A program made the translations under genes and the position numbers. The notes beneath the pieces are model-generated. The model was not told where the DNA came from. It saw only the letters and a program-made list of their open reading frames with translations, and searched no databases. A DNA stretch of 64,000 nt from contig JAOPZA010000174.1 of the NCBI GenBank assembly GCA_025964325.1, positions 3,327-67,326 of the forward strand, in the 5' to 3' direction. This stretch comes from Conexibacter sp. (lineage in GTDB: Bacteria; Actinomycetota; Thermoleophilia; Solirubrobacterales; Solirubrobacteraceae). This document shows, one piece after another, positions 1-64,000 of this stretch (positions within the stretch are counted from its first letter, which is position 1; each line of letters begins with the position of its first letter).

Positions 1-125
1 CCGACGTGCGTGCCGGTCAGGCCAAGCGTGTGGCGCAGGAAGTCGGCCGCGTGCTCGCGCACCGAGACCTGCTCGCGGTGGACGGTTCCGTTCACCGTCA
101 CGGTGATCTCGACGGTGTCGCTCAT
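1..125 (-). CDS. (2Fe-2S)-binding small subunit of a xanthine dehydrogenase/CoxS-family Mo-hydroxylase; N-terminal part only, runs off the window
   Basis: Manual translation from ATG at 125: MSDTVEITVTVNGTVHREQVSVREHAADFLRHTLGLTGTHV, a typical CoxS N-terminus; start overlaps the stop of the CoxM-like gene. Confidence 0.85.
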   Translation of the reverse strand, partial: MSDTVEITVTVNGTVHREQVSVREHAADFLRHTLGLTGTHV

Positions 126-988
126 CGGTCCTCTCCTGCGGCAAGGTCGGTCAGCACGCGACGCACGTGCACGGGCACGAGGTGGCGGCGGTAGTCGGCG
201 CTCGCGCGCACGTCGTCGGGCGGGTCGGCGACCTCCAGCGCGAGCTGGGCGGCCTCCTCGATCGCGGCCGCGTCCCAGCGCGCGCCCTCGAGCCGCGCGG
301 CGGCGGCCGGCGCCAGCACCGGGCGGTCGTTGATCCCGCCGAGCGCGATCCGCACGTCGTGCCAGCGGCCGTCGGCGTCCTCGCTGCCGACCGCGACGAC
401 GCTGATCAGCGCGAAGTCGTTGTGCTTGCGGCCGCGCTCGAAGAAGCGGCAGCGCGACGGCGCGAGCGGGAAGCGCAGCGCGACGAGCAGCTCCTCGGGC
501 TCGAGCACGTTGGCGTAGGAGCCCTCGAAGAACTGCTCGATCGGGATCGTGCGCTCGCCGCCGCTCCCGCGCGCCAGCACGGAGGCGCCGAGCGCAAGGC
601 ACACGAGCCCCATCTCGCCGGTCGGATCCGACTGGGCGACGGCGCCGCCGAGCGTGCCGCGGTTGCGCACCTGGCGGTCGCCGATGTAGCGGACGACGTG
701 CGCGAGCAGCGGCAGCCGCTCGGAGATGACGGGCGAGCGCTCGAGCGTCGCGTAGCGCACGAGCGCGCCGACGGTCGTCTCGGAGCCGCTGCACTCGATC
801 CGCCCGAGCTCGTCCTCGAGCCCGTTGATGTCGATCAGGGCGGAGGGCCGCATCAGCCGCATCCCGAGCATCGGGACGAGGCTCTGGCCGCCCGCCAGCA
901 CGCGCGCCATGCCGGCGTGCTGGTCGAGCGCGTCGACCGCCTGCGCGACCGTCGCGGGGCGGATGTAGTCGAAGGGCGCGGGCTTCAC
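122..988 (-). CDS. FAD-binding medium subunit (CoxM/CutM family) of a Mo-hydroxylase
   Basis: MKPAPFDY start, LAGGQSLVPM, QVRNRGTLGG, RKHNDFA motifs. Confidence 0.92.
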   Translation of the reverse strand: MKPAPFDYIRPATVAQAVDALDQHAGMARVLAGGQSLVPMLGMRLMRPSALIDINGLEDELGRIECSGSETTVGALVRYATLERSPVISERLPLLAHVVRYIGDRQVRNRGTLGGAVAQSDPTGEMGLVCLALGASVLARGSGGERTIPIEQFFEGSYANVLEPEELLVALRFPLAPSRCRFFERGRKHNDFALISVVAVGSEDADGRWHDVRIALGGINDRPVLAPAAAARLEGARWDAAAIEEAAQLALEVADPPDDVRASADYRRHLVPVHVRRVLTDLAAGEDR

Positions 989-992
989 GCGC

Positions 993-2072
993 TCAGCTCC
1001 CCCCGAAGCTCATGAATCTCGCGAGCACGCGGTCGACGGCGCCGCCCTCGGCGCCCGAGGAGACCGTCTTCTGCGGCTTCGTGCTCCAGACCGTCTCCGG
1101 CCGCGCCTGCAGCAGGTGCAGGGCGCCGTCGTGGTCGACCGCCCACTCGAGGTCCTGCGGCGCCTTGCGGTGACGCTCGACGCGCTTGCCGAGCTCCGCG
1201 ATCGCGAGCACCTGCGCCTCGGTCAGGCACGGCTGCGAGCCGCGCTCGGCCTCGAGCGGCATCAGGTCGACCTCGCCGCGCGCCTCGTCGAAGCGGTACT
1301 CCTCCGTCTGGGTCGAGACGTCGCTCTCGAGCAGCTCGAGCGTGACCTTGTCGACGCGGAAGCGGTCGGGCGTGACGTCGCCCTTGACGACGCCCTCGCC
1401 GAGGCCCCAGCAGCCCTCGAGCACGATCTTCGAGCGGTCGCCGCTGATCGGGTCGAGCGTGAACATCACGCCGGCCGCGCGGGCCCTGACCATCTGCTGC
1501 ACGCCGACGCACATGCCGGGCAGCTCGTCGCCGGACATCTTCGCCTCCTCGGTCGGGCGGTACGTCAGCACCGCCGGGCCGAACAGGCCGGTCCAGCAGC
1601 GGCGCACGTGCGCGAGCACGGCGTCGGCGCCCTGGATCCACAGGTAGGTGTCGTACTGCCCGGCGAAGCTCGCGCCCTCGAGGTCCTCCGAGACCCCGCT
1701 CGAGCGCACGGCGACCGGCAGGTCGGGCGTGCCGGCGCGGCGCTCGAGCTGCGCGTACGCGTCGCGGATCTCCCGCTCGAGCGCGGCCGGCAGCGGCGCG
1801 GCGTCGATCAGCCGCGTCAGCTCGGCGCTGGCGGTCTCGACGGCGGCGAGGTCGTCGACGTCGAGCGAGGCGCGCACGCGGCGCAGCTCCTCGACCAGCC
1901 CGGTGCCCTCGGCGAAGAGGCGGAACGCCTCGGCCGTGACGCCGAACGCGAGCGGGACGGCGAAGCCGGCCGCGGTCATCTCGGCGAGCGAGCCGAGCTT
2001 GCCGCCCAGCTGCCCGTCGGGAACGTCGGTCGCGTCGTCGATCCAGACGATCGATCTCAGTGCTGCCGTCAT
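993..2072 (-). CDS. Stand-alone PEP/pyruvate-binding (PPDK/PEP synthase N-terminal ATP-grasp) protein
   Basis: GGKLGSLAEM, VAVRSSGVSEDLEGASFAGQYDTYL, WGLGEGVVKG, QDLEWA, LLQARPETVWS; GGAGG upstream of ATG 2072; no phospho-His or pyruvate domain. Confidence 0.88.
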   Translation of the reverse strand: MTAALRSIVWIDDATDVPDGQLGGKLGSLAEMTAAGFAVPLAFGVTAEAFRLFAEGTGLVEELRRVRASLDVDDLAAVETASAELTRLIDAAPLPAALEREIRDAYAQLERRAGTPDLPVAVRSSGVSEDLEGASFAGQYDTYLWIQGADAVLAHVRRCWTGLFGPAVLTYRPTEEAKMSGDELPGMCVGVQQMVRARAAGVMFTLDPISGDRSKIVLEGCWGLGEGVVKGDVTPDRFRVDKVTLELLESDVSTQTEEYRFDEARGEVDLMPLEAERGSQPCLTEAQVLAIAELGKRVERHRKAPQDLEWAVDHDGALHLLQARPETVWSTKPQKTVSSGAEGGAVDRVLARFMSFGGS

Positions 2073-2131
2073 GCTGCTCCCTCCTCGAGGATGCGGACGA
2101 CGCCGGTGTCGCCGTCGACTTCGATCGGCAT
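2069..2131 (-). pseudogene. 20-codon mini-ORF resembling the C-terminal end of a PEP-utilising mobile (swivel) domain protein
   Basis: MPIEVDGDTGVVRILEEGAA*; starts 2 nt after the nicX-like stop; its TGA overlaps the next ATG (ATGA). Confidence 0.6.
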
Positions 2132-2133
2132 CG

Positions 2134-3183
2134 TCAGGCCCGCGCGAGCTCGTCGGCCTTGAGCGCGTCGACGACGATGTCGCCGTCGACGACGATCGGC
2201 TCGTCGTCGAGGTAGAGCGTGCAGTTGCGCATCGGAACGTCGACGTGGCAGAGCGTCTCGTTGGGGCCGCCCAGCTCACCGTTCGGCCCGGTCGAGAACA
2301 GCACGTTGCCGTAGAACGAGCGGCCGTGCATGCCCATGCCGCGGCGGTCGTAGGCGAGGATCGACCACTGCGCCGTCTCCAGCATGCCCCAGCCGATGTG
2401 CGAGATCCCGTATGCGTTCGGGTCCTTGAAGGAGGCCATGTACTCGCGCAGCAGGTCGGCGTCGAGACCGCCCGCGATCCGCTCGATGCGACCCGCCGCG
2501 ATCGTCAGCTCGATCGGCGTCTGCACGTAGCTCTTGAACGGGAAGACGATGTCGCCGGGGGCGATCACGACGGTGCCGTCGACGCCGTCGTCGGCGCCGC
2601 CGGTGAAGAGGAAGCCGGACGGCCAGTGGTCCCAGCGGCCGGGCGTGTCGGTGTAGCCGTACTGCGTGATGACGGGGTACGTGCCCAGCTTGTAGGTGAC
2701 GTCGCTGCCGGCCGCGTTCGTGAAGCGCAGCGTCTGCGCGCTGCCGAGCAGCTCCGCGCCGGCCTCGACGCGCTCGCGCAACCGCGCGCTCGGCGCCATC
2801 GCGCGGATGTGCTCGAGCGGCTCGATGCAGAGCAGCACGCGCGTGCCGGACTCCTGGATCTCGAGCTGCTCCTTGGAGAACAGCAGGAAGACGGTGTCGA
2901 TCACGAGGTCGACCTGCTTGAGCGCCTCGATCGCGGGGCGGTTGCCGGCCAGCGGCGTCTCGCCGACCTCCCACGCGCCCTGCTCGCCGTCCAGGCTGGA
3001 GGCCGAGCGCGGCAGGTTCACGTTGAAGCCGATCGCGCCGAGCTGCTCGGCCGCGGCGAGGAACGCGTCGACGTACTCGCTGCGCTGCTTGCCCTGGGAC
3101 AGCACGGCGACGGTGCTGCCCTCGCCGATGCCGCACAGCGTCAGCTCCTCGCGGCACATCTCGGTGAAGGTGGGGACGCGCAT
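2134..3183 (-). CDS. nicX: 2,5-dihydroxypyridine 5,6-dioxygenase-like (NicX family, aminopeptidase-like fold)
   Basis: QYGYTDTPGRWDHWPSGF, SHIGWG, GNVLFSTGPNGELGG, CHVDVPMRNC; neighbours NicD- and NicF-like genes. Confidence 0.85.
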   Translation of the reverse strand: MRVPTFTEMCREELTLCGIGEGSTVAVLSQGKQRSEYVDAFLAAAEQLGAIGFNVNLPRSASSLDGEQGAWEVGETPLAGNRPAIEALKQVDLVIDTVFLLFSKEQLEIQESGTRVLLCIEPLEHIRAMAPSARLRERVEAGAELLGSAQTLRFTNAAGSDVTYKLGTYPVITQYGYTDTPGRWDHWPSGFLFTGGADDGVDGTVVIAPGDIVFPFKSYVQTPIELTIAAGRIERIAGGLDADLLREYMASFKDPNAYGISHIGWGMLETAQWSILAYDRRGMGMHGRSFYGNVLFSTGPNGELGGPNETLCHVDVPMRNCTLYLDDEPIVVDGDIVVDALKADELARA

Positions 3184-3203
3184 AGAACCCTCTCTCTCGT
3201 GTC

Positions 3204-4079
3204 TCACAGCCGTGCCGCCGAAGCGGCCGCGACGTCGAACTCGCTCTCCAGAAGTGCGCGGACCTCGGCCATGAAGCCCGCGTGGTTGTCCCAGGCGACC
3301 ATGTGGCCGGCGGCCGGGACGACGCGCTGCAGGGCGGCCGGATTGGCCGCCGCCAGCTCCTCCGCGCCCGCGGCCGTGACCACGGGGCTCTCGCCCCCGC
3401 GGATCAGCACCGCCGGGCTCGGCACGTCGCGCCACCAGTTGAAGAGATCCTCGATCGTGAAGCGATCGTACGTGGCCAGGATCGCGCGCTCGTCGCAGGT
3501 CGACAGCCAGCGGGCGCGCAGCGCCAGCTCGGCGCGCGGCCAGAGCGGGTAGAAGCGCTGGATCTCGTCGGCGTTCGTGCCGGCGTAGCCCGCGTCGAGC
3601 TGCTGCACGAAGGACGCGCGCGGCGTCGGATAGGGGCCCCGCGGTCCGGGACCGCTGAGCGGCGGGTCGACGAGGATCGTGCCGGCCAGCTCGACGCTTC
3701 GGCGCGCCGCCAGGCAGGCCGCGATCCGCGCGCCCATCGAGTGTCCGAGCACGAGCGGGCGCTCGAGCCCGAGCGCCGCGATCACGCGCTCAGCGTCGTC
3801 GGCGTAGTCGTCGGTCGTGTACGTCGCGGCCGTGTCGGAGAGGCCGCGGCCGCGGATGTCGAGCACGATCGGGCGCACGAGGTCGCGCAGGCCGGCGACG
3901 ACGAAGTCCCACGTGATCGCCGGGCTCGTGATGCCGGGCAGGACGAGCAGCGGCGGCCGCTCGCCGCCGTAGTCGAGCGCGTGCAGGCGCACCGGCGCCT
4001 CCGCGATCCAGCGGCTCTGGGCGCCGAGCGACTGCAGCTCGGCGTGGTGCCGCTCGCCGACGTCGCGCCTAGAGGACAT
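3204..4079 (-). CDS. nicD: N-formylmaleamate deformylase-like alpha/beta hydrolase (NicD family)
   Basis: PGITSPAITW, GHSMGARIA, DPPLSGPG-RGPYP, AGHMVAWDN. Confidence 0.8.
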   Translation of the reverse strand: MSSRRDVGERHHAELQSLGAQSRWIAEAPVRLHALDYGGERPPLLVLPGITSPAITWDFVVAGLRDLVRPIVLDIRGRGLSDTAATYTTDDYADDAERVIAALGLERPLVLGHSMGARIAACLAARRSVELAGTILVDPPLSGPGPRGPYPTPRASFVQQLDAGYAGTNADEIQRFYPLWPRAELALRARWLSTCDERAILATYDRFTIEDLFNWWRDVPSPAVLIRGGESPVVTAAGAEELAAANPAALQRVVPAAGHMVAWDNHAGFMAEVRALLESEFDVAAASAARL

Positions 4080-5070
4080 CGCCGACCTCCGTCCGCTCCA
4101 GCTGCGCCAGCACGGCGTCGCCGAGCTCCGCTGTCGTCGCCGCGCCGCCGCGGTCCGGCGTCGCCGTCGTCGCGATCGCGCGGTCGAGCGCGTCGTCGAG
4201 GCGGCCCGCCTGCAGCGGCAGCCCGAGCCCGTGCTCGAGCAGCATCGCGGTCGAGCGGATCATCGCCGTCGGATTCGCGATCCCCTTGCCGGCGATGTCG
4301 GGCGCGGTGCCGTGGACGGGCTCGAACAGCCCGGGGCCGTCGTCGGTCAGGCACGCGGAGGCGGCTTCGCCGAGCCCGCCGGCGATCGCCGCGGCGACGT
4401 CGGAGAGGATGTCGCCGAACGTGTTCTCGGTCACGATCACGTCGAACTGCGTCGGATCCTGCACGAGCTTCATCGCGGCCGTGTCGACGAGCAGGTGGTC
4501 GAGCGCGACGTCGGGGAACTCCCGCGCCAGCTCGACCGCGGTCGAGCGCCACAGCCGCGAGGTCGCGAGCACGTTCGCCTTGTCGACCGACGTCAGCCGG
4601 CCGCCACGGGCGCGCGCGAGCTCGAAGCCCTTGCGGACGATCCGCCGCACCTGGTCGGGGTGGTACTCGCAGGTGTCGAAGACGGTCCCGTCGGGACGCG
4701 TGCCGCGGGCGCCGAAGTAGAGGCCGCCGATCAGCTCCCGCACGATCATCAGGTCGACGCCGGGCGCGTGGAACGGACGCAGGTTGGCGTAGACGTCGAG
4801 CTGGCGGCGCAGCTCGAACATGCCGTCCTCCGGGTTGCGGGCGCTCCAGGCGTAGGCGTCGGAGCCGACCGCGCCCATCAGGACGCCGTCGGAGGCGAGG
4901 CACGCCGCGAGCGTCGCGGGCGGCAGCGGGTCGCCGTCGGACTCGATCGCGGCGGCGCCGAGCGGGTGCTCGGCCAGTTCGATCCCGGGGATCAGCGCCC
5001 GCAGGACCTTCGCGCTCTCCGCCATCACCTCGGGGCCGATGCCGTCGCCGCCCAGCAGCACGATCCTCAT
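4069..5070 (-). CDS. LeuB/tartrate/D-malate family decarboxylating dehydrogenase
   Basis: GDGIGPEV, YANLRP, VRELIGGLYFG, DKANVL, ENTFGDILSD, EPVHGTAPDIAGKGIANP. Confidence 0.88.
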   Translation of the reverse strand: MRIVLLGGDGIGPEVMAESAKVLRALIPGIELAEHPLGAAAIESDGDPLPPATLAACLASDGVLMGAVGSDAYAWSARNPEDGMFELRRQLDVYANLRPFHAPGVDLMIVRELIGGLYFGARGTRPDGTVFDTCEYHPDQVRRIVRKGFELARARGGRLTSVDKANVLATSRLWRSTAVELAREFPDVALDHLLVDTAAMKLVQDPTQFDVIVTENTFGDILSDVAAAIAGGLGEAASACLTDDGPGLFEPVHGTAPDIAGKGIANPTAMIRSTAMLLEHGLGLPLQAGRLDDALDRAIATTATPDRGGAATTAELGDAVLAQLERTEVGDVL

Positions 5071-5723
5071 CGGCGCCTCGTCTCGGTCGGCGTCAGCGAG
5101 CTGAGGTAGGCGAGCACCTCGGCGACCGGCAGCACGTCGCCGTACTTCGCCTGGATGTCGAAGAGGTTGGCCTCGTGCGGGCCCTGCGCGCGGTCGCCGA
5201 CGGCCTCGCGCGGCACCAGCACGGGGAAGCCGCTCTGGACCGCGTCGACGGCGGTCGCGCGCACGCAGCCGCTCGTGACGGCGCCGGTCACGATCACGGT
5301 GTCGACGCCGAGCGCGACGAGCGTCGCGGCGAGGCTCGTGCCGAAGAAGGCGGAGGCCCCTCTCTTGACGACGAGCGGGTCGCCCGGCTCGCGCGGCAGG
5401 CGCGGGTCGATCTCGACCAGCTCGCTGCCCTCGCGCAGCACGCCGAGCCCGGGCGCCTTGCGCAGCCAGGCACAGGCGCCGTTGACGTCGGCCTCGTCGA
5501 ACGCGATCGTCGTGAACAGCACCGGCGCGGCGATCGCGCGGGCGGCCGCGATCAGCGCCACGTTCGCCTCGACCACCGCGGTCAGGTCGGAACCGGTCGG
5601 AAAGCGCTGCTCGGTGAACCCGCGGCTGAGGTCCACGACGACGATCGCCGGACGGCTCCCGCGCTCCACTTGGGCGCCGAAGCCGGCGCGCTCGTACGTT
5701 GCGTCAGTCTCGTCGTCGTACAT
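5067..5723 (-). CDS. nicF: Isochorismatase-family amidohydrolase (maleamate amidohydrolase NicF-like)
   Basis: AIVVVDLSRGF, SAFFGTSL, GAVTSGCVRATAVDA, ANLFDIQAKYGDV. Confidence 0.8.
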   Translation of the reverse strand: MYDDETDATYERAGFGAQVERGSRPAIVVVDLSRGFTEQRFPTGSDLTAVVEANVALIAAARAIAAPVLFTTIAFDEADVNGACAWLRKAPGLGVLREGSELVEIDPRLPREPGDPLVVKRGASAFFGTSLAATLVALGVDTVIVTGAVTSGCVRATAVDAVQSGFPVLVPREAVGDRAQGPHEANLFDIQAKYGDVLPVAEVLAYLSSLTPTETRRR

Positions 5724-5736
5724 GCTGCGGAAGCAT

Positions 5737-5752
5737 TGCATACAGGTATACA
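5737..5752. promoter_or_regulatory. Candidate GntR-family operator (tandem TG/GG-(C/T)ATACA boxes)
   Basis: TGCATACA-GGTATACA, 14 nt upstream of the nicF-like start, between the operon and the divergent GntR gene. Confidence 0.5.
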
Positions 5753-5855
5753 CATCGCAAGCGTCGCGGACCGAGGCCCGTCCGCCAGGGTAGTCCTGGA
5801 TACGGGAATGCCGATCTGCTCCACAACGATGACCACGCTCCCTACAATGCGCCGC

Positions 5856-6542
5856 GTGGTGGATCTGCAGGTCAGCCCGGGCAGCTCGCTCGGCGAGAAG
5901 ACGAGTGTCGCGGCGGCCCGCGTGCTGCGCGAGGCGATCCTGTCCGGCCAGCTGCCGCCCGGCTTCACGCTCGGCGAGCAGAGCCTCGGCAGACAGCTCG
6001 GCATCAGCCGGACGCCGATCCGCGAAGCGCTGCTGCTGCTGCAGGGCGAGGGGCTCGTCGAGACGCCGCCGAACCGCCCGGCCGCCGTGCGCTCGTTCAC
6101 GGCCGCGGACCTGCGCGAGATGCACTCGCTGCGCGCCGTGCTCGAGGGCTACGCCGCGCGCACCGCCGCCGCGCGCCTGACCGACGCCGACATCGTGCTG
6201 CTGGAGGAGAGCGTCGAGCGCTACGGCCGGCTCAGACGCGAGGACGAGGGCCTCCCCCGCCTCGTCGAGGAGAACTTCGCGTTCCACAACACGATCGTGC
6301 AGGCCGCCGGCAGCGACCGGTTGACGCAGATGATCCGCCAGGTGACGGCGCTGCCGCTGATCTACAAGAGCTACCTGACGTACTCCTCGGAGAACCGCGA
6401 CCAGGCCTGGAAGCACCACACGACGATCCTCGACGCGCTGCGCGACCGCGATCCCGACCGCGCCGAGTTCGCGATGAAGACCCACGTGATGTGGGCGCGC
6501 GACGTCGCGCTCGCGCACCTGCCGCTGATCGCCGACGGCTGA
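5856..6542 (+). CDS. GntR-family (FCD domain) transcriptional regulator
   Basis: LREAILSGQLPPG...LGISRTPIREALLLLQGEGLV; N..FH..I..AAGS; probable leaderless GTG 7 nt after TACAAT (5843-5848). Confidence 0.9.
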   Translation: MVDLQVSPGSSLGEKTSVAAARVLREAILSGQLPPGFTLGEQSLGRQLGISRTPIREALLLLQGEGLVETPPNRPAAVRSFTAADLREMHSLRAVLEGYAARTAAARLTDADIVLLEESVERYGRLRREDEGLPRLVEENFAFHNTIVQAAGSDRLTQMIRQVTALPLIYKSYLTYSSENRDQAWKHHTTILDALRDRDPDRAEFAMKTHVMWARDVALAHLPLIADG

Positions 6543-6556
6543 CGCCGTCGGTCGGA

Positions 6557-6576
6557 AGAAAGGCTGGCGCCTTTCT
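6557..6576. repeat. Hairpin, 8-bp stem with TGGC loop, between convergent genes (terminator or REP-like)
   Basis: AGAAAGGC-TGGC-GCCTTTCT. Confidence 0.6.
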
Positions 6577-6602
6577 CCCCGCGCTCTATCAACGTGCGCG
6601 AC

Positions 6603-7223
6603 CTAGCCCAGCAGGCCGACCCGCTGCGCGCGCTGCACGGCCTCGGCGCGGTTTCGCGCCTTCAGCTTGCGGTAGAGCGCGCTCGTGTGCTCCTTCACCG
6701 TGTGCGGCGAGAGGTAGAGCTGCTCGGCGATCTCGCGGTTGGTCGAGCCGGTCGCGATCAGCGCCAGGACCTCGCGCTCGCGCTCGGACAGCAGCGTCGA
6801 GGGCTGCTCGGCCTGCGGCGGGAACATCGTCATGCCGAGGCCGACCATCCGCACCGCCATCGCGACGTCGTGCGCGCCCCAGTCCTTCGAGACGAAGCCG
6901 GAGGCGCCCGCCGCCTTCGCCGCGTGCGGCGAGATCCGTCCCGCGCCGGAGATCAGCAGCACGCGCGTGTCGGGCGAGCTGGAGCGGATCGACTCCGTGA
7001 TGTCGGCGCCCGACTCGTCGCCGACGAAGAGGTCGACGAGCGCGACGTGCGGACGGTAGCGGCGCGTCATCTCGAGCGCCTCGGTCGCGTTTCTGGCGGC
7101 CACGCAGCGCTCGACCCACGACTGCTCGCCGAGCAGCAGGCGAAAGCCCCAGTGGACGACGTCGTGGTCGTCGACGACGAGCACGCGCAGGCGGCGCTCG
7201 GAGTCCGCCTTCGCGATGCTCAT
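6603..7223 (-). CDS. NarL/LuxR-family response regulator
   Basis: VLVVDDHDVVHWG receiver, GASGFVSK, LSEREREVL...TVKEH HTH. Confidence 0.92.
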   Translation of the reverse strand: MSIAKADSERRLRVLVVDDHDVVHWGFRLLLGEQSWVERCVAARNATEALEMTRRYRPHVALVDLFVGDESGADITESIRSSSPDTRVLLISGAGRISPHAAKAAGASGFVSKDWGAHDVAMAVRMVGLGMTMFPPQAEQPSTLLSEREREVLALIATGSTNREIAEQLYLSPHTVKEHTSALYRKLKARNRAEAVQRAQRVGLLG

Positions 7224-8362
7224 GCGTCCAGCGCTCCCTCGAGCGGCACGACGAGGCGGACGCGCCAGCCGTGCGGCTCGACCGACTTGTCGGCGCCGAA
7301 CTCGACGAAGCCGCCGTGCTGGAGGGCCTCGAACGCGCCCAGCCGCAGGCCCATGCCGCCGCCCGGACGCGAGCCGGTGACGCCGTCGTTGCGGACGATC
7401 AGCTCGAACGTGTCCTCGTCGCGCTTGACGCAGACGTCGACGCGCATCGGCGTCGCGTGCTTGCGCACGTTGCGGACCGCCTCGGCGAGGATCGACTGCG
7501 TCAGGCCCTCGAGCTTGCGCGGGACCTCGACGTCCGCGGGCCAGCTGAGCACGATCGGCAGGCCGGTCTCGCGCGTGAGGCGGGCGATCTCGGCGCGCAG
7601 CGTCGTACCCGTCTCGTAGGCGACCGGGGCGAGCGGCCGTTCGAGCGCGCTGCGCAGGTCGGCGAGCGCGCCCGTCATCTCCTCGCGGCAGCGTTCGCGC
7701 TGCTCGTCGGTCAGCGGCTGCTGGGCGCTCAGCACGAGCGAGACGCCGAAGAGGCGCTGCATCACGCGCTCGTGGATCTCGCGCGCGAGGTCGATCCGCT
7801 CGCCGAGGCGGCGAGTGCGCTCCTGCTGGCGCGTCGCCATGCGCGCGGTTGCGGCAAGCGCCGCGGTCTTGCCCAGCGTCCACATCAGGTGGCGCTCGCC
7901 GTCGCCGAGCTCGAACTCGCCCTCGCCGCGGTCGGCGACGATCACGCCGTACTGGTGTCCGGCGGCCGCCAGCGGCGTGCAGACGAGCGACGTGATGCCG
8001 AGCAGCTTCGCGTAGTCGGGCGGCAGCTCGCGCTCGATCATGTCGGCCTCGACGAGGATCACGCGGTCCTCCGCGAGCGCGCGCTGGGCGATCGGTGCGT
8101 CCTCGAGCGTCGGGCGCAGCTTCGCCAGGCGCGCGAACGAGATCCCGTGGGTTCCGACCGCGCGGACGCGCATGCGGCCGGCGTCGTAGAGGAAGATCGC
8201 GGCGCGGCGCATCGTCGTGAGGCGGCAGATCGCCTCGCAGATGCGGTGGTAGAACTCGGCCGTCGTCGCGCCGCTCTCGATCTCCGAGAGCAGGTCGACG
8301 AAGACCTCCAGCGGCTCGACTCCCGCGAACAGGCTCGGCTCGCGCGGCGCCGGAGTCGCCAC
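7220..8362 (-). CDS. GAF-domain sensor histidine kinase (HisKA_3 type)
   Basis: GAF segment (AAIFLYD...LVCTPL), LAREIHERVMQRLF H-box, EAVRNVRKHA, IVRNDG; GTG start 2 nt after the upstream stop. Confidence 0.8.
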   Translation of the reverse strand: MATPAPREPSLFAGVEPLEVFVDLLSEIESGATTAEFYHRICEAICRLTTMRRAAIFLYDAGRMRVRAVGTHGISFARLAKLRPTLEDAPIAQRALAEDRVILVEADMIERELPPDYAKLLGITSLVCTPLAAAGHQYGVIVADRGEGEFELGDGERHLMWTLGKTAALAATARMATRQQERTRRLGERIDLAREIHERVMQRLFGVSLVLSAQQPLTDEQRERCREEMTGALADLRSALERPLAPVAYETGTTLRAEIARLTRETGLPIVLSWPADVEVPRKLEGLTQSILAEAVRNVRKHATPMRVDVCVKRDEDTFELIVRNDGVTGSRPGGGMGLRLGAFEALQHGGFVEFGADKSVEPHGWRVRLVVPLEGALDA

Positions 8363-8364
8363 GC

Positions 8365-8631
8365 TCAGAGCGCGGTCAGCAGGTCGGGCGAGTGGGGCGT
8401 CAGGTCGAGGGGGCATGTGCGGTGCAGCGAGAGCCGGAGCGCCTGCTCGGGCGTGAGGAAGACGTCACGCTCGTGACCGCAGGCCGTGCAGACACACCGT
8501 GCCCGACGATCGTATCCCCCTCCGTCAAGCGACCACCGGACCGACGACGAAAGGCACATCGGACAGGCGAGCGACGCGGCCACGAGCAGGCCGGGCTCGT
8601 CGGGGCGGAAGTGCGCGGTCTCACATGCCAT
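8365..8631 (-). CDS. Small Cys-rich (putative Zn-ribbon) hypothetical protein, 88 aa
   Basis: MACETAHF...CPMC...CVCTACG...; sits directly ahead of the kinase gene in the same orientation. Confidence 0.6.
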   Translation of the reverse strand: MACETAHFRPDEPGLLVAASLACPMCLSSSVRWSLDGGGYDRRARCVCTACGHERDVFLTPEQALRLSLHRTCPLDLTPHSPDLLTAL

Positions 8632-8686
8632 TCCGGTCGAGCTTGCTCCGAGCTCGCGGCAGCGAACACCCGCAGGGCGTGAATAC

Positions 8687-8700
8687 CCCCCGATCGGGGG
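8687..8700. promoter_or_regulatory. Perfect 14-bp palindrome, candidate response-regulator operator
   Basis: CCCCCGATCGGGGG about 55 nt upstream of the Zn-ribbon/kinase/regulator operon. Confidence 0.45.
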
Positions 8701-8707
8701 TGAAGCC

Positions 8708-8825
8708 TCGCGCAGGGCGCTCGCCTTCACCTTGCGGGTATTCGCGCAGACGCGCAGAGCACGAAACCCGCGGTCGCCGCGCACCGACGTCGCCGGATGC
8801 AGCGTCGCGCAGGGCGCTCGCCTTC
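8708..8825 (+). repeat. Two copies of the 21-mer TCGCGCAGGGCGCTCGCCTTC (REP-like family)
   Basis: Identical at 8708-8728 and 8805-8825; reverse-complement copy at 11938-11958. Confidence 0.8.
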
Positions 8826-8842
8826 GCGCGCGCTGGCGGCGA

Positions 8843-9901
8843 TCACTCGCTCAGCGCGACGACGCGGCGCTCGGCGGCGCTCGTGCGCCCCGCCTCGAGC
8901 AGCTCGAGCGTGGCGACGGCGTCGGCGGGATCGACCGGCGGCGGCGTGCCGTCGCGCAATGCGGAGACGACGGCAGGGTAGAACGCCGTCCAGGCGCCCG
9001 GCTCGGTCGGGACGGGCTCGCTCCGCTCGCCGGCGATCAGCCGCCCCCACCGCTCCTCCGGCTCGACGCCCCAGGGCTCGGCCCCGCCCGGCCGCCGGCC
9101 CGCGCGCAGCGCGTCCTCCTGCGTGTCGACGGCCTCGAGCAGGTAGGCGGCCTCGCGCCCGAGCACGCGCAGCCGGGGACCCGGCGCCGGGCAGACGAGC
9201 GAGGCCCAGAGGCGGCTCGCCACGCCGCTCGCGTGGCGCAGCGCGAGGAAGGCGTCGTCGTCGGCCGAGCCGGCGCGCCGCGTCGCGACCTCGGCGTAGA
9301 CCTCGGTGGCGGGGCCGAACAGCGCGAGCGCCTGGTCGACGAGGTGGCTGCCGAGGTCGAGCAGCACGCCGCCACCGTCCTCCGGCGCGCGCGACTCGCG
9401 CCAGACGCCGCCCCGCAGCTGCGGGCGCCAGCGCTCCATCCGCGACTCGACGTGCAGCACGTCGCCGAGGGGGCCGTCGGCGAGCAGCCTGCGCAGGGTC
9501 ATCTGGTCGGCGTCCCAGCGGCGGTTCTGGAAGACGGTCAGCAGCACCGCGCGCTCGCGCGCGAGCGCGACGAGCGCGCGGGCATCCGCCGCGGTGACCG
9601 CGAGCGGCTTGTCGACGACGACCGCGAGCCCCAGCTCGATCGCGCGCCGCGCAAGCGGCGCATGTGCGCGGTTCGGGGCCGCGACGACGACGAGGTCGAG
9701 CTCGGCGGCGTCCGCCCACAGCTCCTCCGCGTGGTCGAGCAGGCGCACGCCCGGGTGCTCGCGTCGCGCCGCCGCCTGACGCTCGGGGTCGCTCGTCACG
9801 ACGGTCGTGACGGTCACGCCCGGCGTCGCCGCCAGCAGCGGACCGTGGAAGGCGGCGCCCGCGAGGCCGTAGCCGATGATCGCCGCGCGCAGCTCGCTCA
9901 T
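8843..9901 (-). CDS. Gfo/Idh/MocA-family oxidoreductase
   Basis: AAIIGYGLAG, VVDKPLA, FQNRRWD, GVLLDLGSHLVDQ. Confidence 0.92.
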   Translation of the reverse strand: MSELRAAIIGYGLAGAAFHGPLLAATPGVTVTTVVTSDPERQAAARREHPGVRLLDHAEELWADAAELDLVVVAAPNRAHAPLARRAIELGLAVVVDKPLAVTAADARALVALARERAVLLTVFQNRRWDADQMTLRRLLADGPLGDVLHVESRMERWRPQLRGGVWRESRAPEDGGGVLLDLGSHLVDQALALFGPATEVYAEVATRRAGSADDDAFLALRHASGVASRLWASLVCPAPGPRLRVLGREAAYLLEAVDTQEDALRAGRRPGGAEPWGVEPEERWGRLIAGERSEPVPTEPGAWTAFYPAVVSALRDGTPPPVDPADAVATLELLEAGRTSAAERRVVALSE

Positions 9902-9924
9902 CGGCGTGATCCTAGTGCGACGGG

Positions 9925-10686
9925 TCAGCCAAGCGCCCGGCCGATCTCGATCGGCGTCGCGACCGCTGCGATCCCGACGACCCAGGAGATCCGCTGCGGC
10001 CGCCCGGCGCCGTCGACCCACAGCTGGATGGTGCCCATCCCGAGTCCGCTACCCCACTGGTGCACGCCCGGTCTGTCGTTGACCGCGCGCGGATCCCAGC
10101 GGCGCGAGTCGGCGGCCCCGTGCGGCGTGCCGGTCGAGTCGAACACCTGCAGCGCGTAGCTGCCGTTCGACAGCAGCAGCGGCGCGCTCGCGGCGATCAG
10201 CGCGTGGCCGACGAAGGCGGGGGTGTCGGGGTTCGTGATCGCGTCCATCACGATCAGGTCGCCGGGCGCGATCGCGGCAACCGTCCGCACCGGCTTCCAG
10301 AGGCTCGTGCCGGCGGCCGGCAGCCCGCGCAGGTAGGCGCCCATCTGATCCGGTCTCGGGACGTAGTTCGCGCGCACGTGCTCGGCGGCGCGCAGCGCGG
10401 CGTTCGCGCGCGGGGCGCCGAGCCCGAGGAAGTAGTTCGCGAGCCCGACGCAGTCGAAGTAGTAGGTGCCGGCGGTCGCGTTCTCGAGATCCTGGTGCTG
10501 GTACTTCGTCCGCGACATCGTGCGGAACGCGCTCGAGACGGCGGCGAAGACCGGCGAGCTCGACGGTGACGGGGGCGCCTGCACCTGCGGGCCGGGCGTG
10601 GGCCGCGCGGCGCCTGCGGTGGCGGGGGCGAGCGAGAGCGCGGCGACGGCGAGCGGCAGCAGCGCGGCGAGACGGCGGGACGGCAT
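9925..10686 (-). CDS. Secreted protein, probable NlpC/P60-like (papain-fold) hydrolase
   Basis: Signal peptide, YYFDCVGL, GDLIV, VGHALI. Confidence 0.55.
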   Translation of the reverse strand: MPSRRLAALLPLAVAALSLAPATAGAARPTPGPQVQAPPSPSSSPVFAAVSSAFRTMSRTKYQHQDLENATAGTYYFDCVGLANYFLGLGAPRANAALRAAEHVRANYVPRPDQMGAYLRGLPAAGTSLWKPVRTVAAIAPGDLIVMDAITNPDTPAFVGHALIAASAPLLLSNGSYALQVFDSTGTPHGAADSRRWDPRAVNDRPGVHQWGSGLGMGTIQLWVDGAGRPQRISWVVGIAAVATPIEIGRALG

Positions 10687-10797
10687 CGGGACCTCGTTCG
10701 TTCGGGGACCGCACGCCGTCGCGCGACGTGCCACCGACGATGTCGGCCGCCCGGGCCGGAAGCATGAGCGGCGGGCGGCGCGGCGGCAACCCGCACG

Positions 10798-10924
10798 GCT
10801 GCCTTTCCTGCGGAGCCGATGCGCCGCCTGAACGACGGCCGGTCCTCCCCGCTCAGGCGTCGAGACGACGGCGCAGCGCTCACGTCCCGCGCTGCCTATC
10901 CTGCGGAGCCGATGCGCCGCCTGA
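10798..10924 (+). repeat. 34-bp direct repeat (1 mismatch) duplicating the promoter/start of the downstream gene
   Basis: GCTGCCT(T/A)TCCTGCGGAGCCGATGCGCCGCCTGA at 10798-10831 and 10891-10924, period 93. Confidence 0.85.
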
Positions 10925-11913
10925 TCTCCATTCTCACCGTCCTCGCGACGGCCGCGCTGCTGCTTGCCGGCTGTGGCGGCAACGGCTCGCAGGACGCTCC
11001 CAACGCCGACGCGACGATCGTGCTCGACTTCACGCCGAACGCCGTCCACAGCGGCATCTACACCACGATCGCGCGCGGCTTCGACACCGCGGAGGGCGTC
11101 AAGCTGCACGTGCGCGTGCCGGGCTCATCGACCGACAGCGCGAAGCTGCTGCTGAGCGGACGCACCGACTTCGCCGTGCTCGACATCCACGACCTCGCGC
11201 TCGCGCGCGAGCAGGGCAGAGACCTCGTCGCGGTGATGGCGCTCGTACAGCAGCCGCTCGCCGCCGTCCTCGCGGCGCCGGCCGTCCGCAGCCCGAGAGA
11301 CCTCGAGGGCCGCAAGGTCGGCGTCACCGGCGTGCCGAGCGATGACGCCGTGCTGCGCTCGATCGTCAAGGGCGCCGGGGGCGACCCCGCGAAGGTCCAG
11401 CGGGTCACGATCGGCTTCAACGCCGTCCCCGCGCTGCTCGGCGGCAAGGTCGCCGGCGCGACCGCCTTCTGGGACGTCGAGGGCGTGACGCTGAAGCAGA
11501 GACGGCCGCGGACGAGGGAGTTCCGGGTCGACGACTACGGCGCGCCCTCCTACCCGGAGCTGGTCCTCGTCACGACCGGGTCGAGACTGCGGCAGGACCC
11601 GAGCGTCGCGCGCGCGACCGTCGCCGCGCTCGTGCGCGGGTACGGGACCGCGAGCGACGATCCGGCGGGCTCGCTCAGCGATCTCCAGAGCCGCGTCCCC
11701 GGCCTCGACCGCACCCTGCTGCGCGCCGAGATGGACGCGCTCGCCCCCGCGATCTCGCCGCCCGACGGCCAGATCGGGCGGCTCGTGCCGGCGACGCTGC
11801 GCGCCTGGGCGCGCTGGGAGGTCCGCTTCGGGATCGTCAAGCGGACCCCCGACGTCAGCCGCATGTTCGACACCACGCTCGTCCCGCCGAGCAGAGACCG
11901 CTCCGGGAGCTGA
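10912..11913 (+). CDS. ABC transporter substrate-binding lipoprotein, SsuA/THI5/NMT1-like
   Basis: Lipobox LLAGC, LDFTPNAVHSGIY, DLEGRKVGVTG, PSYPELVLV. Confidence 0.88.
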   Translation: MRRLISILTVLATAALLLAGCGGNGSQDAPNADATIVLDFTPNAVHSGIYTTIARGFDTAEGVKLHVRVPGSSTDSAKLLLSGRTDFAVLDIHDLALAREQGRDLVAVMALVQQPLAAVLAAPAVRSPRDLEGRKVGVTGVPSDDAVLRSIVKGAGGDPAKVQRVTIGFNAVPALLGGKVAGATAFWDVEGVTLKQRRPRTREFRVDDYGAPSYPELVLVTTGSRLRQDPSVARATVAALVRGYGTASDDPAGSLSDLQSRVPGLDRTLLRAEMDALAPAISPPDGQIGRLVPATLRAWARWEVRFGIVKRTPDVSRMFDTTLVPPSRDRSGS

Positions 11914-12002
11914 GCCGGAGGCGCTTCGCCGCGCCGCGAAGGCGAGCGCCCTGCGCGAGCGTTCGCAAGCGAAACAAGGGCTATGCCCGCGGTTTCGCCC
12001 GC
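11914..12002. repeat. Composite palindromic intergenic element overlapping the SDR 3' end
   Basis: GCGCTTCGCCGCGCCGCGAAGGCGAGCGCCCTGCGCGAGCGTTCGC...CCCGCGGTTTCGCCC; shares the 21-mer with 8708 and 8805, and motifs with 27085-27185. Confidence 0.65.
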
Positions 12003-12766
12003 CAGCCGAGCGCGCGCCGCACGAGCGGCGGAGCGAGGACCCGCAGCGCTGCGGCCAGCGCGTAGGGCCGCGGCGTGTAGCGCTCCGGTTTGCCCCGCAG
12101 CCCGGTGTCGAGCACCGCCTCCGCCACCCACTCGGGCTTGCCGACGACGAGACGCGCGAACGGATGGCCGACCAGCTGCCGCTGCGGAAAGCCCTCGGTC
12201 GAGACGAAGCCGGGCAGCACGAGTCCGACGTGCACGCCATGCGGCCGCTCCTCCAGCGCGAGCGCGTCGCTCCAGCCCGCCAGCGCGAACTTGCTGGCCG
12301 AGTAGGCGCCGGAGCCGGCACGCGCGACGCGGCCGGAGGTCGAGGAGATGTTGACGATCGACGACGGCGCCGAGCTGCGCAGAAGCGGCAGCAGCGCCTC
12401 CGTCAACCGCACCTGCGCGTCGAAGTTCAGCTCCATCGTGCGGCGCACGTTCTCCCAGCCGCCCTCCGAGAAGGTCGCCTTCCAGGCCGCGCCGGCGTTG
12501 TTGACGAGCAGGTCGAGGCGACCGCCGTGCTCGCGCTCGAGCAGCTCGCGCACGCGCGCGGGAGCGTCGTCGGCGGTTAGGTCGAGCGCCAGGACGCTCG
12601 CGCGCGCGTCGCCGACCCGGGCGATCTCCTCCGCCAGCGCCTGCAGCCGCTGCTCGCGCCGGGCGACGAGCACGAGCTGGACCGGCGTCCCGCCCACCCC
12701 GCGTGCCAGCCGCCGCGCAGTCGCTTCGCCGAGGCCGCTCGACGCGCCCGTGACGACCGCGATCAT
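11981..12766 (-). CDS. Short-chain dehydrogenase/reductase
   Basis: VVTGASSGLG, LVNNAG, NISSTSG, YSASK. Confidence 0.92.
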   Translation of the reverse strand: MIAVVTGASSGLGEATARRLARGVGGTPVQLVLVARREQRLQALAEEIARVGDARASVLALDLTADDAPARVRELLEREHGGRLDLLVNNAGAAWKATFSEGGWENVRRTMELNFDAQVRLTEALLPLLRSSAPSSIVNISSTSGRVARAGSGAYSASKFALAGWSDALALEERPHGVHVGLVLPGFVSTEGFPQRQLVGHPFARLVVGKPEWVAEAVLDTGLRGKPERYTPRPYALAAALRVLAPPLVRRALGWRAKPRA

Positions 12767-13131
12767 GCGCTGCCCAGCACCTGCGCGACCAGCTCCGCCC
12801 CCTCGCGGGCGAAGCGCGAGCGCGGCACGACGAGGTCGTAGTCGGCCTCCTCCGCGAGCGTCCGCGTGTCGCGGTCGACGTGCGAGTAGAAGGCGATGAT
12901 CTTGACCCCGTCGAGCAGGCCGTCGGCGCGCACGCGGCCGATCAGCTCGACGCGCCCGGGCGCGTCCTCGGTCAGGTCGAGCACGAGGAGGTCGGGCGTG
13001 TGCCGCTCCGCCTCGCTGCGGAGCGCGTCCTCGTCGGCCAGCAGGATCGCGTCGTGGCCGGCGGCCTTCAGCGTGCCGAGCACGTTGGAGCCGAACAGCA
13101 GGTCCGGCACGTAGGCGAAGACGAGGGCCAT
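12763..13131 (-). CDS. Hypothetical receiver-like (CheY-fold) protein
   Basis: PDLLF...PDLLVLDL...IIAFYSHVD...VVPRSRF. Confidence 0.7.
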   Translation of the reverse strand: MALVFAYVPDLLFGSNVLGTLKAAGHDAILLADEDALRSEAERHTPDLLVLDLTEDAPGRVELIGRVRADGLLDGVKIIAFYSHVDRDTRTLAEEADYDLVVPRSRFAREGAELVAQVLGSA

Positions 13132-13154
13132 CCGACATCTTCCCCCGCGCCGCG

Positions 13155-13517
13155 CTACTGCGCGTGCAGCGTGCGGAACTCCTCGCGCATCGACTCGCCG
13201 CGGCCCCACATCTGCACGACCTCGTGGCGGCCGCTGCGCACCTCGCGCAGCGCCAGCTCGCCGCCGATCCCGGCGTCGTCGAGCAGCTTCAGCGTGCCGT
13301 GCACCGTGGGCGCCGCGGCGGCGTGGCCGAAGCGGTGCGCGACGAGCAGGCGCCAATGCCAGTCGAAGTGCGAGTACGGCTGCGCGTTGCACGTCACGAG
13401 ATAGGTCGCGGCGTCGACGTAGTGCGACTCGTCGAGCAGCCGCAGGTCGAGCTCGAGGTCGGTCCAGTCGTCGGGCAGCGAGTCGACGATCTGCTGGAAG
13501 GTGTCTGCGAGACCCAT
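13155..13517 (-). CDS. Hypothetical protein, 120 aa
   Basis: MGLADTFQQIVDSLPDDW...; normal codon style, operon position after mntH. Confidence 0.75.
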   Translation of the reverse strand: MGLADTFQQIVDSLPDDWTDLELDLRLLDESHYVDAATYLVTCNAQPYSHFDWHWRLLVAHRFGHAAAAPTVHGTLKLLDDAGIGGELALREVRSGRHEVVQMWGRGESMREEFRTLHAQ

Positions 13518-13534
13518 CAGGGGCCGAAGGTTAC

Positions 13535-14857
13535 TCACCCGAGGAAGGTCTCGTAGAGCAGGAAGACGTTGAGCGCGATGATGCCGGCGGCCAGCGTGCC
13601 GGCGAGGAGCGTCGTCGCGCGCCGGTTCACGAGCGCGCCCATCACCTCGCGCTGGCTCGTCAGCCAGATCAGCGGCACGAGCGCGAACGGGATCCCGAAC
13701 GACAGCACGACCTGGCTGATCACGAGCGAGCGGGTCGGGTCGAAGCCGAGCGCCAGCACGATGAGCGCCGGCGTCATCGTCACGATCCGCCGCAGCGCCA
13801 GCGGGATCGTGCGGGCGATGAAGCCCTGCATGATCACCTGGCCGGCATAGGTTCCCACGCTCGAGCTGGCGAAGCCGGAGGCGAGCAGCGCGCAGGCGAA
13901 GGCGAGTGCGGCGCCGCCGCCGACGAGCCGCTCGAAGCCGGCGTGGGCGCCCTCGATCGTGTCGACCTGGGTCAGCCCCGAGCCGAAGAAGAGCGACGCG
14001 GCGATGATCAGCATCAGCATGTTGACGATGCCGGCGATCGACATCGCCAGCACGACGTCGAGCCGCAGGAAGCGGAAGATGCGTTGCCGGTCGCCCTCGT
14101 CCTCGAGCGCGACGCGGTCCTGCGTCAAGGCCGAGTGCAGGTAGATCACGTGGGGCATCACGGTCGCGCCGAGGATGCCGCAGGCGAGCAGCACCGAGTC
14201 GCCGCCGTCGAAGCTCGGCACGAGGCCGCCCGCGACGGCGCCCCAGTCGGCGCCGATCTTGAGCGTGTCGTAGAGGAAGCCGAGCAGGATCAGCCCGAGC
14301 ATCGCGCCGATCACGAGCTCGAACCTGCGGTGGCCGCGCGCCTGCAGCGCGAGGATCCCGAACGCGATCACGGCCGTCATCAGGCCGGCGACGAAGAGCG
14401 GCACGCCGAAGAGCAGGTTGAGCGCGATCGCAGCGCCGATGAACTCCGCCATGTCGGTCGCCATCGCGACCAGCTCGGCCTGCACCCAGAGCCCGTAGGA
14501 GGCGCGCTTCGGCAGCCGCTCGCGGCACAGCTCCGGCAGGTTCCGACCGGTCGCGAGGCCGACCTTCGCCGACAGCGTCTGGACCAGCATCCCGATCAGG
14601 TTGGCGGCCAGCACGACCCACAGCAGCACGTAGCCGTGGCTCGCGCCGCCGGCGATGTTGGTGGCGAAGTTGCCCGGGTCGACGTAGGCGATCGCGGCGA
14701 CGAAGGCGGGGCCCAGCAGCGGCAGGATCCCGCGCAGGCCGCGGCGGGCGCGGATCTGCTTGAACGTCGCGCGCGTCGGCAGCGCCGGCGCGAGCGCGCC
14801 AGCAGCCCCGTCTGCGGCCTCCTCTGCCGGCGCGGAGACGGGCGGGGGCGGCGTCAT
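13535..14857 (-). CDS. mntH: Nramp-family Mn2+/Fe2+ transporter
   Basis: AYVDPGNFATN, GATVMPHVIYLHS, SQVVLSFGIPFAL. Confidence 0.95.
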   Translation of the reverse strand: MTPPPPVSAPAEEAADGAAGALAPALPTRATFKQIRARRGLRGILPLLGPAFVAAIAYVDPGNFATNIAGGASHGYVLLWVVLAANLIGMLVQTLSAKVGLATGRNLPELCRERLPKRASYGLWVQAELVAMATDMAEFIGAAIALNLLFGVPLFVAGLMTAVIAFGILALQARGHRRFELVIGAMLGLILLGFLYDTLKIGADWGAVAGGLVPSFDGGDSVLLACGILGATVMPHVIYLHSALTQDRVALEDEGDRQRIFRFLRLDVVLAMSIAGIVNMLMLIIAASLFFGSGLTQVDTIEGAHAGFERLVGGGAALAFACALLASGFASSSVGTYAGQVIMQGFIARTIPLALRRIVTMTPALIVLALGFDPTRSLVISQVVLSFGIPFALVPLIWLTSQREVMGALVNRRATTLLAGTLAAGIIALNVFLLYETFLG

Positions 14858-15540
14858 CGGCCCACGTCTACCCGCATCGCGGCCGCCAGCGCGCCACCCA
14901 GCACGTGCACGTCCGCCGCGCGACCGAAGCGCACGAAGAGCGGCCCGTCGAAGGGCTGCTTGTCGACGACCTCGAAGTCGTCGCCGGGCCGGATGCCGCG
15001 CTCGTCGAGGTAGCGCAGCATCGCCGGGTCCTGGTCGGAGATCCGCGTGAAGCGGCCGCGGGCGCCGGTCTCGAGCGCGGCGAGGCACTCGCTCGGCCCC
15101 TCCTCGATGCGCAGGTCGCGCGTCGGGATCGGGTCGCCGTGCGGGTCGTGCGTCGGGTCGCCGAGCTGGGCGGCGATGCGCTCCTCGAGCTCCTCGGAGA
15201 TGTGGTGCTCGAGCACCTCCGCCTCCGCATGGACGCGGTCCCACGGCAGGCCGAGGCTCTCGGCCAGGTAGAGCTCGAGCAGGCGGTGGTGGCGCAGCAC
15301 CTCGAGCGCGAGCCGGCGCCCCTCCGCGGTCAGCACGACGCCCTTGTAGGGCACGTGCGTGACGAGCCCGAGCTCGTCCAGCCGGCGCACCATCGCGGAG
15401 GCCGAGCCCGGCGTCACGCTGAGCCGCTCGGCCAGCGCGTTGGTCGTGACGGCGGCGTCCGAGCGGACCTCGAGGGCGTAGATCGCCTTCGCGTAGTCCT
15501 CGACCGCGGTCGAGCGGTGCTCTTGGTTCAGGACGATCAC
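14854..15540 (-). CDS. mntR: DtxR/MntR-family metal-dependent regulator with FeoA domain
   Basis: EDYAKAIY, RHHRLLELYL, AEVLEHHISE, DPHGDPIP; leaderless GTG 7 nt after CATAAT. Confidence 0.9.
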   Translation of the reverse strand: MIVLNQEHRSTAVEDYAKAIYALEVRSDAAVTTNALAERLSVTPGSASAMVRRLDELGLVTHVPYKGVVLTAEGRRLALEVLRHHRLLELYLAESLGLPWDRVHAEAEVLEHHISEELEERIAAQLGDPTHDPHGDPIPTRDLRIEEGPSECLAALETGARGRFTRISDQDPAMLRYLDERGIRPGDDFEVVDKQPFDGPLFVRFGRAADVHVLGGALAAAMRVDVGR

Positions 15541-15544
15541 GAGC

Positions 15545-15568
15545 GAGATTATGGCACACCAAAATCTC
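15545..15568. promoter_or_regulatory. 24-bp imperfect palindrome over the mntR -10; candidate MntR operator
   Basis: GAGATT-A-TGG-CACA-CCA-A-AATCTC. Confidence 0.65.
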
Positions 15569-15619
15569 CTTCGCAGCAGCGCTGAGAATGGCGCTCCGGC
15601 GGCCGCTATGCTCGGTCCC

Positions 15620-16579
15620 ATGCCGGCGACGACACAGGGTTCGAAGGCGGAGCGGGCGCTGCGCGAGAGCTGCGGCCTGCTCGACCGCTCCGAGCGCGGC
15701 AAGCTCGCGCTGAGCGGCGCGCAGGCGAAGGAGTTCCTCCAGGGCCAGGTGACGAACGACGTCGTGGCGCTGACGCCCGGCAGCGGCTGCTACGCCGCCT
15801 TCCTGACGCAGAAGGGCAAGATGCTGGGGGACCTGCGGGTCCTCGACAGCGGGGACGAGCTGCTGCTCGACACCGAGCGCGTCGCGCTGCAGGAGCTCTT
15901 CAACATGATCCGGCGCTTCAAGATCGGCTTCGACGTCGAGCTCCACAAGCGCACCGTCGAGCGCGGCCTGCTGTCGCTGATCGGCCCCGACGCGCGTCGC
16001 GTCGCCGGCGCCGAGGCGGCCGGACTCGGGGACGAGGAGCACGCCAACGCGGGCGCGACGATCGCCGCGGTGCCGGTCCGGCTGGTGCGGACCGACGTCG
16101 GCGTCGACGTGATCTGCCCCGCGGAGGCGACCGCCGCCGTGCGCGACGCGCTGCTGGCGGCGGGCGCGCTCGCGGTCGAGGAGGCTGAGGCCGAGACGCT
16201 GCGCGTCGAGCACGGCCGCCCGCGCTACGGCGTCGATCTCGACGACACGACGATCCCCCAGGAGGCCGGCCTGAACGAGCGCTCGGTCTCGTTCACGAAG
16301 GGCTGCTACGTCGGCCAGGAGACGGTCGCGCGGCTGCACTACAAGGGCAAGCCGAACCGCCACCTGCGCGGCCTGCGGCTCTCCGCGCCGGTCGCCGGCG
16401 GGACCGAGCTGACGCTCGACGGCAAGCGCGTCGGCGTCCTCGGCAGCGTCGCGATCTCACCCCGGCACGGTCCGATCGGCCTGGCGCTGCTGCGTCGCGA
16501 GGCCGAGCCGGGGACGACCGTGACGGCCGGCGAGGCGGTCGGCGAGGTCGTCGCGCTGCCGTTCGAAGCGCGCGCCTGA
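15620..16579 (+). CDS. ygfZ: YgfZ/GcvT-family folate-binding protein
   Basis: FLQGQVTND, SFTKGCYVGQETVAR; TATGCT 7 nt upstream. Confidence 0.92.
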   Translation: MPATTQGSKAERALRESCGLLDRSERGKLALSGAQAKEFLQGQVTNDVVALTPGSGCYAAFLTQKGKMLGDLRVLDSGDELLLDTERVALQELFNMIRRFKIGFDVELHKRTVERGLLSLIGPDARRVAGAEAAGLGDEEHANAGATIAAVPVRLVRTDVGVDVICPAEATAAVRDALLAAGALAVEEAEAETLRVEHGRPRYGVDLDDTTIPQEAGLNERSVSFTKGCYVGQETVARLHYKGKPNRHLRGLRLSAPVAGGTELTLDGKRVGVLGSVAISPRHGPIGLALLRREAEPGTTVTAGEAVGEVVALPFEARA

Positions 16580-16685
16580 TCCACGCTCCGGGGCGGCTGC
16601 GTACGGTCCCGTGAAGGCACTTCTCGTGTGGTGGCCGCACGCAGGGGTACCATGGATGGCACCAATTCCAGGAAGGAGGCGCCCG

Positions 16686-16931
16686 ATGACCACCTTCGCA
16701 ACGGACCACGAAGCCGTACGACAACTGCGTGAGCTCGACGAGCGGACCCGCACCGCGTGGGAGGAGTACCGCAGCAGCGTCAGCGATCTCGCCGGCGAGG
16801 CGTACGAAGAAGCCGAGCTGATCTCGTGGGAGCGTCTCCAGCGCTCGCTGCACGAGTTGGCCGACGAGCGTGGACGCGTCGCGAGTCCGTCGGAGCCCGG
16901 CGGACCCCGAGACCCCGACCCGACCCACTAG
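16686..16931 (+). CDS. Small hypothetical helical protein, 81 aa
   Basis: AGGAGG RBS before ATG; MTTFATDHEAVRQLRELDERTRTAWEEY... Confidence 0.7.
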   Translation: MTTFATDHEAVRQLRELDERTRTAWEEYRSSVSDLAGEAYEEAELISWERLQRSLHELADERGRVASPSEPGGPRDPDPTH

Positions 16932-17241
16932 CGCGGCGCGTCCTCGTCGCTCCCGCGGCGAGACGCGCTGCCGCGGGCGGGCGCGCGCGACACCCTGAGC
17001 ACGACGGCAGGGCGGCACGCCGCCGCGCGTCTGCCCGCCCCCACTCCCCGATAGCTGACCGCCGATCCCCGAGATCGTGGTCGAACGCGCCCGCGCTCCA
17101 CCGATAGCGGCGGGATTCGCACGAACTTTCCTCGCGATTGACTGGTCAGTCGGCTAAGGTTCGCGCCGCAGAAGCACCGGGTCGTGCTCGGCGCGGATGG
17201 AACCGGTGGACGGACCGGGAGACAAGGGAGAGCCAGCCACG

Positions 17242-17667
17242 ATGCGCAAGCTGATGGTCGGGGTGCTCGGCGTCGCCACGCTGATCGCGGGGTGCGGCTC
17301 GTCGAGCGACTACCAGAACAAGCCCCGTCCACCGGCGCTTGCGAACGTGACGGTCAACGTCACGAACGCGCGCGTCTCGGTCTCCCCCTCCCACATCGGC
17401 GCGGGCCCCGTCGTCCTGATCGTCTCGAACGTCAGCTCCGGCTCGCGCGACCTCACGCTCGTGGCGCCCGAGGGCTCCGACAGCTCGTGCGTGGACGCGA
17501 GCGCCTCGAGCGGGCCGATCAACCCGCAGGGGACGGCACGCCTGCCGCTCGAGCTCGTCGAGGGCGACTGCATCGTCAGCGTGCGCGGCGAGCGAAGGAC
17601 CAGACCGGCGCGGCTGACGGTCTCCAGAGAGCGGGAGAGCGCCCAGTCGGACCTGCTGCAGCCGTAG
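17242..17667 (+). CDS. Hypothetical lipoprotein
   Basis: MRKLMVGVLGVATLIAGC lipobox; GGGAG upstream. Confidence 0.75.
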   Translation: MRKLMVGVLGVATLIAGCGSSSDYQNKPRPPALANVTVNVTNARVSVSPSHIGAGPVVLIVSNVSSGSRDLTLVAPEGSDSSCVDASASSGPINPQGTARLPLELVEGDCIVSVRGERRTRPARLTVSRERESAQSDLLQP

Positions 17668-17713
17668 GTCGAGCCGCCCGGCGAACGCGCTACCGTGCCG
17701 GGCGGTTTCCGCG

Positions 17714-18652
17714 ATGCACGTCCTCGACACCATCGACGATCGGCAGATCGACGAGCTGACCGCTCGTCACGAGTTCTTCTGGCTCGACGTCGTGGGCGCG
17801 AGCGACGAGCGGATCCGGGCGCTCGGGAGACACTTCGGCTGGCACCCGCTCGTCGTCCAGGACACGATCGAGTTCCGCCAGCGGCCGAAGCTCGACCGCT
17901 ACGACGATCAGATGCTGATCGTCTTCTACGGCGCCAAGCACCTCCACGCGGAGGAGCCGGAGCTGATCGAGGTGCACGTGATCGTGAGCGGCGACTGGGT
18001 CGTGACGGTCCGGCGCTCGGGCTGCGACGACCTCGACGACCTGCGCAAGCGCATCACCGCAGACGAGAGCGCCGGCGAGCAGTTCGTCGTCTACCGCATC
18101 CTCGACACGCTCACCGACACGTTCTTCCCGGTGATGGAGAAGATCGACGAGGCGATCGACTCGCTCGAGGATGCGATCGTGCAGAAGCCCGACGACGAGC
18201 AGCTGCAGCAGCTCTTCCGGCTCAAGCGCCGGCTCGTGGCGCTGCGCCGGGTGATCACGCCGCAGCGCGACCTGGCCGCGCGCACGATCGACGAGATCGC
18301 CGAGCTGCCGGGACTCGACCCCGCCTCGCGCGACTACTTCCGCGACGTCTACGACCACCTGATCCGCGTCTCGGACATGGTCGACTCCTACCGCGACCTG
18401 CTGAGCGGCGCGATGGACGTCTACCTCTCGACCGTCTCGAACCGCCTCAACAGCGTGATGAGGCAGCTGACGGTCGTCGCGACGATCTTCCTTCCGATCA
18501 CGGCGCTGACCGGCTTCTTCGGGCAGAACTTCGGCTGGCTCGTGCGCCACATCCAGTCGGAGTCGGCGTTCTTCGGCTTCGGCGTCGGCGGGATCGTGCT
18601 GTCGTTCGTGCTGCTGATGCTGTGGTTCAGGCGCCAGCGGCTGCTGAGCTGA
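17714..18652 (+). CDS. corA: CorA-family Mg2+/Co2+ transporter
   Basis: RPKLDRYDD, FRDVYDHL, SNRLNSVMRQLT, TGFFGQNF (GMN-equivalent as GQN). Confidence 0.92.
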   Translation: MHVLDTIDDRQIDELTARHEFFWLDVVGASDERIRALGRHFGWHPLVVQDTIEFRQRPKLDRYDDQMLIVFYGAKHLHAEEPELIEVHVIVSGDWVVTVRRSGCDDLDDLRKRITADESAGEQFVVYRILDTLTDTFFPVMEKIDEAIDSLEDAIVQKPDDEQLQQLFRLKRRLVALRRVITPQRDLAARTIDEIAELPGLDPASRDYFRDVYDHLIRVSDMVDSYRDLLSGAMDVYLSTVSNRLNSVMRQLTVVATIFLPITALTGFFGQNFGWLVRHIQSESAFFGFGVGGIVLSFVLLMLWFRRQRLLS

Positions 18653-18657
18653 TCGGG

Positions 18658-19440
18658 TCAGGCGACGGCGCGGCGGTCGAAGCCGCGCAGCCCGACGAAC
18701 CAGAACAGCACGAACGAGACGCCGATCCCGAGCGCGATCCAGCCCGCGCCGAGATGCCCGATCGTCGTCAGCGACGCGCGCATCCCCTCGCTGACGTACG
18801 TCATCGGGTTGAAGAGCGTCACGACCTGGAACCAGCGCAGGCGGTCGAGCGCGCTCCAGGGGTAGAACGTCGCGCCGGTGAAGATCAGCGGCGTCAGGAT
18901 CAGCGCGAACATGATCGAGATGCGTTGCGGCTGCACGAGCGTGCCGAGCGTCAGCCCCATCGCCGCCGCCGTGAGCGAGCCGAAGACGGCGACCAGCAGC
19001 AGCGCGCCCCAGGCGACGTGGTGCAGGTCGATGCCGCCCGGCAGGATCAGCGCGCCGAGCGGCAGGATCAGCGCCGCCGCCACGATCGCCCGGAGGGCGG
19101 CGATCAGCATCTTCTGCGCGCCGACCCACGGCACGCCGATCGGCGCCAGCAGGCGGTCCTCGATCTCTCTCGTGAAGGAGAACTCGATCACGAGCGGGAG
19201 CGCCGTGTTCTGCAGCGCGGTCAGCACGAGCGTGAGCGCCATGATCCCGGGCAGCAGCTGCGTCCCGTAGCTGCCCTGCGCCGAGCCGATCTCGGGCAGC
19301 ACGCGGCCGAAGACGAACAGGAAGAAGATCGGCTGCAGCAGCGCCTGGATCAGGAAGCTGGCCGGCTCGCGCCGAACCGTCACCCACAGGTCGCGCATGC
19401 AGAGCGCGAGGAACGTCCGCAGCTGGGAGGAGTCGCTCAT
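18658..19440 (-). CDS. ABC-2 type exporter permease
   Basis: QPIFFLFVFG, REIEDRLLAP, NPMTYVSEGMR. Confidence 0.9.
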   Translation of the reverse strand: MSDSSQLRTFLALCMRDLWVTVRREPASFLIQALLQPIFFLFVFGRVLPEIGSAQGSYGTQLLPGIMALTLVLTALQNTALPLVIEFSFTREIEDRLLAPIGVPWVGAQKMLIAALRAIVAAALILPLGALILPGGIDLHHVAWGALLLVAVFGSLTAAAMGLTLGTLVQPQRISIMFALILTPLIFTGATFYPWSALDRLRWFQVVTLFNPMTYVSEGMRASLTTIGHLGAGWIALGIGVSFVLFWFVGLRGFDRRAVA

Positions 19441-19520
19441 CGCGGAGACCGCCGCGCCCGGAAAGGCGAGCCCCTGGGCGAGCGTTTCCAATGAAGCAAG
19501 GCCTTTGGCCGCAGCTTCAC
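19437..19520 (-). other. 27-aa relay ORF / palindromic insert joining the ATPase stop (GTGA) to the permease start (ATGA)
   Basis: 84 nt, open frame MKLRPKALLHWKRSPRGSPFRARRSPR*; contains hairpin GGAAAGGCGAGCCCCTGGGCGAGCGTTTCC. Confidence 0.45.
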
Positions 19521-20475
19521 CGCATCTCCCGTCCCGTCAGGTGCACGAAGACGTCCTCGAGGCTGCCCTCGAGCCGGCGCAGCTCGACGAGCGCGTGGCC
19601 GTCCGCCTCGGCGGCCGCGAGCGCGGCCGGGGCGAGCCGCTCGCCCCCGCCGTAGACGCGCACGCGCCAGCGGCCCTCGCCGGCCTCCGCCACGTCGACC
19701 TTCTCCGCTCCCGGGAGCGCCGCGAACGGCGCCTCCTGCGGTCGCCCGCCTTCGAGCACGACGTCGATGCCGGCCTCGGCCGGCAGCAGCGTGCGCAGCC
19801 CGCGCGGCGTGTCGAGCGCGATGATCTTGCCGTGATCGACGACCGCGATGCGGTCGCAGAGGCGGTCGGCCTCGACCATGTCGTGCGTCGTAGGAAGAGC
19901 GTCGTGCCGCGCTCGCGCAGGTCGAGCATCGTCTCCCACAGGAACAGCCGCGACTGCGGGTCCAGGCCCGTCGTCGGCTCGTCGAGGAACAGCACCTGCG
20001 GCTGGTGCATCAACGCGCGCGCGATCATCAGCCGCTGCGCCATCCCGCCGGAGTATCTGCCGACCTGCTCGTCCGCGCGATCGGCGAGCCCGAAGCGCGC
20101 GAGCAGCTCCATCGCGCGCTCGCGCCGCTCACGCCGGCCGGCGCCGAAGTAGGCGGCGTGGAAGGTCAGGTTCTCGATCGCGGTCAGCGAGCGGTCGAGG
20201 TTGCTGAGCTGCGGCACGACGGCGATCCTGCGCTTGATCTCGACGGGCTCGCGGCGCACGTCGTGGCCATCGACGATGACCTCGCCGGCGGTCGGCCGCA
20301 CGCGCGTCGTGATGACGCCGATCGTCGTCGTCTTGCCGGCGCCGTTCGGTCCCAGCAGTCCGAAGATCTCGCCCTCGCGCACGGCGAAGTCGATCCCGGC
20401 GACGGCGTCGGGGCCGTCGGCGCGGTAGCGCTTGCGCAGGCCCGCGACCTGCACGATCTCACGCTGCTCGGTCAT
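19517..20475 (-). pseudogene. ABC exporter ATP-binding protein split by an apparent 1-bp deletion
   Basis: GPNGAGKTT, YSGGM and LDEPT in one frame; THDMVEADRLCDRIA in another; junction CTC TTC CT_ ACG ACG CAC near 19892. Confidence 0.85.
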
Positions 20476-20575
20476 GCGCAGGACCCTACGCGACCGCCCG
20501 GCGGGGAACCGGCTGCGCGCGCGCCACCGCGGGTCTATCGTTCGCCGCCGATCTGCCGACGACGGAGGAGTGCTT

Positions 20576-21832
20576 GTGGCTGTTGACGTGAGCCAGGTCG
20601 CGACGGTCGCGACCGAGCCGGGGACGCTCCCGGAGACGATGACCGCATGGGTGATCCGCGAGGAGCGCCTGGGCGAGCCGCGCGACGCGTTCCAGCTCGA
20701 GGAGATCGAGACGCCCGCCCCGGGCGCGTTCGAGGTCGTCGTACGCGTCATGGCCGCCGGCGTCAACTTCAACAACGTCTGGGCCGCGCTCGGCGAGCCG
20801 GTCTCGGTGATGAAGTACGGCGACCATCCCCAGTACGGCCACCACATCGGCGGCTCGGACGCCTCCGGAGTCGTCTGGAAGGTCGGCGAGGGCGTGACGC
20901 GCTGGAAGCCGGGCGACGAGGTCGTCGTGCACTGCAACCAGGCCTCCTACGAGGATCCCGAGGTGCACGGCCTCGACCCGCTCGCCGCGCCGTCGCAGAG
21001 CATCTGGGGCTACGAGACGACCTGGGGGTCGTTCGCGCAGTTCTGCAGAGTGCAGGCCCAGCAGCTGCTGCCGAAGCCGGCGGCGCTGTCGTGGGAGGAG
21101 GCCGCCAGCTACGGCCTCACCTACTTCACCGCCTACCGCATGCTGCTCGACCAGGCCGCGCTGCAGGCCGGCCACCGCGTGCTGATCTGGGGCGCGGCCG
21201 GCGGCCTCGGCGTCTTCGCGACGCAGCTCTGCGCGCTGACCGGCGCGCAGTCGGTCGGCGTCGTCTCCTCGGCCGAGAAGGGCGAGCTGGTGAAGAGACT
21301 CGGAGCCGTCGACTACATCGACCGCAACGAGTTCAAGGGCATGATGCGCCGCGGCGGCGAGTCGCCGGAGGAGGAGAAGGCGCGCTTCAAGGAGTCGCGC
21401 CGCTTCTGCAAGGCGGTCGAAGAGCGCCTGGGCGGCCCGCCCGATATCGTCTTCGAGCACGTCGGCAGAGCGACGTTCCCGACCTCGGTGCTCGCGGTGA
21501 GACCGTTCGGGAGAGTCGTCATCTGCGGCGCGACCTCGGGCTACCAGCTCGACTTCGACGTGCGGTACCTCTGGATGCGACAGAAGCAGATCATCGGCTC
21601 TCACTTCGCCAACGCCTGGGAGGCGACGAAGGCCAACGAGCTGATCGAGCAGTCGCTCGTCCGGCCGGTCCTGTGGCAGACGATGGGCTTCGAGCAGGTG
21701 GCCGAAGCGCACCAGTTACTTCGAGACAACAAGCACCTCGGCAAGATCGCGATCCTCGTCGGCGCCACCGCCGAAGGACAGGGCAAGACCGCCGACGGGC
21801 CGGGTGCGATCCGAGCAGAGGTTGGTGCGTAG
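20576..21832 (+). CDS. ccr: Crotonyl-CoA carboxylase/reductase
   Basis: MAAGVNFNNVWAALG, HIGGSDASGVVW, IWGYET, YLWMRQKQIIGSHFAN; GGAGG RBS. Confidence 0.93.
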   Translation: MAVDVSQVATVATEPGTLPETMTAWVIREERLGEPRDAFQLEEIETPAPGAFEVVVRVMAAGVNFNNVWAALGEPVSVMKYGDHPQYGHHIGGSDASGVVWKVGEGVTRWKPGDEVVVHCNQASYEDPEVHGLDPLAAPSQSIWGYETTWGSFAQFCRVQAQQLLPKPAALSWEEAASYGLTYFTAYRMLLDQAALQAGHRVLIWGAAGGLGVFATQLCALTGAQSVGVVSSAEKGELVKRLGAVDYIDRNEFKGMMRRGGESPEEEKARFKESRRFCKAVEERLGGPPDIVFEHVGRATFPTSVLAVRPFGRVVICGATSGYQLDFDVRYLWMRQKQIIGSHFANAWEATKANELIEQSLVRPVLWQTMGFEQVAEAHQLLRDNKHLGKIAILVGATAEGQGKTADGPGAIRAEVGA

Positions 21833-21872
21833 CGGCTCCGCCCGCGCGCACGAGCCCAGGAGGTAGTGAGTC

Positions 21873-22223
21873 ATGGCCGGTGTCGTTCACATTCCGTGGT
21901 ACGCAACGCTCTTCCGCGGCGACAGATTCGCCGCGGCGATCGCCGAGCCGGCGGCCGCCGCGCTGCGCTACAACGCGACGCGCTACACCGTGCACCGCTC
22001 GCGCGACGACGCGTACAGATTCGACCACATGATCTGGTTCGAGGACAAGCTCGACTGGCTGCGCTACTGGGAGGGCCCGGAGATGAGCCACTTCCGCGCC
22101 TCCTACTCGGGCTGGTACCAGGTGCCGGTGCTCTACTACTGGGCCGACGAGGTCGTCTTCGACGCGATCGAGGAGAGCGGCGTCGACGCTGCGGCGACCC
22201 CGGAGCCGGCGCCCAGCGCCTAG
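21873..22223 (+). CDS. Hypothetical protein (ABM/dimeric alpha-beta barrel-like), 116 aa
   Basis: GGAGG-like RBS; VHIPWYATLFRGD...WFEDKLDWLRYWEGPE. Confidence 0.75.
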   Translation: MAGVVHIPWYATLFRGDRFAAAIAEPAAAALRYNATRYTVHRSRDDAYRFDHMIWFEDKLDWLRYWEGPEMSHFRASYSGWYQVPVLYYWADEVVFDAIEESGVDAAATPEPAPSA

Positions 22224-23425
22224 GCGGCGGAGGGCGGCGGCGGGCTGTGCGGTTCGGAGATGCGGAGCGCCAGCTCGAGCTCGAAGCGGCGCTGCGGCAC
22301 CTCCAGCGCGTCGCCGAACAGCTCGCGCAGCCGTCCGAGGCGGTAGCGGACGGTCTGCGGGTGGACGTGCAGGCGCTCCGCGACGGCCTGCATCCGCCCC
22401 TGCTCCGCGATCCAGGCGCCGAGCGTCGCGATCAGCCGGGCGCGTGAGGCCGGCGAGAGCGGATCGAGCGGGGCGAGCTGCGCGCGAACGAGCTCCTGGG
22501 CGATGCGGCGATCGCTGCGCAGCAGCAGCGCGGCCGCGTGCTCGCCGGCGTCGAGCAGCCCGTGCTGCGCGATCGCCCCCTCGTCCGCCAGCTCAAGCAC
22601 CGCGCGGGCGCGGCCGAGGCTGATCGCCGCGTCGGTCCAGGCGACGGGCGACCCGAGCGCGGCGCGGTGGCGCGGGCCGACCGCGCGCACGAGCTGCTCG
22701 CGCCGGCCGGGCGTCTCGGGGTCCGGCACGAGCGCGCAGACGACCTCGCCGACCGTCTCGGCGATCGCGTCGGCGGGCAGGCGCGGCACGACGCGGGCGC
22801 GCGCGTCCTCGGGGATCGCGAGCGCCGCGAGCGTGCGCGGCAGCGGCCAGCCGGCCGCGTGGGCGACCTCCTCGACGGCGAGCGGGTCGGCCGGCGGATC
22901 GCGCACGAGCAGCCGCACGAGCCGCTGGCGGCGGGCCTGCTCCTCCCCGGCCGCCGCCGACTGCTCGAGCGCGTAGCCCTCGGCCGACTTCGCCGACAGC
23001 TCGTCGATGTAGGCGAAGATCGAGTCGGCCAGCCCGTAGAGCGTCTGGGCGTCGAGGCCGGCGGCCGAGCCGGTCGCGGCGAAGCGGCGCCAGGCGACCC
23101 GCGCGCCGACGCGATACGCGCTCAGGAGCGCCTCGAGGCTCCGGCCGGCGCGCACCTCGCCGCGGCCGAGATCGACGTACACGCGCGAGCGCGGCATCTG
23201 GCCGCCCGCCTCGATCCCGTCGACGAACTGGCGCAGCGCCTCCTCGACGCCGACCACCAGCCCGCGCCCGAACGGGCCCGACAGCGGCCGAGCATAGGCC
23301 GGCACCTCGACGCGGAGCGCGGCGATGATCTCGCGCGCGAGATCGGGCAGCTCGGGACGCAGCGCGGCGGCGGCTTGGCGCGGGAGCGCGTGCCAGGGTC
23401 GGAGGGTGCTCTTGCTCGGCGGCAT
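22220..23425 (-). CDS. PucR/CdaR-family transcriptional regulator
   Basis: GRSLEALLSAYRVGARVAW; C-terminal LHVHPQTVRYRLGRLRELFG. Confidence 0.9.
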   Translation of the reverse strand: MPPSKSTLRPWHALPRQAAAALRPELPDLAREIIAALRVEVPAYARPLSGPFGRGLVVGVEEALRQFVDGIEAGGQMPRSRVYVDLGRGEVRAGRSLEALLSAYRVGARVAWRRFAATGSAAGLDAQTLYGLADSIFAYIDELSAKSAEGYALEQSAAAGEEQARRQRLVRLLVRDPPADPLAVEEVAHAAGWPLPRTLAALAIPEDARARVVPRLPADAIAETVGEVVCALVPDPETPGRREQLVRAVGPRHRAALGSPVAWTDAAISLGRARAVLELADEGAIAQHGLLDAGEHAAALLLRSDRRIAQELVRAQLAPLDPLSPASRARLIATLGAWIAEQGRMQAVAERLHVHPQTVRYRLGRLRELFGDALEVPQRRFELELALRISEPHSPPPPSAA

Positions 23426-23510
23426 TCTTATGCGAAAGCTACAACTTCTCGGCGACGAGACTTGGCCCACAGACGAGGACAGCGCGGTATTTGGTGCTTA
23501 CCCTCCAATG

Positions 23511-24413
23511 ATGACCCGCGTACACCGCATCACCAACCTCCTCGCCGTCGTCCTGCCGTTCATCGCGTTCATCGCAGCGATCGCGCTGCTGTGGAACCGC
23601 GCGGTGGGTCCGACCGACCTCGCCATCATGGCGGTCCTCTACTTCTCGACCGCGATCGGGATCACCGTCGGCTACCACCGCCTCTTCACGCACCGCGCGT
23701 TCGAGACCTCGACGCCGGTCCGCGTGGCATTCGCGATCCTCGGCTCGATGGCCGTCGAGGGCAGCACGATCACGTGGGTCGCCGACCATCGCAGACACCA
23801 CGCCTTCACGGACGAAGAGGGCGATCCGCACAGCCCCCACGTCGGCCGCAGACCGGGCGTCCTCGGCGCGATCCACGGCCTCTACCACGCCCACGTCGGC
23901 TGGATGCTGAGCGGCAGACACGGCCGCGCGTCGGCGCACCGGTTCGCGCCCGACCTCGTGAAGGACAAGCCGATCCGCTGGGTCGACCGCATGTTCCTCT
24001 ACTGGGTCGCGCTGACGCTGACGCTGCCCGCGGTGGCCGGCTTCGTCCTCAGCGGGTTCTCGCTCGTGGGCGCCGCGACCGGCCTGCTGTGGGGCGGCTT
24101 GGTGCGGATCTTCATGCTCCATCACGTCACCTGGAGCATCAACTCCGTCTGCCACTTCTTCGGCAGCCGCCGCTTCGACATCGACGACGAGTCGCGCAAC
24201 GTCTTCTGGCTCGCGCTGCCGTCGCTCGGCGAGGCCTGGCACCACAACCACCACGCCTTCCCGACCTCGGCGTTCCACGGCCTCAAGCCGATCGAGAAGC
24301 TGGCCGACCCGACCGGCCTGCTGATCGCCACGATGGAGAAGGTCGGCCTCGTCTGGAACGTCGTGCGGGTCAGCCCGGAACGGCAGGCGCAGAAGGCGAT
24401 CGTCGGCGTCTGA
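23511..24413 (+). CDS. Acyl-CoA (delta-9 type) fatty acid desaturase
   Basis: His boxes GYHRLFTH, DHRRHH, GEAWHHNHH; TACCCT 6 nt upstream. Confidence 0.93.
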   Translation: MTRVHRITNLLAVVLPFIAFIAAIALLWNRAVGPTDLAIMAVLYFSTAIGITVGYHRLFTHRAFETSTPVRVAFAILGSMAVEGSTITWVADHRRHHAFTDEEGDPHSPHVGRRPGVLGAIHGLYHAHVGWMLSGRHGRASAHRFAPDLVKDKPIRWVDRMFLYWVALTLTLPAVAGFVLSGFSLVGAATGLLWGGLVRIFMLHHVTWSINSVCHFFGSRRFDIDDESRNVFWLALPSLGEAWHHNHHAFPTSAFHGLKPIEKLADPTGLLIATMEKVGLVWNVVRVSPERQAQKAIVGV

Positions 24414-24431
24414 GCGGGTCCGGGCGTGCGC

Positions 24432-24460
24432 GCCGGCGGCGGGCTCAGCTCGCCGCCGGC
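24432..24460 (+). terminator. Hairpin after the desaturase stop
   Basis: GCCGGCGGCG / CGCCGCCGGC 10-bp stem. Confidence 0.55.
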
Positions 24461-24487
24461 CTTCTCGCCCTACGATGTGCGAACGAC

Positions 24488-24513
24488 ACCGCGACCGGCG
24501 AGCCGGTCGCGGT
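24488..24513 (+). promoter_or_regulatory. Perfect 12-bp hairpin followed by TTCTGTT just before the next start codon
   Basis: ACCGCGACCGGC-GA-GCCGGTCGCGGT; TACGAT -10-like hexamer at 24471-24476. Confidence 0.45.
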
Positions 24514-24524
24514 TTCTGTTCCAC

Positions 24525-25670
24525 ATGACCCGTATTCGCGCCTTCCTCCCCCCGCTCGCCGCCGGCCTCACGCTCGCCGCCGCGCTCGCGGCCCCGGCCT
24601 CCGCCGCCGCCTCCTCGGTCGTCCGCGTCGAGGACGGCACGCTCTTCTTCAGCGGCGTTCCGGCCGAGCCGAACAACATCACCGTCTCGCACGTCGCCGG
24701 CCAGCTGCGGATCGACGAGAACGCAAGCCGCATGGGCGCCGTCGCGCCGTGCGTGCTGTCGCGCGAGGGCTATCGCGTCGAGTGTCCGGATCGCGGGATC
24801 GTGCGACTCAGAATCCGCACCAGCCCGCTGATGGGCAGCGACGTCCGGGTGCTGACCGGCCTCCCGGCCGACATCAAGGGCGGCGCCAGCGACGACACGC
24901 TGATCGGCGGGCCCGGCGACGACACGATCGACGGCGGCCGCGGGCTCGACGTGATCGGCGGCGGCGGCGGCGCCGACGTGCTGCGCGGCACGAGCGAGAC
25001 GCTCGTCACCTACGTCGATCGGATCGCCGCCGACGGCACGCTGCTGCCGCGCCCGACGAGTGTCACCGTGCGCCCGGGCGTCGCCGGCGGCAGCGGTGGA
25101 CGCGGCGAGCACGACTCGATCGCCAAGTCGGTCGGTCAGCTCGAGGGCACCTCCGCCTCCGACGTCTTCTACGTGCGCGACGACCGCGCGCAGGCGATCA
25201 GCTGCGGCGGCGGCAACGACCTCGTGTACGCCGACCCGCGCGACAGCGTCGCGATCGACTGCGAGCGCGTCGACGTCGCGCCGGCGCGCGGCGCGGCGCG
25301 GATGACGATCCCCACGCTCGCCTTCCCCTTCCCCAGCAGCACCGACCGCGGCCGCAGCGACGTCAACGTCGGGCCCGTGCTGCCGGTCTCCCAGAACGCC
25401 GTCGTCGTCCACGTCAGCTGCCCGGTCGCGATCGGGCTGCTGGCGGCCGACGGCCCGGGCTGCAGTGGCCGCGTGCGGATCGCCCGCGGCACGACGACGC
25501 TCGGCACGCAGCGCATCGCCGTCGCGCGCGGACGCACGACGACGGTCAAGGTGCCGCTGAGCGCCTCGCGCGCGCTCGCGCGGAGCTCCGGCGGCCTGTC
25601 GATCACGGCGACGGCGCTGCCCGACCGCGGCCACGTCGAGCGGACGATCCACTTCACCGTGAAGGGCTAG
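24525..25670 (+). CDS. Secreted protein with RTX/haemolysin-type Ca-binding GGxGxD repeats
   Basis: Signal peptide; GGPGDDTIDGGRGLDVIGGGGGADVLRG; CGGGNDLVYAD...DCE. Confidence 0.8.
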   Translation: MTRIRAFLPPLAAGLTLAAALAAPASAAASSVVRVEDGTLFFSGVPAEPNNITVSHVAGQLRIDENASRMGAVAPCVLSREGYRVECPDRGIVRLRIRTSPLMGSDVRVLTGLPADIKGGASDDTLIGGPGDDTIDGGRGLDVIGGGGGADVLRGTSETLVTYVDRIAADGTLLPRPTSVTVRPGVAGGSGGRGEHDSIAKSVGQLEGTSASDVFYVRDDRAQAISCGGGNDLVYADPRDSVAIDCERVDVAPARGAARMTIPTLAFPFPSSTDRGRSDVNVGPVLPVSQNAVVVHVSCPVAIGLLAADGPGCSGRVRIARGTTTLGTQRIAVARGRTTTVKVPLSASRALARSSGGLSITATALPDRGHVERTIHFTVKG

Positions 25671-25679
25671 ACCGACCCC

Positions 25680-26681
25680 GTGCATCCGGCCAACGGCCCG
25701 CAGCCGTCCCGTCGCGTCCTGATCCTCGCGGCCGGCGGGACGATCTCGATGACCGGCGCGACCGGTTCGAGCGCCACCCCCGACCTCGACGCCGACGCGC
25801 TCGTCGCCGCCGTCGAGGGGCTCTCGGGTCGCAGCGGCTTGAGTGCGCGGACGGTCATCAACGTCCCCAGCGCGCACCTGACGCTCGACGATCAGCTCGC
25901 GATCTGCCGCGAGGCCCGCGACGCCGCGCGCAAGGGGATCGGCGTCGTCGTGACGCACGGCACCGACTCGCTCGAGGAGACGGCGATGCTGTGCGACGTG
26001 ATCCACGACGCGGACGCGCCGATCGTCTTCACCGGCGCGATCCGGCCGGCCTCCGCGCCGGGGGCGGACGGGCCCGCCAACCTGCTCGACGCGATCTCCG
26101 TCGCGGCCAGCGAGGAGGCCGGCGGGATGGGGGTGCTGGTCGTCTTCGGCGGCGAGATCCACCACGCCCGCTGCGCACGCAAGACCGACACGACGTCGCT
26201 GACGGCCTTCTCCTCGCCGCAGACCGGTCCGCTCGGGCGCGTCACCGAGGCGCACCCGACGATCTGGTCGCGGCTGCCGCGCAACCCGCCGCTCGACCCG
26301 CCGAATCTCGGCAAGCGCGTGCTGATCGTGCCGACCGCCTCCGGCGACGACGGCACGCTCGCCCGCGCGGCGCTCTCGACCGAGCCCGACGGCGTCGTGA
26401 TCGGGACGCTCGGCGCCGGTCACCTGGCGCCGCCGCTGCTCGATCTGTGGGCCGAGGCGGCCGAGCGGATCGCCGTGATCGCCTACTCGCGGCCGGAGCG
26501 CGGCGTCGTCCTGACCGGGACCTACGGCTACGCCGGCTCGGAACGCGACCTGCGCGGCACGAACGTCATCCCGGTCGGGTTCCTCTCGCCGCAGGCGGCG
26601 CGGATGAAGCTGCTCGCCTGCCTCGCCGCCGGCCTCGCGATCGACGAGGTGCGGTGGGCGTTCTCACAAGACGACGGGTGA
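25680..26681 (+). CDS. Asparaginase/glutaminase family protein
   Basis: GGTISM, VVTHGTDSLEET, IVFTGAIRP. Confidence 0.88.
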   Translation: MHPANGPQPSRRVLILAAGGTISMTGATGSSATPDLDADALVAAVEGLSGRSGLSARTVINVPSAHLTLDDQLAICREARDAARKGIGVVVTHGTDSLEETAMLCDVIHDADAPIVFTGAIRPASAPGADGPANLLDAISVAASEEAGGMGVLVVFGGEIHHARCARKTDTTSLTAFSSPQTGPLGRVTEAHPTIWSRLPRNPPLDPPNLGKRVLIVPTASGDDGTLARAALSTEPDGVVIGTLGAGHLAPPLLDLWAEAAERIAVIAYSRPERGVVLTGTYGYAGSERDLRGTNVIPVGFLSPQAARMKLLACLAAGLAIDEVRWAFSQDDG

Positions 26682-26698
26682 TGGCTGGCGCCATCACC
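26677..26698. repeat. Hairpin, 9-bp stem with TGGC loop, overlapping the asparaginase stop
   Basis: GGTGATGGC-TGGC-GCCATCACC. Confidence 0.6.
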
Positions 26699-26778
26699 TC
26701 GTGACGGCGTCCACGCGCGGAGCACCGCGGACCGATGCGTGCCGTACGGGCCGTGGCGAGCAGCGCGGACGGTGCTGG

Positions 26779-27069
26779 TCAGCCCTGTTCGAGGGGCGCC
26801 ATCGTCAGTCCCGCTCCCTGCAGCTGCTCCCAGTAGAGCTCGGCCGGCTCCTTCTGGCCGGTCCACACGATCGCCTGACCTGAGCGGTGGATCTGGTCGG
26901 CGAACTGGTAGCCGCGGTCGACGTTGACGCCGGGGATGTAGCGGGCCAGCGTCACGGCGACGTGGTCGAACGTGTTGTGGTCGTCGTTGCGCACGATCAC
27001 GCGCCAGTTGCCGCCGACGCCGCTGCCGGGACCCTGGACGCGTGGGCGCTCGATCGTCTGCGAACCCAT
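26779..27069 (-). CDS. clpS: ATP-dependent Clp protease adaptor ClpS
   Basis: VIVRNDDHNTFDHV, ADQIHRSGQAIVW, AELYWEQL. Confidence 0.9.
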   Translation of the reverse strand: MGSQTIERPRVQGPGSGVGGNWRVIVRNDDHNTFDHVAVTLARYIPGVNVDRGYQFADQIHRSGQAIVWTGQKEPAELYWEQLQGAGLTMAPLEQG

Positions 27070-27084
27070 CCTCGCGGACGATAG

Positions 27085-27185
27085 CGACGAACGCTCGCGC
27101 TGCGCGCTCGGTTCGCTTGCCGCGTTTCGCTCCGGACGAAGCCCGCGACCCGACGCCCTCGGAGGCGAAACCCGCGGCCGGGCCC
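27085..27185. repeat. REP-like intergenic palindromic element
   Basis: GAACGCTCGCGC and GGCGAAACCCGCGG motifs shared with 8759-8775 and 11950-12000. Confidence 0.5.
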
Positions 27186-27189
27186 GCGT

Positions 27190-28080
27190 TCAGGCCTGAT
27201 GCTCCGCCGCCTCGCGCTCGGTGCGCTTGCGCCAGTAGCGCCCGAGACCCATCTGCAGGTGCGAGGGCGGCACCGCCAGCTCGTAGGCCGTCGCGGTCCC
27301 TGGGTCGACCTCGCGCTCGAGCAGGCCGTGGATCGTTCGCTCGAGCGCGCCGGGATCGTCCTGGGCGACGCGCGCGAGGCCGGCGAGGTCGCGCAGCGAG
27401 GCGCGCGTCGCCTCCAGCTGCGCGACCGCCTCCTCGACCACCCCGAAGTGCGTCAGGCCGAGGCTCGTCGGCTGCCACGCGGCGATCAGGTCGAGCGACG
27501 CCTCCCATGCCTCGACGTCGATGTCGGGCGGCGGGGTCGGCGCGATCGTGAGCCGCGAGGGCGGGATCCGCACGCCCGCGACGTCGCCGACGAACGCCCG
27601 GCCGCTCGACTCGTGGAGGTAGGCGACGTGATGGGACGCGTGACCGGGCGTGTAGGCGACGCGTATGCCGCCAGCGAGGGCGATCGTCTCCCCGCCGACG
27701 AGCGGGTGGATCCGCTCGGCCGGCACCGGCAGCATCTCGCCCCAGAGCGTCGCCATGTTGTCCTCGCCGTACAGGCGCCCGGCGCTGGCCAGCAGCTTGG
27801 AGGGATCGACGACGTGCGGCGCGCCGCGCTCGTGCACGTAGACGTCGAGGTCGGGCCAGCGCGCGACGAGCGCGCCGGTCGCCGCCGCGTGGTCGAGATG
27901 GATGTGCGTCAGCAGCACGGCGCGCGGGCGCCAGTCGCCGAGCTCGGCGAGCAGCGTCGCGAGCGTCGCCGCCGGGCCCGGGTCGACGAGCACGTCGCCG
28001 ACTCGCCAGGCGCAGATGACGCGCTCGGTGCCGAGGTGGCGGGTGTCGATCGGGCGCTGGCCGAACTGGAGGTCCTTCAT
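27190..28080 (-). CDS. MBL-fold metallo-hydrolase
   Basis: THIHLDHAAA, TPGHASHH, FVGDVAG. Confidence 0.92.
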   Translation of the reverse strand: MKDLQFGQRPIDTRHLGTERVICAWRVGDVLVDPGPAATLATLLAELGDWRPRAVLLTHIHLDHAAATGALVARWPDLDVYVHERGAPHVVDPSKLLASAGRLYGEDNMATLWGEMLPVPAERIHPLVGGETIALAGGIRVAYTPGHASHHVAYLHESSGRAFVGDVAGVRIPPSRLTIAPTPPPDIDVEAWEASLDLIAAWQPTSLGLTHFGVVEEAVAQLEATRASLRDLAGLARVAQDDPGALERTIHGLLEREVDPGTATAYELAVPPSHLQMGLGRYWRKRTEREAAEHQA

Positions 28081-28105
28081 AGGGGCGAACCCTACAATCG
28101 GCCGC

Positions 28106-30190
28106 ATGAGCGATGCGTCCACGCCCCCAGCGCACGCGAGTTCCCCCGGCGTCGCGGGCGACGATCCCAGCCGTGGAACTCGCAATGCGAAGCACCGCCT
28201 TCCGGAGCGCGACCGTCCGTGGCTGATGCGGACGTACGCCGGCCACTCGACCGCGGAGAAGTCGAACGAGCTCTACCGCGGCAACCTCGCGAAGGGCCAG
28301 ACGGGGCTCTCGATCGCCTTCGACCTGCCGACGCAGACGGGCTACGACCCCGATCACGAGCTGGCGCGCGGCGAGGTCGGCAAGGTCGGCGTGCCGGTCG
28401 CGCACAAGGGCGACATGGAGACGCTGCTCGACGGCATCCCGCTCGACCAGATGAACACGTCGATGACGATCAACGCGACGGCCGCCTGGCTGCTGGCGCT
28501 CTACATCGTCGCGGCCGAGGACCAGGGCGTCGGCGCCGACGCGCTTCAGGGCACGACGCAGAACGACATCATCAAGGAGTACCTGAGCCGCGGCACCTAC
28601 GCCTTCCCGCCGGCTCCCTCGATGCGGCTGATCGCCGACATGGTCGCCTACACCGTCGAGCAGGTGCCGAGGTGGAACCCGATCAACATCTGCTCCTACC
28701 ACCTGCAGGAGGCGGGCGCGACGCCCGTGCAGGAGATCGCCTACGCGATGAGCACCGCGATCGCCGTCCTCGACGAGGTCCGCCCGCGCGTGCGCGAGGA
28801 GCTGATGGGCAGAGTCTTCTCGCGCATCTCGTTCTTCGTCAACGCCGGGGTGCGGTTCATCGAGGAGCACGCCAAGCTGCGCGCGATGGCGGTCCTGTGG
28901 GACGAGCTCGGCCGCGAGCGCTACGGCGTCACGGACGAGAGCCAGCGCCGCTTCCGCTACGGCGTGCAGGTCAACTCGCTCGGCCTGACGGAGGCGCAGC
29001 CGGAGAACAACGTCCAGCGGATCGTGCTTGAGGCGCTCGCGGTCACGCTCGGGCGCGACGTCCGCGCCCGAGCCGTGCAGCTGCCCGCCTGGAACGAGGC
29101 GCTCGGACTGCCGCGACCGTGGGACCAGCAGTGGTCGCTGCGGCTGCAGCAGGTGCTGGCGTTCGAGACCGACCTGCTCGAGTACCCGGACATCTTCGAG
29201 GGCTCGGTCGTGATGCAGGGGCTCGTCGGCGAGCTGCTCGCCGGCGCCCGCGCGGAGATCGCGATCGTCGCCGAGCACGGCGGCGCCGTCGAGGCGGTGC
29301 CGTACATGAAGTCGGCGCTGGTCGAGTCCCACCGCGAGCGGATCCGCCGGATCGAGACCGGCGAGCTGACCGTCGTCGGCCAGAACAGATTCACCGAGAC
29401 CGAGCCCTCGCCGCTGACGGCCGACGGCGACGGCGGGATCCTCGTCGTCGACCCCGATGTCGAGCGGGGACAGAAGGAGGCGCTCGCGGCGTGGCGCGCG
29501 GCGCGCGACCAGGCGGCCGTCGACGGCGCGCTCGCGGAGCTGGCGCGCGTCGCCGGCAGCGACGAGAACGTGATGCCGGCGACGATCGCCGCCGCACGCG
29601 CCGGTGCGACGACGGGCGAGTGGGCGCAGACGCTGCGCGACGCGTTCGGCTCCTACCGCGGCCCGACCGGCGTCGGCGAGGCCGTCGCGCTCGGCGACGC
29701 CTCGCTCGAGGACGTGCGCGACGAGGTCGAGCGGCTCTCCGAGGCGCTCGGGCGACGGGTCAAGATCCTCGTCGGCAAGCCCGGCCTCGACGGCCACTCG
29801 AACGGCGCCGAGCAGATCGCGGTCGCCGCGCGCGACGCCGGCATGGAGGTCGTCTACGAGGGGATCCGCCTGACGCCGGCGCAGATCGCGGCCTCGGCGC
29901 TGCAGGAGGGCGTCCACGTCGTCGGCCTCTCGATCCTCTCCGGCTCCCATCGCGAGTTGATCCCGTCGGTGACGGCGGCGCTGCGCGAGGCCGGCGTCGG
30001 CGACGTGCCCGTGATCGTCGGCGGGATCATCCCGACGGCCGACGTCGCGGCGCTGCGCGCGGCCGGCGTCGCCGCCGTCTACACGCCGAAGGACTTCGAC
30101 ATCTCGCGCATCATGCGCGACATCGTCGCGCTGGTGAGCGACCGCAACGGCCTGTCGGCGACATCCGCCGCCGACTCCCGCTCGACGTAG
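28106..30190 (+). CDS. meaA: B12-dependent ethylmalonyl-CoA mutase (Ecm/MeaA)
   Basis: RDRPWLMRTYAGHS, LSIAFDLPTQTGYD, NICSYHLQEAGATP, GKPGLDGHSNGAEQIA; TACAAT 7 nt upstream. Confidence 0.93.
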   Translation: MSDASTPPAHASSPGVAGDDPSRGTRNAKHRLPERDRPWLMRTYAGHSTAEKSNELYRGNLAKGQTGLSIAFDLPTQTGYDPDHELARGEVGKVGVPVAHKGDMETLLDGIPLDQMNTSMTINATAAWLLALYIVAAEDQGVGADALQGTTQNDIIKEYLSRGTYAFPPAPSMRLIADMVAYTVEQVPRWNPINICSYHLQEAGATPVQEIAYAMSTAIAVLDEVRPRVREELMGRVFSRISFFVNAGVRFIEEHAKLRAMAVLWDELGRERYGVTDESQRRFRYGVQVNSLGLTEAQPENNVQRIVLEALAVTLGRDVRARAVQLPAWNEALGLPRPWDQQWSLRLQQVLAFETDLLEYPDIFEGSVVMQGLVGELLAGARAEIAIVAEHGGAVEAVPYMKSALVESHRERIRRIETGELTVVGQNRFTETEPSPLTADGDGGILVVDPDVERGQKEALAAWRAARDQAAVDGALAELARVAGSDENVMPATIAAARAGATTGEWAQTLRDAFGSYRGPTGVGEAVALGDASLEDVRDEVERLSEALGRRVKILVGKPGLDGHSNGAEQIAVAARDAGMEVVYEGIRLTPAQIAASALQEGVHVVGLSILSGSHRELIPSVTAALREAGVGDVPVIVGGIIPTADVAALRAAGVAAVYTPKDFDISRIMRDIVALVSDRNGLSATSAADSRST
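28136..28183. mobile_element. 48-bp miniature inverted-repeat element in frame in the Ecm N-terminus
   Basis: GCGAGTTCC...GGAACTCGC termini; GAGTTCCCCCG and GCCGTGGAACTC shared exactly with intergenic 55385-55431. Confidence 0.65.
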
Positions 30191-30246
30191 CCGCGAAAGA
30201 CTTCGCCCGGCGGCTCCTTCGCGCGCGCCCGGTAGCTTCCATCCGC

Positions 30247-31209
30247 GTGACCCGCGATGGAGCAGACCTCGGTGCGCGGCTGCGCGGGGGTGACCTGACG
30301 GTCGCGCCGGCGGTGCTGAACCTGGTCGAGAACCGCACACCGGCGGCGCAGCCGCGGATCGCGGCGCTGCTGGCCGAGGTCGCGCCGGCCGCGCTCGGCG
30401 GCGAGGCGCCGGGGCACGTCATCGGGCTCACGGGACCGCCCGGGGCCGGCAAGTCGACGCTCCTGTCGCAGCTGCTGGCCGGCTGGCGGGCACGCGACCG
30501 ATCCGTCGCCGTGCTGGCGGTCGATCCGTCCTCGAAGCGCTCCGGCGGCGCGCTCCTCGGCGACCGCGCGCGGATCGACTTCGACCCCGGCGACCGCGCC
30601 GTCTTCATCCGCTCGATGGCGGCCGGCGACCGCCTCGGCGGCCTCGCGCCGGCGACGCGGGCCGCCGCCCACGCGCTCGCCGCCGCGTTCGACGTCGTCG
30701 TGATCGAGACGGTCGGCGTCGGCCAGTCCGAGACCGAGGTCGCCGACGTCGCCGACACCGTCGCCGTCGTGGTCCAGCCGGGCTCCGGCGACGCGCTGCA
30801 GTTCCTCAAGTCCGGGATCATGGAGATCCCCGACGTGCTCGTCGTGACGAAGGCCGACCTCGGCCAGCTCGCGGTCCGCGCGCGGCGCGACCTGCACGCC
30901 GCGCTGCGCTCGCTCGGTGCGCGCGAGACGGCGGTCGTGGCGGTCAGCGCGGTGCCGCCGGCCGCTGGCGTGGAGGAGCTGCTCGACGCGCTCGACGCCC
31001 ACCGCGCGCGCGGAGGGGTCGCGGCGCGGCGCCTGCGCGCCCGCCGCCTCCACGCGCTCGCCGACTTCGCCGAGGAGCACGGCAGCCGCGGGATGCGGGC
31101 GCTCGGCGGGCGCCGCGCCGCCGAGCGCTGGCTCGCCGAGCAGGACCCTGGCCTCGACGTCGCCGCCCTCGGCCGCGGTCTGGCGGCGCGGGCCGGCGAG
31201 GGCGGCTAG
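30247..31209 (+). CDS. meaB: MeaB/ArgK-family GTPase (mutase chaperone)
   Basis: GLTGPPGAGKST, AVDPSS, GALLGDRAR, IETVGVGQSE, VTKAD. Confidence 0.92.
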   Translation: MTRDGADLGARLRGGDLTVAPAVLNLVENRTPAAQPRIAALLAEVAPAALGGEAPGHVIGLTGPPGAGKSTLLSQLLAGWRARDRSVAVLAVDPSSKRSGGALLGDRARIDFDPGDRAVFIRSMAAGDRLGGLAPATRAAAHALAAAFDVVVIETVGVGQSETEVADVADTVAVVVQPGSGDALQFLKSGIMEIPDVLVVTKADLGQLAVRARRDLHAALRSLGARETAVVAVSAVPPAAGVEELLDALDAHRARGGVAARRLRARRLHALADFAEEHGSRGMRALGGRRAAERWLAEQDPGLDVAALGRGLAARAGEGG

Positions 31210-32162
31210 CCGAGTCGCGCGCGCAGCTCGTCCGCGACCCGCGTGGGGCGGCGCGTCACGTCGTCGTACGTGTAGTGGAGGACGACGTACCCCTGGAGCA
31301 TCAGCGCGTTCGCCTTGCTGCGGTCGCGCCGGAAGGCGCGGCGGGTGTGATGGAAGGGGTGGCCGTCGAGCTCGACGACGAGGCGGTGCTGCGGCCAGAG
31401 GGCATCGACCTCGTAGCCCTCGACGCGGGCGTTGATCCGCGGACGAGGCAGTCCGCGGTCTTCGACCAGTGCCAGGAAGCGCTCCTCCAGTTGCGAGCGG
31501 GTGAGCGTCGCGCCGTGGGCTCGGTGCTCGCCGAGCACCGCCCGCAGCACGGCGTCGCCCCGCCCCCGGCGCCCGCGGACGCGCGCCCGCACAGCCTCGA
31601 GCCTGTCGACGTCGAGAACGCCGAGCCGCTCCGCCTCGCTGAGGGCACGGGCCACGTGCTCCCGCGGCACGACGCCGGCGAGATCCACGAGCGTTCGAGC
31701 GACCGTCGTCGTCGGGATGCCGGCTCGAAGGGCGACATCGCGCCGATCGAGGCGAGAGCGATGGAGATCGACGCCTGGGAGACCGGCGCGACCGCGGGTC
31801 GGCGTGGTGACGTCGATCCGCGCACGGTTCGACGGCCGGAGGCCGTGGAGCGCGGCCGCGTCGCGGTGGCTCAGGGCCGCTCCGTCTCCCACGGCCAGCA
31901 CCGCCGCGAGCCACCACCCCTCCCGGCGCAGCCGCTCGTGCCCGACCGCGTAGACGCCGCGATGGAGGCGGATCAGGCGGCCCGCGCGCATCCGCACCTC
32001 GATCTCCTTCGGGGTCACCCCGCCGACGGCGAGCTGCCGCCGAGCCACCACGCCGTGCTGCGCCGCCGCCAAAGCCGCGATCGCCACATCCGCCGGGTGC
32101 GGCCGGGGAGCACGGCACCTCTGCTCCCCTACAAGGGGAGCAACATCGACGTCCTCGGGCAT
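31206..32162 (-). CDS. AbiEi-like HTH + DUF559 (Vsr-like endonuclease) protein; start uncertain
   Basis: AAQHGVVARRQL, LHRGVYAVGH, TTVARTLVDLA, EVDALW, VVELDG..FH. Confidence 0.85.
   Translation of the reverse strand: MPEDVDVAPLVGEQRCRAPRPHPADVAIAALAAAQHGVVARRQLAVGGVTPKEIEVRMRAGRLIRLHRGVYAVGHERLRREGWWLAAVLAVGDGAALSHRDAAALHGLRPSNRARIDVTTPTRGRAGLPGVDLHRSRLDRRDVALRAGIPTTTVARTLVDLAGVVPREHVARALSEAERLGVLDVDRLEAVRARVRGRRGRGDAVLRAVLGEHRAHGATLTRSQLEERFLALVEDRGLPRPRINARVEGYEVDALWPQHRLVVELDGHPFHHTRRAFRRDRSKANALMLQGYVVLHYTYDDVTRRPTRVADELRARLG
32122..32142. repeat. Perfect 9-bp hairpin at the 5' end of the DUF559 gene
   Basis: TGCTCCCCT-ACA-AGGGGAGCA. Confidence 0.6.
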
Positions 32163-32263
32163 ACCCGTGACGTTGTCGAACCCTCAATCACCCGTGGGGC
32201 ACGGTTTGCGTCGAGACCGTTACAGTCGCCGCTCGATCGTCACGACTGAGGAGGGATGGCGAG

Positions 32264-33628
32264 TTGAGCAAGGGACGGCACGCCCTGATACGCATCGTCG
32301 TCGTGGCCGCGCTCGCGGCCGCGACCGTCGCAACGACGACCGGCGCCGCGGGCGCCGCGGGCGCCGCGAAGAAGGCCACGAACCAATGGCTCGGGATGCG
32401 AGTCCTGAACCAGGTGCACCAGGGCGGCGAGGACGAGGCGCCGTCCAATACGTCGTACGCCTACCAGTGGGGCTTGGAGCACGGCGGCGACATGATCGAG
32501 CTCGACGTCCACGCGACGAGAGACGGGCAGATCGTCGCGATCCACGACGACGCCGTCGACCGCACGACGAACGGCCACGGCCTCGTCTCGTCCTACACGC
32601 TCGCCAGGCTGCGGCGGCTCGACGCCGCCTACAACTTCATCCCGGGTCGCAACAACGTCGCCGGCCAGCCGGCCGCCGACTACCCGTTCCGCGGCATGCG
32701 GACGGGACGCACCCGGCCGCCGGCGGGCTTCGAGCCGGCCGACTTCCGGATCCCGACGCTGCAGGAGGTCTTCGACGCCTACCCCGACATCCCGGTGAAC
32801 GTCGAGATCAAGGGTCAGACCGCGCAGGAGAAGCTCCGCGTCGCGAAGCTGCTCGCGCAGCTGATGAAGACGACGAAGAAGCGCGACGTGATCGTCGTCT
32901 CCTTCGATCAGAGAGCGGTCGACCGGTTCCACCAGCTGGCGCCGGACGTCGACCTCGCCCCGGGCGTCGACGGCGAGTCGGGCTTCCTGCTCGGCAACGT
33001 GCGCCCGCCGGCCGGGACGAAGGCGCTGCAGCTGCCGATCACCTACCAGCTCGGCGCGATCAGATATCAGGTGATCACCCCCGCGAACGTGCTGAAGGCG
33101 CACCGTGCCGGCTACGCGGTCCACGTCTACCTCGACGATGCCGCGGCGGAGAACGACACGACGTACCAGACGCTGACGGACGCCTGCGTCGACGGCGTGA
33201 TGACCGCCGACCCGACGAGATTCGAGGCGTTCCTCGAGCGCACCGGCCAGCCGCGCAGCGGCGGTCAGGGAGGCGCCGACCACTGCGCCTTCGGCACGCC
33301 GAAGCCGCTCCCGCGCGGCTGCCGCCTGCGCGTCTCGAAGCTCGTGACGCCGCTCGAGAGCAGCCTCGCCGTGCGCGTGGAGCGGTGGGGCGACCTGCGC
33401 GGCGCGTGCAGCGGCCCGATCACGCTGACGCGTGGCAGCGGCCGCTCGCGGGTCGTCGTCGCCCGCGGACATGTGCAGGCCGCGGCCGGCCGCACGGCCG
33501 CCGTCGGCAGCGCCCGGCTGACGAGCGCCGGCGTCGCGCTCGTGCGAACGCATGCGCGGCTGTCGCTGGGCGCCGCGGTGCGAGCGACCACGACGGACGT
33601 GCGCGTGCTCGCGCTGAGCACTCGCTGA
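32264..33628 (+). CDS. Secreted glycerophosphodiester phosphodiesterase family protein with C-terminal extension
   Basis: Signal peptide, HQGGEDEAPSNT, IELDVHATRDG, IHD, NVEIK, DGVMTADP. Confidence 0.88.
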   Translation: MSKGRHALIRIVVVAALAAATVATTTGAAGAAGAAKKATNQWLGMRVLNQVHQGGEDEAPSNTSYAYQWGLEHGGDMIELDVHATRDGQIVAIHDDAVDRTTNGHGLVSSYTLARLRRLDAAYNFIPGRNNVAGQPAADYPFRGMRTGRTRPPAGFEPADFRIPTLQEVFDAYPDIPVNVEIKGQTAQEKLRVAKLLAQLMKTTKKRDVIVVSFDQRAVDRFHQLAPDVDLAPGVDGESGFLLGNVRPPAGTKALQLPITYQLGAIRYQVITPANVLKAHRAGYAVHVYLDDAAAENDTTYQTLTDACVDGVMTADPTRFEAFLERTGQPRSGGQGGADHCAFGTPKPLPRGCRLRVSKLVTPLESSLAVRVERWGDLRGACSGPITLTRGSGRSRVVVARGHVQAAAGRTAAVGSARLTSAGVALVRTHARLSLGAAVRATTTDVRVLALSTR

Positions 33629-33697
33629 GCCGGTGATCGCGGCGGTCGGGCGGCCCCTGGGCGCGCCCGCCCGCCGCGTACGTCAGAATCCCGGCCC

Positions 33698-33856
33698 GTG
33701 CTCGTCGACCTGCTCTCGCTGCTCGTCGCGTTCGTCGTGTGCACCGCACTCGCCGGGCTGCTGGGCGCCGCCAACCTCGGCACCGCGCTCACGTTCGGCG
33801 TCTTCGGCTTCACGCTCGTGCTGCTGTGGCAGCTCCTGCTGCGGCGCGATCGCTGA
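33698..33856 (+). CDS. 52-aa two-TM small membrane protein (not in the ORF track)
   Basis: MLVDLLSLLVAFVVCTALAGLLGAANLGTALTFGVFGFTLVLLWQLLLRRDR*; CAGAAT 8 nt upstream. Confidence 0.7.
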   Translation: MLVDLLSLLVAFVVCTALAGLLGAANLGTALTFGVFGFTLVLLWQLLLRRDR

Positions 33857-33877
33857 CGCTCCATTAGGGTGCGCATC

Positions 33878-34756
33878 GTGCCGGTCGCGATGCCGCAGGT
33901 CGATGGGATCACCCACCGCGAGGTCCAGGCCGGCGCGGTGCGCTTGCACGTCGCCGAGGGCGGTCCCGCCGACGCGCCGCCGGTCGTGCTGCTCCACGGC
34001 TGGCCGCAGCACTGGTGGATCTGGCGCGACGTGCTCGGCCCGCTCGCCGCCGACCACCGTGTGATCGCGCCGGACCTGCGCGGGCTCGGGTGGAGCGACG
34101 CGCCGAGGAGCGGCTATCGCAAGCAGCAGCTCGCCGACGACGTGATCGCGCTGCTCGACGCGCTCCGGCTCGAGCGCGTCGACCTGATCGGCCACGACTG
34201 GGGCGGGTTCGCCGGCTTCCTCGTCTGCCTCACCGCGCCCGAGCGGATCGGGCACTACGTCGCCTGCTCGATCCCGCACCTGTGGCCCGACACGAGCGAG
34301 CGACCGAGCATCAGACGCCTCCTCGGGCTGTGGTACCAGGCCGTGCTGGCGGCGCCGCTGCTCGGCAGCGCGGCGCTGCGCGGCGGCCAGTTCCCGGCGA
34401 GAATCCTGCAGGGGGCGCGAGAGCACGGGCGTTACAGCGCCGCCGAGCTGGCGACGTACGTCGACGTGCTGCGCCAACCGGCGAACGCCCACGCGAGCCA
34501 GCAGTACTACCGCGAGTTCCTGCTGCACGAGCTGAGACCGCTCGCCGCCGGCGCCTTCCACGCCCGGTCGCTCACCACGCCGACGCGGCTGCTGTGGGGC
34601 CGCCAGGACCCGATCGTCGCCGGCTCGCACGACGACGAGCACCGCGCCTACGCGCCGCAGATGGAGATCACGTGGGTCGAGGAGACCGGCCACTTCCTCC
34701 CGGAGGAGCGGCCGCAGGTCGTCGTCGAGCACGCGCGCGAGCTGTTCGCGAGCTGA
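33878..34756 (+). CDS. Alpha/beta hydrolase (epoxide hydrolase-like)
   Basis: LLHGWPQHWW, GHDWGG, LWGRQDP, GHFLPEE; TAGGGT 7 nt upstream. Confidence 0.92.
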   Translation: MPVAMPQVDGITHREVQAGAVRLHVAEGGPADAPPVVLLHGWPQHWWIWRDVLGPLAADHRVIAPDLRGLGWSDAPRSGYRKQQLADDVIALLDALRLERVDLIGHDWGGFAGFLVCLTAPERIGHYVACSIPHLWPDTSERPSIRRLLGLWYQAVLAAPLLGSAALRGGQFPARILQGAREHGRYSAAELATYVDVLRQPANAHASQQYYREFLLHELRPLAAGAFHARSLTTPTRLLWGRQDPIVAGSHDDEHRAYAPQMEITWVEETGHFLPEERPQVVVEHARELFAS

Positions 34757-34772
34757 GCTGGAGGCACCCGCA

Positions 34773-34800
34773 GCGGGCCCGGCTTCCATGCCGAGCCCGC
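34773..34800. terminator. Hairpin between convergent genes
   Basis: GCGGGCCCGGC / GCCGAGCCCGC, 1 mismatch. Confidence 0.5.
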
Positions 34801-34831
34801 CGCCGTCCTACGCGTCGGCGATCCCCCCGGA

Positions 34832-36210
34832 TCAGCGACCCGCTGCGCGCGCGTGCAGGGTGAAGGAGGCGGAGCTCGCGCCGCCCTTCCCGTCGGTCGC
34901 GTAGGCCGCCGCGACGCTCAATGTCGCGGGATTCGGCAGGCGCGGTGCGGCAATGCTCCAGCGGGTGCGATCCCGCCCCGCGGGCCGCGCGGCGTGCCAC
35001 CCGCCTTGGTCGATCCGCCAGCGGACGGATCGCGCGGGCGCGTCCGTGCGCAGTGCGACGGACCGTCCGCGCGTCAGCGCGACGCGCGGACGTGGTCGGG
35101 GCAGCACGCGCAGCACGTCGACGTGGGCGCCTCCCAAGCGCGCGCTCGTCCACGCGCCGGCCGACGCGCGCACGTCCGCCTGCTTGCCGCCCGCCCGCAC
35201 GGTCAGTGCTCGCGTCAGCCCGCCGCCGCATCCGGCCGGCAGGTCGAGCCGATCCAGGGCGAACGTTCTCCCGCCATCGATCTTGATGACGTACACCGAC
35301 GACGCCGTGTGCGCGATCGCGGTTGCACCATCCTTCCAACTCAGGCGCGCGTCGCAGCGCGGAAGGTAGGCCGAGACGCCAGCGCCGTTCCCAGCGACCC
35401 ACGTCACCTCGCCGGAGCCGAGCTGCGCCATCGGGTCGATCGTGATCGACGAATCGAGCACCGTCGGCTCTGCCGCTCCGCACCCCTGGATCGTCAGTGG
35501 CACCCTCTGCCAGTCGGTGCCGACGCCGTACCGGCCGTCGTAGCCATAGCGACCGAAGCGATACGACGCGCCAGGCGACGCCAGCGGACGGTGCAGCGGC
35601 GCGCACAGCGGCTTCACGAGAGCAGCCGCGTCGAGGTCGGTCGTCTCGCTCCAGGTCCCGTCGTCCGTGCGTGTGACGCCCGTGCGCCAGTCGATCCACG
35701 AGGCAGGGCCCGTGCTCGTCAATCCCTCGATCCAGCGGGAGCCGACCGCGTCGGGGATGTACGGCTCGCCGCTTCCTCCCCACGCCGTGACGCCGGGAAC
35801 ATCGTGCCACGTCCGCGTCGCGATGTGAAGACCGTCGGGTACCAGCCGGTCACGCCGTCGTCCGCCTTCCCGAGGCACATCACCAGCAGCTGCCCGCCGC
35901 CGATGGCAACGAGCTGGACCGTCGGATCGCTCGTCGCCGTACAGGCGAGGTGCACGGGCGTCTCGATCGGCGTGTTGGGGTACAGGGCGTCGATCACGCG
36001 CACGACGCCGGGGCGCAGCTCGAAGGCGACGTAGCGTGCGCCGTCGCCGATGACACCTGCATCGTTCCCGAGACGGGGGGCCACCGGCGAGATCTGCTGC
36101 CAAGCGGCGGCGTCCGCTGCACGTGCAAGCGCGAGCGCGCTCGTGCAGGAGACGAGGAGCACGACGACGGCGTGGCGGCGAAGACGAGATGAACGTCCGA
36201 GGATCGCCAT
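34832..36210 (-). pseudogene. Secreted hypothetical protein, paralogue of 36214-37608, with an apparent 1-bp deletion near 35827
   Basis: Signal peptide in frame 1 to ...WYPTVF, continuing in frame 2 as IATRTWHDVPG; restoring one base gives about 459 aa, matching the 464-aa neighbour. Confidence 0.75.
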
Positions 36211-36213
36211 CGC

Positions 36214-37608
36214 TCAGCCCTCCGTGCGCGGCACGCGCAGATCGAAGCGTGCGCTGCCACCCGCGGTGAAGCGGAGGGACAGCGTCAGGGTGTGCGCCGC
36301 GCGCGAGCGGGGTACGCGAAGTCGCCAGCTCGTCTTGCGACCGGTGGCGCTGCGCCATCTGCCGTCCCCGAGCTTCCAGCGGACGCCGCGCGCCGACGCT
36401 CCCGTTGCGAGCGTAAGGAAGCGCCCCGCACGCAACGCGATCCGCGGCACTGCGCTCGTCGGGGCGGGCATCGTGGCAGTCGCCCCGCTCGGGGCGTCCA
36501 TGATCGTGCCGGATCGCGCCGTGCTCGTCGTCCGCCGACCGTCGCTCGACACGCCGACGCGCGCGGCTGCCGTGACCCGCCGGCACGTCCCGTCCAGCGA
36601 GATCCGGCGCACGCGCCAGGTCGACCCGCCCCCGCTGAAGGTCTCGCTCACGACGATCCCGCCGGTCAGGTGACCCACGGACGTGTTCGGGCTCACAAGC
36701 CAACGCAGCTTCACGCTGCACGCCGGCTTGTAGACGTACAGGGGCAGGTCGCCCGGAGCGGCCCCGGCCCAACTGACAAAGCCGGCCGCGAGTTCCGCCG
36801 CTCTCTCCTGCGGCACGCCGTGTGGCGCCGCCGCCAGCACGATCGCCCTCGTGCTCCCGCAGCGCTGGAGCGTCAGACTCGTCTCCGGGCCGTCCTGGAG
36901 GGCATAGGGAGCCTCGTACTGCAGCGGATCGAACGACGGCTCGCCGGAGCCTTCGTCGGCGTACTCATACGGCTTGCGGACGATCGGTGCGCAGAGCGTC
37001 GTGACGAGTCCGGGCGCGTTGAGGTCGGTGACCTCGTTCGCCACCTGCGGCTCGCCCACAACCGCGCCCGTCCGCGGGTCCAACGCCCCGCTCCCACCGC
37101 CGTGGTAGGCATAGCCGTCCCAGCCGATTCCCGCGCTGCCGATGCCGCCGAAGTGGACTGACCCGAACGTCGCCGAGTCCCAGTCATCGATCATCGCGGC
37201 GGTGCCGACCGGCTCGTGCACCGCGCGCGTTGCGACGTCGAGGAGCCGGGGCTCGAAGCGGGTGGACGGGCCGGAGGACGAGGTGTGCGGCCGTGAGCAT
37301 TCGAACAGCACCTGGCCGCCACCGACCCCCGTGACCACCGCGGGCGGCGACGTGCACGACGAGCTGACGTCCGTATCGGTCGCTCTGCCGGTCGCGGCGT
37401 CGATCGTGCGGATCACACCGACCCCTGGCACCAGCGCGATCGTGCCGGCGCCGTCCGTCACCGCCCGGTCGACGGCGGCCGACGCGATCACCTTCCCGAC
37501 GAGCGGGGGCGTCGCCGCGCTCGCGAGCGCGGGCATCGCTCCCGGCGCCACCCAGCCCGCGACCGCCCCCGCGAGCACCACCCTCGAGATACGTCCGTGT
37601 CGTCTCAT
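36214..37608 (-). CDS. Secreted hypothetical protein, 464 aa
   Basis: Signal peptide; GVGGGQVLFEC, LCAPIVR, LTLQRCG and WKLGDGRW blocks shared with the downstream paralogue. Confidence 0.8.
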   Translation of the reverse strand: MRRHGRISRVVLAGAVAGWVAPGAMPALASAATPPLVGKVIASAAVDRAVTDGAGTIALVPGVGVIRTIDAATGRATDTDVSSSCTSPPAVVTGVGGGQVLFECSRPHTSSSGPSTRFEPRLLDVATRAVHEPVGTAAMIDDWDSATFGSVHFGGIGSAGIGWDGYAYHGGGSGALDPRTGAVVGEPQVANEVTDLNAPGLVTTLCAPIVRKPYEYADEGSGEPSFDPLQYEAPYALQDGPETSLTLQRCGSTRAIVLAAAPHGVPQERAAELAAGFVSWAGAAPGDLPLYVYKPACSVKLRWLVSPNTSVGHLTGGIVVSETFSGGGSTWRVRRISLDGTCRRVTAAARVGVSSDGRRTTSTARSGTIMDAPSGATATMPAPTSAVPRIALRAGRFLTLATGASARGVRWKLGDGRWRSATGRKTSWRLRVPRSRAAHTLTLSLRFTAGGSARFDLRVPRTEG

Positions 37609-37679
37609 GACCGGCTACAACGGCCACGCGCCACGACAAGTTGCGCAGAATCTCCTGAGCGGTCGGTCCGGCGAGAGCC

Positions 37680-38273
37680 TCAGCGCCGCCGCAGCGCGTC
37701 GAGCTGCGCGGGCGTGTCGATGTCGAGCACGCTGTCGGCGCCGCACTCGACGTCGAGCGCGCCGGCCTGCTCCAGCAGCCCGCGGGCGCCGGCGTCGCCA
37801 CGCAGGCCGGCGACCGCGTCGAACAGCGGCTCCGTCAGCAGCACGGGATGGCCGGGCACGCCGCCGAACGTCGCGCGCGCCGCGGGCGCCGGGCCGTCGG
37901 CGAGCGCCGCGAAGCGCGCGATCGTCTCGCTGCCAAGGCGCGGCTGGTCGCCGAGCGTCACGACGATCGCATCGGCATGCGGCGCGAGCGCGGCGACGCC
38001 GGCGCGCAGCGACGCCGCCTGACCCTCGTCCCAGTCCGCGACGCGCAGCGGGATCGCGCCGTGCAGGTCGACGGTCGCGAGGATCTCGTCGGCGTGGGCG
38101 CCGAGCGCGACGATGACGCGGTCGAACGCCGGCACCACCGCGATCGCCGCGAGCGCGTGCTCGAGCAGCGGCCGCCCGTCCAGCTCGGCGAGCTGCTTGG
38201 GGGCGCCGAAGCGGCGCGCCGCGCCGGCCGCGAGCACGAGGCCCGCGACGCGCGGAGACCGATCGCCAGTCAC
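37680..38273 (-). CDS. Nucleotidyltransferase (MocA-like Moco cytidylyltransferase)
   Basis: LVLAAGAARRFGAPKQL, WDEGQAASLRAG, LGDQP, GHPVL, GDAGAR, DIDT. Confidence 0.88.
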   Translation of the reverse strand: MTGDRSPRVAGLVLAAGAARRFGAPKQLAELDGRPLLEHALAAIAVVPAFDRVIVALGAHADEILATVDLHGAIPLRVADWDEGQAASLRAGVAALAPHADAIVVTLGDQPRLGSETIARFAALADGPAPAARATFGGVPGHPVLLTEPLFDAVAGLRGDAGARGLLEQAGALDVECGADSVLDIDTPAQLDALRRR

Positions 38274-38327
38274 GCCACGATGGTAGACCGCCGCACGCCC
38301 CGGCCCGCCCCGGATAGGGTCCCCCGC

Positions 38328-39365
38328 ATGTCGCTCGGCTGCTTCGTCTCGACCGGCCGCTCGCTCGAGCAGGCGATCGAGCGCGTCCAACAGGCCGAGG
38401 CGCTCGGCTACGAGTCGGCCTACGTGACGCACATCGCCGGCCGCGAGTCGCTCACCGTCCTGACCGCCTACGCGATGCGCACGAGCCGCATCCGGCTCGG
38501 TACCGGCGTCGTCCCGATCTACACCCGCACGCCGGCGACGATGGCGCAGACCGCGGTCACGCTCGACGAGCTGACCACCCTCACGATGGCTGAGGGCGAG
38601 GACGGCGACGGCACCGCGTCGGTCGGTGCCCACGGCCGGCTGACGCTCGGGCTCGGCGTCTCGCACCGCCCCGTCGTCGAGGGCTGGCACGGGCAGACGA
38701 TCGACAAGCCGGTCGCCGAGATGCGCGAGTACGTCGGGACCGTGCGCGCGATCGTCCGCGGCGAGGACCCGCCGACCCAGGGCTCCGCCGACGCGAAGTG
38801 GCCGACCGGCTTCCGGCTTGCCGGCCTCGACCCGCGCCCCGAGCTGAAGATCTACGTCGCCGCCCTCTCCCCCGCGATGCTGCGGCTCGCCGGCGAGATC
38901 GCCGACGGCGTGCTGCTGTGGCTCTGCACGCCGCCCTACATCCGCGACGTCGTGATGCCCGAGCTGCGCGCGGGGCGCGAGAAGGCCGGCAGATCGCTCG
39001 ACGGCTTCGACATCGTCCCCGCCGTCCCCGCCGCGCATGTCGCCGACCCGTCCGACGCCCACGCTTCCATGCGGCGCGAGCTGCTGACCTACTTCGGCCT
39101 CCCGTTCTACCGCGCGATGCTCGAGCGCTCCGGCTTCGAGGACGAGATCGCCGGCTACGACGCGGCCGCGGCGCGTGGCGACGGCGACGCGATGAAGGCC
39201 GCGATCTCGACCCGCTTCCTCGACGAGCTGGCCGCCGTCGGCGAGGTCGACGCGGTCCGCGCGGGCGTCGCGCGCTACCGCGGGGCCGGCGCGACCTCGC
39301 CGTGCGTCGGCCCGATCTCGCGCACCGACTTCGCCGCCACGCTCGAAGCCGCCGCCGGCGCCTGA
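38328..39365 (+). CDS. LLM-class flavin/F420-dependent oxidoreductase with an internal ~18-aa insert
   Basis: LGTGVVPIYTRTP, GRLTLGLGVSH, AALSPAMLRLAGEIADG; TAGGGT 7 nt upstream. Confidence 0.9.
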   Translation: MSLGCFVSTGRSLEQAIERVQQAEALGYESAYVTHIAGRESLTVLTAYAMRTSRIRLGTGVVPIYTRTPATMAQTAVTLDELTTLTMAEGEDGDGTASVGAHGRLTLGLGVSHRPVVEGWHGQTIDKPVAEMREYVGTVRAIVRGEDPPTQGSADAKWPTGFRLAGLDPRPELKIYVAALSPAMLRLAGEIADGVLLWLCTPPYIRDVVMPELRAGREKAGRSLDGFDIVPAVPAAHVADPSDAHASMRRELLTYFGLPFYRAMLERSGFEDEIAGYDAAAARGDGDAMKAAISTRFLDELAAVGEVDAVRAGVARYRGAGATSPCVGPISRTDFAATLEAAAGA

Positions 39366-39443
39366 ACGCGCCGCAGCGCCTCCCAACGTCAGGTCATCGG
39401 ACCCGGTGGTTGCGCGGCGCCCGCTGCGGCTACCCTTCCGACC

Positions 39444-40436
39444 ATGCGCGAACCTCTCCTCGACGGGCACGGCCGGGCGATCGGGGACGTACGCGTCTCC
39501 GTGACCGACCGTTGCAACTTCCGCTGCCAGTACTGCATGCCGGCCGAGGGGCTGCCGTGGCTCGACCGCGCCGAGGTGCTGACGTTCGAGGAGATCGAGC
39601 GGATCGTCGCGTTGCTCGCGACGATGGGCGTCGGCGACGTGCGCCTGACGGGCGGCGAGCCGCTCGTGCGGCGCGACTTCCCGCGCCTGGCCGCGATGCT
39701 GGCGCAGATCGACGGCGTGGAGGATCTCTCGGTCACGACCAATGGCTTCCTGCTCGAGCGCGACGCGGCCGCCCTCGTCGCGGCCGGCGTCAACCGCTTC
39801 AACGTCTCGATCGACTCGCTCCAGCGCGATCGCTTCTTCGAGATGACGCGCCGCGACGCGCTTCCGCGCGTCCTCGCCGGCCTCGAGACGCTCGCGCAGT
39901 TCCCGGAGGCGCATCCGATCAAGGTCAACGCCGTCGCGCTGCGCGGCTTCACCGAGCAGGAGGCGATCCCGTTCGCCGAGTTCGCCCGCCAGCATCCGTA
40001 CGAGGTCCGCTTCATCGAGTTCATGCCGCTCGACGCCGACCACGCGTGGTCGCGCGACCAGGTCCTCAGCGGCGAGGAGATCCGCGCCGCGATCCACGCC
40101 GTCCACCCGCTCGAGCCGGAGCCGCGCGAGCCGAGCGCGACCGCGCGGGTCTACCGCTTCGCCGACGGCAACGGCCGGATCGGCTTCATCAACCCCGTCT
40201 CCGAACCGTTCTGCGGCGACTGCAACCGCATCCGCATCACGGCCGACGGCCACCTCCGGACCTGCCTCTTCAGCCACAATGAGACGGACCTCAGAGGCCC
40301 GCTGCGGGGCGGCGCGAGCGACGACGAGCTGGCAAGCGTGATCCGCGACGCCGTCTGGCGCAAGGAGCTCAAGCACCACGTCAACGACCCCGGCTTCATC
40401 CAGCCGACGCGGTCGATGAGCGCGATCGGCGGCTGA
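39444..40436 (+). CDS. moaA: GTP 3',8-cyclase
   Basis: RVSVTDRCNFRCQYC, FCGDCNRIRITADG..RTCLF, MSAIGG C-terminus. Confidence 0.97.
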   Translation: MREPLLDGHGRAIGDVRVSVTDRCNFRCQYCMPAEGLPWLDRAEVLTFEEIERIVALLATMGVGDVRLTGGEPLVRRDFPRLAAMLAQIDGVEDLSVTTNGFLLERDAAALVAAGVNRFNVSIDSLQRDRFFEMTRRDALPRVLAGLETLAQFPEAHPIKVNAVALRGFTEQEAIPFAEFARQHPYEVRFIEFMPLDADHAWSRDQVLSGEEIRAAIHAVHPLEPEPREPSATARVYRFADGNGRIGFINPVSEPFCGDCNRIRITADGHLRTCLFSHNETDLRGPLRGGASDDELASVIRDAVWRKELKHHVNDPGFIQPTRSMSAIGG

Positions 40437-40443
40437 GCGCCGC

Positions 40444-41220
40444 TCAGCGACGCGCCTGGCCGCCCGCGAGCCCGCACTCGTAGGCGAAGATCACGGCCTG
40501 CACGCGGTCGCGCAGCTCGAGCTTCGTCAGCACGCGCCCGACGTGCGTCTTGACGGTCGCCTCGGTGACGACGAGCCGTGCGGCGATCTCGGCGTTCGAG
40601 CGCCCCGCCGCGACCTCCAGCAGCACCTCGTGCTCGCGCTCGGTGAGCCGCGCGACGCGCTCGTCGGCGACGGGCTCGGCGGCCGCGCCGGCGGCGCCGT
40701 CCTCCGGCAGCCGGTCCGCGTAGGCGTCGAGCAGACGCCGCGTCACGCTCGGCGCGACGACCGCGTCGCCGCTCGCGACCGCGCGGATCGCCGACAGCAG
40801 GTCGCTCGGCGGGACGTCCTTCAGCAGGAAGCCGCTCGCGCCCGCGCGCAGTCCGCTGAAGGCGTAGGCGTCGAGGTCGAACGTCGTCAGGATCAGGACG
40901 CGCGGGCCGTCGGCCGTCTGGGCGATCTGGCGCGTCGCCTCGATCCCGTCGGTGCCGGGCATCCGCACGTCCATCAGCACGACGTCGGGCGCGAGCTCGA
41001 CGGTCAGCCGCATCGCCTCGGCCCCGTCGCCGGCCTCGCCGACGACGGTCATGTCGTCGTGCGCGTCGATCACCATGCGGAAGCCGAGCCGCAGCAGCGG
41101 CTGGTCGTCGACGAGCAGCACGCGGATGCTCGCGGAACCGCTCGGCCTGGGGCCTCGGGTTCCGTTCGAGAACTCGCCAGAGGCTCGTTCCCGAGGTGGT
41201 GGCGGGTCGTTTGCGCTCAT
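40444..41220 (-). CDS. NarL-family response regulator with a repeat-derived N-terminal extension
   Basis: VLLVDDQ, VLMDVRMP, FLLKD, TVKTHVGRVLTKL; ATG overlaps the kinase stop (ATGA). Confidence 0.92.
   Translation of the reverse strand: MSANDPPPPRERASGEFSNGTRGPRPSGSASIRVLLVDDQPLLRLGFRMVIDAHDDMTVVGEAGDGAEAMRLTVELAPDVVLMDVRMPGTDGIEATRQIAQTADGPRVLILTTFDLDAYAFSGLRAGASGFLLKDVPPSDLLSAIRAVASGDAVVAPSVTRRLLDAYADRLPEDGAAGAAAEPVADERVARLTEREHEVLLEVAAGRSNAEIAARLVVTEATVKTHVGRVLTKLELRDRVQAVIFAYECGLAGGQARR
41131..41196. mobile_element. About 66-bp palindromic element in frame in the response regulator N-terminus
   Basis: Aligns with the reverse complement of 53768-53846 (CGCGG...CTCGGCC.GGGGCCTCGGG.TTCCG...GAACTCGCC...GGCTCGTTC...CCGAGG). 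Confidence 0.7.
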
Positions 41221-42374
41221 GCCGCCGCCTGGTCCAGCGAAATCTCGAGCCGCGTGCGCACGCGCCAGCCACCCCCGGGCCGTGGCCCCGCCTCGACCGC
41301 GCCGGCGTAGACGGCGGCGCGCTCACGCATCCCGTCGAGCCCCTGGCCGCCGGCGTTCGCGCTCGCCCCGCCGGCGCCCGTGTCGGAGACCTCGAGCTCG
41401 ACGCCCGCGTCGTCGTAGCGCAGCGCGATCGCGGCGGTGGCACCGGGTCCGGCGTGCTTGAGCGTGTTCGTCAGCGCCTCCTGGATCAGGCGGAAGACGG
41501 TCAGCTGCGCGGCCGGCGGGAGCCTGCCCGCAGCCCCCTCGACCACCAGCGTGACCGGCAGCCCGGCGGCGCGCACCTGGTCGAGCAGCTCCGGCACGTC
41601 GTCGGTCCCCGGCTGCGGCGCACGCTGCGCGTCGGCGCCCTCGCGCAGCACGCCGAGCAGCCGACGCATGTCCGCCAGCGCCTGCCGGCCGGTCGCCGCC
41701 GACAGCTCCATCGCGCGCGTCGCCTGCGCGGGGTCGCTGCGCGCGGCGAACGCGGCGCCGTCGGCGAGCGCGGTCATGACGGAGAGGTTGTGGGCGACGA
41801 TGTCGTGCATCTCGCGCGCGATCCGGGCGCGCTCGGCGGCGGCGGCGATCTGGCCCTGCTGGTCGCGCTCGTGCTCGAGCCGCGCGGCGCGCTCCTCGAG
41901 CGTGCGCAGGTAGGCGCGGCGGATCTGCACGCTGCGGCCGAGCGCCACGGCCGCGATCACCATGCCGGTGAGGAAGACGGCGCCGGCGAGCGGATCCGCG
42001 CCGCCCCAACGTTCGACGGCGATCGCGACGCCCAGCTCGAGCGCGGCGGCGGCCGCCAGCGCCCGCCGGCGCGACTCGGTCGCCGCGACGGTGTAGAGCG
42101 CGACCAGCAGCGCGAGGTCGGCCCACATCGGCCGTCCCGTCAGCCACTGGGCGAACGCCACGAGCGCGATCACGGCGAAGACGGCGGTGGGGCTGCGACG
42201 CCGCGCCAGCAGCGGCAGCGTCAGCAGCGGCGCCCACAGCCACTCGACCGGGCGCCGCGATCCGCGGGCGGTGACGTCCGCGGTCGCGATCGCGAGCAGC
42301 CCGAGTGCGAGCAGCAGATCGACCGCCACGGGATGGCGGTCGATCAACGTCCGGACGTGACCTTCGTTGCGCAT
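41217..42374 (-). CDS. Membrane sensor histidine kinase (HisKA_3)
   Basis: TM helices, RIAREMHDIVAH, QEALTNTLKHAG, GQGLDGMRER. Confidence 0.93.
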   Translation of the reverse strand: MRNEGHVRTLIDRHPVAVDLLLALGLLAIATADVTARGSRRPVEWLWAPLLTLPLLARRRSPTAVFAVIALVAFAQWLTGRPMWADLALLVALYTVAATESRRRALAAAAALELGVAIAVERWGGADPLAGAVFLTGMVIAAVALGRSVQIRRAYLRTLEERAARLEHERDQQGQIAAAAERARIAREMHDIVAHNLSVMTALADGAAFAARSDPAQATRAMELSAATGRQALADMRRLLGVLREGADAQRAPQPGTDDVPELLDQVRAAGLPVTLVVEGAAGRLPPAAQLTVFRLIQEALTNTLKHAGPGATAAIALRYDDAGVELEVSDTGAGGASANAGGQGLDGMRERAAVYAGAVEAGPRPGGGWRVRTRLEISLDQAAA

Positions 42375-42390
42375 GCCCTTCAGGTCGATA

Positions 42391-43227
42391 TCACACGTCG
42401 CGTCGCCGGAACATAAATGCCGCCGCCGCGACGGTCACCGCGGTGTAGCCGCAGAAGAGCGCGAAGCCCGCCCACGGCGCCAGCGTGTGCGCCTCCGGCA
42501 CCGCCTGGGTGATCGCCGTCCCGGCGCTCGAGGGCAGGTACGGGCGGATCGACTGCCCGATGCTGCTGGGCAGGATCGAGACGATCCCGGGCAGCACGAA
42601 CAGCAGCCCGACGAACGCCGAGATGCCGCCGGCGCTGTTGCGCACGAGCGAGCCGATCGCGACGCAGAGGACGCCGAGCACGGTCAGGAACAGCGCGGTG
42701 CCGACCACCGCGCGGAGCGCGTGCGGCGCCCCGAGGCCGACGTTCACGTGATGCGAGGTCAGGATCGCCTGCGAGCCGAGGAACGCGACGAGCGAGGAGA
42801 CGAGCATCAGCACGAACGTGACGGTCGCGAAGACCCCGATCTTGGCCCACAGCACGGGCAGCCGTCGCGGCACCGCCATCACGCTCGAGCGGATCATCCC
42901 GGTCGAGTACTCGCCGCTGATGATCAGCACCCCCAGCACGCCGATCGCCAGCTGCGCGAGGTTGACGCCGCCGAGGCTCGTGTCGATCGGCTTGAAGTCG
43001 AGGCGGTCCTGCAGCGTCAGGTGCGACCAGCGGCTCATCTGGACGGCGGCGATCAGGACGCCGAGCCCCGCCATCGCGACGACGGCGGCGAGCAGCGACC
43101 AGCGCGTCGAGCGCAGCGACCAGAGCTTCGTCCACTCGGCGTGCAGGACGCGGGCCTGCGTGACGCGACCGCGCGGGATCGCACGGACCCGGTCGGCGGC
43201 GGAGGGATCTGCGGCGGTGGCGCTCAT
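42391..43227 (-). CDS. ABC-2 exporter permease
   Basis: AEWTKLWSLRST, GEYSTGMIRSS..AVPRR, six TM segments. Confidence 0.92.
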   Translation of the reverse strand: MSATAADPSAADRVRAIPRGRVTQARVLHAEWTKLWSLRSTRWSLLAAVVAMAGLGVLIAAVQMSRWSHLTLQDRLDFKPIDTSLGGVNLAQLAIGVLGVLIISGEYSTGMIRSSVMAVPRRLPVLWAKIGVFATVTFVLMLVSSLVAFLGSQAILTSHHVNVGLGAPHALRAVVGTALFLTVLGVLCVAIGSLVRNSAGGISAFVGLLFVLPGIVSILPSSIGQSIRPYLPSSAGTAITQAVPEAHTLAPWAGFALFCGYTAVTVAAAAFMFRRRDV

Positions 43228-44180
43228 GCGACGGCTCCCAGCTCGGCAACGGACGCGTCGGCCGGGTCGGCCGTCGCGCTGGCGTGATATTCGACAGCGT
43301 CATGCGTGAGGTGCATGAAGGCGTCCTCGAGCGAGACCTGCAGCGGCGTCAGCTCGTGCAGCACGATGCCGCCGGCGCTCGCCGCCTCACCGATCCGCTC
43401 GGCGCTCAGCCCGCGCACCTCGAGCACGCCGCGCTCCTCGCTCGCGATCGCGACGCCCTCGTCGGCGAGCGCCTCGGCCAGCGCGGTCGCCTGCGGCGAG
43501 CGCACCCGCACGGGCGCGTCGGCGGAGGCGCGGCCGACGAACTCGGCGACCGTCGTGTCCGCGATCAGCCGGCCGCGGCCGACGACGACGAGGTGCTCGG
43601 CCGTCTGCGCCATCTCGCTCATCAGGTGCGAGGAGAGGAACACGGTGCGGCCCTCGCTCGCGAGCCGCTTCAGCAGCGTGCGGATCCAGCGGATCCCCTC
43701 CGGGTCGAGGCCGTTGACGGGCTCGTCGAGGATCACCGTCTCGGGGTCGCCGAGCAGCGCGGCGGCGATCCCGAGACGCTGGCCCATGCCGAGCGAGAAG
43801 CCGCCGACGCGCTTGCGGGCGACCTCGCCGAGGCCGACGAGCTCGATCACCTCGTCGACGCGGGTGCGCGGCAGCCCGTGCGTCTGCGCAAGCGCGAGCA
43901 GATGGTGGTAGCCGGAGCGGCCGGTGTGGATCGCGCGCGCCTCGAGCATCGCGCCGACCTCGTTCAACGGCGCGTCGAACTCGCGGTAGGCCTTGCCGTT
44001 GATCGTGGCCGATCCCGACGTCGGCGCGTCGAGGCCGAGGATCAGCCGCATCGTGGTGGACTTGCCCGCCCCGTTGGGTCCGAGGAAGCCGGTCACGATG
44101 CCCGCTGGGACGGCGAAGCTGAGGTCGTCGACGGCGACCTTCTCGCCATAGCGTTTGGTCACGTTGCGGACTTGGATCAT
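43224..44180 (-). CDS. ABC exporter ATP-binding protein
   Basis: GPNGAGKSTT, FSLGMGQRL, LDEPVNGLDP, SSHLMSE. Confidence 0.95.
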   Translation of the reverse strand: MIQVRNVTKRYGEKVAVDDLSFAVPAGIVTGFLGPNGAGKSTTMRLILGLDAPTSGSATINGKAYREFDAPLNEVGAMLEARAIHTGRSGYHHLLALAQTHGLPRTRVDEVIELVGLGEVARKRVGGFSLGMGQRLGIAAALLGDPETVILDEPVNGLDPEGIRWIRTLLKRLASEGRTVFLSSHLMSEMAQTAEHLVVVGRGRLIADTTVAEFVGRASADAPVRVRSPQATALAEALADEGVAIASEERGVLEVRGLSAERIGEAASAGGIVLHELTPLQVSLEDAFMHLTHDAVEYHASATADPADASVAELGAVA

Positions 44181-44247
44181 GCCCTCAACGTACGACGAGC
44201 GGGCCTGCGCCACAACGGTCGCAAGGACGATCTTCGGGCCCCGTTCC

Positions 44248-44289
44248 CGTACGCCGCGAGGCGGACGCGCGTCCGCCTCAGGTCGTACG
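44248..44289. promoter_or_regulatory. 42-bp imperfect palindrome (22-bp perfect core) upstream of the ABC/TCS operon
   Basis: CGTACG...GAGGCGGACGCGCGTCCGCCTC...CGTACG. Confidence 0.5.
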
Positions 44290-44292
44290 CGG

Positions 44293-45318
44293 CTATCTGA
44301 GCGCCGCCTCGACCGCCTGCTTGAACTCCTCGATCCCGAAGGCGCCCTGCAGCCGTGCGGCGATCCTCCCCTGCCGGTCGATCGTGAAGAGCCACGGCTC
44401 GGTCGTCAGGTGGAAGGCCTGCAGCTGCGGCCGCAGCCCCTTGTTCGGATCGTTCTCGACGTACACCTCGTTGTGGATGAAGTCGACGCGGTCGCCGTAG
44501 GCGGCCTGCAGCTGGGCGGCGATGTCGGTCACCGGGCCGCAGACGCGCGACTGGCACAGCGCGGGCGTCGCGAACAGCAGCGCGACCGGCTTTCTGCCGA
44601 GCACGTCCTTCAGGCTGACCTCGTGCATCTGGTCGGGCGGGTCGCGCGTGTCGATCTTCGAGACCTGGCGCCCGACGGAGGCGAGCGTCGGCGTGTCGAT
44701 CCGCGGCGCCCGATCGCCGACGGCGGGGATCGGGCTGGTCTGCGTGACCTTGAGCTGGGCGGTGCCGCCGAGCAGCTTCGAGCCGACCTTGGTGACGGTC
44801 AGCACGTACCACGGCCCGACGCGCGGAAGCCGCACGTCGGTGTGGTAGATCGCCTGCACGTCGCCGGTGTCGGCGGCGCTGGTGCGGCTGCGGAAGGCGG
44901 GCCGCACCTGGAGCGAGTCGGCCGGCGCCAGGAACGGGCCCTGCGCCGGCTTCGTCGGGGAGCTCGCGACGAAGACCGCGGTCTTGCCGTAGACGAAGGC
45001 GCCCGCGGCGTCGATCACGCCGAACGCGAGCCGATTCGTCCCGGGCGTGTAGACCGACGTCGCGAGCCCGACCTGCGGGCCTGCCTGCAGCTTGTCGGCG
45101 ATCTGCTGCAGCGTGCGCCCGTCCGCGCGCGGGAAGTCGCCGGCGGCGGGGCTCTGCGCGGACGCGATCTGCGGCGAGGCGGGCGCCGGCTTCGCGTTCG
45201 GAGAGGAGGCGCCGCCGCCGGAGCCACCGGACCCGCCGCACCCGGCGAGCAGCGCGGCCAGCAGCAGCGCGGCACAGGCGGCGGCTCGTGGGACGCGTGA
45301 GCGGAGAGGGAGCATCAT
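44293..45318 (-). CDS. Lipoprotein with a C-terminal thioredoxin-like domain
   Basis: LLAGC lipobox; LLFATPALCQSRVCGP, FIHNEVY, EPWLFTID. Confidence 0.75.
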   Translation of the reverse strand: MMLPLRSRVPRAAACAALLLAALLAGCGGSGGSGGGASSPNAKPAPASPQIASAQSPAAGDFPRADGRTLQQIADKLQAGPQVGLATSVYTPGTNRLAFGVIDAAGAFVYGKTAVFVASSPTKPAQGPFLAPADSLQVRPAFRSRTSAADTGDVQAIYHTDVRLPRVGPWYVLTVTKVGSKLLGGTAQLKVTQTSPIPAVGDRAPRIDTPTLASVGRQVSKIDTRDPPDQMHEVSLKDVLGRKPVALLFATPALCQSRVCGPVTDIAAQLQAAYGDRVDFIHNEVYVENDPNKGLRPQLQAFHLTTEPWLFTIDRQGRIAARLQGAFGIEEFKQAVEAALR

Positions 45319-45357
45319 GATCAGAGGAGACGCCGCGGAGCGCTCGATCTTCCCACG

Positions 45358-45966
45358 CTAGCGATCCTCTCGCTCGTGGCGGTCGATCAGGCCCGCGGCG
45401 GTCAGCAGGTCCTCCGGCGCGTTGACGTTGAAGAACGGGCGCGCGTCGGCGAGCTCGAGCACCCGCGGGGCCAGCGCGGCGACGATCGCGGTGAGCGGCT
45501 TGGGCGGCTGCTGCTCGAGCGCGGCGCTCAGCTGCGCCCGCGCCTGCGGCAGGTAGAGCGCGAACAGCGGCTGCAACCGGCCGCCGGCGCGCGGGACGAT
45601 CGCGACCGCGCCGGCCGCGCCGGCTCCCGCGACGACGCGAGCCAGCTTCGCGCTGACGAACGGCAGGTCGCCGGCGCAGGCGAACACCGGGCGGGTGCCG
45701 GCCAGCTCGAGCGCGCGCACGATCCCGGCGAGCGGATGCCGCGGCTCGTCGTGCTCGATCCAGATCGTCACGCCCGGCAAGGCCGGCAGATCGGTGTCGG
45801 CCTTGGCGACGACGGCGACGTCCGCGAAGGCGCCGCGCATCGCGGCGACGGGATAGTCGATCAGCGGCCGGCCGTTGAGGCCGACAGTCGCCTTGTTGCC
45901 GCCCATCCGCCGGCCGATCCCGCCCGCCAGCACCGCGCCGATCGGCGCTTCGGTGTCGACCGTCAT
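45358..45966 (-). CDS. mobA: Molybdenum cofactor guanylyltransferase
   Basis: AVLAGGIGRRMGGNKA, HPLAGI, CAGDLPF, FFNVNAPEDL. Confidence 0.9.
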   Translation of the reverse strand: MTVDTEAPIGAVLAGGIGRRMGGNKATVGLNGRPLIDYPVAAMRGAFADVAVVAKADTDLPALPGVTIWIEHDEPRHPLAGIVRALELAGTRPVFACAGDLPFVSAKLARVVAGAGAAGAVAIVPRAGGRLQPLFALYLPQARAQLSAALEQQPPKPLTAIVAALAPRVLELADARPFFNVNAPEDLLTAAGLIDRHEREDR

Positions 45967-46046
45967 GGGGCGCGATGAGTCACGAGATCGCTCCTCGGAG
46001 CCGGGCGCAGGGTCCCGCCGCTGCAGGCAGCATAGAATCCCCGTTC

Positions 46047-46613
46047 ATGGAGGGCTCCACCGAGACAGTCCGCAGCTGGTTGCGCTGCTATCGCTGCTGG
46101 TCGCAGAACCTCGAGGTGCAGGTGCACTACGAGGGGATCCACCGCATCGATCCGGCGACCGGCGAGCGCGCCGAGGTCGTCGACGAGATGCAGGAGGCGG
46201 TCGTGCAGTGCCTCGACTGCATGCACGACCAGCCGCACCTGGGCTTCCACAACGGCCGCGTCGAGCCGATCGAGGACCGCTGGGAGCGGATGGTCGCCGG
46301 CACTCCCTGGGTCGCCTCCTGCACCGTCACGGTCGAGGCCGACGACGTCGAGACCTGCTCCGGCCCGGAGGCCGGCGACGCACTCTCCTACGCCGCCTTC
46401 GGCGACCACGGCACGCGCGAGTTCTTCACCCACGTGCGCTTCCACAAGCACGAGGACGACCAGATCGTCGTCCACCTGCTGGTCGAGCTCTACGCGCGCT
46501 CGAGCGAGGAGGCGACCGACGTGCTGGAGACCGCCGCCCGCGGCTCGCTGACGATCACCTCGCTCGCCGAGGAGTCGCGCCCGCCCGCCTCGACCGGCGA
46601 CGACCGCCACTGA
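46047..46613 (+). CDS. Hypothetical protein with an N-terminal Zn-ribbon
   Basis: CYRC...CLDC; TAGAAT 8 nt upstream of ATG. Confidence 0.75.
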   Translation: MEGSTETVRSWLRCYRCWSQNLEVQVHYEGIHRIDPATGERAEVVDEMQEAVVQCLDCMHDQPHLGFHNGRVEPIEDRWERMVAGTPWVASCTVTVEADDVETCSGPEAGDALSYAAFGDHGTREFFTHVRFHKHEDDQIVVHLLVELYARSSEEATDVLETAARGSLTITSLAEESRPPASTGDDRH

Positions 46614-46676
46614 GCGGTCGGGCGGACGTTCGCGCCCGCCCGCCTCGACCGGCGACGACCGCCACTGAGCGGTCGG
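46575..46676 (+). repeat. Perfect 47-bp direct repeat duplicating the gene 3' end
   Basis: TCGCGCCCGCCCGCCTCGACCGGCGACGACCGCCACTGAGCGGTCGG at 46575-46621 and 46630-46676. Confidence 0.9.
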
Positions 46677-46724
46677 CCCGCCCGCGCCGCAGCGGCGCAG
46701 GCGGGACCACTCAGGACCGACGCC

Positions 46725-48536
<1,812 letters not shown>

Positions 48537-48550
48537 GTGATCTCCTCCGG

Positions 48551-49099
48551 TCATGCGACGTTGCCCTCCGCGCCGTTCGCGCTCACGCCAGGCGTCTTGC
48601 GGGGGACCAGGACGAGGCGCTTGAACTCCGCGACCAGCACGCCGTCCTGGTTCAGCACGCGCGTGTGGACCTTCACGACCCCGCGATCGAGCTTCGACTT
48701 CGACGGCTTGACGTCGAGCACCTCGGTCTCGCAGAAGAGGGTGTCCCCGTGGAAGACCGGATTCGGGTGGCTCAGCTCCTCGGTCGCGAGGTTCGCGATC
48801 GCCTTGCCGGAGATGTCCGAGACCGACATCCCGAGCGCGAGCGAGTAGACGAGCGGGCCGACGACGACGTTGCGGCCCTGCTGCGACCCGGCCGCGTAGA
48901 CGTCGTTCAGGTGCAGCGGGTGGTGGTTCATCGTGATGAGGCAGAAGAGGTGGTCGTCGGACTCGGTGACCGTCTTCGCGGGCCAGTGCTTGTAGACCGC
49001 GCCGACTTCGAACTCCTCCAGATAGCGGCCGTACGGGTGGGCGCCCGAGGCCTCGCGTGCCGCCTGGTCGGTTTCGACTCCTTGGGTGGTTTCGCTCAT
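48551..49099 (-). CDS. MaoC-family dehydratase (candidate mesaconyl-CoA hydratase)
   Basis: [27 protein letters not shown]. Confidence 0.85.
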
Positions 49100-49249
49100 G
49101 GGGTAGCTGGACCGTCCTGATTTCGCCGGGAGAAAGATGAGAAGTGTGACGTTTCCGCGTCGCGGATGCGTAGTTCCATAGTGAGTGCATCGGCGCGAGG
49201 GGGTCGCGGTCTACGATTCGCCGGCCCAGACCCAAGGAGATCCCAGCTC

Positions 49250-50311
49250 GTGCGCAATCCCCGTGACTTCGGAAAGCCCCTCGCCGTCGGTGCTCCCGAA
49301 CCGCTCCTCGACGTCCCGTTCAAGCCCTCGCGGATGATCCACTTCCTCGACGCGAGCAACGACAAGATGGTCGCGAAAGTTCCCGACATCGCACGCAAGA
49401 CCGACATCCTGCTCGGCAATCTCGAGGACGCCGTACCGGTCGATCGCAAGGAGGCGGCGCGCGAGGGGCTGATCAGAGTCGGGCGCGAGTTCGACCTCGG
49501 AGAGACGCAGCTGTGGACGCGCGTCAACAGCCTCGACAGCCCGTGGGTGCTCGACGACCTGCTGCGGCTCGTCGGCGAGATCGGCGACAGACTCGACGTG
49601 ATCATGGTGCCGAAGGTCGAGGGCGCCTGGGACATCCACTACGTCGACCGCCTGCTCGCACAGCTGGAGGCCAAGCACGGCGTGCAGAAGCCGATCCTCG
49701 TGCACGCGATCCTCGAGACCTCGCTCGGCGTCGCGAACCTGGAGGAGATCGCCGCCGCGAGTCCGCGCATGCAGGGCATGAGCTTCGGTCCGGCCGACCT
49801 CGCCGCCTCGCGCCGGATGAAGACGACGCGCGTCGGCGGCGGTCATCCGGGCTACGTCGTGATCGCCGATCCGAGCGAGGACGGCGGCCCGCGCGCGACC
49901 GCGCAGCAGGACCTCTGGCACTACTCGATCGGCCGCATGGTCGACGCCTGCACGGCGACCGGGATCCTGCCCTTCTACGGCCCCTTCGGCGACATCTCCG
50001 ACGACCTCGGCTGCGAGGCGCAGTTCCGCGCCGCGTTCCTGATGGGCTGCGTCGGCGCCTGGTCGCTGCACCCGCGACAGATCGAGATCGCCAAGCGCGT
50101 CTTCAGCCCCGATCCCGACGAGGTCAGATTCGCCAAGCGCGTGATCGAGGCGATCCCCGACGGGCGAGGCGTTCACATGCTCGACGGCAAGATGCAGGAC
50201 GATGCGACCTGGAAGCAGTGCCAGGTGATGGTCCACCTCGCGGAGCTGCTGGCGCAGAAGGATCCCGAGCTGGCCGAGGCCTACGGGTTCGTCACCACGA
50301 CAGGGAGCTGA
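49250..50311 (+). CDS. mcl: Malyl-CoA/beta-methylmalyl-CoA lyase (CitE/HpcH superfamily)
   Basis: [60 protein letters not shown]. Confidence 0.88.
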
Positions 50312-50313
50312 GC

Positions 50314-51522
50314 GTGCGTTTCTTCGAGTACGAGTCGCGGCAGATCGTCGCGAAGGCCGGCATCCCGGTCTCCAGACACGGCTTCGCCACCACCCCGGAG
50401 GAGGCGCGGCGGATCGCCGAGGAGATCGCCGGCCCCGTCGTGATCAAGTCGCAGGTGCTGACCGGCGGCCGCATGAAGGCCGGCGGCGTGAAGTTCGCCG
50501 ACACGCCCGACGAGGCGGCCGAGCACGCCGCGTTCGTCCTGCAGCTGGAGATCAACGGCCACATGCCGCGGGGCGTACTGGTCGACTCGCGCGTGTCGGT
50601 CAAGCAGGAGTACTACGCCGGCGTCGTCTGGGACGGGATCCGCAAGCAGCCGGTGATGCTCTTCAGCGACATGGGCGGGATCGACATCGAGGAGGTCGCC
50701 GAGACCCATCCCGACCACGTCGGCCGCGGCTGGTTCTCGAACCTGACCGACGTCTCGGACTACCAGGCGAAGCAGGTGATCGCCTCGATCGGCGTGACCG
50801 GCGCCGCGCTGACGCGCGCCACGCCGATCCTCACGCGGCTCGCGCAGCTGTTCGTCGAGCGCGACATGACGCTCGCGGAGATCAACCCACTGGCGCAACT
50901 CGAGGACGGCTCGTTCGTCGCCGTCGACGCGCACATGGACATGGAGAACGAGGCCCGCCCACGCCAGAAGCAGCTCCTGAAGGAGCTCGGCGTCGGCGAC
51001 GAGGAGACGCGCCAGGCGCGCGAGGCGACCCCGTTCGAGCTCGCCGGCGAGGCCGTCGACGCGGCGTCGCACCGCGGCGTCGCCGGCAACGTGACGGAGT
51101 TCGACGGCAACCTCGGGCTCGTGATCGGCGCCGGCGGCGGCTCGCTGACGCTCTTCGACGCGGTCCGCGCTCATGGCGGCAAGCCCGCCAACTACTGCGA
51201 GATCGGCGGCAACCCGTCGGTCGAGAAGGCGTGCGGCCTGGCGAAGCTCGTGCTGCAGAAGCCGGGCGTCGACAAGATCGCGGTGATGATGTCGATCGTC
51301 TCCAACACGCGCGTCGACATCGTCGCGCGCGGCGTCATCAAGGCGTGCGTGGAGCTGGGCTACGACCCGGGCGAGAAGATCGCGATCTTCCGCATCCCGG
51401 GCGCCTGGGAGGACGAGGGCTTCAAGATCCTCGAGAGATACGGAGTCGAGTACTGCGACCGCTCCGTCTCGATGCACGAGGCTGCGCGCCGCGCCGTCGA
51501 GAAGATCGGAGTGGCCGCCTGA
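50314..51522 (+). CDS. ADP-forming acyl-CoA ligase, ATP-grasp (beta) subunit, SucC-like but divergent
   Basis: FEYESRQI, KSQVLTGGRMKAGGV, EINPL; IGAGGGSLTLFD where SucC has NGAGLAMATMD. Confidence 0.85.
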   Translation: MRFFEYESRQIVAKAGIPVSRHGFATTPEEARRIAEEIAGPVVIKSQVLTGGRMKAGGVKFADTPDEAAEHAAFVLQLEINGHMPRGVLVDSRVSVKQEYYAGVVWDGIRKQPVMLFSDMGGIDIEEVAETHPDHVGRGWFSNLTDVSDYQAKQVIASIGVTGAALTRATPILTRLAQLFVERDMTLAEINPLAQLEDGSFVAVDAHMDMENEARPRQKQLLKELGVGDEETRQAREATPFELAGEAVDAASHRGVAGNVTEFDGNLGLVIGAGGGSLTLFDAVRAHGGKPANYCEIGGNPSVEKACGLAKLVLQKPGVDKIAVMMSIVSNTRVDIVARGVIKACVELGYDPGEKIAIFRIPGAWEDEGFKILERYGVEYCDRSVSMHEAARRAVEKIGVAA

Positions 51523-52445
51523 TGTCGATCCTGATCGATGCGACGACGACCTTCATCGTCCAGGGCATCACCGGCCGCGAGGCCGTCAACCTGACCCGCG
51601 AGTGCCTCGACTACGGCGAGGGCGCGCGCGTCGTCGGCGGCGTGACGCCGGGCCGCAAGGGCCGCGAGGTCCACGGCGTACCCGTCTTCGACACCGTCGC
51701 GCAGGCCGTCGAGCACCACGGCGGGCCGATCGACGGCTCGGTCGTGACGGTGCCGCCGGCCTTCACGAAGGACGCGGTGCTGGAGGCGATCGCGAACGGC
51801 GTCAAGCTCGTCGTGATCGTGACCGAGCGGATCCCGCGACGCGACGTCGCCGTGATGGTCGAGTTCGCCAGGCAGCACGACGCGCGCATCATCGGGCCCA
51901 ACTGCCTCGGCATCATCGTGCCCGACGTGATCAAGATGGGCGGCATCGGCGGCCCGGCGAGAGACGCGGCGAAGGCGTACACGCCGGGGCCGGTGGGCGT
52001 CATCTCGCGCTCCGGCGGCATGACGACCGAGATGTCCTCGACGCTGAGCGCCGCCGGCCTCGGCCAGTCGACGGCCGTCTCGATCGGCGGCGACGCCATC
52101 ATCGGCTCGTCCTACGCGGAGCTGATGCCGCTGTTCGAGGCCGACGAGCAGACGCAGGCGATCGTGATCTACACCGAGCCGGGCGGCCGCATGGAGGCCG
52201 AGCTGGCCGCGTGGGTCACCGAGCACGACTCTCGCCTGCCGATCGTCGCGTTCATGGCGGGCCGCTTCATGGACGAGATGCCGGGCATGAGCTTCGGCCA
52301 CGCCGGCACGATCGTCGAGGGCAAGGCCGACACGGCCGCGGAGAAGATCGCGCGCCTCGCCGAGGCCGGCATCGTCGTCGCGGAGGAGATCTCGCAGATC
52401 CCGGAGATCGTCAAGAGCAAGATCGCCGAGAGGAGTGCCGTCTGA
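51522..52445 (+). CDS. ADP-forming acyl-CoA ligase, CoA-binding (alpha) subunit, SucD-like
   Basis: IVQGITG, VGGVTPGRKG, IIGPNCLGII, SRSGGMT, FGHAG phospho-His motif. Confidence 0.9.
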   Translation: MSILIDATTTFIVQGITGREAVNLTRECLDYGEGARVVGGVTPGRKGREVHGVPVFDTVAQAVEHHGGPIDGSVVTVPPAFTKDAVLEAIANGVKLVVIVTERIPRRDVAVMVEFARQHDARIIGPNCLGIIVPDVIKMGGIGGPARDAAKAYTPGPVGVISRSGGMTTEMSSTLSAAGLGQSTAVSIGGDAIIGSSYAELMPLFEADEQTQAIVIYTEPGGRMEAELAAWVTEHDSRLPIVAFMAGRFMDEMPGMSFGHAGTIVEGKADTAAEKIARLAEAGIVVAEEISQIPEIVKSKIAERSAV

Positions 52446-52687
52446 TGCCCGCGCTGTTCATCAACGTCGAGGTCGACGAGCAGGTCGCGCAGGATCCCGC
52501 GCTGGCAGCGAAGCTGACCGAGGTCTGCCCCGTCGACATCTACGCGCAGAAGGGCGACGGGACGCTCGCGATCGTCGAGGAGAACCTCGACGAGTGCGTC
52601 CTCTGCCGCCTCTGCATCGACGCGGCGCCGCACGGCAGCGTGCGCGTCGTGAAGCTCTACGAGGACGGATCGGTCCTGCAGTCCTGA
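52445..52687 (+). CDS. Ferredoxin (FixX-like), probably one [4Fe-4S] cluster
   Basis: EVCPVDIY...DECVLCRLCIDAAP; ATG overlaps the upstream TGA. Confidence 0.85.
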   Translation: MPALFINVEVDEQVAQDPALAAKLTEVCPVDIYAQKGDGTLAIVEENLDECVLCRLCIDAAPHGSVRVVKLYEDGSVLQS

Positions 52688-52779
52688 GCGGCGACCGGCT
52701 TCGCGGCGACCGGCTTCGCGGCGACCGGCTTCGCCGGTCACTTGGGAGTTCGCCTGGCGGCGAACTCCCGGGAGTGACC
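52688..52779. repeat. 3 x 15-bp tandem repeat followed by an 11-bp TGGC-loop hairpin with GGGAGTTC/GAACTCCC ends
   Basis: (GCGGCGACCGGCTTC)x3 at 52688-52732; GGGAGTTCGCC-TGGC-GGCGAACTCCC at 52744-52769. Confidence 0.85.
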
Positions 52780-53760
52780 GATCAACTGCGCCGCGGGTCG
52801 CTCCTGCACGAGCGGCCCGTAGGCGTCCGGGCGACGGGTCGTGAGGAACGGAAAGAGCGTCAGCCAGTCGCCGCGCTGGTCGAGGTCGAGATCGGCGACC
52901 AGCACGGCGGACCGATCGCGCGGCGCCTGGGCGAGCACACGGCCATACGGATCGGAGATGAACGACGAGCCGTAGAAGCGCAGCGGCCCCTCCTCCCCGA
53001 TGCGGTTGACGGCGACCATGAAGGTGCCGTTCGCGATCCCGTTGGCGACGATCACCTTCTCCCACAGTGGCTCGGTGTCGAAGTCGGGATGGTCGGGCTC
53101 GGAGCCGATCGCGGTCGGGTAGACGATCACCTCGGCGCCGGCGAGCGAGTAGGCCCGCGCGAGCTCCGGGAACCACTGGTCCCAGCAGGTCGGGAAGCCG
53201 AGCCGCGCATCGCCGAGACCGACGACGGGGAACGCGTCGACGGCGGGGCCGGCCGGGCCCGGACGGAAGTATCTGTCCTCGTAGTAGCCGGCCGTGACCG
53301 GGATGTGGACCTTCCGCGTGCGCGCGATGAGCGTTCCGTCGGGCGCCGCGACGATCGCCGTGTTGAAGCCGCGCGCATCCCCGTCCTCCTCGGCCGCACG
53401 CTCGTACAGCGACGCGTGCACGTGGACGCCGGTCGCGGCCGCCATCCGCTGCGCGAAGCGCGTCGTCGGACCGTCGGGGATCGCCTCCGCCATCGCCTGC
53501 GCCTCGCCGAGCGCGTCGGGCGTGATCGCGAAGTACGGCGAGAGCGTCAGCTCCTGGAGGCAGACGAGCCGGGCGCCGCGACCGGCCGCGAGCTCGATCC
53601 CCTCCCCCAGCGACGCCTCGTGCTCGGCCGCGTCGGCATGCCAGCGCTGCTGCACGAGGGCGATGCGGAAGGGTGCGCGCCTCGCCGTCGTCTCGTCCGC
53701 GCGCGCGAGCGAGCGTGGCACGCCGCCGGTCGCCTCGATCAGCTCAAAACGCGCGGTCAT
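52738..53760 (-). CDS. aguB: N-carbamoylputrescine amidase-like nitrilase (CN hydrolase)
   Basis: Catalytic E (LQEL), K (TRKVHIP), C (PTCWDQWFPE), YPTAIGSEP; follows agmatine deiminase. Confidence 0.85.
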   Translation of the reverse strand: MTARFELIEATGGVPRSLARADETTARRAPFRIALVQQRWHADAAEHEASLGEGIELAAGRGARLVCLQELTLSPYFAITPDALGEAQAMAEAIPDGPTTRFAQRMAAATGVHVHASLYERAAEEDGDARGFNTAIVAAPDGTLIARTRKVHIPVTAGYYEDRYFRPGPAGPAVDAFPVVGLGDARLGFPTCWDQWFPELARAYSLAGAEVIVYPTAIGSEPDHPDFDTEPLWEKVIVANGIANGTFMVAVNRIGEEGPLRFYGSSFISDPYGRVLAQAPRDRSAVLVADLDLDQRGDWLTLFPFLTTRRPDAYGPLVQERPAAQLIGHSREFAARRTPK

Positions 53761-54851
53761 CGAACGTCCTCGGAGTTGGAAGAACGAGCCGCGGGGGCGA
53801 GTTCTTCCGACGGAACCCCGAGGCCCCCGGCCGAGGGGCTCCGCGGAATCTGCTGCGTGATGCAGTGCACGCCGCCGCCGCCGAGCGCCAGCACGCGTCC
53901 GGGGACGCCGACGATCTCGCGACCGGGCAGGAGTCTTCCGAGCCGTGTGAGCGCCTCCTCGTCCATGTCGTGGTCGAGCTGGGCGAGCGGGACGATCGCG
54001 GCGCCGTTGCAGAGGTAGAAGTTCGTGTAGGGGACCGCGACCGTCTCGCCCTCGTCGCGCCGGCTGCGCGGCAGCAGCTCGAGCTCGACGACGTCGAGCC
54101 CCGCGGCGCGCAGCCGGCGGAGGTTCTCCTCGGCGGCCGGGCGGTTCGGGTCGTCGTCGTCGGCGACGGTCTGCAGGAGGACGCGCCCGGGCGCGAGGAA
54201 GGCGCAGATGTTGTCGACGTGGCCGTCGGTGTCGGCGTCCTCGACGAGTCCCTTCCCGAGCCAGACGATCCTCTCGGCGCCGAGCTGGCCGCGCAGCTCC
54301 TCCTCGATGTCCTCGCGGTTGAGGAGCGGATTGCGGTTCGGGTTCAGCAGGCACTGCTCCGTCGTCACGAGCGTGCCCTCGCCGTCGACGGCGATCGCGC
54401 CGCCCTCGAGCACGAGCGGCGAGGCGAAGCGCTCGATCCCGAGCCGCTCGAGCAGCAGCCGCGCGATCGCGGCGTCGTGGTCGTAGGGCGTGAAGGCCTC
54501 GCCCCAGGCGTTGAAGCGGAAGTCGATGCCGGCACGGGCACCCTCCGGCCCGGTCACGACGATCGGTCCCGAGTCGCGCAGCCACGAGTCGTCGATCGGC
54601 AGCGCGACGACCTCGACGTTCTCCGACGGGACGCGGCGGCGCGCGTCCTCGGCGTGCGCGGGGTCGGCGACGAGCAGGACCGGCTCGAAGGCGGCGACCG
54701 CCGCGACGACGGCGGCGTGCTCGTCACGGGCCTCCTCGATCGTCGCTCCGCGCCAGGCCTCCTGCCGCGCCGGCCAGGCCATCAGCGTCCGTTCGTGCGG
54801 CGCCCACTCGGCCGGCATCCGCAGGCCGGCGGCGCGTTCGCTCGTGCTCAT
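53757..54851 (-). CDS. aguA: Agmatine deiminase
   Basis: MPAEWAPH, DSWLRDSGP, LEGGAI..DGEGT, DTDGHVDN, GGGVHCITQQIP, then a ~27-aa repeat-derived tail. Confidence 0.93.
   Translation of the reverse strand: MSTSERAAGLRMPAEWAPHERTLMAWPARQEAWRGATIEEARDEHAAVVAAVAAFEPVLLVADPAHAEDARRRVPSENVEVVALPIDDSWLRDSGPIVVTGPEGARAGIDFRFNAWGEAFTPYDHDAAIARLLLERLGIERFASPLVLEGGAIAVDGEGTLVTTEQCLLNPNRNPLLNREDIEEELRGQLGAERIVWLGKGLVEDADTDGHVDNICAFLAPGRVLLQTVADDDDPNRPAAEENLRRLRAAGLDVVELELLPRSRRDEGETVAVPYTNFYLCNGAAIVPLAQLDHDMDEEALTRLGRLLPGREIVGVPGRVLALGGGGVHCITQQIPRSPSAGGLGVPSEELAPAARSSNSEDVR
53768..53846. mobile_element. About 79-bp palindromic element in frame in the agmatine deiminase C-terminus
   Basis: GTTGGAAGAAC...GTTCTTCCGAC hairpin; homologous to 41131-41196. 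Confidence 0.7.
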
Positions 54852-54938
54852 GATCGGCGAGCGTAGCGGGCGCACGTGCGCCTCGCCGCCGCTTCGCGGT
54901 CCCGCCGCCCACCGCGCGGCGGTGTGCGGCGTCCGCGG

Positions 54939-55313
54939 CTACCCGCGGGCGCGGCGTGTGCGGGAGCGCTCTTCCTGCTTCTCGACGACGTTGACGACGA
55001 GCTTGATGATCTGCTCGACGCCGGTCGCCTTCGCGTCGCCGTGCTCGAACGCCTCGCGCCACTGCTTGACGGTGCCGTTGACCGCGAGCTCATTGAAGTT
55101 CGCGCGCGGCACTTCGAGGCGGACGCGGGCATCCGACGCGATGTCCTTCGTGATGATCGGCCCGGGCAGCTCCACGCGGAACATCTGGATGTCGCCGCGG
55201 CCGCGCAGCTCCAGCCCGACGACGAGCTTGAGCGGCTCGAGCGCCGGCACCTCATGGAGGAACCGCCGTACGCCCTGCTCGATCAGCGCCTTGGTGTCCT
55301 TCGGGGTGCTCAG
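54939..55313 (-). CDS. Hypothetical protein (SCP2-like); start possibly CTG
   Basis: (L/M)STPKDTKALIEQGVRRFLHEVPAL...; TAGACT 7 nt upstream of CTG. Confidence 0.7.
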   Translation of the reverse strand: MSTPKDTKALIEQGVRRFLHEVPALEPLKLVVGLELRGRGDIQMFRVELPGPIITKDIASDARVRLEVPRANFNELAVNGTVKQWREAFEHGDAKATGVEQIIKLVVNVVEKQEERSRTRRARG

Positions 55314-55382
55314 GCGGCGGAGTCTAGTGAAGTGACGCGACGACGCCTCCACCCGTGCGTCGGTAACCGGGGAGAAGCCCCC

Positions 55383-55489
55383 GGGAGTTCCCCCGAACGC
55401 CACGAAACCACCGCACCCTGCCGTGGAACTCCCATGGCGAAGCCCTCCCCGAGACGCCACGCGCTCGCCCCGCGAGGGAGGGCTTCGCC
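55383..55489. repeat. Intergenic composite: GGGAGTTCC...GGAACTCCC element plus a GGCGAAGCCCTCCC/GGGAGGGCTTCGCC hairpin
   Basis: 9-bp terminal IR at 55383-55391 / 55425-55433; shares internal blocks with 28138-28181. Confidence 0.75.
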
Positions 55490-56692
55490 CTAGATCTTGT
55501 GCCGCTCCAGCAGCTTCTTGCCGATCACCATGCGCTGGATCTCGGACGTCCCCTCGCCGATCAGCAGCAGCGGCGCGTCGCGGTAGAGGCGCTCGATCTC
55601 GTACTCCTTGGAGTAGCCGTAGCCGCCGTGGATGCGGAACGACTCCTCGACGCAGAAGCGACCGGCCTCGGAGGCGAACAGCTTCGCCATCCCGGCCTCG
55701 AGGTCGGACCGCTCGCCGGCGTCCTTCATGCGCGCCGCGCGGATCGTCAGCAGGCGCGCGGCGTCGATCTGCGTCGCCATGTCGGCGAGCTTGAACTGGA
55801 TCGCCTGGTGCTGCGCGATCGGCTTCCCGAACGTCTTGCGCTCCTGTGAGTAGCGCAGCGCCAGCTCGAGCGCGCGCTGTGCGATGCCGACGCCGCGGGC
55901 GGCGACGTTCACGCGGCCGACCTCGAGCGCGTCCATCATCTGGCCGAAGCCCTTGTTGAGCCCCGCCTGCTCGCCGCCGAGGATGTTCTCCGCAGGGCAG
56001 CGGTAGCCGTCGAAGACGAGCTCGGTCGACTCGACGCCCTTGTAGCCCATCTTGCGCAGCTGCGGCGGAACCGTCAGCCCGGCGTAGTCGCCGGTGTTCT
56101 CGCTGACCCCGCCCTCCTTCTCGGCGATGAAGCAGGTCATGCCGCGATGCGCCTTCTCGGCGTTCGGGTCCGTCTTGACGAGCACGAAGACGAGGTCGGA
56201 GCGCAGTCCGTTCGTGACCCACATCTTCTGGCCGTTGATCTCGTAGCGCCCGTCGTCGACCTTCTTCGCGGCCGTCTTGATCGCGGCCACGTCGGAGCCG
56301 AGCTCTGGCTCGGAGAGCGAGAAGGCGGCGCGGATCTCGCCGGTCGCCATCCGCGGCAGGTACTTCGCTCTCTGCTCGTCGTTGCCGAACTTCATCAGCA
56401 GGTAGGAGCCGATGAAGTGCGTGTTGATGACGCCCGAGATCGAGATCCAGCCGCGCGAGAGCTCCTCCACGATCATCGCGTAGGTCGTCAGGTCGAGCCC
56501 CATGCCGCCGTACTGCTCGGGGATCGTCACGCCGAAGAGCCCGAGCTCCTTCATCTGCTCCACGATCGGCTCCGGGAACGCGTCCTCGTGGTCGTAGTGC
56601 TCGGCATTGGGGATGATCTGCTCGTCGGCGAACTGCCGCACCATCTCGCAGATCGCCTTCTGCTCGTCCGTCTTGTCGATCGCTACGGCCAT
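55490..56692 (-). CDS. Acyl-CoA dehydrogenase (candidate methylsuccinyl-CoA dehydrogenase)
   Basis: FSLSEPELGSD, INGQKMWVTNG, RIHGGYGYSKEY..ERLYRDA, IGEGTSEIQR. Confidence 0.92.
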   Translation of the reverse strand: MAVAIDKTDEQKAICEMVRQFADEQIIPNAEHYDHEDAFPEPIVEQMKELGLFGVTIPEQYGGMGLDLTTYAMIVEELSRGWISISGVINTHFIGSYLLMKFGNDEQRAKYLPRMATGEIRAAFSLSEPELGSDVAAIKTAAKKVDDGRYEINGQKMWVTNGLRSDLVFVLVKTDPNAEKAHRGMTCFIAEKEGGVSENTGDYAGLTVPPQLRKMGYKGVESTELVFDGYRCPAENILGGEQAGLNKGFGQMMDALEVGRVNVAARGVGIAQRALELALRYSQERKTFGKPIAQHQAIQFKLADMATQIDAARLLTIRAARMKDAGERSDLEAGMAKLFASEAGRFCVEESFRIHGGYGYSKEYEIERLYRDAPLLLIGEGTSEIQRMVIGKKLLERHKI

Positions 56693-56715
56693 CGGTGTCA
56701 ACGCTCCGGGTCCGG

Positions 56716-56757
56716 GGGGTATCGGGAAATCGGCTGGCGCCGATTCCACGATACCCC
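56716..56757. repeat. Compound hairpin with TGGC loop between divergent genes
   Basis: GGGGTATCG..AATCGGC-TGGC-GCCGATT..CGATACCCC. Confidence 0.65.
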
Positions 56758-56869
56758 GGGGCGCGCGCCGACAGAGTCGGTCAGGCGAGCCTGAGCTGCC
56801 CGACGAGGCGCTCCAGCTCCTCGGCCGTTCTGGCCAGCTCCTGCCGCTGTTGATGTCAGACTCCCGACG

Positions 56870-58327
56870 GTGAACTTCGCCCGCGACGTCGTCGATGCCG
56901 CCGATCCCGAGCGGCTCGCGCTCGTCGAGCTGGCCCGCGACGGAAGCCGCCGCACCTGGAGCTTCGGCGAGGTCGCCGACGGCGCCGCGCGACTCGCCGG
57001 GACGCTCGCGCGCCATGGCGTCGGTCGCGGCGACGTCGTCATGACGCTGATCGGCAACCGGCCCGAATGGGTGCTCGCGATGGTCGCCTGCTTCCGCATC
57101 GGCGCCGTCGTCCTCCCCTGCACCGAGCAGCTGCGCGCCAAGGATCTGCGGCTGCGGCTCGCGGCCGCCCGCCCCGCGCTCGTCCTCGCCGACGAGCGCA
57201 ACGCCGGCGAGCTGCGCGCTGCGGGCGCCAACGGGACCGCGTTTCCCGTCCTGATGGTCCCCGATCCGGGCCTCTTCGCCGGCGCGCCGGCGCCGGCCAT
57301 CGAGCTGGCGCCGGAGGATCCGTGCCTGATCACGTTCACGAGCGGCACGGCCGGCGAGCCGAAGGGCGTCCTGCACGGCCAGCGCTACCTCGCCGGGCAG
57401 CGGCTGCAGGCCGAGCGCTGGCTGGACGCCCGCGCCGGCGACCTCGTCTGGTGCACGGCCGCGAGCGGCTGGTCGAAGTCCGCTCGCAACGTCTTCATCG
57501 CACCGTGGATCCGGGGCGCCGCGGCGCTGCTGCACGACGCCCGCTTCGATCCGGGCGAGCGGCTCGAGCTGCTCGCGCGCGAGCGCGTGAACGTGCTCTG
57601 CATGGCGCCGACCGAGTACCGCGTGATCGCCAAGCGCGCCGAGCCGCAGCGGCTGCCGGCCCTGCGCGGGCTGGTCGCCGCCGGCGAGGCGCTCAACCCC
57701 GAGGTGCTGCGCGTCTGGCACGAGGCGACCGGGCTGTGGATCCGCGACGGCTACGGGCAGACGGAGACCGGTCAGCTGACCGGCGCGCCGCTCGGCGAGC
57801 CGATCCGCCCAGGCTCGATGGGCCGCGCGCTGCCGGGCGTCGGACTGCGGATCGACGACGGCGAGCTGGTCGCCGACCCCGCGACCGTGCCGACGTTCTT
57901 CCTCGGATATCTCGGCGACGGTGCGGCCGATGCGCGCGAGGCGGACGCCGTCTGGCGCACCGGCGACCGCGTGCACGAGGACGACGACGGCTTCCTCTAC
58001 TTCGAAGGGCGCACCGACGACGTGATCATCTCGGCCGGGTACCGGATCGGCCCCTTCGAGGTCGAGTCGGCGCTCGTCGCCCACCCCGCCGTCGCCGAGG
58101 CCGCGGTCGTCGCCGCCGCCGACGAGGAGCGCGGCGCGATCGTCCGCGCCGTCGTCGTCCTGCGCGACGGCAGCAGACCGAGCGACGAGCTCGTGCGCGC
58201 CCTCCAGGAGCACGTCAGAGGCGAGACCGCGCCGTACAAGTACCCGCGCCGCGTCGACTTCGCGGCCGAGCTGCCGAAGACGGCGAGCGGCAAGGTGCGA
58301 CGCGCGCTGTTGCGCGACTCCGACTGA
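56870..58327 (+). CDS. Acyl-CoA synthetase (medium-chain/ACSM-like AMP-binding enzyme)
   Basis: FTSGTAGEPKG, DGYGQTETG, GRTDDVIISAGYRIGPFEVES, TAPYKYPR, KTASGKV. Confidence 0.93.
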   Translation: MNFARDVVDAADPERLALVELARDGSRRTWSFGEVADGAARLAGTLARHGVGRGDVVMTLIGNRPEWVLAMVACFRIGAVVLPCTEQLRAKDLRLRLAAARPALVLADERNAGELRAAGANGTAFPVLMVPDPGLFAGAPAPAIELAPEDPCLITFTSGTAGEPKGVLHGQRYLAGQRLQAERWLDARAGDLVWCTAASGWSKSARNVFIAPWIRGAAALLHDARFDPGERLELLARERVNVLCMAPTEYRVIAKRAEPQRLPALRGLVAAGEALNPEVLRVWHEATGLWIRDGYGQTETGQLTGAPLGEPIRPGSMGRALPGVGLRIDDGELVADPATVPTFFLGYLGDGAADAREADAVWRTGDRVHEDDDGFLYFEGRTDDVIISAGYRIGPFEVESALVAHPAVAEAAVVAAADEERGAIVRAVVVLRDGSRPSDELVRALQEHVRGETAPYKYPRRVDFAAELPKTASGKVRRALLRDSD

Positions 58328-58329
58328 GA

Positions 58330-59994
58330 CTAAGCCTCGACCTTAGCGTGAGACTCACGCGCCGGGTCGCTGCCACGAACTGTGCCCGTTGCAGGCGGAA
58401 CGTGGCTCATCGCGTGCTCGGCCAGCGCCGTGATCGTCAGACTCGGGTTGACGCCCACGTTGGCGGGCACCGCGGACCCGTCGCAGACCAGCAGGTTCTC
58501 GTAGCCGAAGACGCGCTGGCGGCCGTCGACCACGCCCTCGGACGGGTCGCGGGCGATCACGGCGCCGCCGAGGATGTGCGCCGTCGAGGGGATGTTGAGC
58601 GCCTCCATGATCGAGCTCTGCGCGACCCCGCCGGTCCGCTGCGCGAGCCATTCGGCGGTCTCGTTCGCGACCGGGATGAAGGTCGGGTTCGGCCGCTCGG
58701 GATCCTGCTCGGTCTGCAGCCGCACGCCGCCGAAGGCGCCGAACGGCAGCTTCTTCGGCCGCAGCGCGATCGCGTTGTCGAGCGTCTGCATCACCAGCAC
58801 GATGATCGTGCGGCGCGACCAGCCGCGCGGCCACAGCAGCCGCGCCGCCCTCCCGGGCTGGCGCACGATCGCCTTCAGCAGCTTCAGCGGCCGCGTCACG
58901 CGCGTGCCGTCGCCGACCAGCAGCGTGTACATCGCCGACATCGCGTCGCCGGCCTTGCCGTACGTGACGGTCTCGATGTGCGTGGTCGGGTCGGGGTAGA
59001 TCGAGCCGGAGATCGCGACGCGCTTCGTCAGGTCGTCGGCGTAGTCGCGCGGCACCGTGACCGCGAGGATCGCCTCGCTGTTGGTGCGCACGAGCTCGCC
59101 CAGCCGCCTCGAGACGCGCGGCAGCGAGCCACCGAGGCGGCAGCGCTGCAGCAGCAGGTTCGTGCCGAGCGCACCGGCCGCCACGACGACGCCACGCGTG
59201 CGCAGCGTCTGCGCGTCCTTCGCGCGCGCGCTCCACGCCCCCGAGCGCACGTGCGTGACGGCGTAGCCGTCGCTCCCGTCGGGGGCGCCGAGCGGGCGGA
59301 CGTCGAGCACGGTCCGGTCCGGCGTGACGGTCGCGCCGTTGCGCTCGGCGAACCAGAGGTAGTTCTTGACGAGCGTGTTCTTGGCGCCGTGGGGGCAGCC
59401 GACCATGCAGCGGCCGCAGAGCGTGCAGCCGGTGCGGTCGGGGCCCGCGCCGCCGAAGTAGGGGTCGGCCACCGTCTTGCCGGGCGTTCCCATGTAGACG
59501 CCGACCGGCGTCTTGCGGTAGGTGTCGGCGACGCCGAGGTGCTCCCCCAACTCGCGCAGCAGGTCGTCGGCGGGGTCGTCGTGGTCGTGCACGGCGACCC
59601 CGAGCATCCGTTGCGCCTCGCGGTAGTGGGGCGCGAGCTCCGCCTCCCAGTCCGCGATCCCCGTCCACTGCGGATCCTCGAAGAAGCGGGCCGGCGGGAC
59701 GTAGAGCGTGTTCGCGTAGCCGAGGCTGCCGCCGCCGACGCCGCTGCCGCTGACGACCGCCACGTCCTTGAAGGTCGTGACGCGGAAGATCCCCTTGAGG
59801 CCGATCCGCGGCGCCCAGAAGTAGCGCTTGAGGTCCCAGGTCGAGCTCGGGAAGTCGGCGTCGCGGAAGCGGCGGCCGCACTCGAGCACGCCGACGCGGT
59901 AGCCCTTCTCGCTCAGCCGCAGCGCCGAGACGCTGCCGCCGAAGCCTGAGCCGATCACGAGCCAGTCGTAGTCGAAGGCGGGCGTTCCGGCCAT
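58330..59994 (-). CDS. Cholesterol oxidase-like GMC oxidoreductase (ChoD type)
   Basis: VIGSGFGGSVSALRL, GVGGGSLGYAN, CTLCGRCMVGC, TAHILGG, GVNPSLTI. Confidence 0.9.
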   Translation of the reverse strand: MAGTPAFDYDWLVIGSGFGGSVSALRLSEKGYRVGVLECGRRFRDADFPSSTWDLKRYFWAPRIGLKGIFRVTTFKDVAVVSGSGVGGGSLGYANTLYVPPARFFEDPQWTGIADWEAELAPHYREAQRMLGVAVHDHDDPADDLLRELGEHLGVADTYRKTPVGVYMGTPGKTVADPYFGGAGPDRTGCTLCGRCMVGCPHGAKNTLVKNYLWFAERNGATVTPDRTVLDVRPLGAPDGSDGYAVTHVRSGAWSARAKDAQTLRTRGVVVAAGALGTNLLLQRCRLGGSLPRVSRRLGELVRTNSEAILAVTVPRDYADDLTKRVAISGSIYPDPTTHIETVTYGKAGDAMSAMYTLLVGDGTRVTRPLKLLKAIVRQPGRAARLLWPRGWSRRTIIVLVMQTLDNAIALRPKKLPFGAFGGVRLQTEQDPERPNPTFIPVANETAEWLAQRTGGVAQSSIMEALNIPSTAHILGGAVIARDPSEGVVDGRQRVFGYENLLVCDGSAVPANVGVNPSLTITALAEHAMSHVPPATGTVRGSDPARESHAKVEA

Positions 59995-60015
59995 CCCGAC
60001 GACCGTACCAGGAAG

Positions 60016-60031
60016 GTGACGCAGGCGTCAC
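60016..60031. promoter_or_regulatory. 16-bp palindrome between divergent promoters; candidate operator
   Basis: GTGACGC-AG-GCGTCAC. Confidence 0.45.
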
Positions 60032-60066
60032 GTTTGAAGCGGCGGACTCGACTATCGTGATCGGAG

Positions 60067-60843
60067 ATGGACGAGCGCCCGGTGATCGGCATCTGCACGG
60101 CGTACGAGCGCGCCCGCTGGAGCGTGTGGGACCAGCGTGCCGCACTGCTGCCGACGAGCTACGTCGACGCCGTGCAGCGGGGTGGCGGGATGGTGCTGAT
60201 GCTGGCGCCCGACCCCGCCCTGGTCGAGCGGCCCGACGAGGTGCTCGACCTGCTCGACGGACTGATGCTGGCCGGCGGCGTCGACATCGACCCCGCGCTC
60301 TACGGTGCCGAGCCGCACGCGGAGACCGCCGACGTCGAGCCGGAGCGAGACGCGTTCGAGCTGGCGCTCACCCGCCGCGCATTCGAGCGCGACATCCCCT
60401 TCCTCGGCATCTGCCGCGGCATGCAGGTGATGAACATCGCCCACGGCGGCACGCTGCGCCAGCACCTGCCGGAGGAGTTCGGCCACCACGAGCACCGCCG
60501 CACGATCGGCACCTTCGACGGCGCCGACCACGACGTGCGGCTGGCGGCCGGGTCGCTCGCGGCGCGCGCGGCCGGCGAGCAGCACCACGCGACGAAGTCG
60601 CATCACCACCAGGGCGTCGACCGCATCGGCGACGGCCTCGTCGTCACCGGCTGGTCGACTATGGACGACCTGCCCGAGGCGATCGAGCTGCCCGGCAACG
60701 GCTTCGCGCTCGGCGTGCAGTGGCATCCGGAGGCGGACGCGCGCAGCTCGCTGATCGCCACGCTGGTGGCGGAGGCACGCGAGCACCGTCGCGCGGCGGC
60801 CGCTCAGCTCGACGGCGCCGACTCCCCCGCCCGCGCCAGGTAG
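60067..60843 (+). CDS. Gamma-glutamyl-gamma-aminobutyrate hydrolase family (peptidase C26, PuuD-like)
   Basis: LAGGVDIDP, LGICRGMQVMN, SHHHQG, GVQWHPE. Confidence 0.92.
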   Translation: MDERPVIGICTAYERARWSVWDQRAALLPTSYVDAVQRGGGMVLMLAPDPALVERPDEVLDLLDGLMLAGGVDIDPALYGAEPHAETADVEPERDAFELALTRRAFERDIPFLGICRGMQVMNIAHGGTLRQHLPEEFGHHEHRRTIGTFDGADHDVRLAAGSLAARAAGEQHHATKSHHHQGVDRIGDGLVVTGWSTMDDLPEAIELPGNGFALGVQWHPEADARSSLIATLVAEAREHRRAAAAQLDGADSPARAR

Positions 60844-61655
60844 CCGATCATCCGGTTCGTCAGCGACGCCAGCTGACGCGTCGTGTCGGTGCCGCCCGGC
60901 GGGACGTCGTCGAGCAGCCGCTCGGCGTCGCCGAGCAGCTCGCCGGCGTTCGCGACGGCGGTCCCGACGAGCACGCGGGCGCCCGCCCGCACCAGCTCCG
61001 GCTCGACCGTCCAGATCGCCTCGAAGATGCGCTGGCCGTCGCGCGCCTGCTCCTGCTCGGGGACCTCCCACGCCGCGAGGCAGGCGGCATAGCCGGGCGC
61101 GTCACAGACGAGCGCCCACTCACGCCGCAGTGGCGCATCGGCGCCGAGCGGCACCTCGATCGGGCCCGCGCCGTGCGCGCGCGCCTGCGGGAAGTCGGCC
61201 AGCACGACCGCGAGGCGCGCGGTCCGCGCCAGCTCCTGCCAGCGCCGCTGCGCCTGACGGTAGAAGCGCTCGCGCTGGAAGCTGCCGAGCACGATCGGCC
61301 GCTCGGCGGCGGCCAACGACTCGTCCTCGATCGCGGAGGAGATCGCCGTCAGCGCGCGCTTCGTGAGCCGCTGCGGCGGCAGGTCGGCGAGCGAACGTCG
61401 CAGGCACGCGAAGACCGAGACGTCGCGGCCGGCCGGCCGCTGGGCGCGCGCGATCGCGGCCCGCAGGGCGAGCCCGCCGTCGCGCTCGCGCGCGACCTGC
61501 AGGATCCGCTCGACGTCGCCGCCGCTGTAGCGGCGCGCGCCGCCCGCGGTTCGTTGCGGCTCGGGGAAGCCGTAGCGCTGCTCCCACATCCGCAGGGTGC
61601 CCTCGCCGACGCCGGTGCGCAGGGCCACCTCGCCGATCGAGAGCCCGTCGGGCAC
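60804..61655 (-). CDS. MerR-HTH + DICT sensory domain regulator
   Basis: LSIGEVA...TLRMWEQRYGFPEPQRT..G.RRY; S.AIEDE...GSFQRERFY...RWQELA...LRREWALV. Confidence 0.85.
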   Translation of the reverse strand: MPDGLSIGEVALRTGVGEGTLRMWEQRYGFPEPQRTAGGARRYSGGDVERILQVARERDGGLALRAAIARAQRPAGRDVSVFACLRRSLADLPPQRLTKRALTAISSAIEDESLAAAERPIVLGSFQRERFYRQAQRRWQELARTARLAVVLADFPQARAHGAGPIEVPLGADAPLRREWALVCDAPGYAACLAAWEVPEQEQARDGQRIFEAIWTVEPELVRAGARVLVGTAVANAGELLGDAERLLDDVPPGGTDTTRQLASLTNRMIGYLARAGESAPSS

Positions 61656-61661
61656 GGACGC

Positions 61662-62174
61662 TCAGGCCGCCTCGCCGAACGCGCCGCGCGCCCGGATCAG
61701 GCCCAGCCGGATGCGACTCTTCGCCGTCCCGACCGGCACCTGCGTCGCGCGCGCCACCTCGCGCGCGCTGAGTCCCACCCCGTAGGCGAGCAGCACCGCT
61801 TCGCGCTGCTCCTGCGGCGCCGTCCCGAGCGCGCGGAGCGCCGCGCGCGAACGCTCGCGCCGGATCGCCAGCTCGTCGGCGCCGCGCTCGGGCGCCGCCG
61901 CGGAGATCTCGCTCGTCAGCCGCTCGGTCGCGACGTCGGCGACCTGCCGCGAGCGCCAGCGGTCGAGGGCACGGCTGCGGGCCACCATCGCCACGTAGCT
62001 CGCCAGGGTCCCGCGCGTCGGGTCATACGCCCCGGGCCGCTCCCACAGCCCGGTGAAGACGTCCTGCGCGACGTCCTCCGCGGCGGCCTGGTCGCGCAGC
62101 ACGCGCTGCGCGGCGCGCACGGCGACGGGGGCGAGACGGCGGTACGCGTCCGAGAAGTCCTGTGGATCCCACAT
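61662..62174 (-). CDS. ECF sigma factor (SigK-like)
   Basis: AEDVAQDVF..LW, YDP.RG, ARSRALDRWR, VPVGTAKSRIRLGL; AAGGAG RBS. Confidence 0.92.
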   Translation of the reverse strand: MWDPQDFSDAYRRLAPVAVRAAQRVLRDQAAAEDVAQDVFTGLWERPGAYDPTRGTLASYVAMVARSRALDRWRSRQVADVATERLTSEISAAAPERGADELAIRRERSRAALRALGTAPQEQREAVLLAYGVGLSAREVARATQVPVGTAKSRIRLGLIRARGAFGEAA

Positions 62175-62195
62175 CGGCTGCTCCTTCAACAGGCT

Positions 62196-62214
62196 GTGTA
62201 GGAAACTTATACAC
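62196..62214. promoter_or_regulatory. GTGTA-N9-TACAC inverted repeat upstream of the ECF sigma gene; candidate MerR-type operator
   Basis: GTGTAGGAAACTTATACAC, an AT-rich island in GC-rich DNA. Confidence 0.45.
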
Positions 62215-62287
62215 CGAATGTTGGGAGAGCATGCCCACGCTGGCGCGCCGGCGCTCCGGGCGGTCGTCTCGGCTGCTCGCCGACCCG

Positions 62288-63517
62288 TCAGGAGTGGAGC
62301 GTGCGCGTCGCGTATCCGGCCGCCTCGACGGCCTGCTGCACCTCGAGCGCATGCGCCTCGCCGCGCGTCTCGAGGACGAGCTGCACGGCCGTCTCGCGCA
62401 CGTGCAGGTCGATCCCCTCGCGCACGTGCTCGACGTCGACGATGTTGGCGCCCAGCTCGCCGACGAGCACCAGCAGGCGGCCCAGCTCGCCGGGGCGGTC
62501 CGAGAGCCGCGTCAGCAGCACGACGCGGCGGCCGGCCTGCGACTCGTGCCGGCGCGCGACCGATGCGAGCAGGCCGGAGTCGACGTTCCCCCCCGAGAGG
62601 ATCACGGCGGTCGTCCCCTGCCGCGCGGGCGCCGCGCGACCGCCGATCAGCGCCGCGACGCCGACCGCGCCGGCGCCTTCGACGACGAGCTTCGCGCGTT
62701 CGAGCAGGACGACCATCGCCTCCGCGACGTCGTCCTCGGGCACCACCACGACGTCGTCGAGCCAGCGCCCGATCAGCGCCAGCGTCAGCTCGCCCGGCCG
62801 CTTGACGGCGATCCCGTCGGCGATCGTCAGCGCCGAGTCGACGGCGACCGGGACGCCGCGCTCGAGCGAGGCCGGGAACGGCGCGGCGCGCTCGACCTGC
62901 ACGCCGATCACCTCGATCGCCGGGCGCAGCGTCTTGATCGCGATCGCGACGCCGCTCGCGAGCCCGCCGCCGCCGACCGGCACGAGCACGCGCGCGAGGT
63001 CCGGGATCTGCTCGACCAGCTCGAGCCCGAGGCCGCCCTGGCCGGCGATCACGTCGGGGTCGTCGAAGGGGTGCACGAACGCGAGCCCGGCCTCCTGCGC
63101 GCGGGCGCGCGCCGCTCTCAGCGACTCGTCGACGGTGATCCCGACGAGCCGCACCTCGGCGCCGAGCTCGGCGCACGCGTCGATCTTCGAGATCGGCGCG
63201 GTCACCGGCATGAAGACCTCGCAGGCGATGCCGCGCGCCCGCGCAGCGTAGGCGAGCGCCTGGCCGTGGTTGCCGGCGCTGCCCGCGATCACCCCGCCGG
63301 CGCAGCCCTCCTCGCCGAGCGCGGCGATCTTCGCGAGCGCGCCGCGCAGCTTGAACGAGCCGGTCCGCTGAAGGTTCTCGGCCTTCAGCGCGATCGTGCC
63401 GCCGACCCGCTCGCCGAGCGTGCGCGAGGAGACGACCGGCGTCTGGCGCACGATCCCGGCCCCGGCGGCCGCGGCCGCGCGGATCCGCTCGAGGTCGACG
63501 GGCTCGGTCGTCGTCAT
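62288..63517 (-). CDS. ilvA: Threonine ammonia-lyase with ACT domain
   Basis: KAENLQRTGSFKLRGA, SAGNHGQ, VPVGGGGL, LSGGNVD. Confidence 0.93.
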   Translation of the reverse strand: MTTTEPVDLERIRAAAAAGAGIVRQTPVVSSRTLGERVGGTIALKAENLQRTGSFKLRGALAKIAALGEEGCAGGVIAGSAGNHGQALAYAARARGIACEVFMPVTAPISKIDACAELGAEVRLVGITVDESLRAARARAQEAGLAFVHPFDDPDVIAGQGGLGLELVEQIPDLARVLVPVGGGGLASGVAIAIKTLRPAIEVIGVQVERAAPFPASLERGVPVAVDSALTIADGIAVKRPGELTLALIGRWLDDVVVVPEDDVAEAMVVLLERAKLVVEGAGAVGVAALIGGRAAPARQGTTAVILSGGNVDSGLLASVARRHESQAGRRVVLLTRLSDRPGELGRLLVLVGELGANIVDVEHVREGIDLHVRETAVQLVLETRGEAHALEVQQAVEAAGYATRTLHS

Positions 63518-63533
63518 CGCCGGCGCCGCACCA

Positions 63534-63932
63534 TCAGCTCGCGCCCGGCAGCGCGACGATCGCGTCGAGCTCGACGCGCGCCTCGCGCGGCAGGCCGGCG
63601 ACCGCGACCGCGACGCGGGCCGGCGGATCGCTCTCGAAGAACGAGGCGTAGACCTCGTTGACGGCGGTGAAGTCAGCCATCTCGCGCAGGTACACGGTGA
63701 TCTTGACGGCGTCGGCCAGCGTCGCGCCGGCGGCCGCGCAGACCGCCGCCAGGTTCTCGAGGCAGCGGCCGGCCTGCTCGGCGGCGGTCGCGCCGACGAT
63801 CTCGCCCGTCTCGGGGTGCAGCGGGATCTGGCCCGAGCAGAACAGCAGGCCGCCGGCGCGGACGGCGTGGACGTACGGCCCGACCGCGGCGGGGGCGCCG
63901 AGGGCGGTGACGGACTCGCGGTGGGTGCTCAC
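63534..63932 (-). CDS. ridA: RidA/YjgF-family reactive intermediate deaminase
   Basis: PAAVGPYVHAV, CSGQIPL, FTAVNEVYASFF, PARVAV. Confidence 0.92.
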   Translation of the reverse strand: MSTHRESVTALGAPAAVGPYVHAVRAGGLLFCSGQIPLHPETGEIVGATAAEQAGRCLENLAAVCAAAGATLADAVKITVYLREMADFTAVNEVYASFFESDPPARVAVAVAGLPREARVELDAIVALPGAS

Positions 63933-64000
63933 GGGGCGCTGCTCCTGTCGTGGCGGTCGGACGTGAACGGCTGCCACCACGCTACCGCGCCCGCACGCGC

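Follow-up and report, generated by a model that had tools for sequence, protein, structure and literature searches.

We identified a 61-65-nt, two-hairpin DNA module in Conexibacter that probably represents a family of small palindromic repeats of REP/RPE/MITE type, non-autonomous and confined to one lineage. Copies are found in intergenic gaps as well as in frame within proteins, as the initial annotation of this DNA had proposed, and that first interpretation was largely borne out; at least four proteins in this genome contain copies, and relatives have empty sites. In the window, the 64,000-nucleotide stretch analysed here, the sequences quoted at the outset were verified, and GAGTTC-N(5-35)-GAACTC had three matches (28138-28181, 52746-52767, and 55385-55431), compared to a mean of 0.14 in shuffled windows, with none of 100 shuffles reaching three. 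The window holds two copies of the repeat (28135-28195 and 55382-55445) and a shorter hairpin (52744-52769), with the following features:

28093..28098, plus strand: TACAAT, a -10-like box 7 nt upstream of the ecm ATG
28106..30190, plus strand: acyl-CoA mutase gene ("ecm"), a fused MCM-like large subunit and B12-binding domain, 694 aa
28135..28195, plus strand: repeat copy in the acyl-CoA mutase CDS, covariance-model hit of 73.4 bits
52736..52779, no strand assigned: family B hairpin, GGGAGTTCGCC-TGGC-GGCGAACTCCC (52744-52769), extended by GGTCACTT/AGTGACC
55382..55445, plus strand: second repeat copy, with closing pair GG/CC, a 33-nt core and tail ATGGCGAAGCCC, covariance-model hit of 66.9 bits
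55436..55493, plus strand: long second hairpin GGCGAAGCCCTCCC...GGGAGGGCTTCGCC, from folding, which takes in the tail of the 55382 copy

Each unit runs from CG[C/G]GAGTTCC through a variable core of 30-33 nt to GGAACTC[G/C]C, and then into the tail AAT-GCGNAGC-AC. Hairpin 1 is a 9-10-bp stem (CG[C/G]GAGTTCC / GGAACTC[G/C]CG) enclosing the core, whose length is constant and whose sequence drifts freely. The AAT linker leads to hairpin 2, mostly a GCGNAGC mini-hairpin and sometimes a longer stem-loop, and AC closes the unit. GCGNAGC, with N free, formed the tail in 60 of 76 copies, the remainder being mostly longer or CCGAAGG-type hairpins. Among 77 distinct copies, the hairpin 1 stem was 98.3% paired overall and its closing pair was C-G in 62 and G-C in 14, showing that the compensatory ends first noticed in the window are real across the family. 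Compensatory changes were found in both hairpins, and the stem pairs AAGTTCC/GGAACTT and AACTTCC/GGAAGTT also occur as variants; the stem is conserved in sequence, beyond pairing alone. In logos of 90 copies, conservation stopped sharply at -4 and at +14 past GGAACTC, with the unit ending in (C)CG[C/G]G... on the left and ...GCAC on the right. The extent first given for the unit was therefore too short: the conserved 3' tail AATGCGAAGCAC belongs to it, and the ecm copy thus covers 28135/6-28195.

A selected hairpin within the core was considered and rejected (MFE z of -0.3 in sense and -0.7 in antisense orientation versus shuffled cores). The antisense core was slightly stabler than the sense core, with composition accounting for half of the excess. 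Most copies are solitary, and the tandem arrays comprise 2-4 units with near-identical cores inside one array. GGAAC-N18-GTT spans the tandem junctions, where an ECF-sigma promoter reading was considered by eye. In the window, no Rfam family reached the gathering threshold, and a search at E up to 10 around 55300-55560 gave only noise.

The copy at 55382-55445 sits between convergent genes, and the long hairpin at 55436-55493 runs into the stop codon of the minus-strand gene 55490-58213 in the ORF list (55490-55492, read as CTA on the plus strand). The 52744 hairpin, located downstream of a stop codon, had been grouped with the two longer copies. Its common outer stem was borne out and its membership of the repeat family was not, as it belongs to a separate family, B, with units of 22-26 nt. 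Family B shares only the outer stem and a CAA(T/G)-linker architecture with the repeat and lacks the variable core. It has 12 copies in this genome, found in mosaic arrays together with other hairpins, and none in 40 relatives.

In the ecm copy, the first hairpin (28136-28183) pairs GCGAGTTCC with GGAACTCGC around a 30-nt core, the tail AAT-GCGAAGC-AC occupies 28184-28195, and the copy is translated as (H)ASSPGVAGDDPSRGTRNAKH. The repeat makes up codons 11-30 of acyl-CoA mutase and preserves the reading frame exactly, while the NCBIfam profiles for the enzyme start at residue 35-36. The insert, initially counted as 16 codons, is 60 nt or 20 codons long (21 relative to the closest orthologue). 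Among Ecm-type orthologues whose N-terminus is readable, more than 25 (20 within the genus) read MSDA..PHRLP..DRPW with TACAAT-N7-ATG ahead and no insert, and the claim of an insertion stands. The MSDA start is conserved throughout the genus, and CCTACA(A/C)T is kept in 15 of the 20 same-genus orthologues, with CTTACAAT or CTCTACAAT in the other five. Judging from this conservation and the spacing, the TACAAT box is likely a leaderless-type promoter; its position upstream of the ATG therefore places the ecm start codon upstream of the repeat. An alternative start downstream of the repeat was rejected because there is no in-frame start before the conserved DRPW, and the upstream ATG and TACAAT are conserved. 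GCAC is present at both junctions and is also the repeat's own end. The site is filled in this genome only, on one metagenome-assembled contig, and this copy is the youngest one seen.

Three further proteins in this genome, a UvrD-like helicase, an ATP-grasp enzyme, and a second AhcY (AhcY2), have copies in their N-terminal codons. All four coding copies share one reading frame, ASSPG...RGTRNAKH, and the ASSPG-x-RGTRNAKH insert adds 19-21 hydrophilic residues. In relatives, PurL (C. arvalis) and a lipoprotein signal peptide (G008) also contain coding copies, and in every clearly coding copy the tail translates to RGT(R/P)NA(K/E)H or something close to it. Inserts at the four proteins measured 60, 57-60, 54-57, and 144-147 nt (two copies in the last), with cores of 30 or 33 nt, and filled and empty orthologous sites differed by multiples of 3 nt, which is the length bias predicted for copies inside genes. 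Coding copies are restricted to the first 5-45 codons, and protein family profiles begin directly after the insert in all four proteins.

Genome-wide, the module proved to be a true repeat family, with 19-26 copies in this genome (19 clear copies and one variant by nhmmer). Nine of 27 Conexibacter genomes carry it, the eight besides this one with 1-39 copies each, and they include complete isolate genomes, one a 6.36-Mb single contig. Covariance-model scores ranged from 45 to 79 bits, with E-values down to 1e-18. The repeat was absent from the 18 further Conexibacter genomes and from every other genus searched, and a public-genome scan found it in Conexibacter only, besides single chance 18-mer matches elsewhere. 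Literature searches returned no description of repeats in Conexibacter. Individual sites were filled in some genomes and empty in others. At the ATP-grasp site, G000 and G007 have a copy and G018 and G008 have none, and the ATGA start/stop overlap there is conserved. The UvrD-like site has a copy in G000 and G018, a solo tail in G011, and no insert in four genomes. AhcY2 has two copies in G000 and G018 and an empty site in five genomes. The convergent-gene site of the 55382 copy is filled in G000, G008, G022, G011, and, judged by matching length only, G002; in G007 and G014 it is empty, with a gap of ~10-13 nt.

Where the copies lie bears on a host-serving role. Most non-coding copies adjoin stop or start codons, many of them 0-10 nt from a stop, and among 91 copies we counted 32 in co-directional sense, 18 convergent, 14 co-directional antisense, and 11 divergent positions. 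In one explanation, which we consider possible though on balance unlikely, the unit is a host RNA module, acting as a 3'-end hairpin (terminator or exonuclease block) or as an intercistronic or 5' element, with the 12-14-nt tail as a spacer that lets the hairpin stand right after a stop or right before a start; spread would be secondary, and copies would be kept by selection. Consistent with this, arms (at 92% and 87% identity) and tail are conserved between orthologous copies while the core drifts (71%), the tail ends 0-2 nt from a reverse stop codon in ~19 of 37 cases and at start codons in ~9, and sense copies outnumber antisense ones in co-directional gaps. Copies also occur in operons of ribosomal and core genes (at rplL-rpoB and ahead of obg), and in E. 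coli, REPs at most 15 nt from stop codons are reported to affect translation (PMC12306157). Of 62 reverse-oriented copies, 15 have a GTG at or overlapping the upstream stop, and a few of the mini-ORFs opened in this way finish at or near the start of the next gene (C33, L049), although at 73% GC all six frames are open anyway. In the complete genome G008, 16 copies are co-oriented with replication versus 11 that are not, a non-significant difference from a hand count that assumes an origin near coordinate 1. Set against an RNA module are a core no more structured than shuffles, the absence of a U-tract from the repeat, and a stem conserved in sequence beyond pairing. Close relatives do without a copy at the same genes, and a terminator role hardly accounts for copies within the N-terminal codons of four enzymes.

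Two observations nonetheless go beyond a purely passive repeat. The 0-2-nt distance between tail and stop codon is tighter than would be expected from passive tolerance alone, and for the conservation of arms and tail in old orthologous copies, host function or gene conversion fits better than pure junk. An improbable alternative is that the repeat has been domesticated as a two-part single-strand signal, in which a large hairpin and a GNA mini-hairpin would be read by a clade-specific factor on RNA or displaced DNA. Coding copies would then supply unrelated enzymes (acyl-CoA mutase, AhcY2, the UvrD-like helicase, the ATP-grasp enzyme, PurL, and a HAD hydrolase) with a shared N-terminal peptide, ASSPG...RGTRNAKH, or with a shared early-coding mRNA structure that co-regulates them.

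It is very doubtful that the unit is instead the site of a clade-specific nucleoid or regulatory DNA-binding protein, with two inverted GGAACTC half-sites at fixed spacing marking a regulon or a chromosome-structuring set. The half-site sequence is invariant, the spacing of 30-33 nt is constant with a free spacer sequence, and many copies lie at gene 5' ends, but flanking genes are functionally unrelated, convergent gaps and positions after stops account for half of the copies, tandem arrays exist, and no candidate protein was identified; the asymmetric mini-hairpin tail and compensatory changes point to a folded single strand. Chance GC-rich inverted repeats, or a chimeric assembly of the ecm region, are hardly credible and for the whole family effectively refuted. 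In favor of such an artefact, the metagenome assembly comprises 251 contigs, has 3.85% contamination, and places several copies near contig ends (e.g., C33 and C207). Against it, window matches far exceed those in shuffles, covariance-model scores are high, the family recurs in complete isolate genomes, and the ecm insert is exactly in frame.

We also searched for a mobilising enzyme and a parent element. RAYT/Y1 (PF01797) was found in none of 27 Conexibacter genomes at E<=0.001, while 6 of 14 control genomes matched, and TnpB (PF07282) was absent from the Conexibacter genomes searched. IS110 (PF01548) is present in seven genomes, only two of which carry the repeat (G007 and G002), and does not track it. 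The caution with which the initial annotation treated a mobilising enzyme thus holds. This genome contains no longer element with the same right end and no 0.1-6 kb pairs resembling an IS; 18 of 20 matches to the right-end motif fall in family-A copies and two beside a family-B hairpin on C216. Flank logos defined no fixed target-site duplication and at most a weak AC preference.

Under the preferred reading of a lineage-restricted palindromic repeat, units would have been gained and lost at specific sites while one Conexibacter subclade radiated. The host genome is very compact: convergent genes are separated by only ~10 nt, and many genes lack a leader or are translationally coupled. Surviving insertions would therefore be of two sorts, either within the few bases adjoining a stop or start codon, or within a dispensable N-terminal protein tail with a length and frame that keep the ORF open. 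Spread may proceed by copy-and-insert through a trans-acting factor that reads the conserved arms and tail as ssDNA or RNA, and the coding copies may be neutral passengers. The repeat could be selfish or recombinogenic, as first suggested. Points against the preferred reading are the low copy number, the lack of a definable target-site duplication, the failure to find an autonomous partner or transposase, and the occurrence of the ecm insertion on a single metagenome-assembled contig.

To our knowledge, in-frame palindromic inserts in proteins are textbook material for Rickettsia only, and REP-type repeats have mostly been catalogued outside Actinomycetota. The same phenomenon as in Rickettsia now appears in a free-living, high-GC soil actinobacterium, with unusually clean support: starts and promoters are conserved, orthologous sites without the repeat exist, and one reading frame is used. 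The anatomy of the unit (arms conserved in sequence, a core fixed in length and free in sequence, and the GCGNAGC mini-hairpin) may reveal the features by which a mobilising or binding factor recognises it. In annotation, such genes will be given wrong starts by gene callers, or the repeat will be called as spurious N-terminal sequence.

Among known systems, a CRISPR array was rejected given the 2-4 units per array, near-identical cores within arrays, and mostly solitary copies, and an integron attC given array size, near-identical cores, and the absence of core-site motifs. MIRUs, attributed to Supply et al. 1997, are reportedly actinobacterial repeats of 40-100 bp, often tandem, in operon intergenic regions, and their small ORFs are said to sometimes touch flanking stop and start codons. 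They lack the hairpin module and variable core and vary chiefly in tandem copy number, the likeness being one of description only. Bacterial MITEs (such as Correia/NEMIS, RUP, and ERIC) are usually 70-300 bp, non-autonomous, and able to fuse in frame with host ORFs. The repeat resembles them in its terminal inverted repeats around a non-coding core, its non-autonomy, and its in-frame ORF fusions, but is shorter than their usual size, has TIRs of 9-10 bp, and is accompanied by no IS with matching ends in this genome.

REP/BIME elements are short interspersed hairpin repeats, patchy among related species and occasionally in genes (PMC3733652, PMC12306157), and Conexibacter's phylum is outside those in which REP-type repeats were catalogued (PMC3733652). 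Like REP/BIME/REPIN, the repeat lies 3' of genes and in convergent or co-directional gaps, forms tandem or mosaic arrays, and has occasional genic copies, including in repair genes. It is longer than the 20-40-nt REP/REPIN palindrome, has no GTAG or CGTC tag, contains a 30-33-nt non-palindromic core, and belongs to a genus without a RAYT/Y1 gene in any of 27 genomes. GCGNAGC mini-hairpin DNA forms ssDNA priming or promoter sites in the phage G4 origin, RSF1010 ssiA, and N4 vRNAP promoters, and the repeat tail is likewise an exact GCGNAGC (N free) or CCGAAGG beside a larger hairpin (PMC13037366). Those sites are single functional phage or plasmid ssDNA signals, whereas the Conexibacter repeat is dispersed and chromosomal, and the two are likened by sequence and by the neighbouring larger hairpin.

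Closest in behavior are the Rickettsia palindromic elements (RPEs), palindromes that have no dedicated transposase and occupy intergenic sites as well as in-frame positions within housekeeping ORFs of unrelated function (PMC10969869, PMC3733652). The repeat shares with them the combination of intergenic and in-frame ORF copies, a peptide in a preferred frame, and the lack of a dedicated transposase. RPEs are ~100-150 bp (the short RPE-4 and RPE-6 being CGTC-tagged REPs), belong to Alphaproteobacteria, and occur at any protein position, whereas the Conexibacter repeat is 61-65 nt, belongs to Actinomycetota (Thermoleophilia), and has a variable core, a mini-hairpin tail, and N-terminal coding copies. 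It is set apart from RPE-1 to RPE-10 by its Conexibacter-only occurrence and lack of an Rfam hit rather than by direct alignment. Similar to RPEs in its behavior, the repeat is probably a new family with no relationship to them.

The initial annotation described GAGTTC...GAACTC inverted repeats in the window, and both the observation and its quoted sequences held up. We found three GAGTTC-N(5-35)-GAACTC matches (28138-28181, 52746-52767 and 55385-55431), compared with a mean of 0.14 pairs in dinucleotide-preserving shuffles of the window, of which 0/100 reached three. Across the own assembly (251 contigs, 4.34 Mb, 72.6% GC), in which the window corresponds to C166:3327-67326, there were 44 such pairs, falling into two length groups of 44-48 nt and 21-22 nt. 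When the long group was aligned with its flanks, conservation did not end with the inverted repeat but took in a 3' tail, AATGCGAAGCAC. The features of the window concerned are as follows.

28106-30190, plus strand: acyl-CoA mutase gene, initially named ecm
28135-28195: repeat copy of the long family (family A), within the mutase gene
55382-55445: second family A copy, between convergent genes
52744-52769: short hairpin (family B)

An nhmmer profile of the long family recovered 19 clear copies at 13 loci of the own genome and a diverged tandem set with compensatory arms (AACTTCC/GGAAGTT) on contig C231, where three variant copies (11539-11700) lie between an L7/L12 gene and a probable rpoB, both named by eye from motifs. 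A covariance model derived from 18 copies gave 26 matches, bearing out the prediction that the motif is repeated genome-wide.

Logos of 90 distinct copies from the own genome and its relatives showed no conservation ahead of (C)CG[C/G]GAGTTCC at the 5' boundary, while at the 3' boundary conservation ended exactly past GGAACTC-[G/C]C-AAT-GCGNAGC-AC. In 85/90 copies the arms enclose a core of 30-33 nt, and no selection for core pairing was detectable relative to shuffled cores (MFE z of -0.3 for the sense and -0.7 for the antisense strand). The outer stem is 98.3% paired. Its closing pair swaps from C-G (62/77 distinct copies) to G-C (14/77), confirming the 'compensatory ends' noted at the outset; its other positions are nearly invariant in sequence. 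The tail reads GCGNAGC in 60/76 distinct copies, with N, the sole free position, being A in 49, G in 5, C in 5 and T in 1, and most other tails are CCGAAGG or an extended stem-loop, for example GCCGAGC-TC-GCTCGGC and GGCAATCGCC-GCCA-GGCGATTGCC. GCGNAGC is known as a 'mini-hairpin DNA' motif (PMC13037366). Since hairpin 1, formed by the arms, is followed by a tail of this type, the sense strand of the unit is a two-hairpin module: hairpin 1, AAT, hairpin 2, AC.

The covariance model matched nine of 27 Conexibacter genomes, with 26 matches in the own genome (G000), 39 in G002, 36 in G011, 32 in G012, 31 in G008 (a 6,359,369-bp single contig), 25 in G022, 14 in G018, 4 in G005 and 1 in G007, a fragmentary assembly. 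In the type strain, C. woesei DSM 14684, the roughly 31 copies on the single contig include those at positions 5591423, 3437967, 1726149 and 5926009. The 18 remaining congeners, 10 other genera of the family and the order's other families gave no matches. When one genome of each bacterial and archaeal species was scanned for exact 18-mers, multi-copy matches appeared in Conexibacter only. No Rfam family matched the repeat, and the literature searched on Conexibacter did not describe repeats in the genus.

The ORF at 28106-30190 encodes an MCM-like fused acyl-CoA mutase. Because its score falls under the NCBIfam equivalog cut-offs, its identity as Ecm is plausible only. Over 25 orthologues whose N-terminus could be read, 20 of which belong to the same genus, start MSDA(P/S)R(P/S)PHRLP(Q/E)PDRPW, and most have CCTACA(A/C)T-N5-7-ATG immediately 5', apparently a leaderless-type promoter. 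The window gene keeps the TACAAT (28093-28098) and the ATG (28106), and its N-terminus reads MSDASTPPAH-ASSPGVAGDDPSRGTRNAKH-RLPERDRPW, with no in-frame ATG, GTG or TTG from the repeat to the conserved DRPW; the NCBIfam mutase profiles begin at residue 35. The insert comprises 60 nt (28136-28195, GCGAGTTCC through AATGCGAAGCAC), or 20 codons rather than the 16 first counted, and 21 relative to the closest orthologue. As proposed initially, the peptide behaves as an addition: it is missing from the readable orthologues, and none carried the same residues without the repeat. The alignments argue that this copy is a true in-frame insertion. GCAC is present at both junctions, as a possible 4-nt duplication or micro-homology, but the element itself also ends in GCAC. 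The repeat was not found in the mutase gene of any other genome, for which reason this copy is probably the youngest insertion seen.

For eight further loci, flanks were searched in eight relatives and the junctions were then aligned. Coding copies lie at the following places.

Coding loci carrying the repeat
C167: carbamoyl-phosphate-synthase-like ATP-grasp gene; in every species its ATG shares ATGA with the stop of the preceding gene
C94: UvrD/PcrA-like helicase gene; GTG start within CAGGGTG, conserved in all species
C11: adenosylhomocysteinase gene, the second of a tandem pair; repeat present twice ahead of DIADLGL in G000 and G018
PurL gene, C. arvalis: repeat read as MSDVS[ASSREIADDGRSRGTRNAEH]AHRALGLTDSEY
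Lipoprotein signal peptide, G008: repeat in the n-region
HAD hydrolase gene, three species: ...RGTRNAKH-(V/I)IFDCDG

The filled C167 site reads MTNS[ASSPGAGGADRRRGTPKPQ]AVLLTGVGKRYD in the own genome and alike in G007; the empty sites of G018 (MSRAVLLTG) and G008 (MNGRAVLLTG) are 60 and 57 nt shorter, and G005 holds a 27-nt remnant. At C94, the own genome and G018 read MPSSG[SSPQRSAASHRRRGTPNSQD]GLSPAQQ, and the empty sites of G002, G008, G014 and G007 are 54-57 nt shorter. G011 has only the tail there, in frame (TGTGCGAAGCAC; GTG TCC TGT GCG AAG CAC GAC; locus L153, G011:C5:17600-17900), and this solo tail suggests that the large hairpin may be cleanly deletable, leaving a 4-codon footprint. 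The C11 site is empty in five genomes. The start of this second adenosylhomocysteinase gene is uncertain in several species, and in the own genome its sole in-frame start is a GTG arising inside the first repeat copy. In a separate observation on this gene (C11:55798-59161, with orthologous loci L142-L148 and L037), G008, G022, G014 and G018 have no ATG, GTG or TTG 5' of DIADLGL. Counted from the stop codon of the first gene, DIADLGL lies 16, 19, 28, 49, 160 or 163 nt away in six genomes, each distance being 1 mod 3; the two with an own ATG for the second gene deviate (84 and 164 nt). This pattern suggests frame-linked expression, which might involve a frameshift or unusual initiation.

The length and frame-bias test proposed in the initial annotation gave a consistent answer. 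Filled and empty sites always differ in size by a multiple of three, and every necessarily translated copy has its tail read as RGT(R/P)NA(K/E)H or something closely similar. Core lengths in the five best-anchored coding loci are 30 or 33 nt, values found in only 42% of all copies. Because the conserved parts of the repeat are open in all six frames, stop codons do not impose this bias, and its simplest explanation would be selection for the hydrophilic Ser/Pro/Gly/Arg-rich reading.

Site sharing cuts across overall similarity: the own genome shares the C167 site with G007, the C94 and C11 sites with G018 and not G007, and a C117 site with four others and not G007. Repeat remnants were found in G005, G011 and G007. 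Together, the cross-cutting sharing and the remnants indicate probable repeated gain and loss at these sites, which may have come about by independent insertion, exact loss or exchange of alleles. Identity among orthologous copies is 92% in the left arm, 87% in the right arm and tail, and 71% in the core, whose length is kept; flanking coding DNA is ~80% identical. Since the arms and tail are more alike than the core, the ends appear to be constrained or homogenised while the core drifts.

Among 91 distinct copies, 32 lie in co-directional sense, 14 in co-directional antisense, 18 in convergent and 11 in divergent contexts. The tail end GCAC touches the stop codon of an opposite-strand gene, or overlaps it by one base, in ~19/37 cases, and touches a start codon (GCAC|ATG, GCACG|ATG or GCAC|GTG) in about nine. 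At empty convergent sites the genes are 10-13 nt apart (TAG-GTCCGCGCGC-TCA in G014). The precision of the tail end at gene boundaries exceeds the expectation from scarce room alone. In the second window copy (55382-55445), the tail is absorbed into a long second hairpin over the stop codon at 55490-55492. Three other placements were observed. Contig C33 (1-209) opens with an M16 peptidase N-domain fragment (...FTDVDPERG) reaching a TAG that overlaps the repeat end, followed by a complete paralogous M16 peptidase gene; either the gene was truncated or the assembly broke at the repeat. At C243:22958-23272, four copies alternate with CCCCGCC-GCCA-GGCGGGG hairpins just 5' of an Obg-like GTPase gene (named by eye), and at C180:11538-11700 a copy with a long second hairpin directly adjoins the 3' end of an opposite-strand tRNA gene.

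The hairpin at 52744 (GGGAGTTCGCC-TGGC-GGCGAACTCCC), initially taken as a copy of the same family, proved to be separate, with 12 copies in the own genome and 0 in 40 relatives. It belongs to a set of ~92 perfect hairpins whose loop is GCCA or TGGC. These loops rank with the most frequent classes in the own genome's 997 perfect hairpins (4-nt loop, stem of 8 bp or more), and the hairpins of the set form mosaic arrays with others; GAATCGGC (19), GGTTCGGC (12) and AGATCGGC (9) are among the stem families represented. An array on C216 has short hairpin-GCAATG-hairpin-CAC, the layout of the long family. The 52744 hairpin is thus related to family A in architecture and is not a member of it. A 15-nt tandem repeat (GCGGCGACCGGCTTC, three units, 52689-52733) lies directly 3' of a stop codon, just ahead of this hairpin. 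Fifty further perfect hairpins have a CAGA loop, while TCTG, the complement, does not rank with the most frequent loops; this points to another, strand-specific hairpin family. At 19455-19530 (minus strand), a coupled gene junction carries a single-copy bipartite hairpin (GGAAA...TTTCC, AA, TGAAGC...GCTTCA) laid out as hairpin-AATG-hairpin-CAC like the repeat, with unrelated stems.

Searches for a mobilising enzyme gave no candidate that followed the repeat. PF01797 (Y1/RAYT) was absent from all 27 genomes, with controls giving matches, PF07282 (TnpB) was absent, and PF01548 (IS110), present in 7 genomes, did not track the repeat. No longer element sharing the right-end motif was found in the own genome, where 18 of its 20 matches lie in family A copies and 2 beside the short hairpin on C216. 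The complete genome G008 showed no clear replication-strand bias (16 vs 11 by hand count, with the origin assumed near coordinate 1).

The initial label of Rickettsia-palindromic-element-like (RPE-like) stands for in-frame insertion into proteins and fails for sequence, as the repeat is not an RPE member. Like REP/BIME elements, it forms gene-end hairpins and arrays and is patchily distributed, but it has neither their tag nor a RAYT; unlike a MITE, it has no demonstrated TSD and no parent IS in the own genome. REP classes without a transposase are known. Intragenic REPs, some in repair genes, have also been reported, with the caution that 'N-terminal intragenic REPs may be misannotations' (PMC3733652). 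For the Conexibacter repeat this caution is answered, because starts and promoters are conserved and empty sites exist. Palindromic in-frame inserts and gene-end hairpins are an already known phenomenon, of which this is a clean and instructive case with an unusual two-hairpin anatomy and mini-hairpin tail, and the repeat is best filed among the small palindromic repeats.

Follow-up and report, generated by a model that had tools for sequence, protein, structure and literature searches.

REP/BIME elements, which are associated with RAYT transposases, form short, G+C-rich hairpins outside genes and are transcribed as part of operons. According to the summaries in PMC12548453 and PMC3184786, MIRU (Supply et al. 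1997) is a repeat of 40-100 bp present in tens of copies between operon genes, the first example being in a two-component operon; it contains an open reading frame (ORF) that overlaps (-4 nt) with the stop before it and the start after it, keeping coupling, and it shows tetranucleotide direct repeats, G+C-rich internal inverted repeats, filled and empty sites between species, and tandem arrays. PMC10969869 describes RPE (Ogata et al. 2000) as palindromic units of ~100-150 bp lying in frame in protein genes, often inside genes, and also describes the Chunjie MITE of Geobacter, an element of 178-235 bp in which terminal inverted repeats and direct repeats are both clear. Neisseria REP2, as outlined in PMC3184786, comprises two internal stem-loops together with a ribosome-binding site and start codon, is fused to downstream ORFs, contains a promoter, and is located ahead of transcription units.

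The window analyzed here is a 64,000-nt stretch of DNA from a Conexibacter-like actinobacterium (Solirubrobacterales), in which an earlier note had described one ~70-bp element translated in opposite orientations in two proteins, a response regulator and an agmatine deiminase (AguA), each at an ATGA junction. When 41131-41196 was aligned locally with 53768-53846 in reverse complement, 54 of 65 columns were identical (83%) and the score was 69, compared to 14.5 ± 2.5 (maximum, 30) for 2,905 random genomic 79-mers and 16.5 ± 2.9 (maximum, 33) for 2,000 dinucleotide shuffles; the refined hairpin cores, 41130-41195 (+) and 53777-53846 (-), likewise shared 83% identity. The likeness was therefore borne out against ~4,900 controls, none scoring above 33, and the chance resemblance to shuffles for which the earlier note had allowed was not what we found. 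The regulator-site and aguA-site copies were the top matches to the family model, with genome-wide nhmmer E values of 4.5e-16 and 5.3e-13, and cmsearch within the window gave 77.5 bits (E, 3.3e-14) and 79.7 bits (E, 1.2e-14), respectively; at both copies, the tail toward ATGA adds 16-19 nt beyond the hairpin core. Altogether, we put at about three in four the probability that both stretches are members of one short interspersed repeat family, taken with the full explanation developed below. The family is undescribed and its kind is already known, namely MIRU-like with RPE-like fusions. The features of the window are collected in Table 1.

Table 1. Repeat copies, flanking motifs, and genes in the window
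Feature	Position	Strand	Basis or remark
Element at regulator site: 19-nt tail GTGGTGGCGGGTCGTTTGC after two hairpins ending at 41195, antisense to genes	41132..41214	+	nhmmer, cmsearch
GCTC, left 4-nt direct repeat flanking 83-nt insert	41128..41131	+	Sequence; right copy 41215-41218
ATGA overlap: kinase stop TGA 41217-41219, regulator ATG 41218-41220	41217..41220	-	ORFs
NarL/LuxR-type response regulator	40444..41220	-	ORF and Response_reg profile
HisKA_3 histidine kinase, upstream of regulator	41217..42374	-	ORF and domain profile
Element core at aguA, sense, 70 nt (extra G in hairpin 1), read in AguA tail	53777..53846	-	nhmmer, cmsearch
16-nt tail, hairpins to aguB start (ACTCCGAGGACGTTCG), with Shine-Dalgarno-like GAGGA	53761..53776	-	Sequence
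ATGA overlap: aguA stop 53757-53759, aguB ATG 53758-53760	53757..53760	-	ORFs
Agmatine deiminase (PAD_porph)	53757..54875	-	ORF and domain profile; start uncertain, 54875 or 54851
aguB, N-carbamoylputrescine amidase-like CN hydrolase	52738..53760	-	ORF and domain profile
Diverged sense copy at gene junction (GTGA ... ATGA)	19459..19522	-	cmsearch 47 bits, E 6e-8
Diverged copy, 3' end of gene between convergent genes	11935..12002	-	cmsearch 41 bits, E 1e-6

Genome-wide, 50 copies passed E < 1e-3 in nhmmer, and 66 were detected with the covariance model. The unit measures ~85 nt and consists of a ~69-nt core of two G+C-rich hairpins (hairpin 1, GCGGAACCGCTCGGCC-loop-GGCCTCGGGTTCCG; hairpin 2, GGAAGAACTCGCC-loop-GGCTCGTTCTTCC) and then a ~16-nt tail with GGAGG, and it adjoins RTGAGC, a sequence of overlapping stop and start codons. 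The two hairpins give its ends, GCGGAA... and ...TTCCG, a weak inverted symmetry. Compensatory changes were present at 9 of the 21 consensus pairs, and paired columns were less variable than unpaired ones (entropy, 0.34 versus 0.79); neither the unpaired TC/TC nor the CTCGCC...GGCTCG core varied across copies, and variation had no codon periodicity (0.51/0.55/0.48). The variation of the unit follows its hairpins, not codons. These data bear on whether the unit is instead a protein module, i.e., a tag or motif AEPLGLRPRVPSEELAQGARSS selected as a peptide and added to many enzymes, as the C-terminal peptide shared by CarB, CobN, an amidase, a monooxygenase, and others would suggest. Given that conservation tracks base pairs without a third-position excess, that AguA and the proteins at C140:14164, C68, and C10 read half of the unit in other frames, and that the same DNA elsewhere makes up a separate mini-ORF, an antisense copy, or a noncoding array, we regard a peptide module as highly improbable.

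Nearly all copies of the repeat lie at gene ends or junctions, the one internal case being the copy at C189, which occupies a membrane-protein linker. Both of the opposite orientations reported earlier were seen in the window; their frequencies in the genome are unequal, with 40 of 44 loci co-oriented with the flanking genes (binomial p, 9e-9) and antisense copies a rare exception. An ATGA or GTGA (RTGA) start was found downstream in at least 32 of the 40 co-oriented loci compared to a background of 39% (binomial p, 1e-7), typically 16 nt past the hairpins and with GGAGG, although individual starts may be wrong because genes were called with a crude, self-trained program. A sense copy supplies its own GGAGG and start context. 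Where upstream ORFs read through the unit, 16 of 18 terminated exactly in that RTGA versus an expected one-third (p, 2e-6), and where upstream genes stopped at the 5' edge of the unit, 14 of 16 stops overlapped a start codon (p, 1e-3). A complete relay ORF occurred in at least nine intergenic copies (C181, C109, C161, C108, C193, C164, C81, C54, and C74), and at 16 loci beyond these, the upstream gene's own end falls in RTGA. Tabulation of frame, orientation, and junction across the genome, as the earlier note had proposed, showed the RTGA-ending chain to be overwhelmingly preserved. Its claim that the element is retained only where operon coupling is preserved holds for most copies, which keep the chain into the next RTGA, but "only" is too strong in view of intergenic tandem arrays (C216 and C56), the mid-protein insert at C189, and several copies lacking RTGA; exceptions to the junction rule also include C130 and C243.

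We propose that when a sense unit sits between two operon genes, a ribosome arriving from upstream would have two routes: it could stop at the RTGA of the 5' edge and then translate a relay ORF of ~29 codons through the unit, or it could continue from the upstream gene through the unit, as in aguA. Because either route would terminate in the next gene's RTGA, termination-reinitiation coupling would survive, and the sense unit would additionally provide a Shine-Dalgarno sequence for that gene. In antisense, a unit would be accepted only if its insertion kept the frame and introduced no stop. The tails and relay ORFs are presumably translated.

The regulator site would exemplify the antisense case. 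The element there, read on the minus strand as ANDPPPPRERASGEFSNGTRGPRPSGSA, makes with one GCTC an insert of 83 + 4 = 87 nt, or 29 codons, in frame and stop-free, and the GCTC pair may represent a target duplication. Placed right after the coupled ATGAGC, the 87 nt would add 29 residues before the receiver domain. The regulator ORF begins with MSANDPPPPRERASGEFSNGTRGPRPSGSASIRVLLVDDQ; since Response_reg spans residues 34-146 (profile 1-111/111), residues 1-33 lie outside the receiver domain, and 29 of them (residues 3-31) are the insert. Orthologues keep the same RTGAGC kinase/regulator overlap: in 10 of them the junction reads RTGA-MSTRVLLVDDQ or near variants, mostly with RTGAGC, and the empty sites of relatives read RTGAGC-ACGCG. 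Across 35 loci orthologous to the window junctions, the covariance model gave no match, so the orthologue check put forward earlier found both copies missing from the relatives' corresponding junctions; because these consist of simple RTGA overlaps that lack the unit, both window copies appear to be lineage-specific insertions.

A different start would leave the regulator unit untranslated, as a spacer between kinase and regulator. Indeed, a codon-usage-based caller chose the internal GTG at 41121-41123 (MLLVDDQ), the receiver-domain profile starts exactly at the residue that this GTG encodes, and the prior chance of an in-frame, stop-free 87-nt insert is ~1/3 × 0.76. The open frames that the earlier note had described as ORF-compatible on both strands are real in the window, but at 72.6% G+C they are unremarkable, as a random 87-mer has a per-frame stop-free chance of 0.76 and 16% of 87-mers are stop-free in all six frames. 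We nonetheless consider the GTG start rather unlikely: orthologues begin at the RTGA overlap, four residues before that codon, which is internal in them; no Shine-Dalgarno sequence precedes it; and the ATGAGC overlap is intact with an insert of exactly 29 stop-free codons. The CheR N-terminus offers a parallel, carrying an antisense copy in the order ATGAGC, tail, element in this genome and two other species, in frame in all three despite lengths that differ by -6 and +3 nt, with the CheR_N domain starting at residue 31. Translation of the regulator copy would require initiation at the coupled ATG, as the start-codon context suggests, and the antisense CheR copy, orthologous among the three species, makes this initiation plausible.

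At the aguA site, the PAD_porph domain extends to residue 344 (HCITQQIP), beyond which the element contributes residues 345-372, and the ORF terminates in HCITQQIPRSPSAGGLGVPSEELAPAARSSNSEDVR. The extra G shifts reading from the upstream-gene frame to the frame ending in ATGA, and the 16-nt spacing to the next start is common to ~15 other copies. Eighteen aguA orthologues terminate 2-9 residues past HCITQQ[IV]P, five of them with the overlap ATGAGCGA and one more with ATGAGGCC; AguA would necessarily have gained its 28-residue tail from the read-through copy. Conceptual translation reproduced the peptides quoted for the regulator and deiminase together with their open frames, and the ATGA overlaps of kinase/regulator and aguA/aguB are both intact. 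The suggestion that the element is a source of new protein termini also extends beyond the window, as family copies form tails on many proteins, namely CarB, an acyl-CoA carboxylase alpha subunit, CobN, MurC (at its C-terminus), and CheR.

Within the genus, 9 of 25 genomes carry the repeat family, and within the taxonomic family, 7 of 51 genera do; the same design recurred in two other genomes of the genus. At rplQ-truA, cheR, and a third junction, the copies are orthologous across three species, with compensatory stem changes, which points to a host-level role of the structure; such a role counts against a purely selfish reading because the latter does not predict it. It is possible, though on the doubtful side, that the unit serves the host chiefly as a cis-acting RNA element, governing mRNA stability or processing or binding a protein and tuning the ratio of cistrons, with the tails as a by-product. 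Consistent with this are the strong orientation bias with transcription, the stems maintained by compensatory changes, which at the three orthologous junctions differ yet remain self-complementary, and the invariant TC/TC and CTCGCC...GGCTCG, suggestive of sequence-specific recognition. On the other hand, near-palindromic hairpins fold either way, yet antisense copies are rare, and the Shine-Dalgarno/start tail is a simpler account of the bias; gene conversion among copies could imitate compensatory change at orthologous sites; the relatives' operons work without either window copy; the family is patchy within the genus; and no Rfam match was obtained at E ≤ 1 in positions 40000-55000 of the window. 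A cis-acting RNA role is compatible with a mobile-repeat origin.

Filled and empty sites suggest that the repeat spreads by insertion, and its hairpins are presumably kept for spread, for an mRNA-level role, or for both. Of the "mobile palindrome" proposed earlier, the dispersed, hairpin-forming element is real; its mobility is deduced from the filled and empty sites, no transposase having been found and the unit itself having no transposase coding capacity. A REP/BIME-type element with RAYT, or an IS200/IS605 remnant with two end hairpins, would account for two hairpins, a mostly extragenic location, and the lack of clear long terminal inverted repeats. We hold this to be very unlikely, since Y1_Tnp (PF01797) had no match in any of the nine element-bearing genomes of the genus, i.e., this genome and all eight congeners, including a complete genome of 6.36 Mb, while control genomes were positive. 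The unit resembles REP/BIME as short G+C-rich hairpins in operons, but it is longer, strongly oriented, tied to start codons, and resident in genomes without RAYT. Gene conversion or recombination may be the mode of spread, and no clear terminal repeats or target duplication were evident at read-through copies. GAGC or RTGAGC lies on both sides of at least eight canonical copies, and GCTC flanks the regulator insert. An unlikely alternative is a mobile cassette that targets RTGAGC overlaps and is moved by a non-Y1 enzyme, some copies, e.g., that at rplQ-truA, having been adopted by the host as intercistronic RNA modules; if true, Conexibacter woesei would be a culturable system for MIRU-type movement and function.

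The present repeat matches MIRU in size, copy number, operon junctions, relay ORF, filled and empty sites, and arrays, and the regulator copy likewise lies in a two-component operon. Unlike MIRU, it occurs in Thermoleophilia, is dominated by two well-defined covarying hairpins, and has many copies fused to the upstream gene as tails, with a few antisense and in frame; no sequence relation was detectable, as the model matched none of the 41 genomes drawn from Mycobacteriaceae and none of three other actinobacterial genomes, a set not certain to include MIRU-bearing species. As with RPE, copies are in-frame, stop-free inserts outside the folded core and compatible with protein function, although here they are nearly all at gene ends or junctions. 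Neisseria REP2 shares two stem-loops with a ribosome-binding site and start, whereas the present unit is intra-operonic and follows an upstream ORF. Chunjie and other MITEs are similarly nonautonomous, with filled and empty sites and tolerated inside operons, but the ends of the present unit are only weakly inverted and any target duplication is indistinct.

The repeat has consequences for annotation: repeat-derived termini or relay mini-ORFs missing from annotations occur in dozens of genes of Conexibacter and related organisms, and a start codon beside the repeat is easily miscalled. The family is a second, unrelated case of a repeat built for stop/start overlaps, with the same solution as MIRU: its length is a multiple of three, it has no stop codons, it brings a Shine-Dalgarno sequence, and it ends in the next RTGA. 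It leaves established principles unchanged and offers natural material for studies of termination-reinitiation coupling and of new protein termini arising in essential enzymes (CarB, MurC, and acyl-CoA carboxylase). Tandem arrays were found at C216 (4-5 units), C56, C11, and C121, and 15-nt micro-repeats at C140, C142, and C109.

The earlier note had described one element of about 70 bp lying in opposite orientations at two ATGA junctions of the window. When the stretches at the response regulator and agmatine deiminase (aguA) sites were aligned in opposite orientation, 54 identities were found over 65 columns with a local score of 69, whereas the maxima among about 4,900 controls were 30 for random genomic 79-mers and 33 for dinucleotide shuffles; the resemblance is therefore real. 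Indels between the two copies had hidden the pair from a general repeat search. The four genes concerned all lie on the minus strand of this high-G+C window, and direct reading revealed that the kinase TGA is overlapped by the regulator ATG and the aguA TGA overlaps the aguB ATG, with both element-bearing frames open and both overlaps intact, as originally proposed.

Features at the two window junctions and selected members of the repeat family (C-labels, contigs of the same genome; G008 and G018, other Conexibacter genomes, with L130 and L136 their loci; RTGA, ATGA or GTGA stop/start overlap)
Feature	Location	Strand	Remarks
Response regulator	40444-41220	-	Response_reg and GerE (Pfam); N-terminus MSANDPPPPRERASGEFSNGTRGPRPSGSASIRVLLVDDQ
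Histidine kinase, upstream of regulator	41217-42374	-	HisKA_3 (Pfam)
Regulator-site copy	41130-41195	+	antisense
Agmatine deiminase aguA	53757-54875	-	PAD_porph (Pfam); C-terminus HCITQQIPRSPSAGGLGVPSEELAPAARSSNSEDVR, then stop
aguB	52738-53760	-	CN_hydrolase (Pfam)
aguA-site copy	53777-53846	-	sense
Diverged family member	window 19459-19522	-	GTGA...ATGA gene junction with relay ORF
Diverged family member	window 11935-12002	-	after gene converging on its neighbour
Half-unit, second hairpin only	window 8686-8731	+
Nested-hairpin sub-family	C108, C115, C86, C131:14695, C42, C145:25174, C130		own genome
Tandem arrays	C216:15209-15442; C56:816-935; C11:43001-43116; C121:5710-5833		own genome
15-nt micro-repeats of 5' end	C140:19750-19795; C142:18520-18554; C109:400-421; C11:42960-43001
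rplQ (ribosomal protein L17)-truA copy	C118:34847-34907; L130 (G008), L136 (G018)		orthologous in three species

The BLASTn search for further copies that the note had called for, run over the full 4.34-Mb assembly (251 contigs, 72.6% G+C), matched about 30 loci from either window copy and thus uncovered a dispersed family; a profile search of the assembly recovered 50 copies at E<1e-3, and a covariance model 66. Among aligned copies the core spans 69 nt and comprises two hairpins, GCGGAACCGCTCGGCC-loop-GGCCTCGGGTTCCG and GGAAGAACTCGCC-loop-GGCTCGTTCTTCC. RNAalifold predicted 21 pairs, 9 of which stay paired through changes on both sides. Because paired columns are better conserved than unpaired ones (entropy 0.34 vs 0.79) and variation is much the same at each codon position of the frame usually read (0.51, 0.55, and 0.48), the conserved object is a nucleic-acid structure, not a peptide; protein-level selection on the encoded peptide was rejected, as the variation is without codon periodicity. 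The unit had zero family matches in Rfam.

Comparison with relatives indicates how the window copies arose. In the species collection, the closest AguA relatives, from Conexibacter stalactiti and a Conexibacter sp., share 81% identity, and 18 relatives end 2-9 residues after HCITQQ[IV]P; the aguA stop overlaps the aguB start in six of them, five as ATGAGCGA and one as ATGAGGCC. For the other site, the regulator RTG overlaps the kinase stop in ten kinase-regulator relatives (up to 80% identity), in 8 of the 10 as RTGAGC, and the three closest regulators start with MSTRVLL or MTTSVLL followed by (V/A)DDQ. The window regulator instead has ATGAGC, then 87 extra nt, and then ATCCGCGTGCTG; the insert is an 83-nt antisense unit, hairpins and tail, with GCTC on either side. 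As the note had anticipated, orthologues lack the added peptides, the unit being absent from all 18 aguA and all ten kinase-regulator relatives compared. Given these orthologous junctions lacking the unit, both window copies are lineage-specific insertions at ancestral ATGA junctions, the sense copy placed just upstream of the overlap (aguA) and the antisense copy just downstream (regulator). A 16-nt similarity to one relative's native 3' end (CCGAGGACG) prompted a reading of the aguA tail as native sequence; as a general account this was rejected, the tail being present on antisense copies as well.

The PAD_porph domain ends at AguA residue 344 (Pfam), and residues 345-372 are therefore extra; the peptide from the tail region is SPSAGGLGVPSEELAPAAR. 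Since the frame runs from the catalytic-site motif to the ATGA without a stop, an expressed aguA would have no alternative to yielding this tail, and the suggestion that the element supplies new protein termini is borne out here. Translation of the regulator insert depends on the start, and the sequence is in favor of the coupled ATG. The sole other candidate, GTG 41121-41123, is preferred by the codon-score caller, and an open insert in frame has a prior of about 0.25 by chance, but this GTG has no preceding Shine-Dalgarno sequence and is an internal codon in orthologues, while the coupled ATG is the ancestral regulator start and the insert measures exactly 29 codons without a stop. The strongest indirect support for translation from the coupled ATG comes by analogy from a second antisense copy, with the layout ATGAGC-tail-unit, at the N-terminus of a CheR methyltransferase; two further species have orthologous copies there, all three are in frame with pre-unit lengths differing by -6 and +3 nt, and the CheR_N domain begins only at residue 31 (Pfam). 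The C-terminal tail of MurC derives from a third antisense copy. By sequence reading, sense copies form tails of CarB (1.8 units), the alpha subunit of a biotin-dependent acyl-CoA carboxylase, CobN, an amidase, a flavin monooxygenase, and an ABC ATPase; tail-bearing proteins were named in this way, with Pfam run among them on MurC and CheR only. The sole clearly internal insertion seen (C189:10977-11043) lies in frame in the central part of an 825-residue, glycosyltransferase family-39-like membrane protein, within a Gly-rich linker.

Placement was assessed from 4,038 genes covering 90% of the sequence, called by a crude codon-score caller self-trained on the long ORFs of the assembly, after which flanks were read directly. 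Units were co-oriented with their flanking genes at 40 of 44 loci (p = 9e-9). In sense copies, approximately 16 nt including GGAGG separate the hairpins from the downstream gene's start, which is ATGA or GTGA at no fewer than 32 of 40 loci; A follows the start codon in 39% of all called genes. The proposed junction rule holds at most loci but is too strong as an exclusive one, given tandem arrays between genes, the insertion within the C189 protein, and several copies lacking RTGA; the two orientations are not equivalent. In the intergenic class, the upstream stop lies at the unit's 5' edge, and in 14 of 16 copies a start codon overlaps that stop; in at least 9 intergenic copies a complete relay ORF, some 29 codons long, extends from this start to the TGA within the next RTGA. 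Upstream genes of the read-through class lack any stop ahead of the unit, and at 16 of 18 loci they end exactly in the next RTGA, compared to 1/3 expected (p = 2e-6). In several copies, an indel of +1 in hairpin 1 is paired with one of -1 in loop 2, which restores the RTGA-ending frame; the aguA copy, which belongs to this group, is entered in the normal upstream-gene frame, and one extra G shifts it into the ATGA-ending frame. The layout is common to two other Conexibacter genomes, one of them complete at 6,359,369 bp and bearing at least 27 copies, those at cheR and rplQ-truA among them.

The unit is indeed open on both strands, with no stop in any of the six frames, yet 16% of random 87-mers from this genome are equally open, and a single frame of such an 87-mer is open with a probability of 0.76; openness is therefore no special property, and the non-random features are the length in threes and the frame of entry and exit. 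Across the genome, 4-nt overlaps join 22% of co-directional neighboring genes, and RTGAGC, the preferred junction sequence of the unit, is very common, occurring at the start of about 12% of called genes. With 3,596 occurrences in the genome, 490 at called starts, RTGAGC is so abundant that target preference alone would not yield the observed placement and orientation; selection against coupling-breaking copies is needed besides.

The unit was found in 9 of 25 genomes of the genus and in 17 of 151 genomes (7 of 51 genera) of the family, while the covariance model detected none in 16 of 16 genomes of other families in the same order; an exact-pattern scan of the contig collection returned two Conexibacter records only, which merely hints at the taxonomic range. 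In either orientation, unit ends abut RTGAGC or its reverse complement. Filled and empty sites, the patchy distribution, and RTGAGC at the ends provide evidence that the unit may spread by insertion. GAGC/GCTC repeats flank the regulator copy and at least eight canonical copies, and no read-through copy; they would fit a 4-nt target duplication. The notion of a mobile palindrome may hold as regards insertion. It gains nothing from a Y1 transposase (RAYT, IS200/IS605), which was absent from every unit-bearing genome checked, with control genomes positive, and a REP/RAYT or IS200/IS605 origin was rejected on this basis.

The closest kind is the MIRU, a repeat of 40-100 bp in mycobacterial operons with an internal ORF that overlaps both the stop and the start on either side, such that expression is preserved when a copy inserts at a start codon (Supply et al. 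1997, via PMC12548453 and PMC3184786); a 4-nt target duplication is also reported for MIRU (PMC3184786). The Conexibacter unit works alike without detectable relation: its model gave zero matches in 41 genomes drawn from Mycobacteriaceae and three other actinobacteria, and homology to mycobacterial repeats was rejected. The in-frame fusions are reminiscent of Rickettsia palindromic elements, and two stem-loops, a ribosome-binding site, and a start codon are shared with Neisseria REP2; repeat-derived 5' and 3' gene extensions are known in several bacteria (PMC10969869, PMC3184786). No description of this family was found in the literature on repeats in Conexibacter, where one paper mentions only unexplained false CRISPRs in C. 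woesei. Altogether, the finding of the earlier note is real and its interpretation largely right; the unit defines an undescribed repeat family that belongs to a known kind, not a new principle.

Some copies are old, as orthologous copies with clearly alignable flanks occur across species at the rplQ-truA junction, in cheR, and at a third junction. Hairpin-1 stems of orthologous copies differ by compensatory changes (for example, GATCC/GGATC, GACCC/GGGTC, and AACGC/GCGTT); at rplQ-truA the differing stems are each self-complementary, and the G008 copy has gained a third nested hairpin. Such stems could reflect either in-place selection on structure or gene conversion from other copies, and they keep open a possible host-level role of the RNA or DNA structure.

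The unit also varies in form. One variant is 3 nt shorter (CGAGAAC...GTTCTCG), and in one sub-family loop 2 holds an additional nested hairpin, GGAAGCC...GGCTTCC, that makes the unit about 30 nt longer. In tandem arrays, truncated units recur about every 56 nt (every 48 nt in C11); the C216 array places 4-5 units between two genes of opposite orientation, not at an operon junction. At the unit's 5' end, the initial 15 nt (GCGGAACCGCTCGGC) are tandemly repeated two to three times in frame, giving (A/V)EPLG repeats in protein tails.

Follow-up and report, generated by a model that had tools for sequence, protein, structure and literature searches.

A ferredoxin-linked cassette for a putative acid-CoA ligase beside a malyl-CoA lyase gene and its possible role at the malyl-CoA node

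Which acid is activated by a ligase of the succinyl-CoA synthetase (SCS) type whose genes lie between those of a malyl-CoA lyase and a ferredoxin-like protein, and does the ligase share a metabolic node with that lyase? We addressed this question in a stretch of 64,000 nucleotides (the window) from a soil actinobacterium that is Conexibacter-like.

Organization of the locus

Four genes on the plus strand, encoding the lyase, the ligase beta and alpha subunits and the ferredoxin-like protein (fdx), form a run at 49250-52687 in which neighbours are 2 nt apart or overlap by a TGATG (Table 1). The GTG of beta lies 2 nt after the lyase stop, and the TGATG overlaps occur at 51520-51524 (beta stop, alpha start) and 52443-52447 (alpha stop, fdx start). 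A gene for a MaoC-type hydratase is divergently oriented upstream of the lyase. A sigma-70-type consensus was not found in the region between the two, where the 70% G+C content makes such a scan uninformative. The PEP carboxykinase gene next to the MaoC gene is listed as context, and membership in the system is not implied; it adjoins MaoC in 13 of 80 related loci, and also in loci L116 and L117.

Table 1. Features of the window discussed in the text
Feature	Position	Strand	Length	Remarks
Mcl lyase	49250..50311	+	353 aa	GTG start, TGA stop at 50311
Ligase beta (ATP-grasp) subunit	50314..51522	+	402 aa	CCS/ACL-like acid-binding domain
Ligase alpha (CoA-binding, phosphohistidine) subunit	51522..52445	+	307 aa	
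Ferredoxin-like protein (fdx)	52445..52687	+	80 aa	one complete Cys4 site
MaoC-type (R)-hydratase	48551..49099	-	182 aa	divergent, upstream of lyase
Divergent MaoC/lyase intergenic region	49100..49249		150 bp	presumed promoter region
GTP-type PEP carboxykinase	46725..48560	-		translation; neighbour of MaoC gene
ccr (crotonyl-CoA carboxylase/reductase)	20429..21832	+		longest ORF; homologous part from ~20627
Fused acyl-CoA mutase	27842..30190	+	782 aa	candidate ethylmalonyl-CoA mutase

The ligase is distinct from the housekeeping succinyl-CoA synthetase

The beta subunit matched Pfam ATP-grasp_2 with 177.7 bits. Its C-terminal half gave a weak match to Citrate_bind (22 bits, cut-off 26.8) and did not match Ligase_CoA. 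In the alpha subunit, CoA_binding, Succ_CoA_lig and Ligase_CoA were all matched, and the phosphohistidine loop SFGHAGTIVEG is retained, with its GHAG aligned to that of SCS alpha structures. An ATP-grasp beta subunit, a CoA-binding alpha subunit and a phosphohistidine GHAG loop together identify the pair, as judged from sequence, as an ADP-forming acid-CoA ligase of the SCS/ATP-citrate lyase (ACL) superfamily.

Identification as canonical SucC and SucD was rejected, since the scores against NCBIfam SucC (NF001913; 262.1 bits, cut-off 370) and SucD (NF004230; 282.4 bits, cut-off 336) fall below the cut-offs and the SucC-type loops are replaced. MtkA equivalog identity was likewise rejected, by 178.7 bits against a cut-off of 604 (NF010647). 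A preliminary description of the locus had called for a canonical sucCD elsewhere in the genome, and one is present at G000:C203:5152-7175, scoring above the NCBIfam cut-offs with 503.8 and 418.6 bits; the window pair is thus not the sole sucCD. The window beta is 28% identical to this SucC and the window alpha 39% identical to this SucD. The window ligase is therefore a paralogue, distinct from the housekeeping succinyl-CoA synthetase.

The acid-binding loops of beta are unlike those of every SucC examined. VIGAGGGSLTLFD stands at the position of GNGAGLVM in the genome's own SucC and in Thermus SucC, and the C-terminal half carries HRGVAG, GAGGGS, YCEIGGNP and SNTRVD. The SucC counterparts, NGAGL, FLDxGGG and FGGITRCD, were found in the genome's own SucC, in Thermus SucC and in about 39 representatives. 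Alignment with PDB 6hxq_B revealed that HRGxAG, GGGS, KPAN, IGGNP and NTR are common to both proteins; beta also has EINPL, whose glutamate, like the ATP-grasp domain and the GHAG phosphohistidine, is usual for the superfamily. These results bear out the preliminary description, which had noted a replaced loop resembling that of ATP-citrate lyase and an intact GHAG phosphohistidine in alpha. The best overall PDB matches are subunits of Thermus SCS (3ufx_B for beta, 3ufx_A for alpha), in the case of beta because its ATP-grasp half is SCS-like.

In a tree of beta subunits, which took in no MtkA reference sequences, the window beta falls in a superclade of citryl-CoA synthetase (CCS)- and ACL-like proteins (SH-aLRT 100), within a ferredoxin-linked clade of 22 rows (SH-aLRT 99). 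Characterised CcsA lies in the sister clade, 7 rows that include ACL-like proteins (SH-aLRT 99). Membership of the CcsA clade was thus rejected, though the CCS/ACL-type motifs are present in beta. Together with the sub-cut-off scores against SucC, SucD and MtkA, this placement agrees with the new ligase subfamily proposed in the preliminary description. Some homologues carry the JGI name 'citryl-CoA synthetase large subunit'; in the literature searched, we found no biochemical characterisation of any member of the ferredoxin-linked clade.

The partner lyase and the MaoC-type hydratase

The lyase matched Pfam HpcH_HpaI and is about 70% identical to the trifunctional Mcl of Chloroflexus. With a query starting at 49334, 318 of 325 residues (2-319) aligned to PDB 6kin_A (E 1e-143) and 4l7z_A (E 5.8e-143), and the alignment opened at chain residue 30; the start at 49250 agrees with the N-terminus of the Chloroflexus and Roseiflexus lyases, and relatives align from residue 1. 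The protein is thus predicted to be a Chloroflexus-type (S)-malyl-CoA/beta-methylmalyl-CoA/(S)-citramalyl-CoA lyase. It is the only CitE/Mcl-type gene product of the genome, which therefore holds no candidate for the thioesterase Mcl2; a second HpcH-family gene (on contig C237) was rejected as CitE/Mcl-type and is a class II aldolase gene.

The MaoC protein matched MaoC_dehydratas (59 bits) and MC_hydratase (PF19315; 50.6 bits, cut-off 26.5), covering profile positions 10-177 of 353. Mch, the protein described by PF19315, is a double hot-dog protein of about 350 aa, and the window protein is by this comparison a putative half-size relative of mesaconyl-CoA hydratase/beta-methylmalyl-CoA dehydratase (Mch). 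Its best PDB matches, 4e3e_A and 8hgn_A (beta-methylmalyl-CoA dehydratase), were to the N-terminal half. The genome has no other MC_hydratase-like gene; in 35 related loci, the MaoC gene adjoins that of the lyase.

The ferredoxin-like protein retains one predicted cluster site

The 80-aa fdx product gave weak matches to Fer4 families, none reaching the cut-offs. Its cysteines C28 (in C28-P29), C51, C54 and C57 are invariant in 21 homologues (alignment A1) and correspond to one of the cluster sites in a 2x[4Fe-4S] ferredoxin, consistent with the single-cluster ferredoxin of the preliminary description. Assignment as a bacterial 2x[4Fe-4S] ferredoxin was rejected; two CxxCxxCxxxCP motifs are expected for such a protein, and fdx retains only the CP (C28) and a CxxCxxC. 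Both cluster motifs are kept in the distant homologues L092, L115 and L124, and the fdx product probably descends from a two-cluster ferredoxin. An AlphaFold2 model (pLDDT 88.7) predicts a ferredoxin-like fold; the best Foldseek match was the Fe-S domain of RNA polymerase subunit D (E 5.6e-5), followed by ABCE1, PsaC and others. Most likely, the 80-aa protein would be a third subunit or obligate partner of the ligase with one [4Fe-4S] cluster, and it may associate physically with the ligase; it might serve structure, regulation or electron transfer.

The beta-alpha-fdx unit is conserved, with varied lyase partners

The order beta-alpha-fdx was found in all 72 close loci whose contig reaches that far, and fdx also lies 3' of alpha in the distant loci L090, L092, L113, L114, L115, L121, L123 and L124. 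The fdx homologues show 42-100% identity and come from genomes of 32-73% GC, and the alpha stop and fdx start codons often overlap. In this clade, beta and alpha are almost always followed by fdx, so that the check on conservation of the fdx neighbourhood named in the preliminary description gave a positive result.

The tight coupling of all four genes, which that description had also noted, holds in the window but is not the rule among relatives. Of 80 related loci, 14 had a gap between lyase and beta below 400 nt, 6 had one of 0.4-2.5 kb and 39 one above 2.5 kb; most of the wide gaps hold an insert of about 4.3 kb that carries a sulfate ABC transporter and an Rrf2 regulator. Tight operons of lyase and ligase are in the minority, and the invariant unit is beta-alpha-fdx.

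The link to malyl/citramalyl-CoA lyases drawn earlier is seen again in distant members. Cassettes of the clade adjoin three lyase types, Mcl, CitE (L090, L092, L113) and Ccl (L115, L121; PDB 6hxp_A, 1.7e-61, and NCBIfam citryl-CoA lyase above the cut-off), each of which splits CoA esters of the malyl, citramalyl or citryl type. Neighbours of the distant cassettes include a class I fumarase/mesaconase (L090), glutamate mutase and methylaspartase (L115), a TRAP dicarboxylate transporter (L113) and a full-length mesaconyl-CoA hydratase (L123); the neighbour genes make acids of the malate/citramalate kind. The distant homologue L091 is preceded by OFOR genes. Judged by their contexts, the distant members would act on citramalate or citrate rather than on malate.

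The genome carries the marker of the ethylmalonyl-CoA pathway

At the genome level, we took the presence of ccr together with the absence of isocitrate lyase as the mark of the ethylmalonyl-CoA pathway, of which ccr is the marker enzyme, and this combination was found. The ccr gene lies in the window about 28 kb upstream of the cassette (TIGR01751, 496 bits, cut-off 378.55), and no match to isocitrate lyase (PF00463) was obtained in the genome, which is 96.65% complete. Both acid_CoA_mut domains (N and C) of the fused mutase scored above the cut-offs, and its score against the MCM equivalog was 532 bits (cut-off 876); two further mutase paralogues, 39-40% identical, are encoded elsewhere in the genome. 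We infer that the fused protein is ethylmalonyl-CoA mutase (Ecm).

A close ligase, ccr and an Mcl orthologue occur in the same 11 of 25 genomes compared, and in six related genomes ccr and ligase lie on one contig, 14-40 kb apart. Isocitrate lyase is missing from all 11 ccr-positive genomes, and malate synthase from 8 of them. Eleven class relatives have neither ccr nor a ligase homologue; five of these carry isocitrate lyase with malate synthase, and one isocitrate lyase alone. The 11 co-occurring genomes come from two families of the same order and form a single lineage, so the profile may reflect one inheritance event and does not count as independent evidence. Malate synthase is present in the window organism's genome, where the ligase is therefore not strictly needed. 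About five relatives also carry an Mcl paralogue, 36-40% identical, that could be a thioesterase.

Proposed function and alternatives

From the observed arrangement of the genes, the family to which the ligase belongs, the conservation of the cassette, its lyase partners and the pathway genes present, we propose that the enzyme acts in the ethylmalonyl-CoA pathway, at the malyl-CoA node, as a ligase of malate (or citramalate) and CoA, a proposal to which we give an even chance. It would catalyse acid + ATP + CoA ↔ (3S)-3-carboxy-3-hydroxyacyl-CoA + ADP + Pi; the acid, a 2-hydroxy-dicarboxylate, would most probably be (S)-malate, with (S)-citramalate as a possible alternative, and the ligase would serve one metabolic node with the adjacent Chloroflexus-type lyase. 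Because ccr is present and isocitrate lyase is not, acetate would be assimilated via the ethylmalonyl-CoA pathway. The MaoC protein and Mcl would convert mesaconyl-CoA via beta-methylmalyl-CoA to glyoxylate and propionyl-CoA, and Mcl would then join glyoxylate with acetyl-CoA to malyl-CoA, from which the ligase would release malate with a gain of ATP, replacing the Mcl2 thioesterase of Rhodobacter. Such recovery of ATP fits the presence of ccr, the lack of isocitrate lyase and the 8 of 11 relatives without malate synthase; the reverse, malate-cleaving direction may chemically be just as possible. If the proposal is true, the pathway that stands in for the glyoxylate cycle in this organism conserves thioester energy as ATP. 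The ligase itself is related to succinyl-CoA synthetase but previously unstudied, and its acid-binding half is like that of citrate-activating enzymes.

The same genes could, though this seems unlikely, form a catabolic module for C5-dicarboxylates. Here the ligase would activate (S)-citramalate or itaconate/mesaconate, the MaoC protein would hydrate itaconyl- or mesaconyl-C4-CoA to (S)-citramalyl-CoA and the lyase would yield pyruvate and acetyl-CoA, in effect the itaconate/mesaconate route with an ATP-dependent ligase replacing the CoA transferase. Citramalyl-CoA is also a substrate of the Chloroflexus-type lyase family, a function included in the entry names of 4l7z and 6kin, and some distant cassettes adjoin the mesaconate and citramalate producers named above. 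The top NCBIfam matches also fall on itaconate degradation, RipB/Ich for the MaoC protein and RipC/Ccl for the lyase, far below the cut-offs (118 of 340 and 122 of 375). However, the closest structures to the MaoC protein are beta-methylmalyl-CoA dehydratases, and the protein is the sole candidate for Mch in a genome that contains ccr; the window holds no mesaconase, C5-acid transporter or C5-acid regulator, and the ligase follows ccr exactly across the sampled genomes.

We consider it improbable that the ligase is a second SCS isoenzyme or acts on an unrelated acid, with the proximity of the lyase an inherited synteny and the small protein an ordinary soluble ferredoxin serving another enzyme, such as a 2-oxoacid:ferredoxin oxidoreductase. 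The genome already has a canonical sucCD, and the acid-binding loops argue against an SCS activity, although SCS subunits are the top overall PDB and NCBIfam matches. The sulfate-transport insert does part lyase from ligase in most relatives, but the association of divergent cassettes with three lyase types is hard to explain by chance. Likewise, the OFOR genes ahead of the L091 homologue and the two full cluster motifs in ancestral forms of the small protein would suit an ordinary ferredoxin, whereas fdx stays 3' of alpha regardless of the surrounding genes. Less probable still is a true citryl-CoA synthetase with the HpcH-family lyase acting as citryl-CoA lyase, by which citrate would be cleaved with ATP to oxaloacetate and acetyl-CoA and the oxaloacetate consumed by the adjacent PEP carboxykinase. 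The C-terminal motifs shared with Hydrogenobacter CcsA, the JGI label, the Ccl-type partners of some clade members and the PEP carboxykinase gene beside MaoC, here and in the 13 related loci, are in its favour; however, the window lyase resembles malyl/methylmalyl/citramalyl-CoA lyases and not CitE or Ccl, beta lies outside the CcsA clade, the MaoC gene would be left without a role and the link to ccr would go unexplained.

Comparison with known systems

CcsAB and Ccl of Hydrogenobacter thermophilus (PDB 6HXQ, 6HXP) likewise pair a separate lyase with an ADP-forming ligase that has two subunits and belongs to the SCS superfamily. The HRGxAG, GGGS, xIGGNP and NNTR-type loops and the common superclade relate the window beta to CcsAB, and some members of its clade use a Ccl-type lyase. 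Unlike CcsAB, the window beta belongs to a sister clade and has an ATP-grasp half nearer to SCS, its partner is a Chloroflexus-type Mcl of the HpcH family whereas Ccl is a truncated citrate synthase, and nothing in the CCS structure entry corresponds to the additional ferredoxin-like gene. The window ligase would probably act on malate or citramalate, not citrate, and the organism, an aerobic heterotroph by type, has the ethylmalonyl-CoA pathway instead of the reductive TCA cycle.

For MtkAB and malyl-CoA lyase of serine-cycle methylotrophs, the proposed chemistry is the same, malate + ATP + CoA ↔ malyl-CoA, and in Methylobacterium this partnership coexists with the ethylmalonyl-CoA pathway. 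SucC-type acid-binding loops have been ascribed to Mtk. As the window beta scores 179 bits against the MtkA cut-off of 604 and has ACL/CCS-type loops, a malate-CoA ligase activity would be of independent origin from MtkAB. MtkAB is not known to have a ferredoxin-like partner. The window ligase and SucCD have the same order of domains, and both contain an ATP-grasp domain, a CoA-binding fold and the GHAG phosphohistidine loop; the window ligase differs in its sub-cut-off scores, replaced acid-binding loops, separate clade and the fdx gene that follows.

Activation, then hydration by a MaoC-type hydratase and cleavage by an HpcH-family lyase is also the logic of Ict/Ich/Ccl (RipABC), in which activation is by a CoA transferase and not by an ATP-dependent ligase; the window lyase and hydratase are nearer to Chloroflexus Mcl and Mch. 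In Rhodobacter sphaeroides, the (3S)-malyl-CoA thioesterase Mcl2 acts with Mcl1 (Erb et al., 2010, as cited in PMC8307300). The proposed ligase would hold the same position as Mcl2, removing CoA from Mcl-made malyl-CoA at the end of the ethylmalonyl-CoA pathway; whereas that CitE-family hydrolase wastes the thioester, the window ligase would store its energy as ATP.

Gene organization

Because the G+C content of the window is about 72%, reading frames were picked by third-position G+C combined with homology. Only 2 nt separate the stop codon of the HpcH-family lyase gene from the GTG codon of beta, and TGATG overlaps were found at both the beta/alpha and the alpha/fdx junctions (beta and alpha being the subunits of the SucCD-like ligase and fdx the ferredoxin-like protein). 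The lyase start at 49250 given in the preliminary description was upheld, since the solved Chloroflexus and Roseiflexus lyases contain 29 N-terminal residues that a start at 49334 would omit and the alignment of relatives begins at residue 1. The beta loop IGAGGGSLTLFD, the GHAG histidine of alpha and the four-cysteine pattern of fdx, all pointed out in that description, were each located in the sequence. A scan for promoters and terminators found no signal. The names carried by near-identical proteins put the organism in Conexibacter (order Solirubrobacterales) or close to it.

A perfect 15-nt tandem repeat (GCGGCGACCGGCTTC, 3.1 copies) begins one base past the fdx stop codon and occupies the gap between fdx and a convergent C-N hydrolase gene. 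Elsewhere in the window, a 212-aa ORF without a Pfam family lies upstream of the PEPCK gene and is conserved at 86-93% identity in three homologous loci (L012, L013, and L073), and the left end encodes a CO-dehydrogenase-type flavoprotein subunit (FAD_binding_5/CO_deh_flav_C) together with a PPDK_N-domain protein.

Features of the window (positions in nt)
Feature	Position	Strand	Length
CO-dehydrogenase-type flavoprotein subunit and PPDK_N-domain protein	122-2504		
Crotonyl-CoA carboxylase/reductase (ccr)	20429-21832		
Fused acyl-CoA mutase	27842-30190		782 aa
ORF without Pfam family	45975-46613		212 aa
MaoC-type hydratase	48551-49099	-	182 aa
HpcH-family lyase	49250-50311	+	353 aa
Ligase beta (ATP-grasp)	50314-51522	+	402 aa
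Ligase alpha (CoA-binding)	51522-52445	+	307 aa
Ferredoxin-like protein (fdx)	52445-52687	+	80 aa
Tandem repeat	52688-52734		

Relationship of the ligase to known families

A canonical sucCD pair was found on another contig of the genome, scoring 503.8 and 418.6 bits, above the NCBIfam equivalog cut-offs. The window subunits scored below these cut-offs (beta, 262 bits vs 370 for SucC; alpha, 282 bits vs 336 for SucD), and their identities to the genome's own SucC and SucD were 28% and 39%, respectively. The window pair is therefore not the sole sucCD of this genome, a possibility that the preliminary description had weighed against its proposal of a non-canonical ligase subfamily. Beta also scored 179 bits against the NCBIfam cut-off of 604 for MtkA, a subunit of malate-CoA ligase.

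Pfam analysis identified a succinyl-CoA synthetase (SCS)-type ATP-grasp domain in beta; the C-terminal half matched Citrate_bind only weakly and Ligase_CoA not at all. In a PDB search, the best match was Thermus SCS beta and the second was the large subunit of Hydrogenobacter citryl-CoA synthetase (CCS; 6hxq_B), with an alignment spanning HRGVAG...GAGGGS...KPANYCEIGGNP...SNTRVD, a segment that is missing or different in SCS. From beta homologues collected by searching 1.84 billion cluster representatives exhaustively, 81 full-length representatives were aligned. These fell cleanly into a SucC-type group (NGAGL/FLDxGGG/FGGITRCD) and a group of the CCS/ATP-citrate lyase (ACL) type. In a maximum-likelihood tree, which leaves out MtkA sequences, the CCS/ACL-type group formed a single superclade (SH-aLRT 100) made up of a 22-row clade containing the window beta, a separate 7-row clade of Hydrogenobacter CcsA and ACL-like 'ANFT' proteins, and a third clade with the remaining 12 rows (SH-aLRT 99 for each). 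The ACL-likeness of the beta loop, proposed at the outset, is borne out by the CCS/ACL-type motifs and by this placement. Judged from motifs and phylogeny, beta represents a distinct clade inside the CCS/ACL branch of the superfamily, with an SCS-like ATP-grasp half. We take the citrate-binding residues of ACLY to be Asn346, Thr348, and Arg379; a literature search for a statement of these residues returned docking reports only.

The top database match of beta, the protein P0001 (559 aa, NCBI source), is 73% identical across 82% of the query; its length reflects either a mis-called start or frame, or else a fusion.

The ferredoxin-like partner

Eighty close loci (82-93% identity) were obtained from Solirubrobacterales species genomes. 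The fdx gene lies directly after alpha in all 72 loci whose contig reaches that far; in the remaining 8, the contig stops inside or before alpha. It also follows alpha in eight distant clade members (L090, L092, L113, L114, L115, L121, L123, and L124), which show 42-54% identity and come from genomes of 32-70% G+C, and is absent at L120 within the clade and at L118 in the neighbouring clade. The invariant unit is beta-alpha-fdx.

Residues C28, C51, C54, and C57 were invariant in the fdx alignment. Two complete cluster motifs are present in the homologues of L092, L115, and L124, and those of L113, L090, and L123 are intermediate; in the window-type fdx, motif 1 is reduced to the CP cysteine and motif 2 (CxxCxxC) is kept, giving one cluster site. 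This series indicates that fdx arose from a two-cluster ferredoxin by degeneration. The best PDB matches of a confident AlphaFold2 model of fdx (pLDDT 88.7) were ferredoxin-fold modules, namely those of archaeal RNA polymerase subunit D (Fe-S domain, E 5.6e-5), ABCE1 (Fe-S domain), the PAPS reductase beta subunit, and PsaC. For the modeled protein, these matches confirm the predicted ferredoxin fold and point to no function.

Lyases adjoining the cassette

The window lyase matched the solved Chloroflexus/Roseiflexus HpcH-family lyases (4l7z, 6kin) with an E value of about 1e-143 and about 70% identity; the Chloroflexus enzyme of this type serves the 3-hydroxypropionate bi-cycle as its trifunctional malyl-/beta-methylmalyl-/citramalyl-CoA lyase. 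A direct junction between lyase and ligase is not the rule among the 80 close loci. The gap between lyase and beta was under 400 nt in 14 loci, 0.4-2.5 kb in 6, and over 2.5 kb in 39; a further 6 had no lyase within 5.9 kb upstream of beta, and the other 15 lie on contigs that are too short to give the gap or that end within the lyase. Gaps over 2.5 kb mostly correspond to an insert of about 4.3 kb that encodes an Rrf2-family regulator and, on the opposite strand, a sulfate/thiosulfate-type ABC transporter consisting of a binding protein and two permeases. This sulfur/Fe-S-related insert was observed at L019:1595-5919, in L027 and L055, and in about 39 of the 80 close loci overall.

Single in-frame stops (TGA or TAG) were noted in otherwise full-length orthologues of beta (G275:C1:486996-488195) and of the lyase (G103:C5:9948-11015 and G262:C17:8963-10018); sequencing errors, pseudogenes and recoding are all possible explanations.

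A functional link between lyase and ligase is better supported by the distant cassettes than by the junctions in close loci. A CitE-type lyase directly adjoins beta-alpha-fdx in L090, L092, and L113, and a 260-aa truncated citrate-synthase homologue does so in L115 and L121. The latter matched Hydrogenobacter citryl-CoA lyase (Ccl; 6hxp_A) at 1.7e-61 and scored above the NCBIfam citryl-CoA lyase cut-offs. The contigs of three database proteins (P0131, P0122, and P0159) are too short for gene context. Lyases of the Mcl, CitE, and Ccl types cleave esters of the malyl-, citramalyl-, and citryl-CoA series, which are Claisen adducts of acetyl-CoA with glyoxylate, pyruvate, and oxaloacetate, respectively. 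Proteins predicted to supply such acids are encoded nearby: class I fumarase/mesaconase (L090), glutamate mutase and methylaspartate ammonia-lyase (L115), a TRAP dicarboxylate transporter and a PrpD-family protein (L113), aconitase-like LeuCD-type subunits (L121), and a full-length mesaconyl-CoA hydratase (L123). From the lyase types beside the cassettes, these neighbours, and the known lyase chemistry, we conclude with moderate confidence that the common substrate class of the clade is a 2-hydroxy-dicarboxylate and its (3S)-3-carboxy-3-hydroxyacyl-CoA.

At L115:6931-15067 (genome G028; also L114 of G208), genes for glutamate mutase MutS, MutL, and MutE and for methylaspartate ammonia-lyase are divergent from a beta-alpha-ferredoxin-Ccl cassette. 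The arrangement resembles a methylaspartate route in which the last step would be cleavage of citramalate (or citrate) at the expense of ATP. Both genomes are 1.4-1.6 Mb in size with 32% G+C and are assigned to Actinomycetota.

Pathway content and phyletic distribution

The window ccr scored 496 bits against a cut-off of 378.55. The fused acyl-CoA mutase, 6 kb beyond ccr, scored under the methylmalonyl-CoA mutase equivalog cut-off, is 39-40% identical to two other mutases of the genome, and is a candidate ethylmalonyl-CoA mutase. No isocitrate lyase was found in the genome (96.65% complete), which contains one malate synthase. The window MaoC gene is the sole MC_hydratase-like gene of the genome, and its closest structural relatives are beta-methylmalyl-CoA dehydratases, whose N-terminal half it matches; the window lyase is the sole CitE/Mcl-type gene. 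MaoC and Mcl therefore look like the enzymes for two steps of the ethylmalonyl-CoA pathway, those of mesaconyl-CoA hydratase (Mch) and Mcl1, with no candidate for an Mcl2-type thioesterase found in the genome. A second HpcH-family gene (contig C237) was considered as Mcl2 and rejected, as both sequence and context (DLEH motif, GntR regulators, TPP enzyme) mark it as an HpcH/HpaI class II aldolase.

A phyletic profile was compiled from 25 genomes, comprising sampled Thermoleophilia and two distant carriers. Among the class relatives, isocitrate lyase and malate synthase occurred together in 5 of 11 genomes and isocitrate lyase alone in 1; one of these relatives, G171, has a fragment of an Mcl orthologue at a contig end. 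Among 301 genomes sampled from the phylum, 14 contain the ligase: the 11 genomes in which it occurs with ccr and Mcl, one more member of the class, and two from a distant family that are small and have 32% G+C.

Genomes with each gene in the 25-genome profile
Group	n	Close ligase	ccr	Mcl orthologue	Isocitrate lyase	Malate synthase
Own family and second family of the order	11	11	11	11 (76-100% identity)	0	3
Class relatives without ligase homologue	11	0	0	0	6	5
Distant-cassette carriers (G089, G028, G208)	3	0 (45-48% identical homologue)	0	0	0	0

Discussion

The catalytic motifs of the ligase are present in its sequence, and SCS-type chemistry would be expected from its family: the ATP-grasp domain would phosphorylate the alpha histidine, and the reaction would proceed via an acyl phosphate to the thioester. 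The substrate pair would be malate/malyl-CoA or citramalate/citramalyl-CoA. In the ethylmalonyl-CoA pathway, Mcl would first cleave beta-methylmalyl-CoA and next join glyoxylate and acetyl-CoA to form malyl-CoA, from which the ligase would free malate with the thioester energy kept as ATP. Rhodobacter employs the hydrolase Mcl2 for the equivalent step (Erb et al., 2010, cited in PMC8307300).

We expect this reaction of the ligase to be reversible, and the enzyme may run in the opposite direction, toward malate cleavage, like MtkAB in the serine cycle. The co-occurrence of ligase, ccr, and Mcl may be a single inherited state, because the 11 genomes represent one lineage. As for fdx, its fixed position, its frequent translational coupling, and its retention whatever lyase adjoins suggest that it is probably a third subunit or obligate partner of the ligase. 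To our knowledge, there is no precedent for an Fe-S protein bound to an SCS-type ligase. A possible alternative is that fdx serves as an ordinary electron carrier, for example with a 2-oxoacid:ferredoxin oxidoreductase (OFOR), as an OFOR accompanies the cassette homologue at L091; tblastn of the L091 OFOR subunits against this genome gave no matches, which is uninformative with so distant a query.

Taking fdx as a ligase partner, we tentatively put forward a combined reading that we consider rather unlikely to hold as a whole. Beta, alpha and fdx would together make up a thiokinase of three components that has so far gone unrecognised, with a one-cluster degenerate ferredoxin as stoichiometric subunit; malate (or citramalate) thiokinase would thus have had an independent origin within the CCS/ACL lineage. 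The enzyme would complete the ethylmalonyl-CoA pathway of Solirubrobacterales by converting malyl-CoA to malate with formation of ATP, saving the ATP lost via thioesterase or malate synthase routes, and its Fe-S subunit would make the step responsive to the status of redox, oxygen or iron. The cassette, swapped among Mcl-, CitE-, and Ccl-type lyases, would constitute a modular family for ATP-dependent hydroxyacid cleavage parallel to ATP-citrate lyase.

Full-text searches returned nothing on the cassette, on any SCS-like ligase linked to a ferredoxin, or on Conexibacter and its ethylmalonyl-CoA pathway, within a coverage that excludes most subscription journals and so is not proof. What is new is the SCS/ACL superfamily clade with its accessory protein and, probably, the substrate assignment. 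The cassette is abundant in soil Thermoleophilia, and its proteins are publicly annotated as succinyl-CoA synthetase, 'ATP-grasp domain-containing protein' or 'acetate-CoA ligase family protein'; therefore, metabolic reconstructions of these abundant soil bacteria miss one step. If a malate/citramalate thiokinase did emerge from the ACL/CCS lineage, the activity would have arisen at least two times in the superfamily, and the ethylmalonyl-CoA pathway would gain an ATP-conserving ending. The ligase could be used in synthetic malyl-CoA/citramalyl-CoA pathways, such as CO2-fixation and C1-assimilation designs, and an Fe-S-linked ligase would inform the evolution of ATP-citrate lyase, since the Ccl-type lyase found beside members of the clade is the same domain that became fused in ACL. 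Among known systems, CcsAB/Ccl is the closest that has been characterised, MtkAB/Mcl the closest by proposed function, and SucCD the closest by overall sequence, but the window ligase falls outside each of them when the membership tests for that system are applied.
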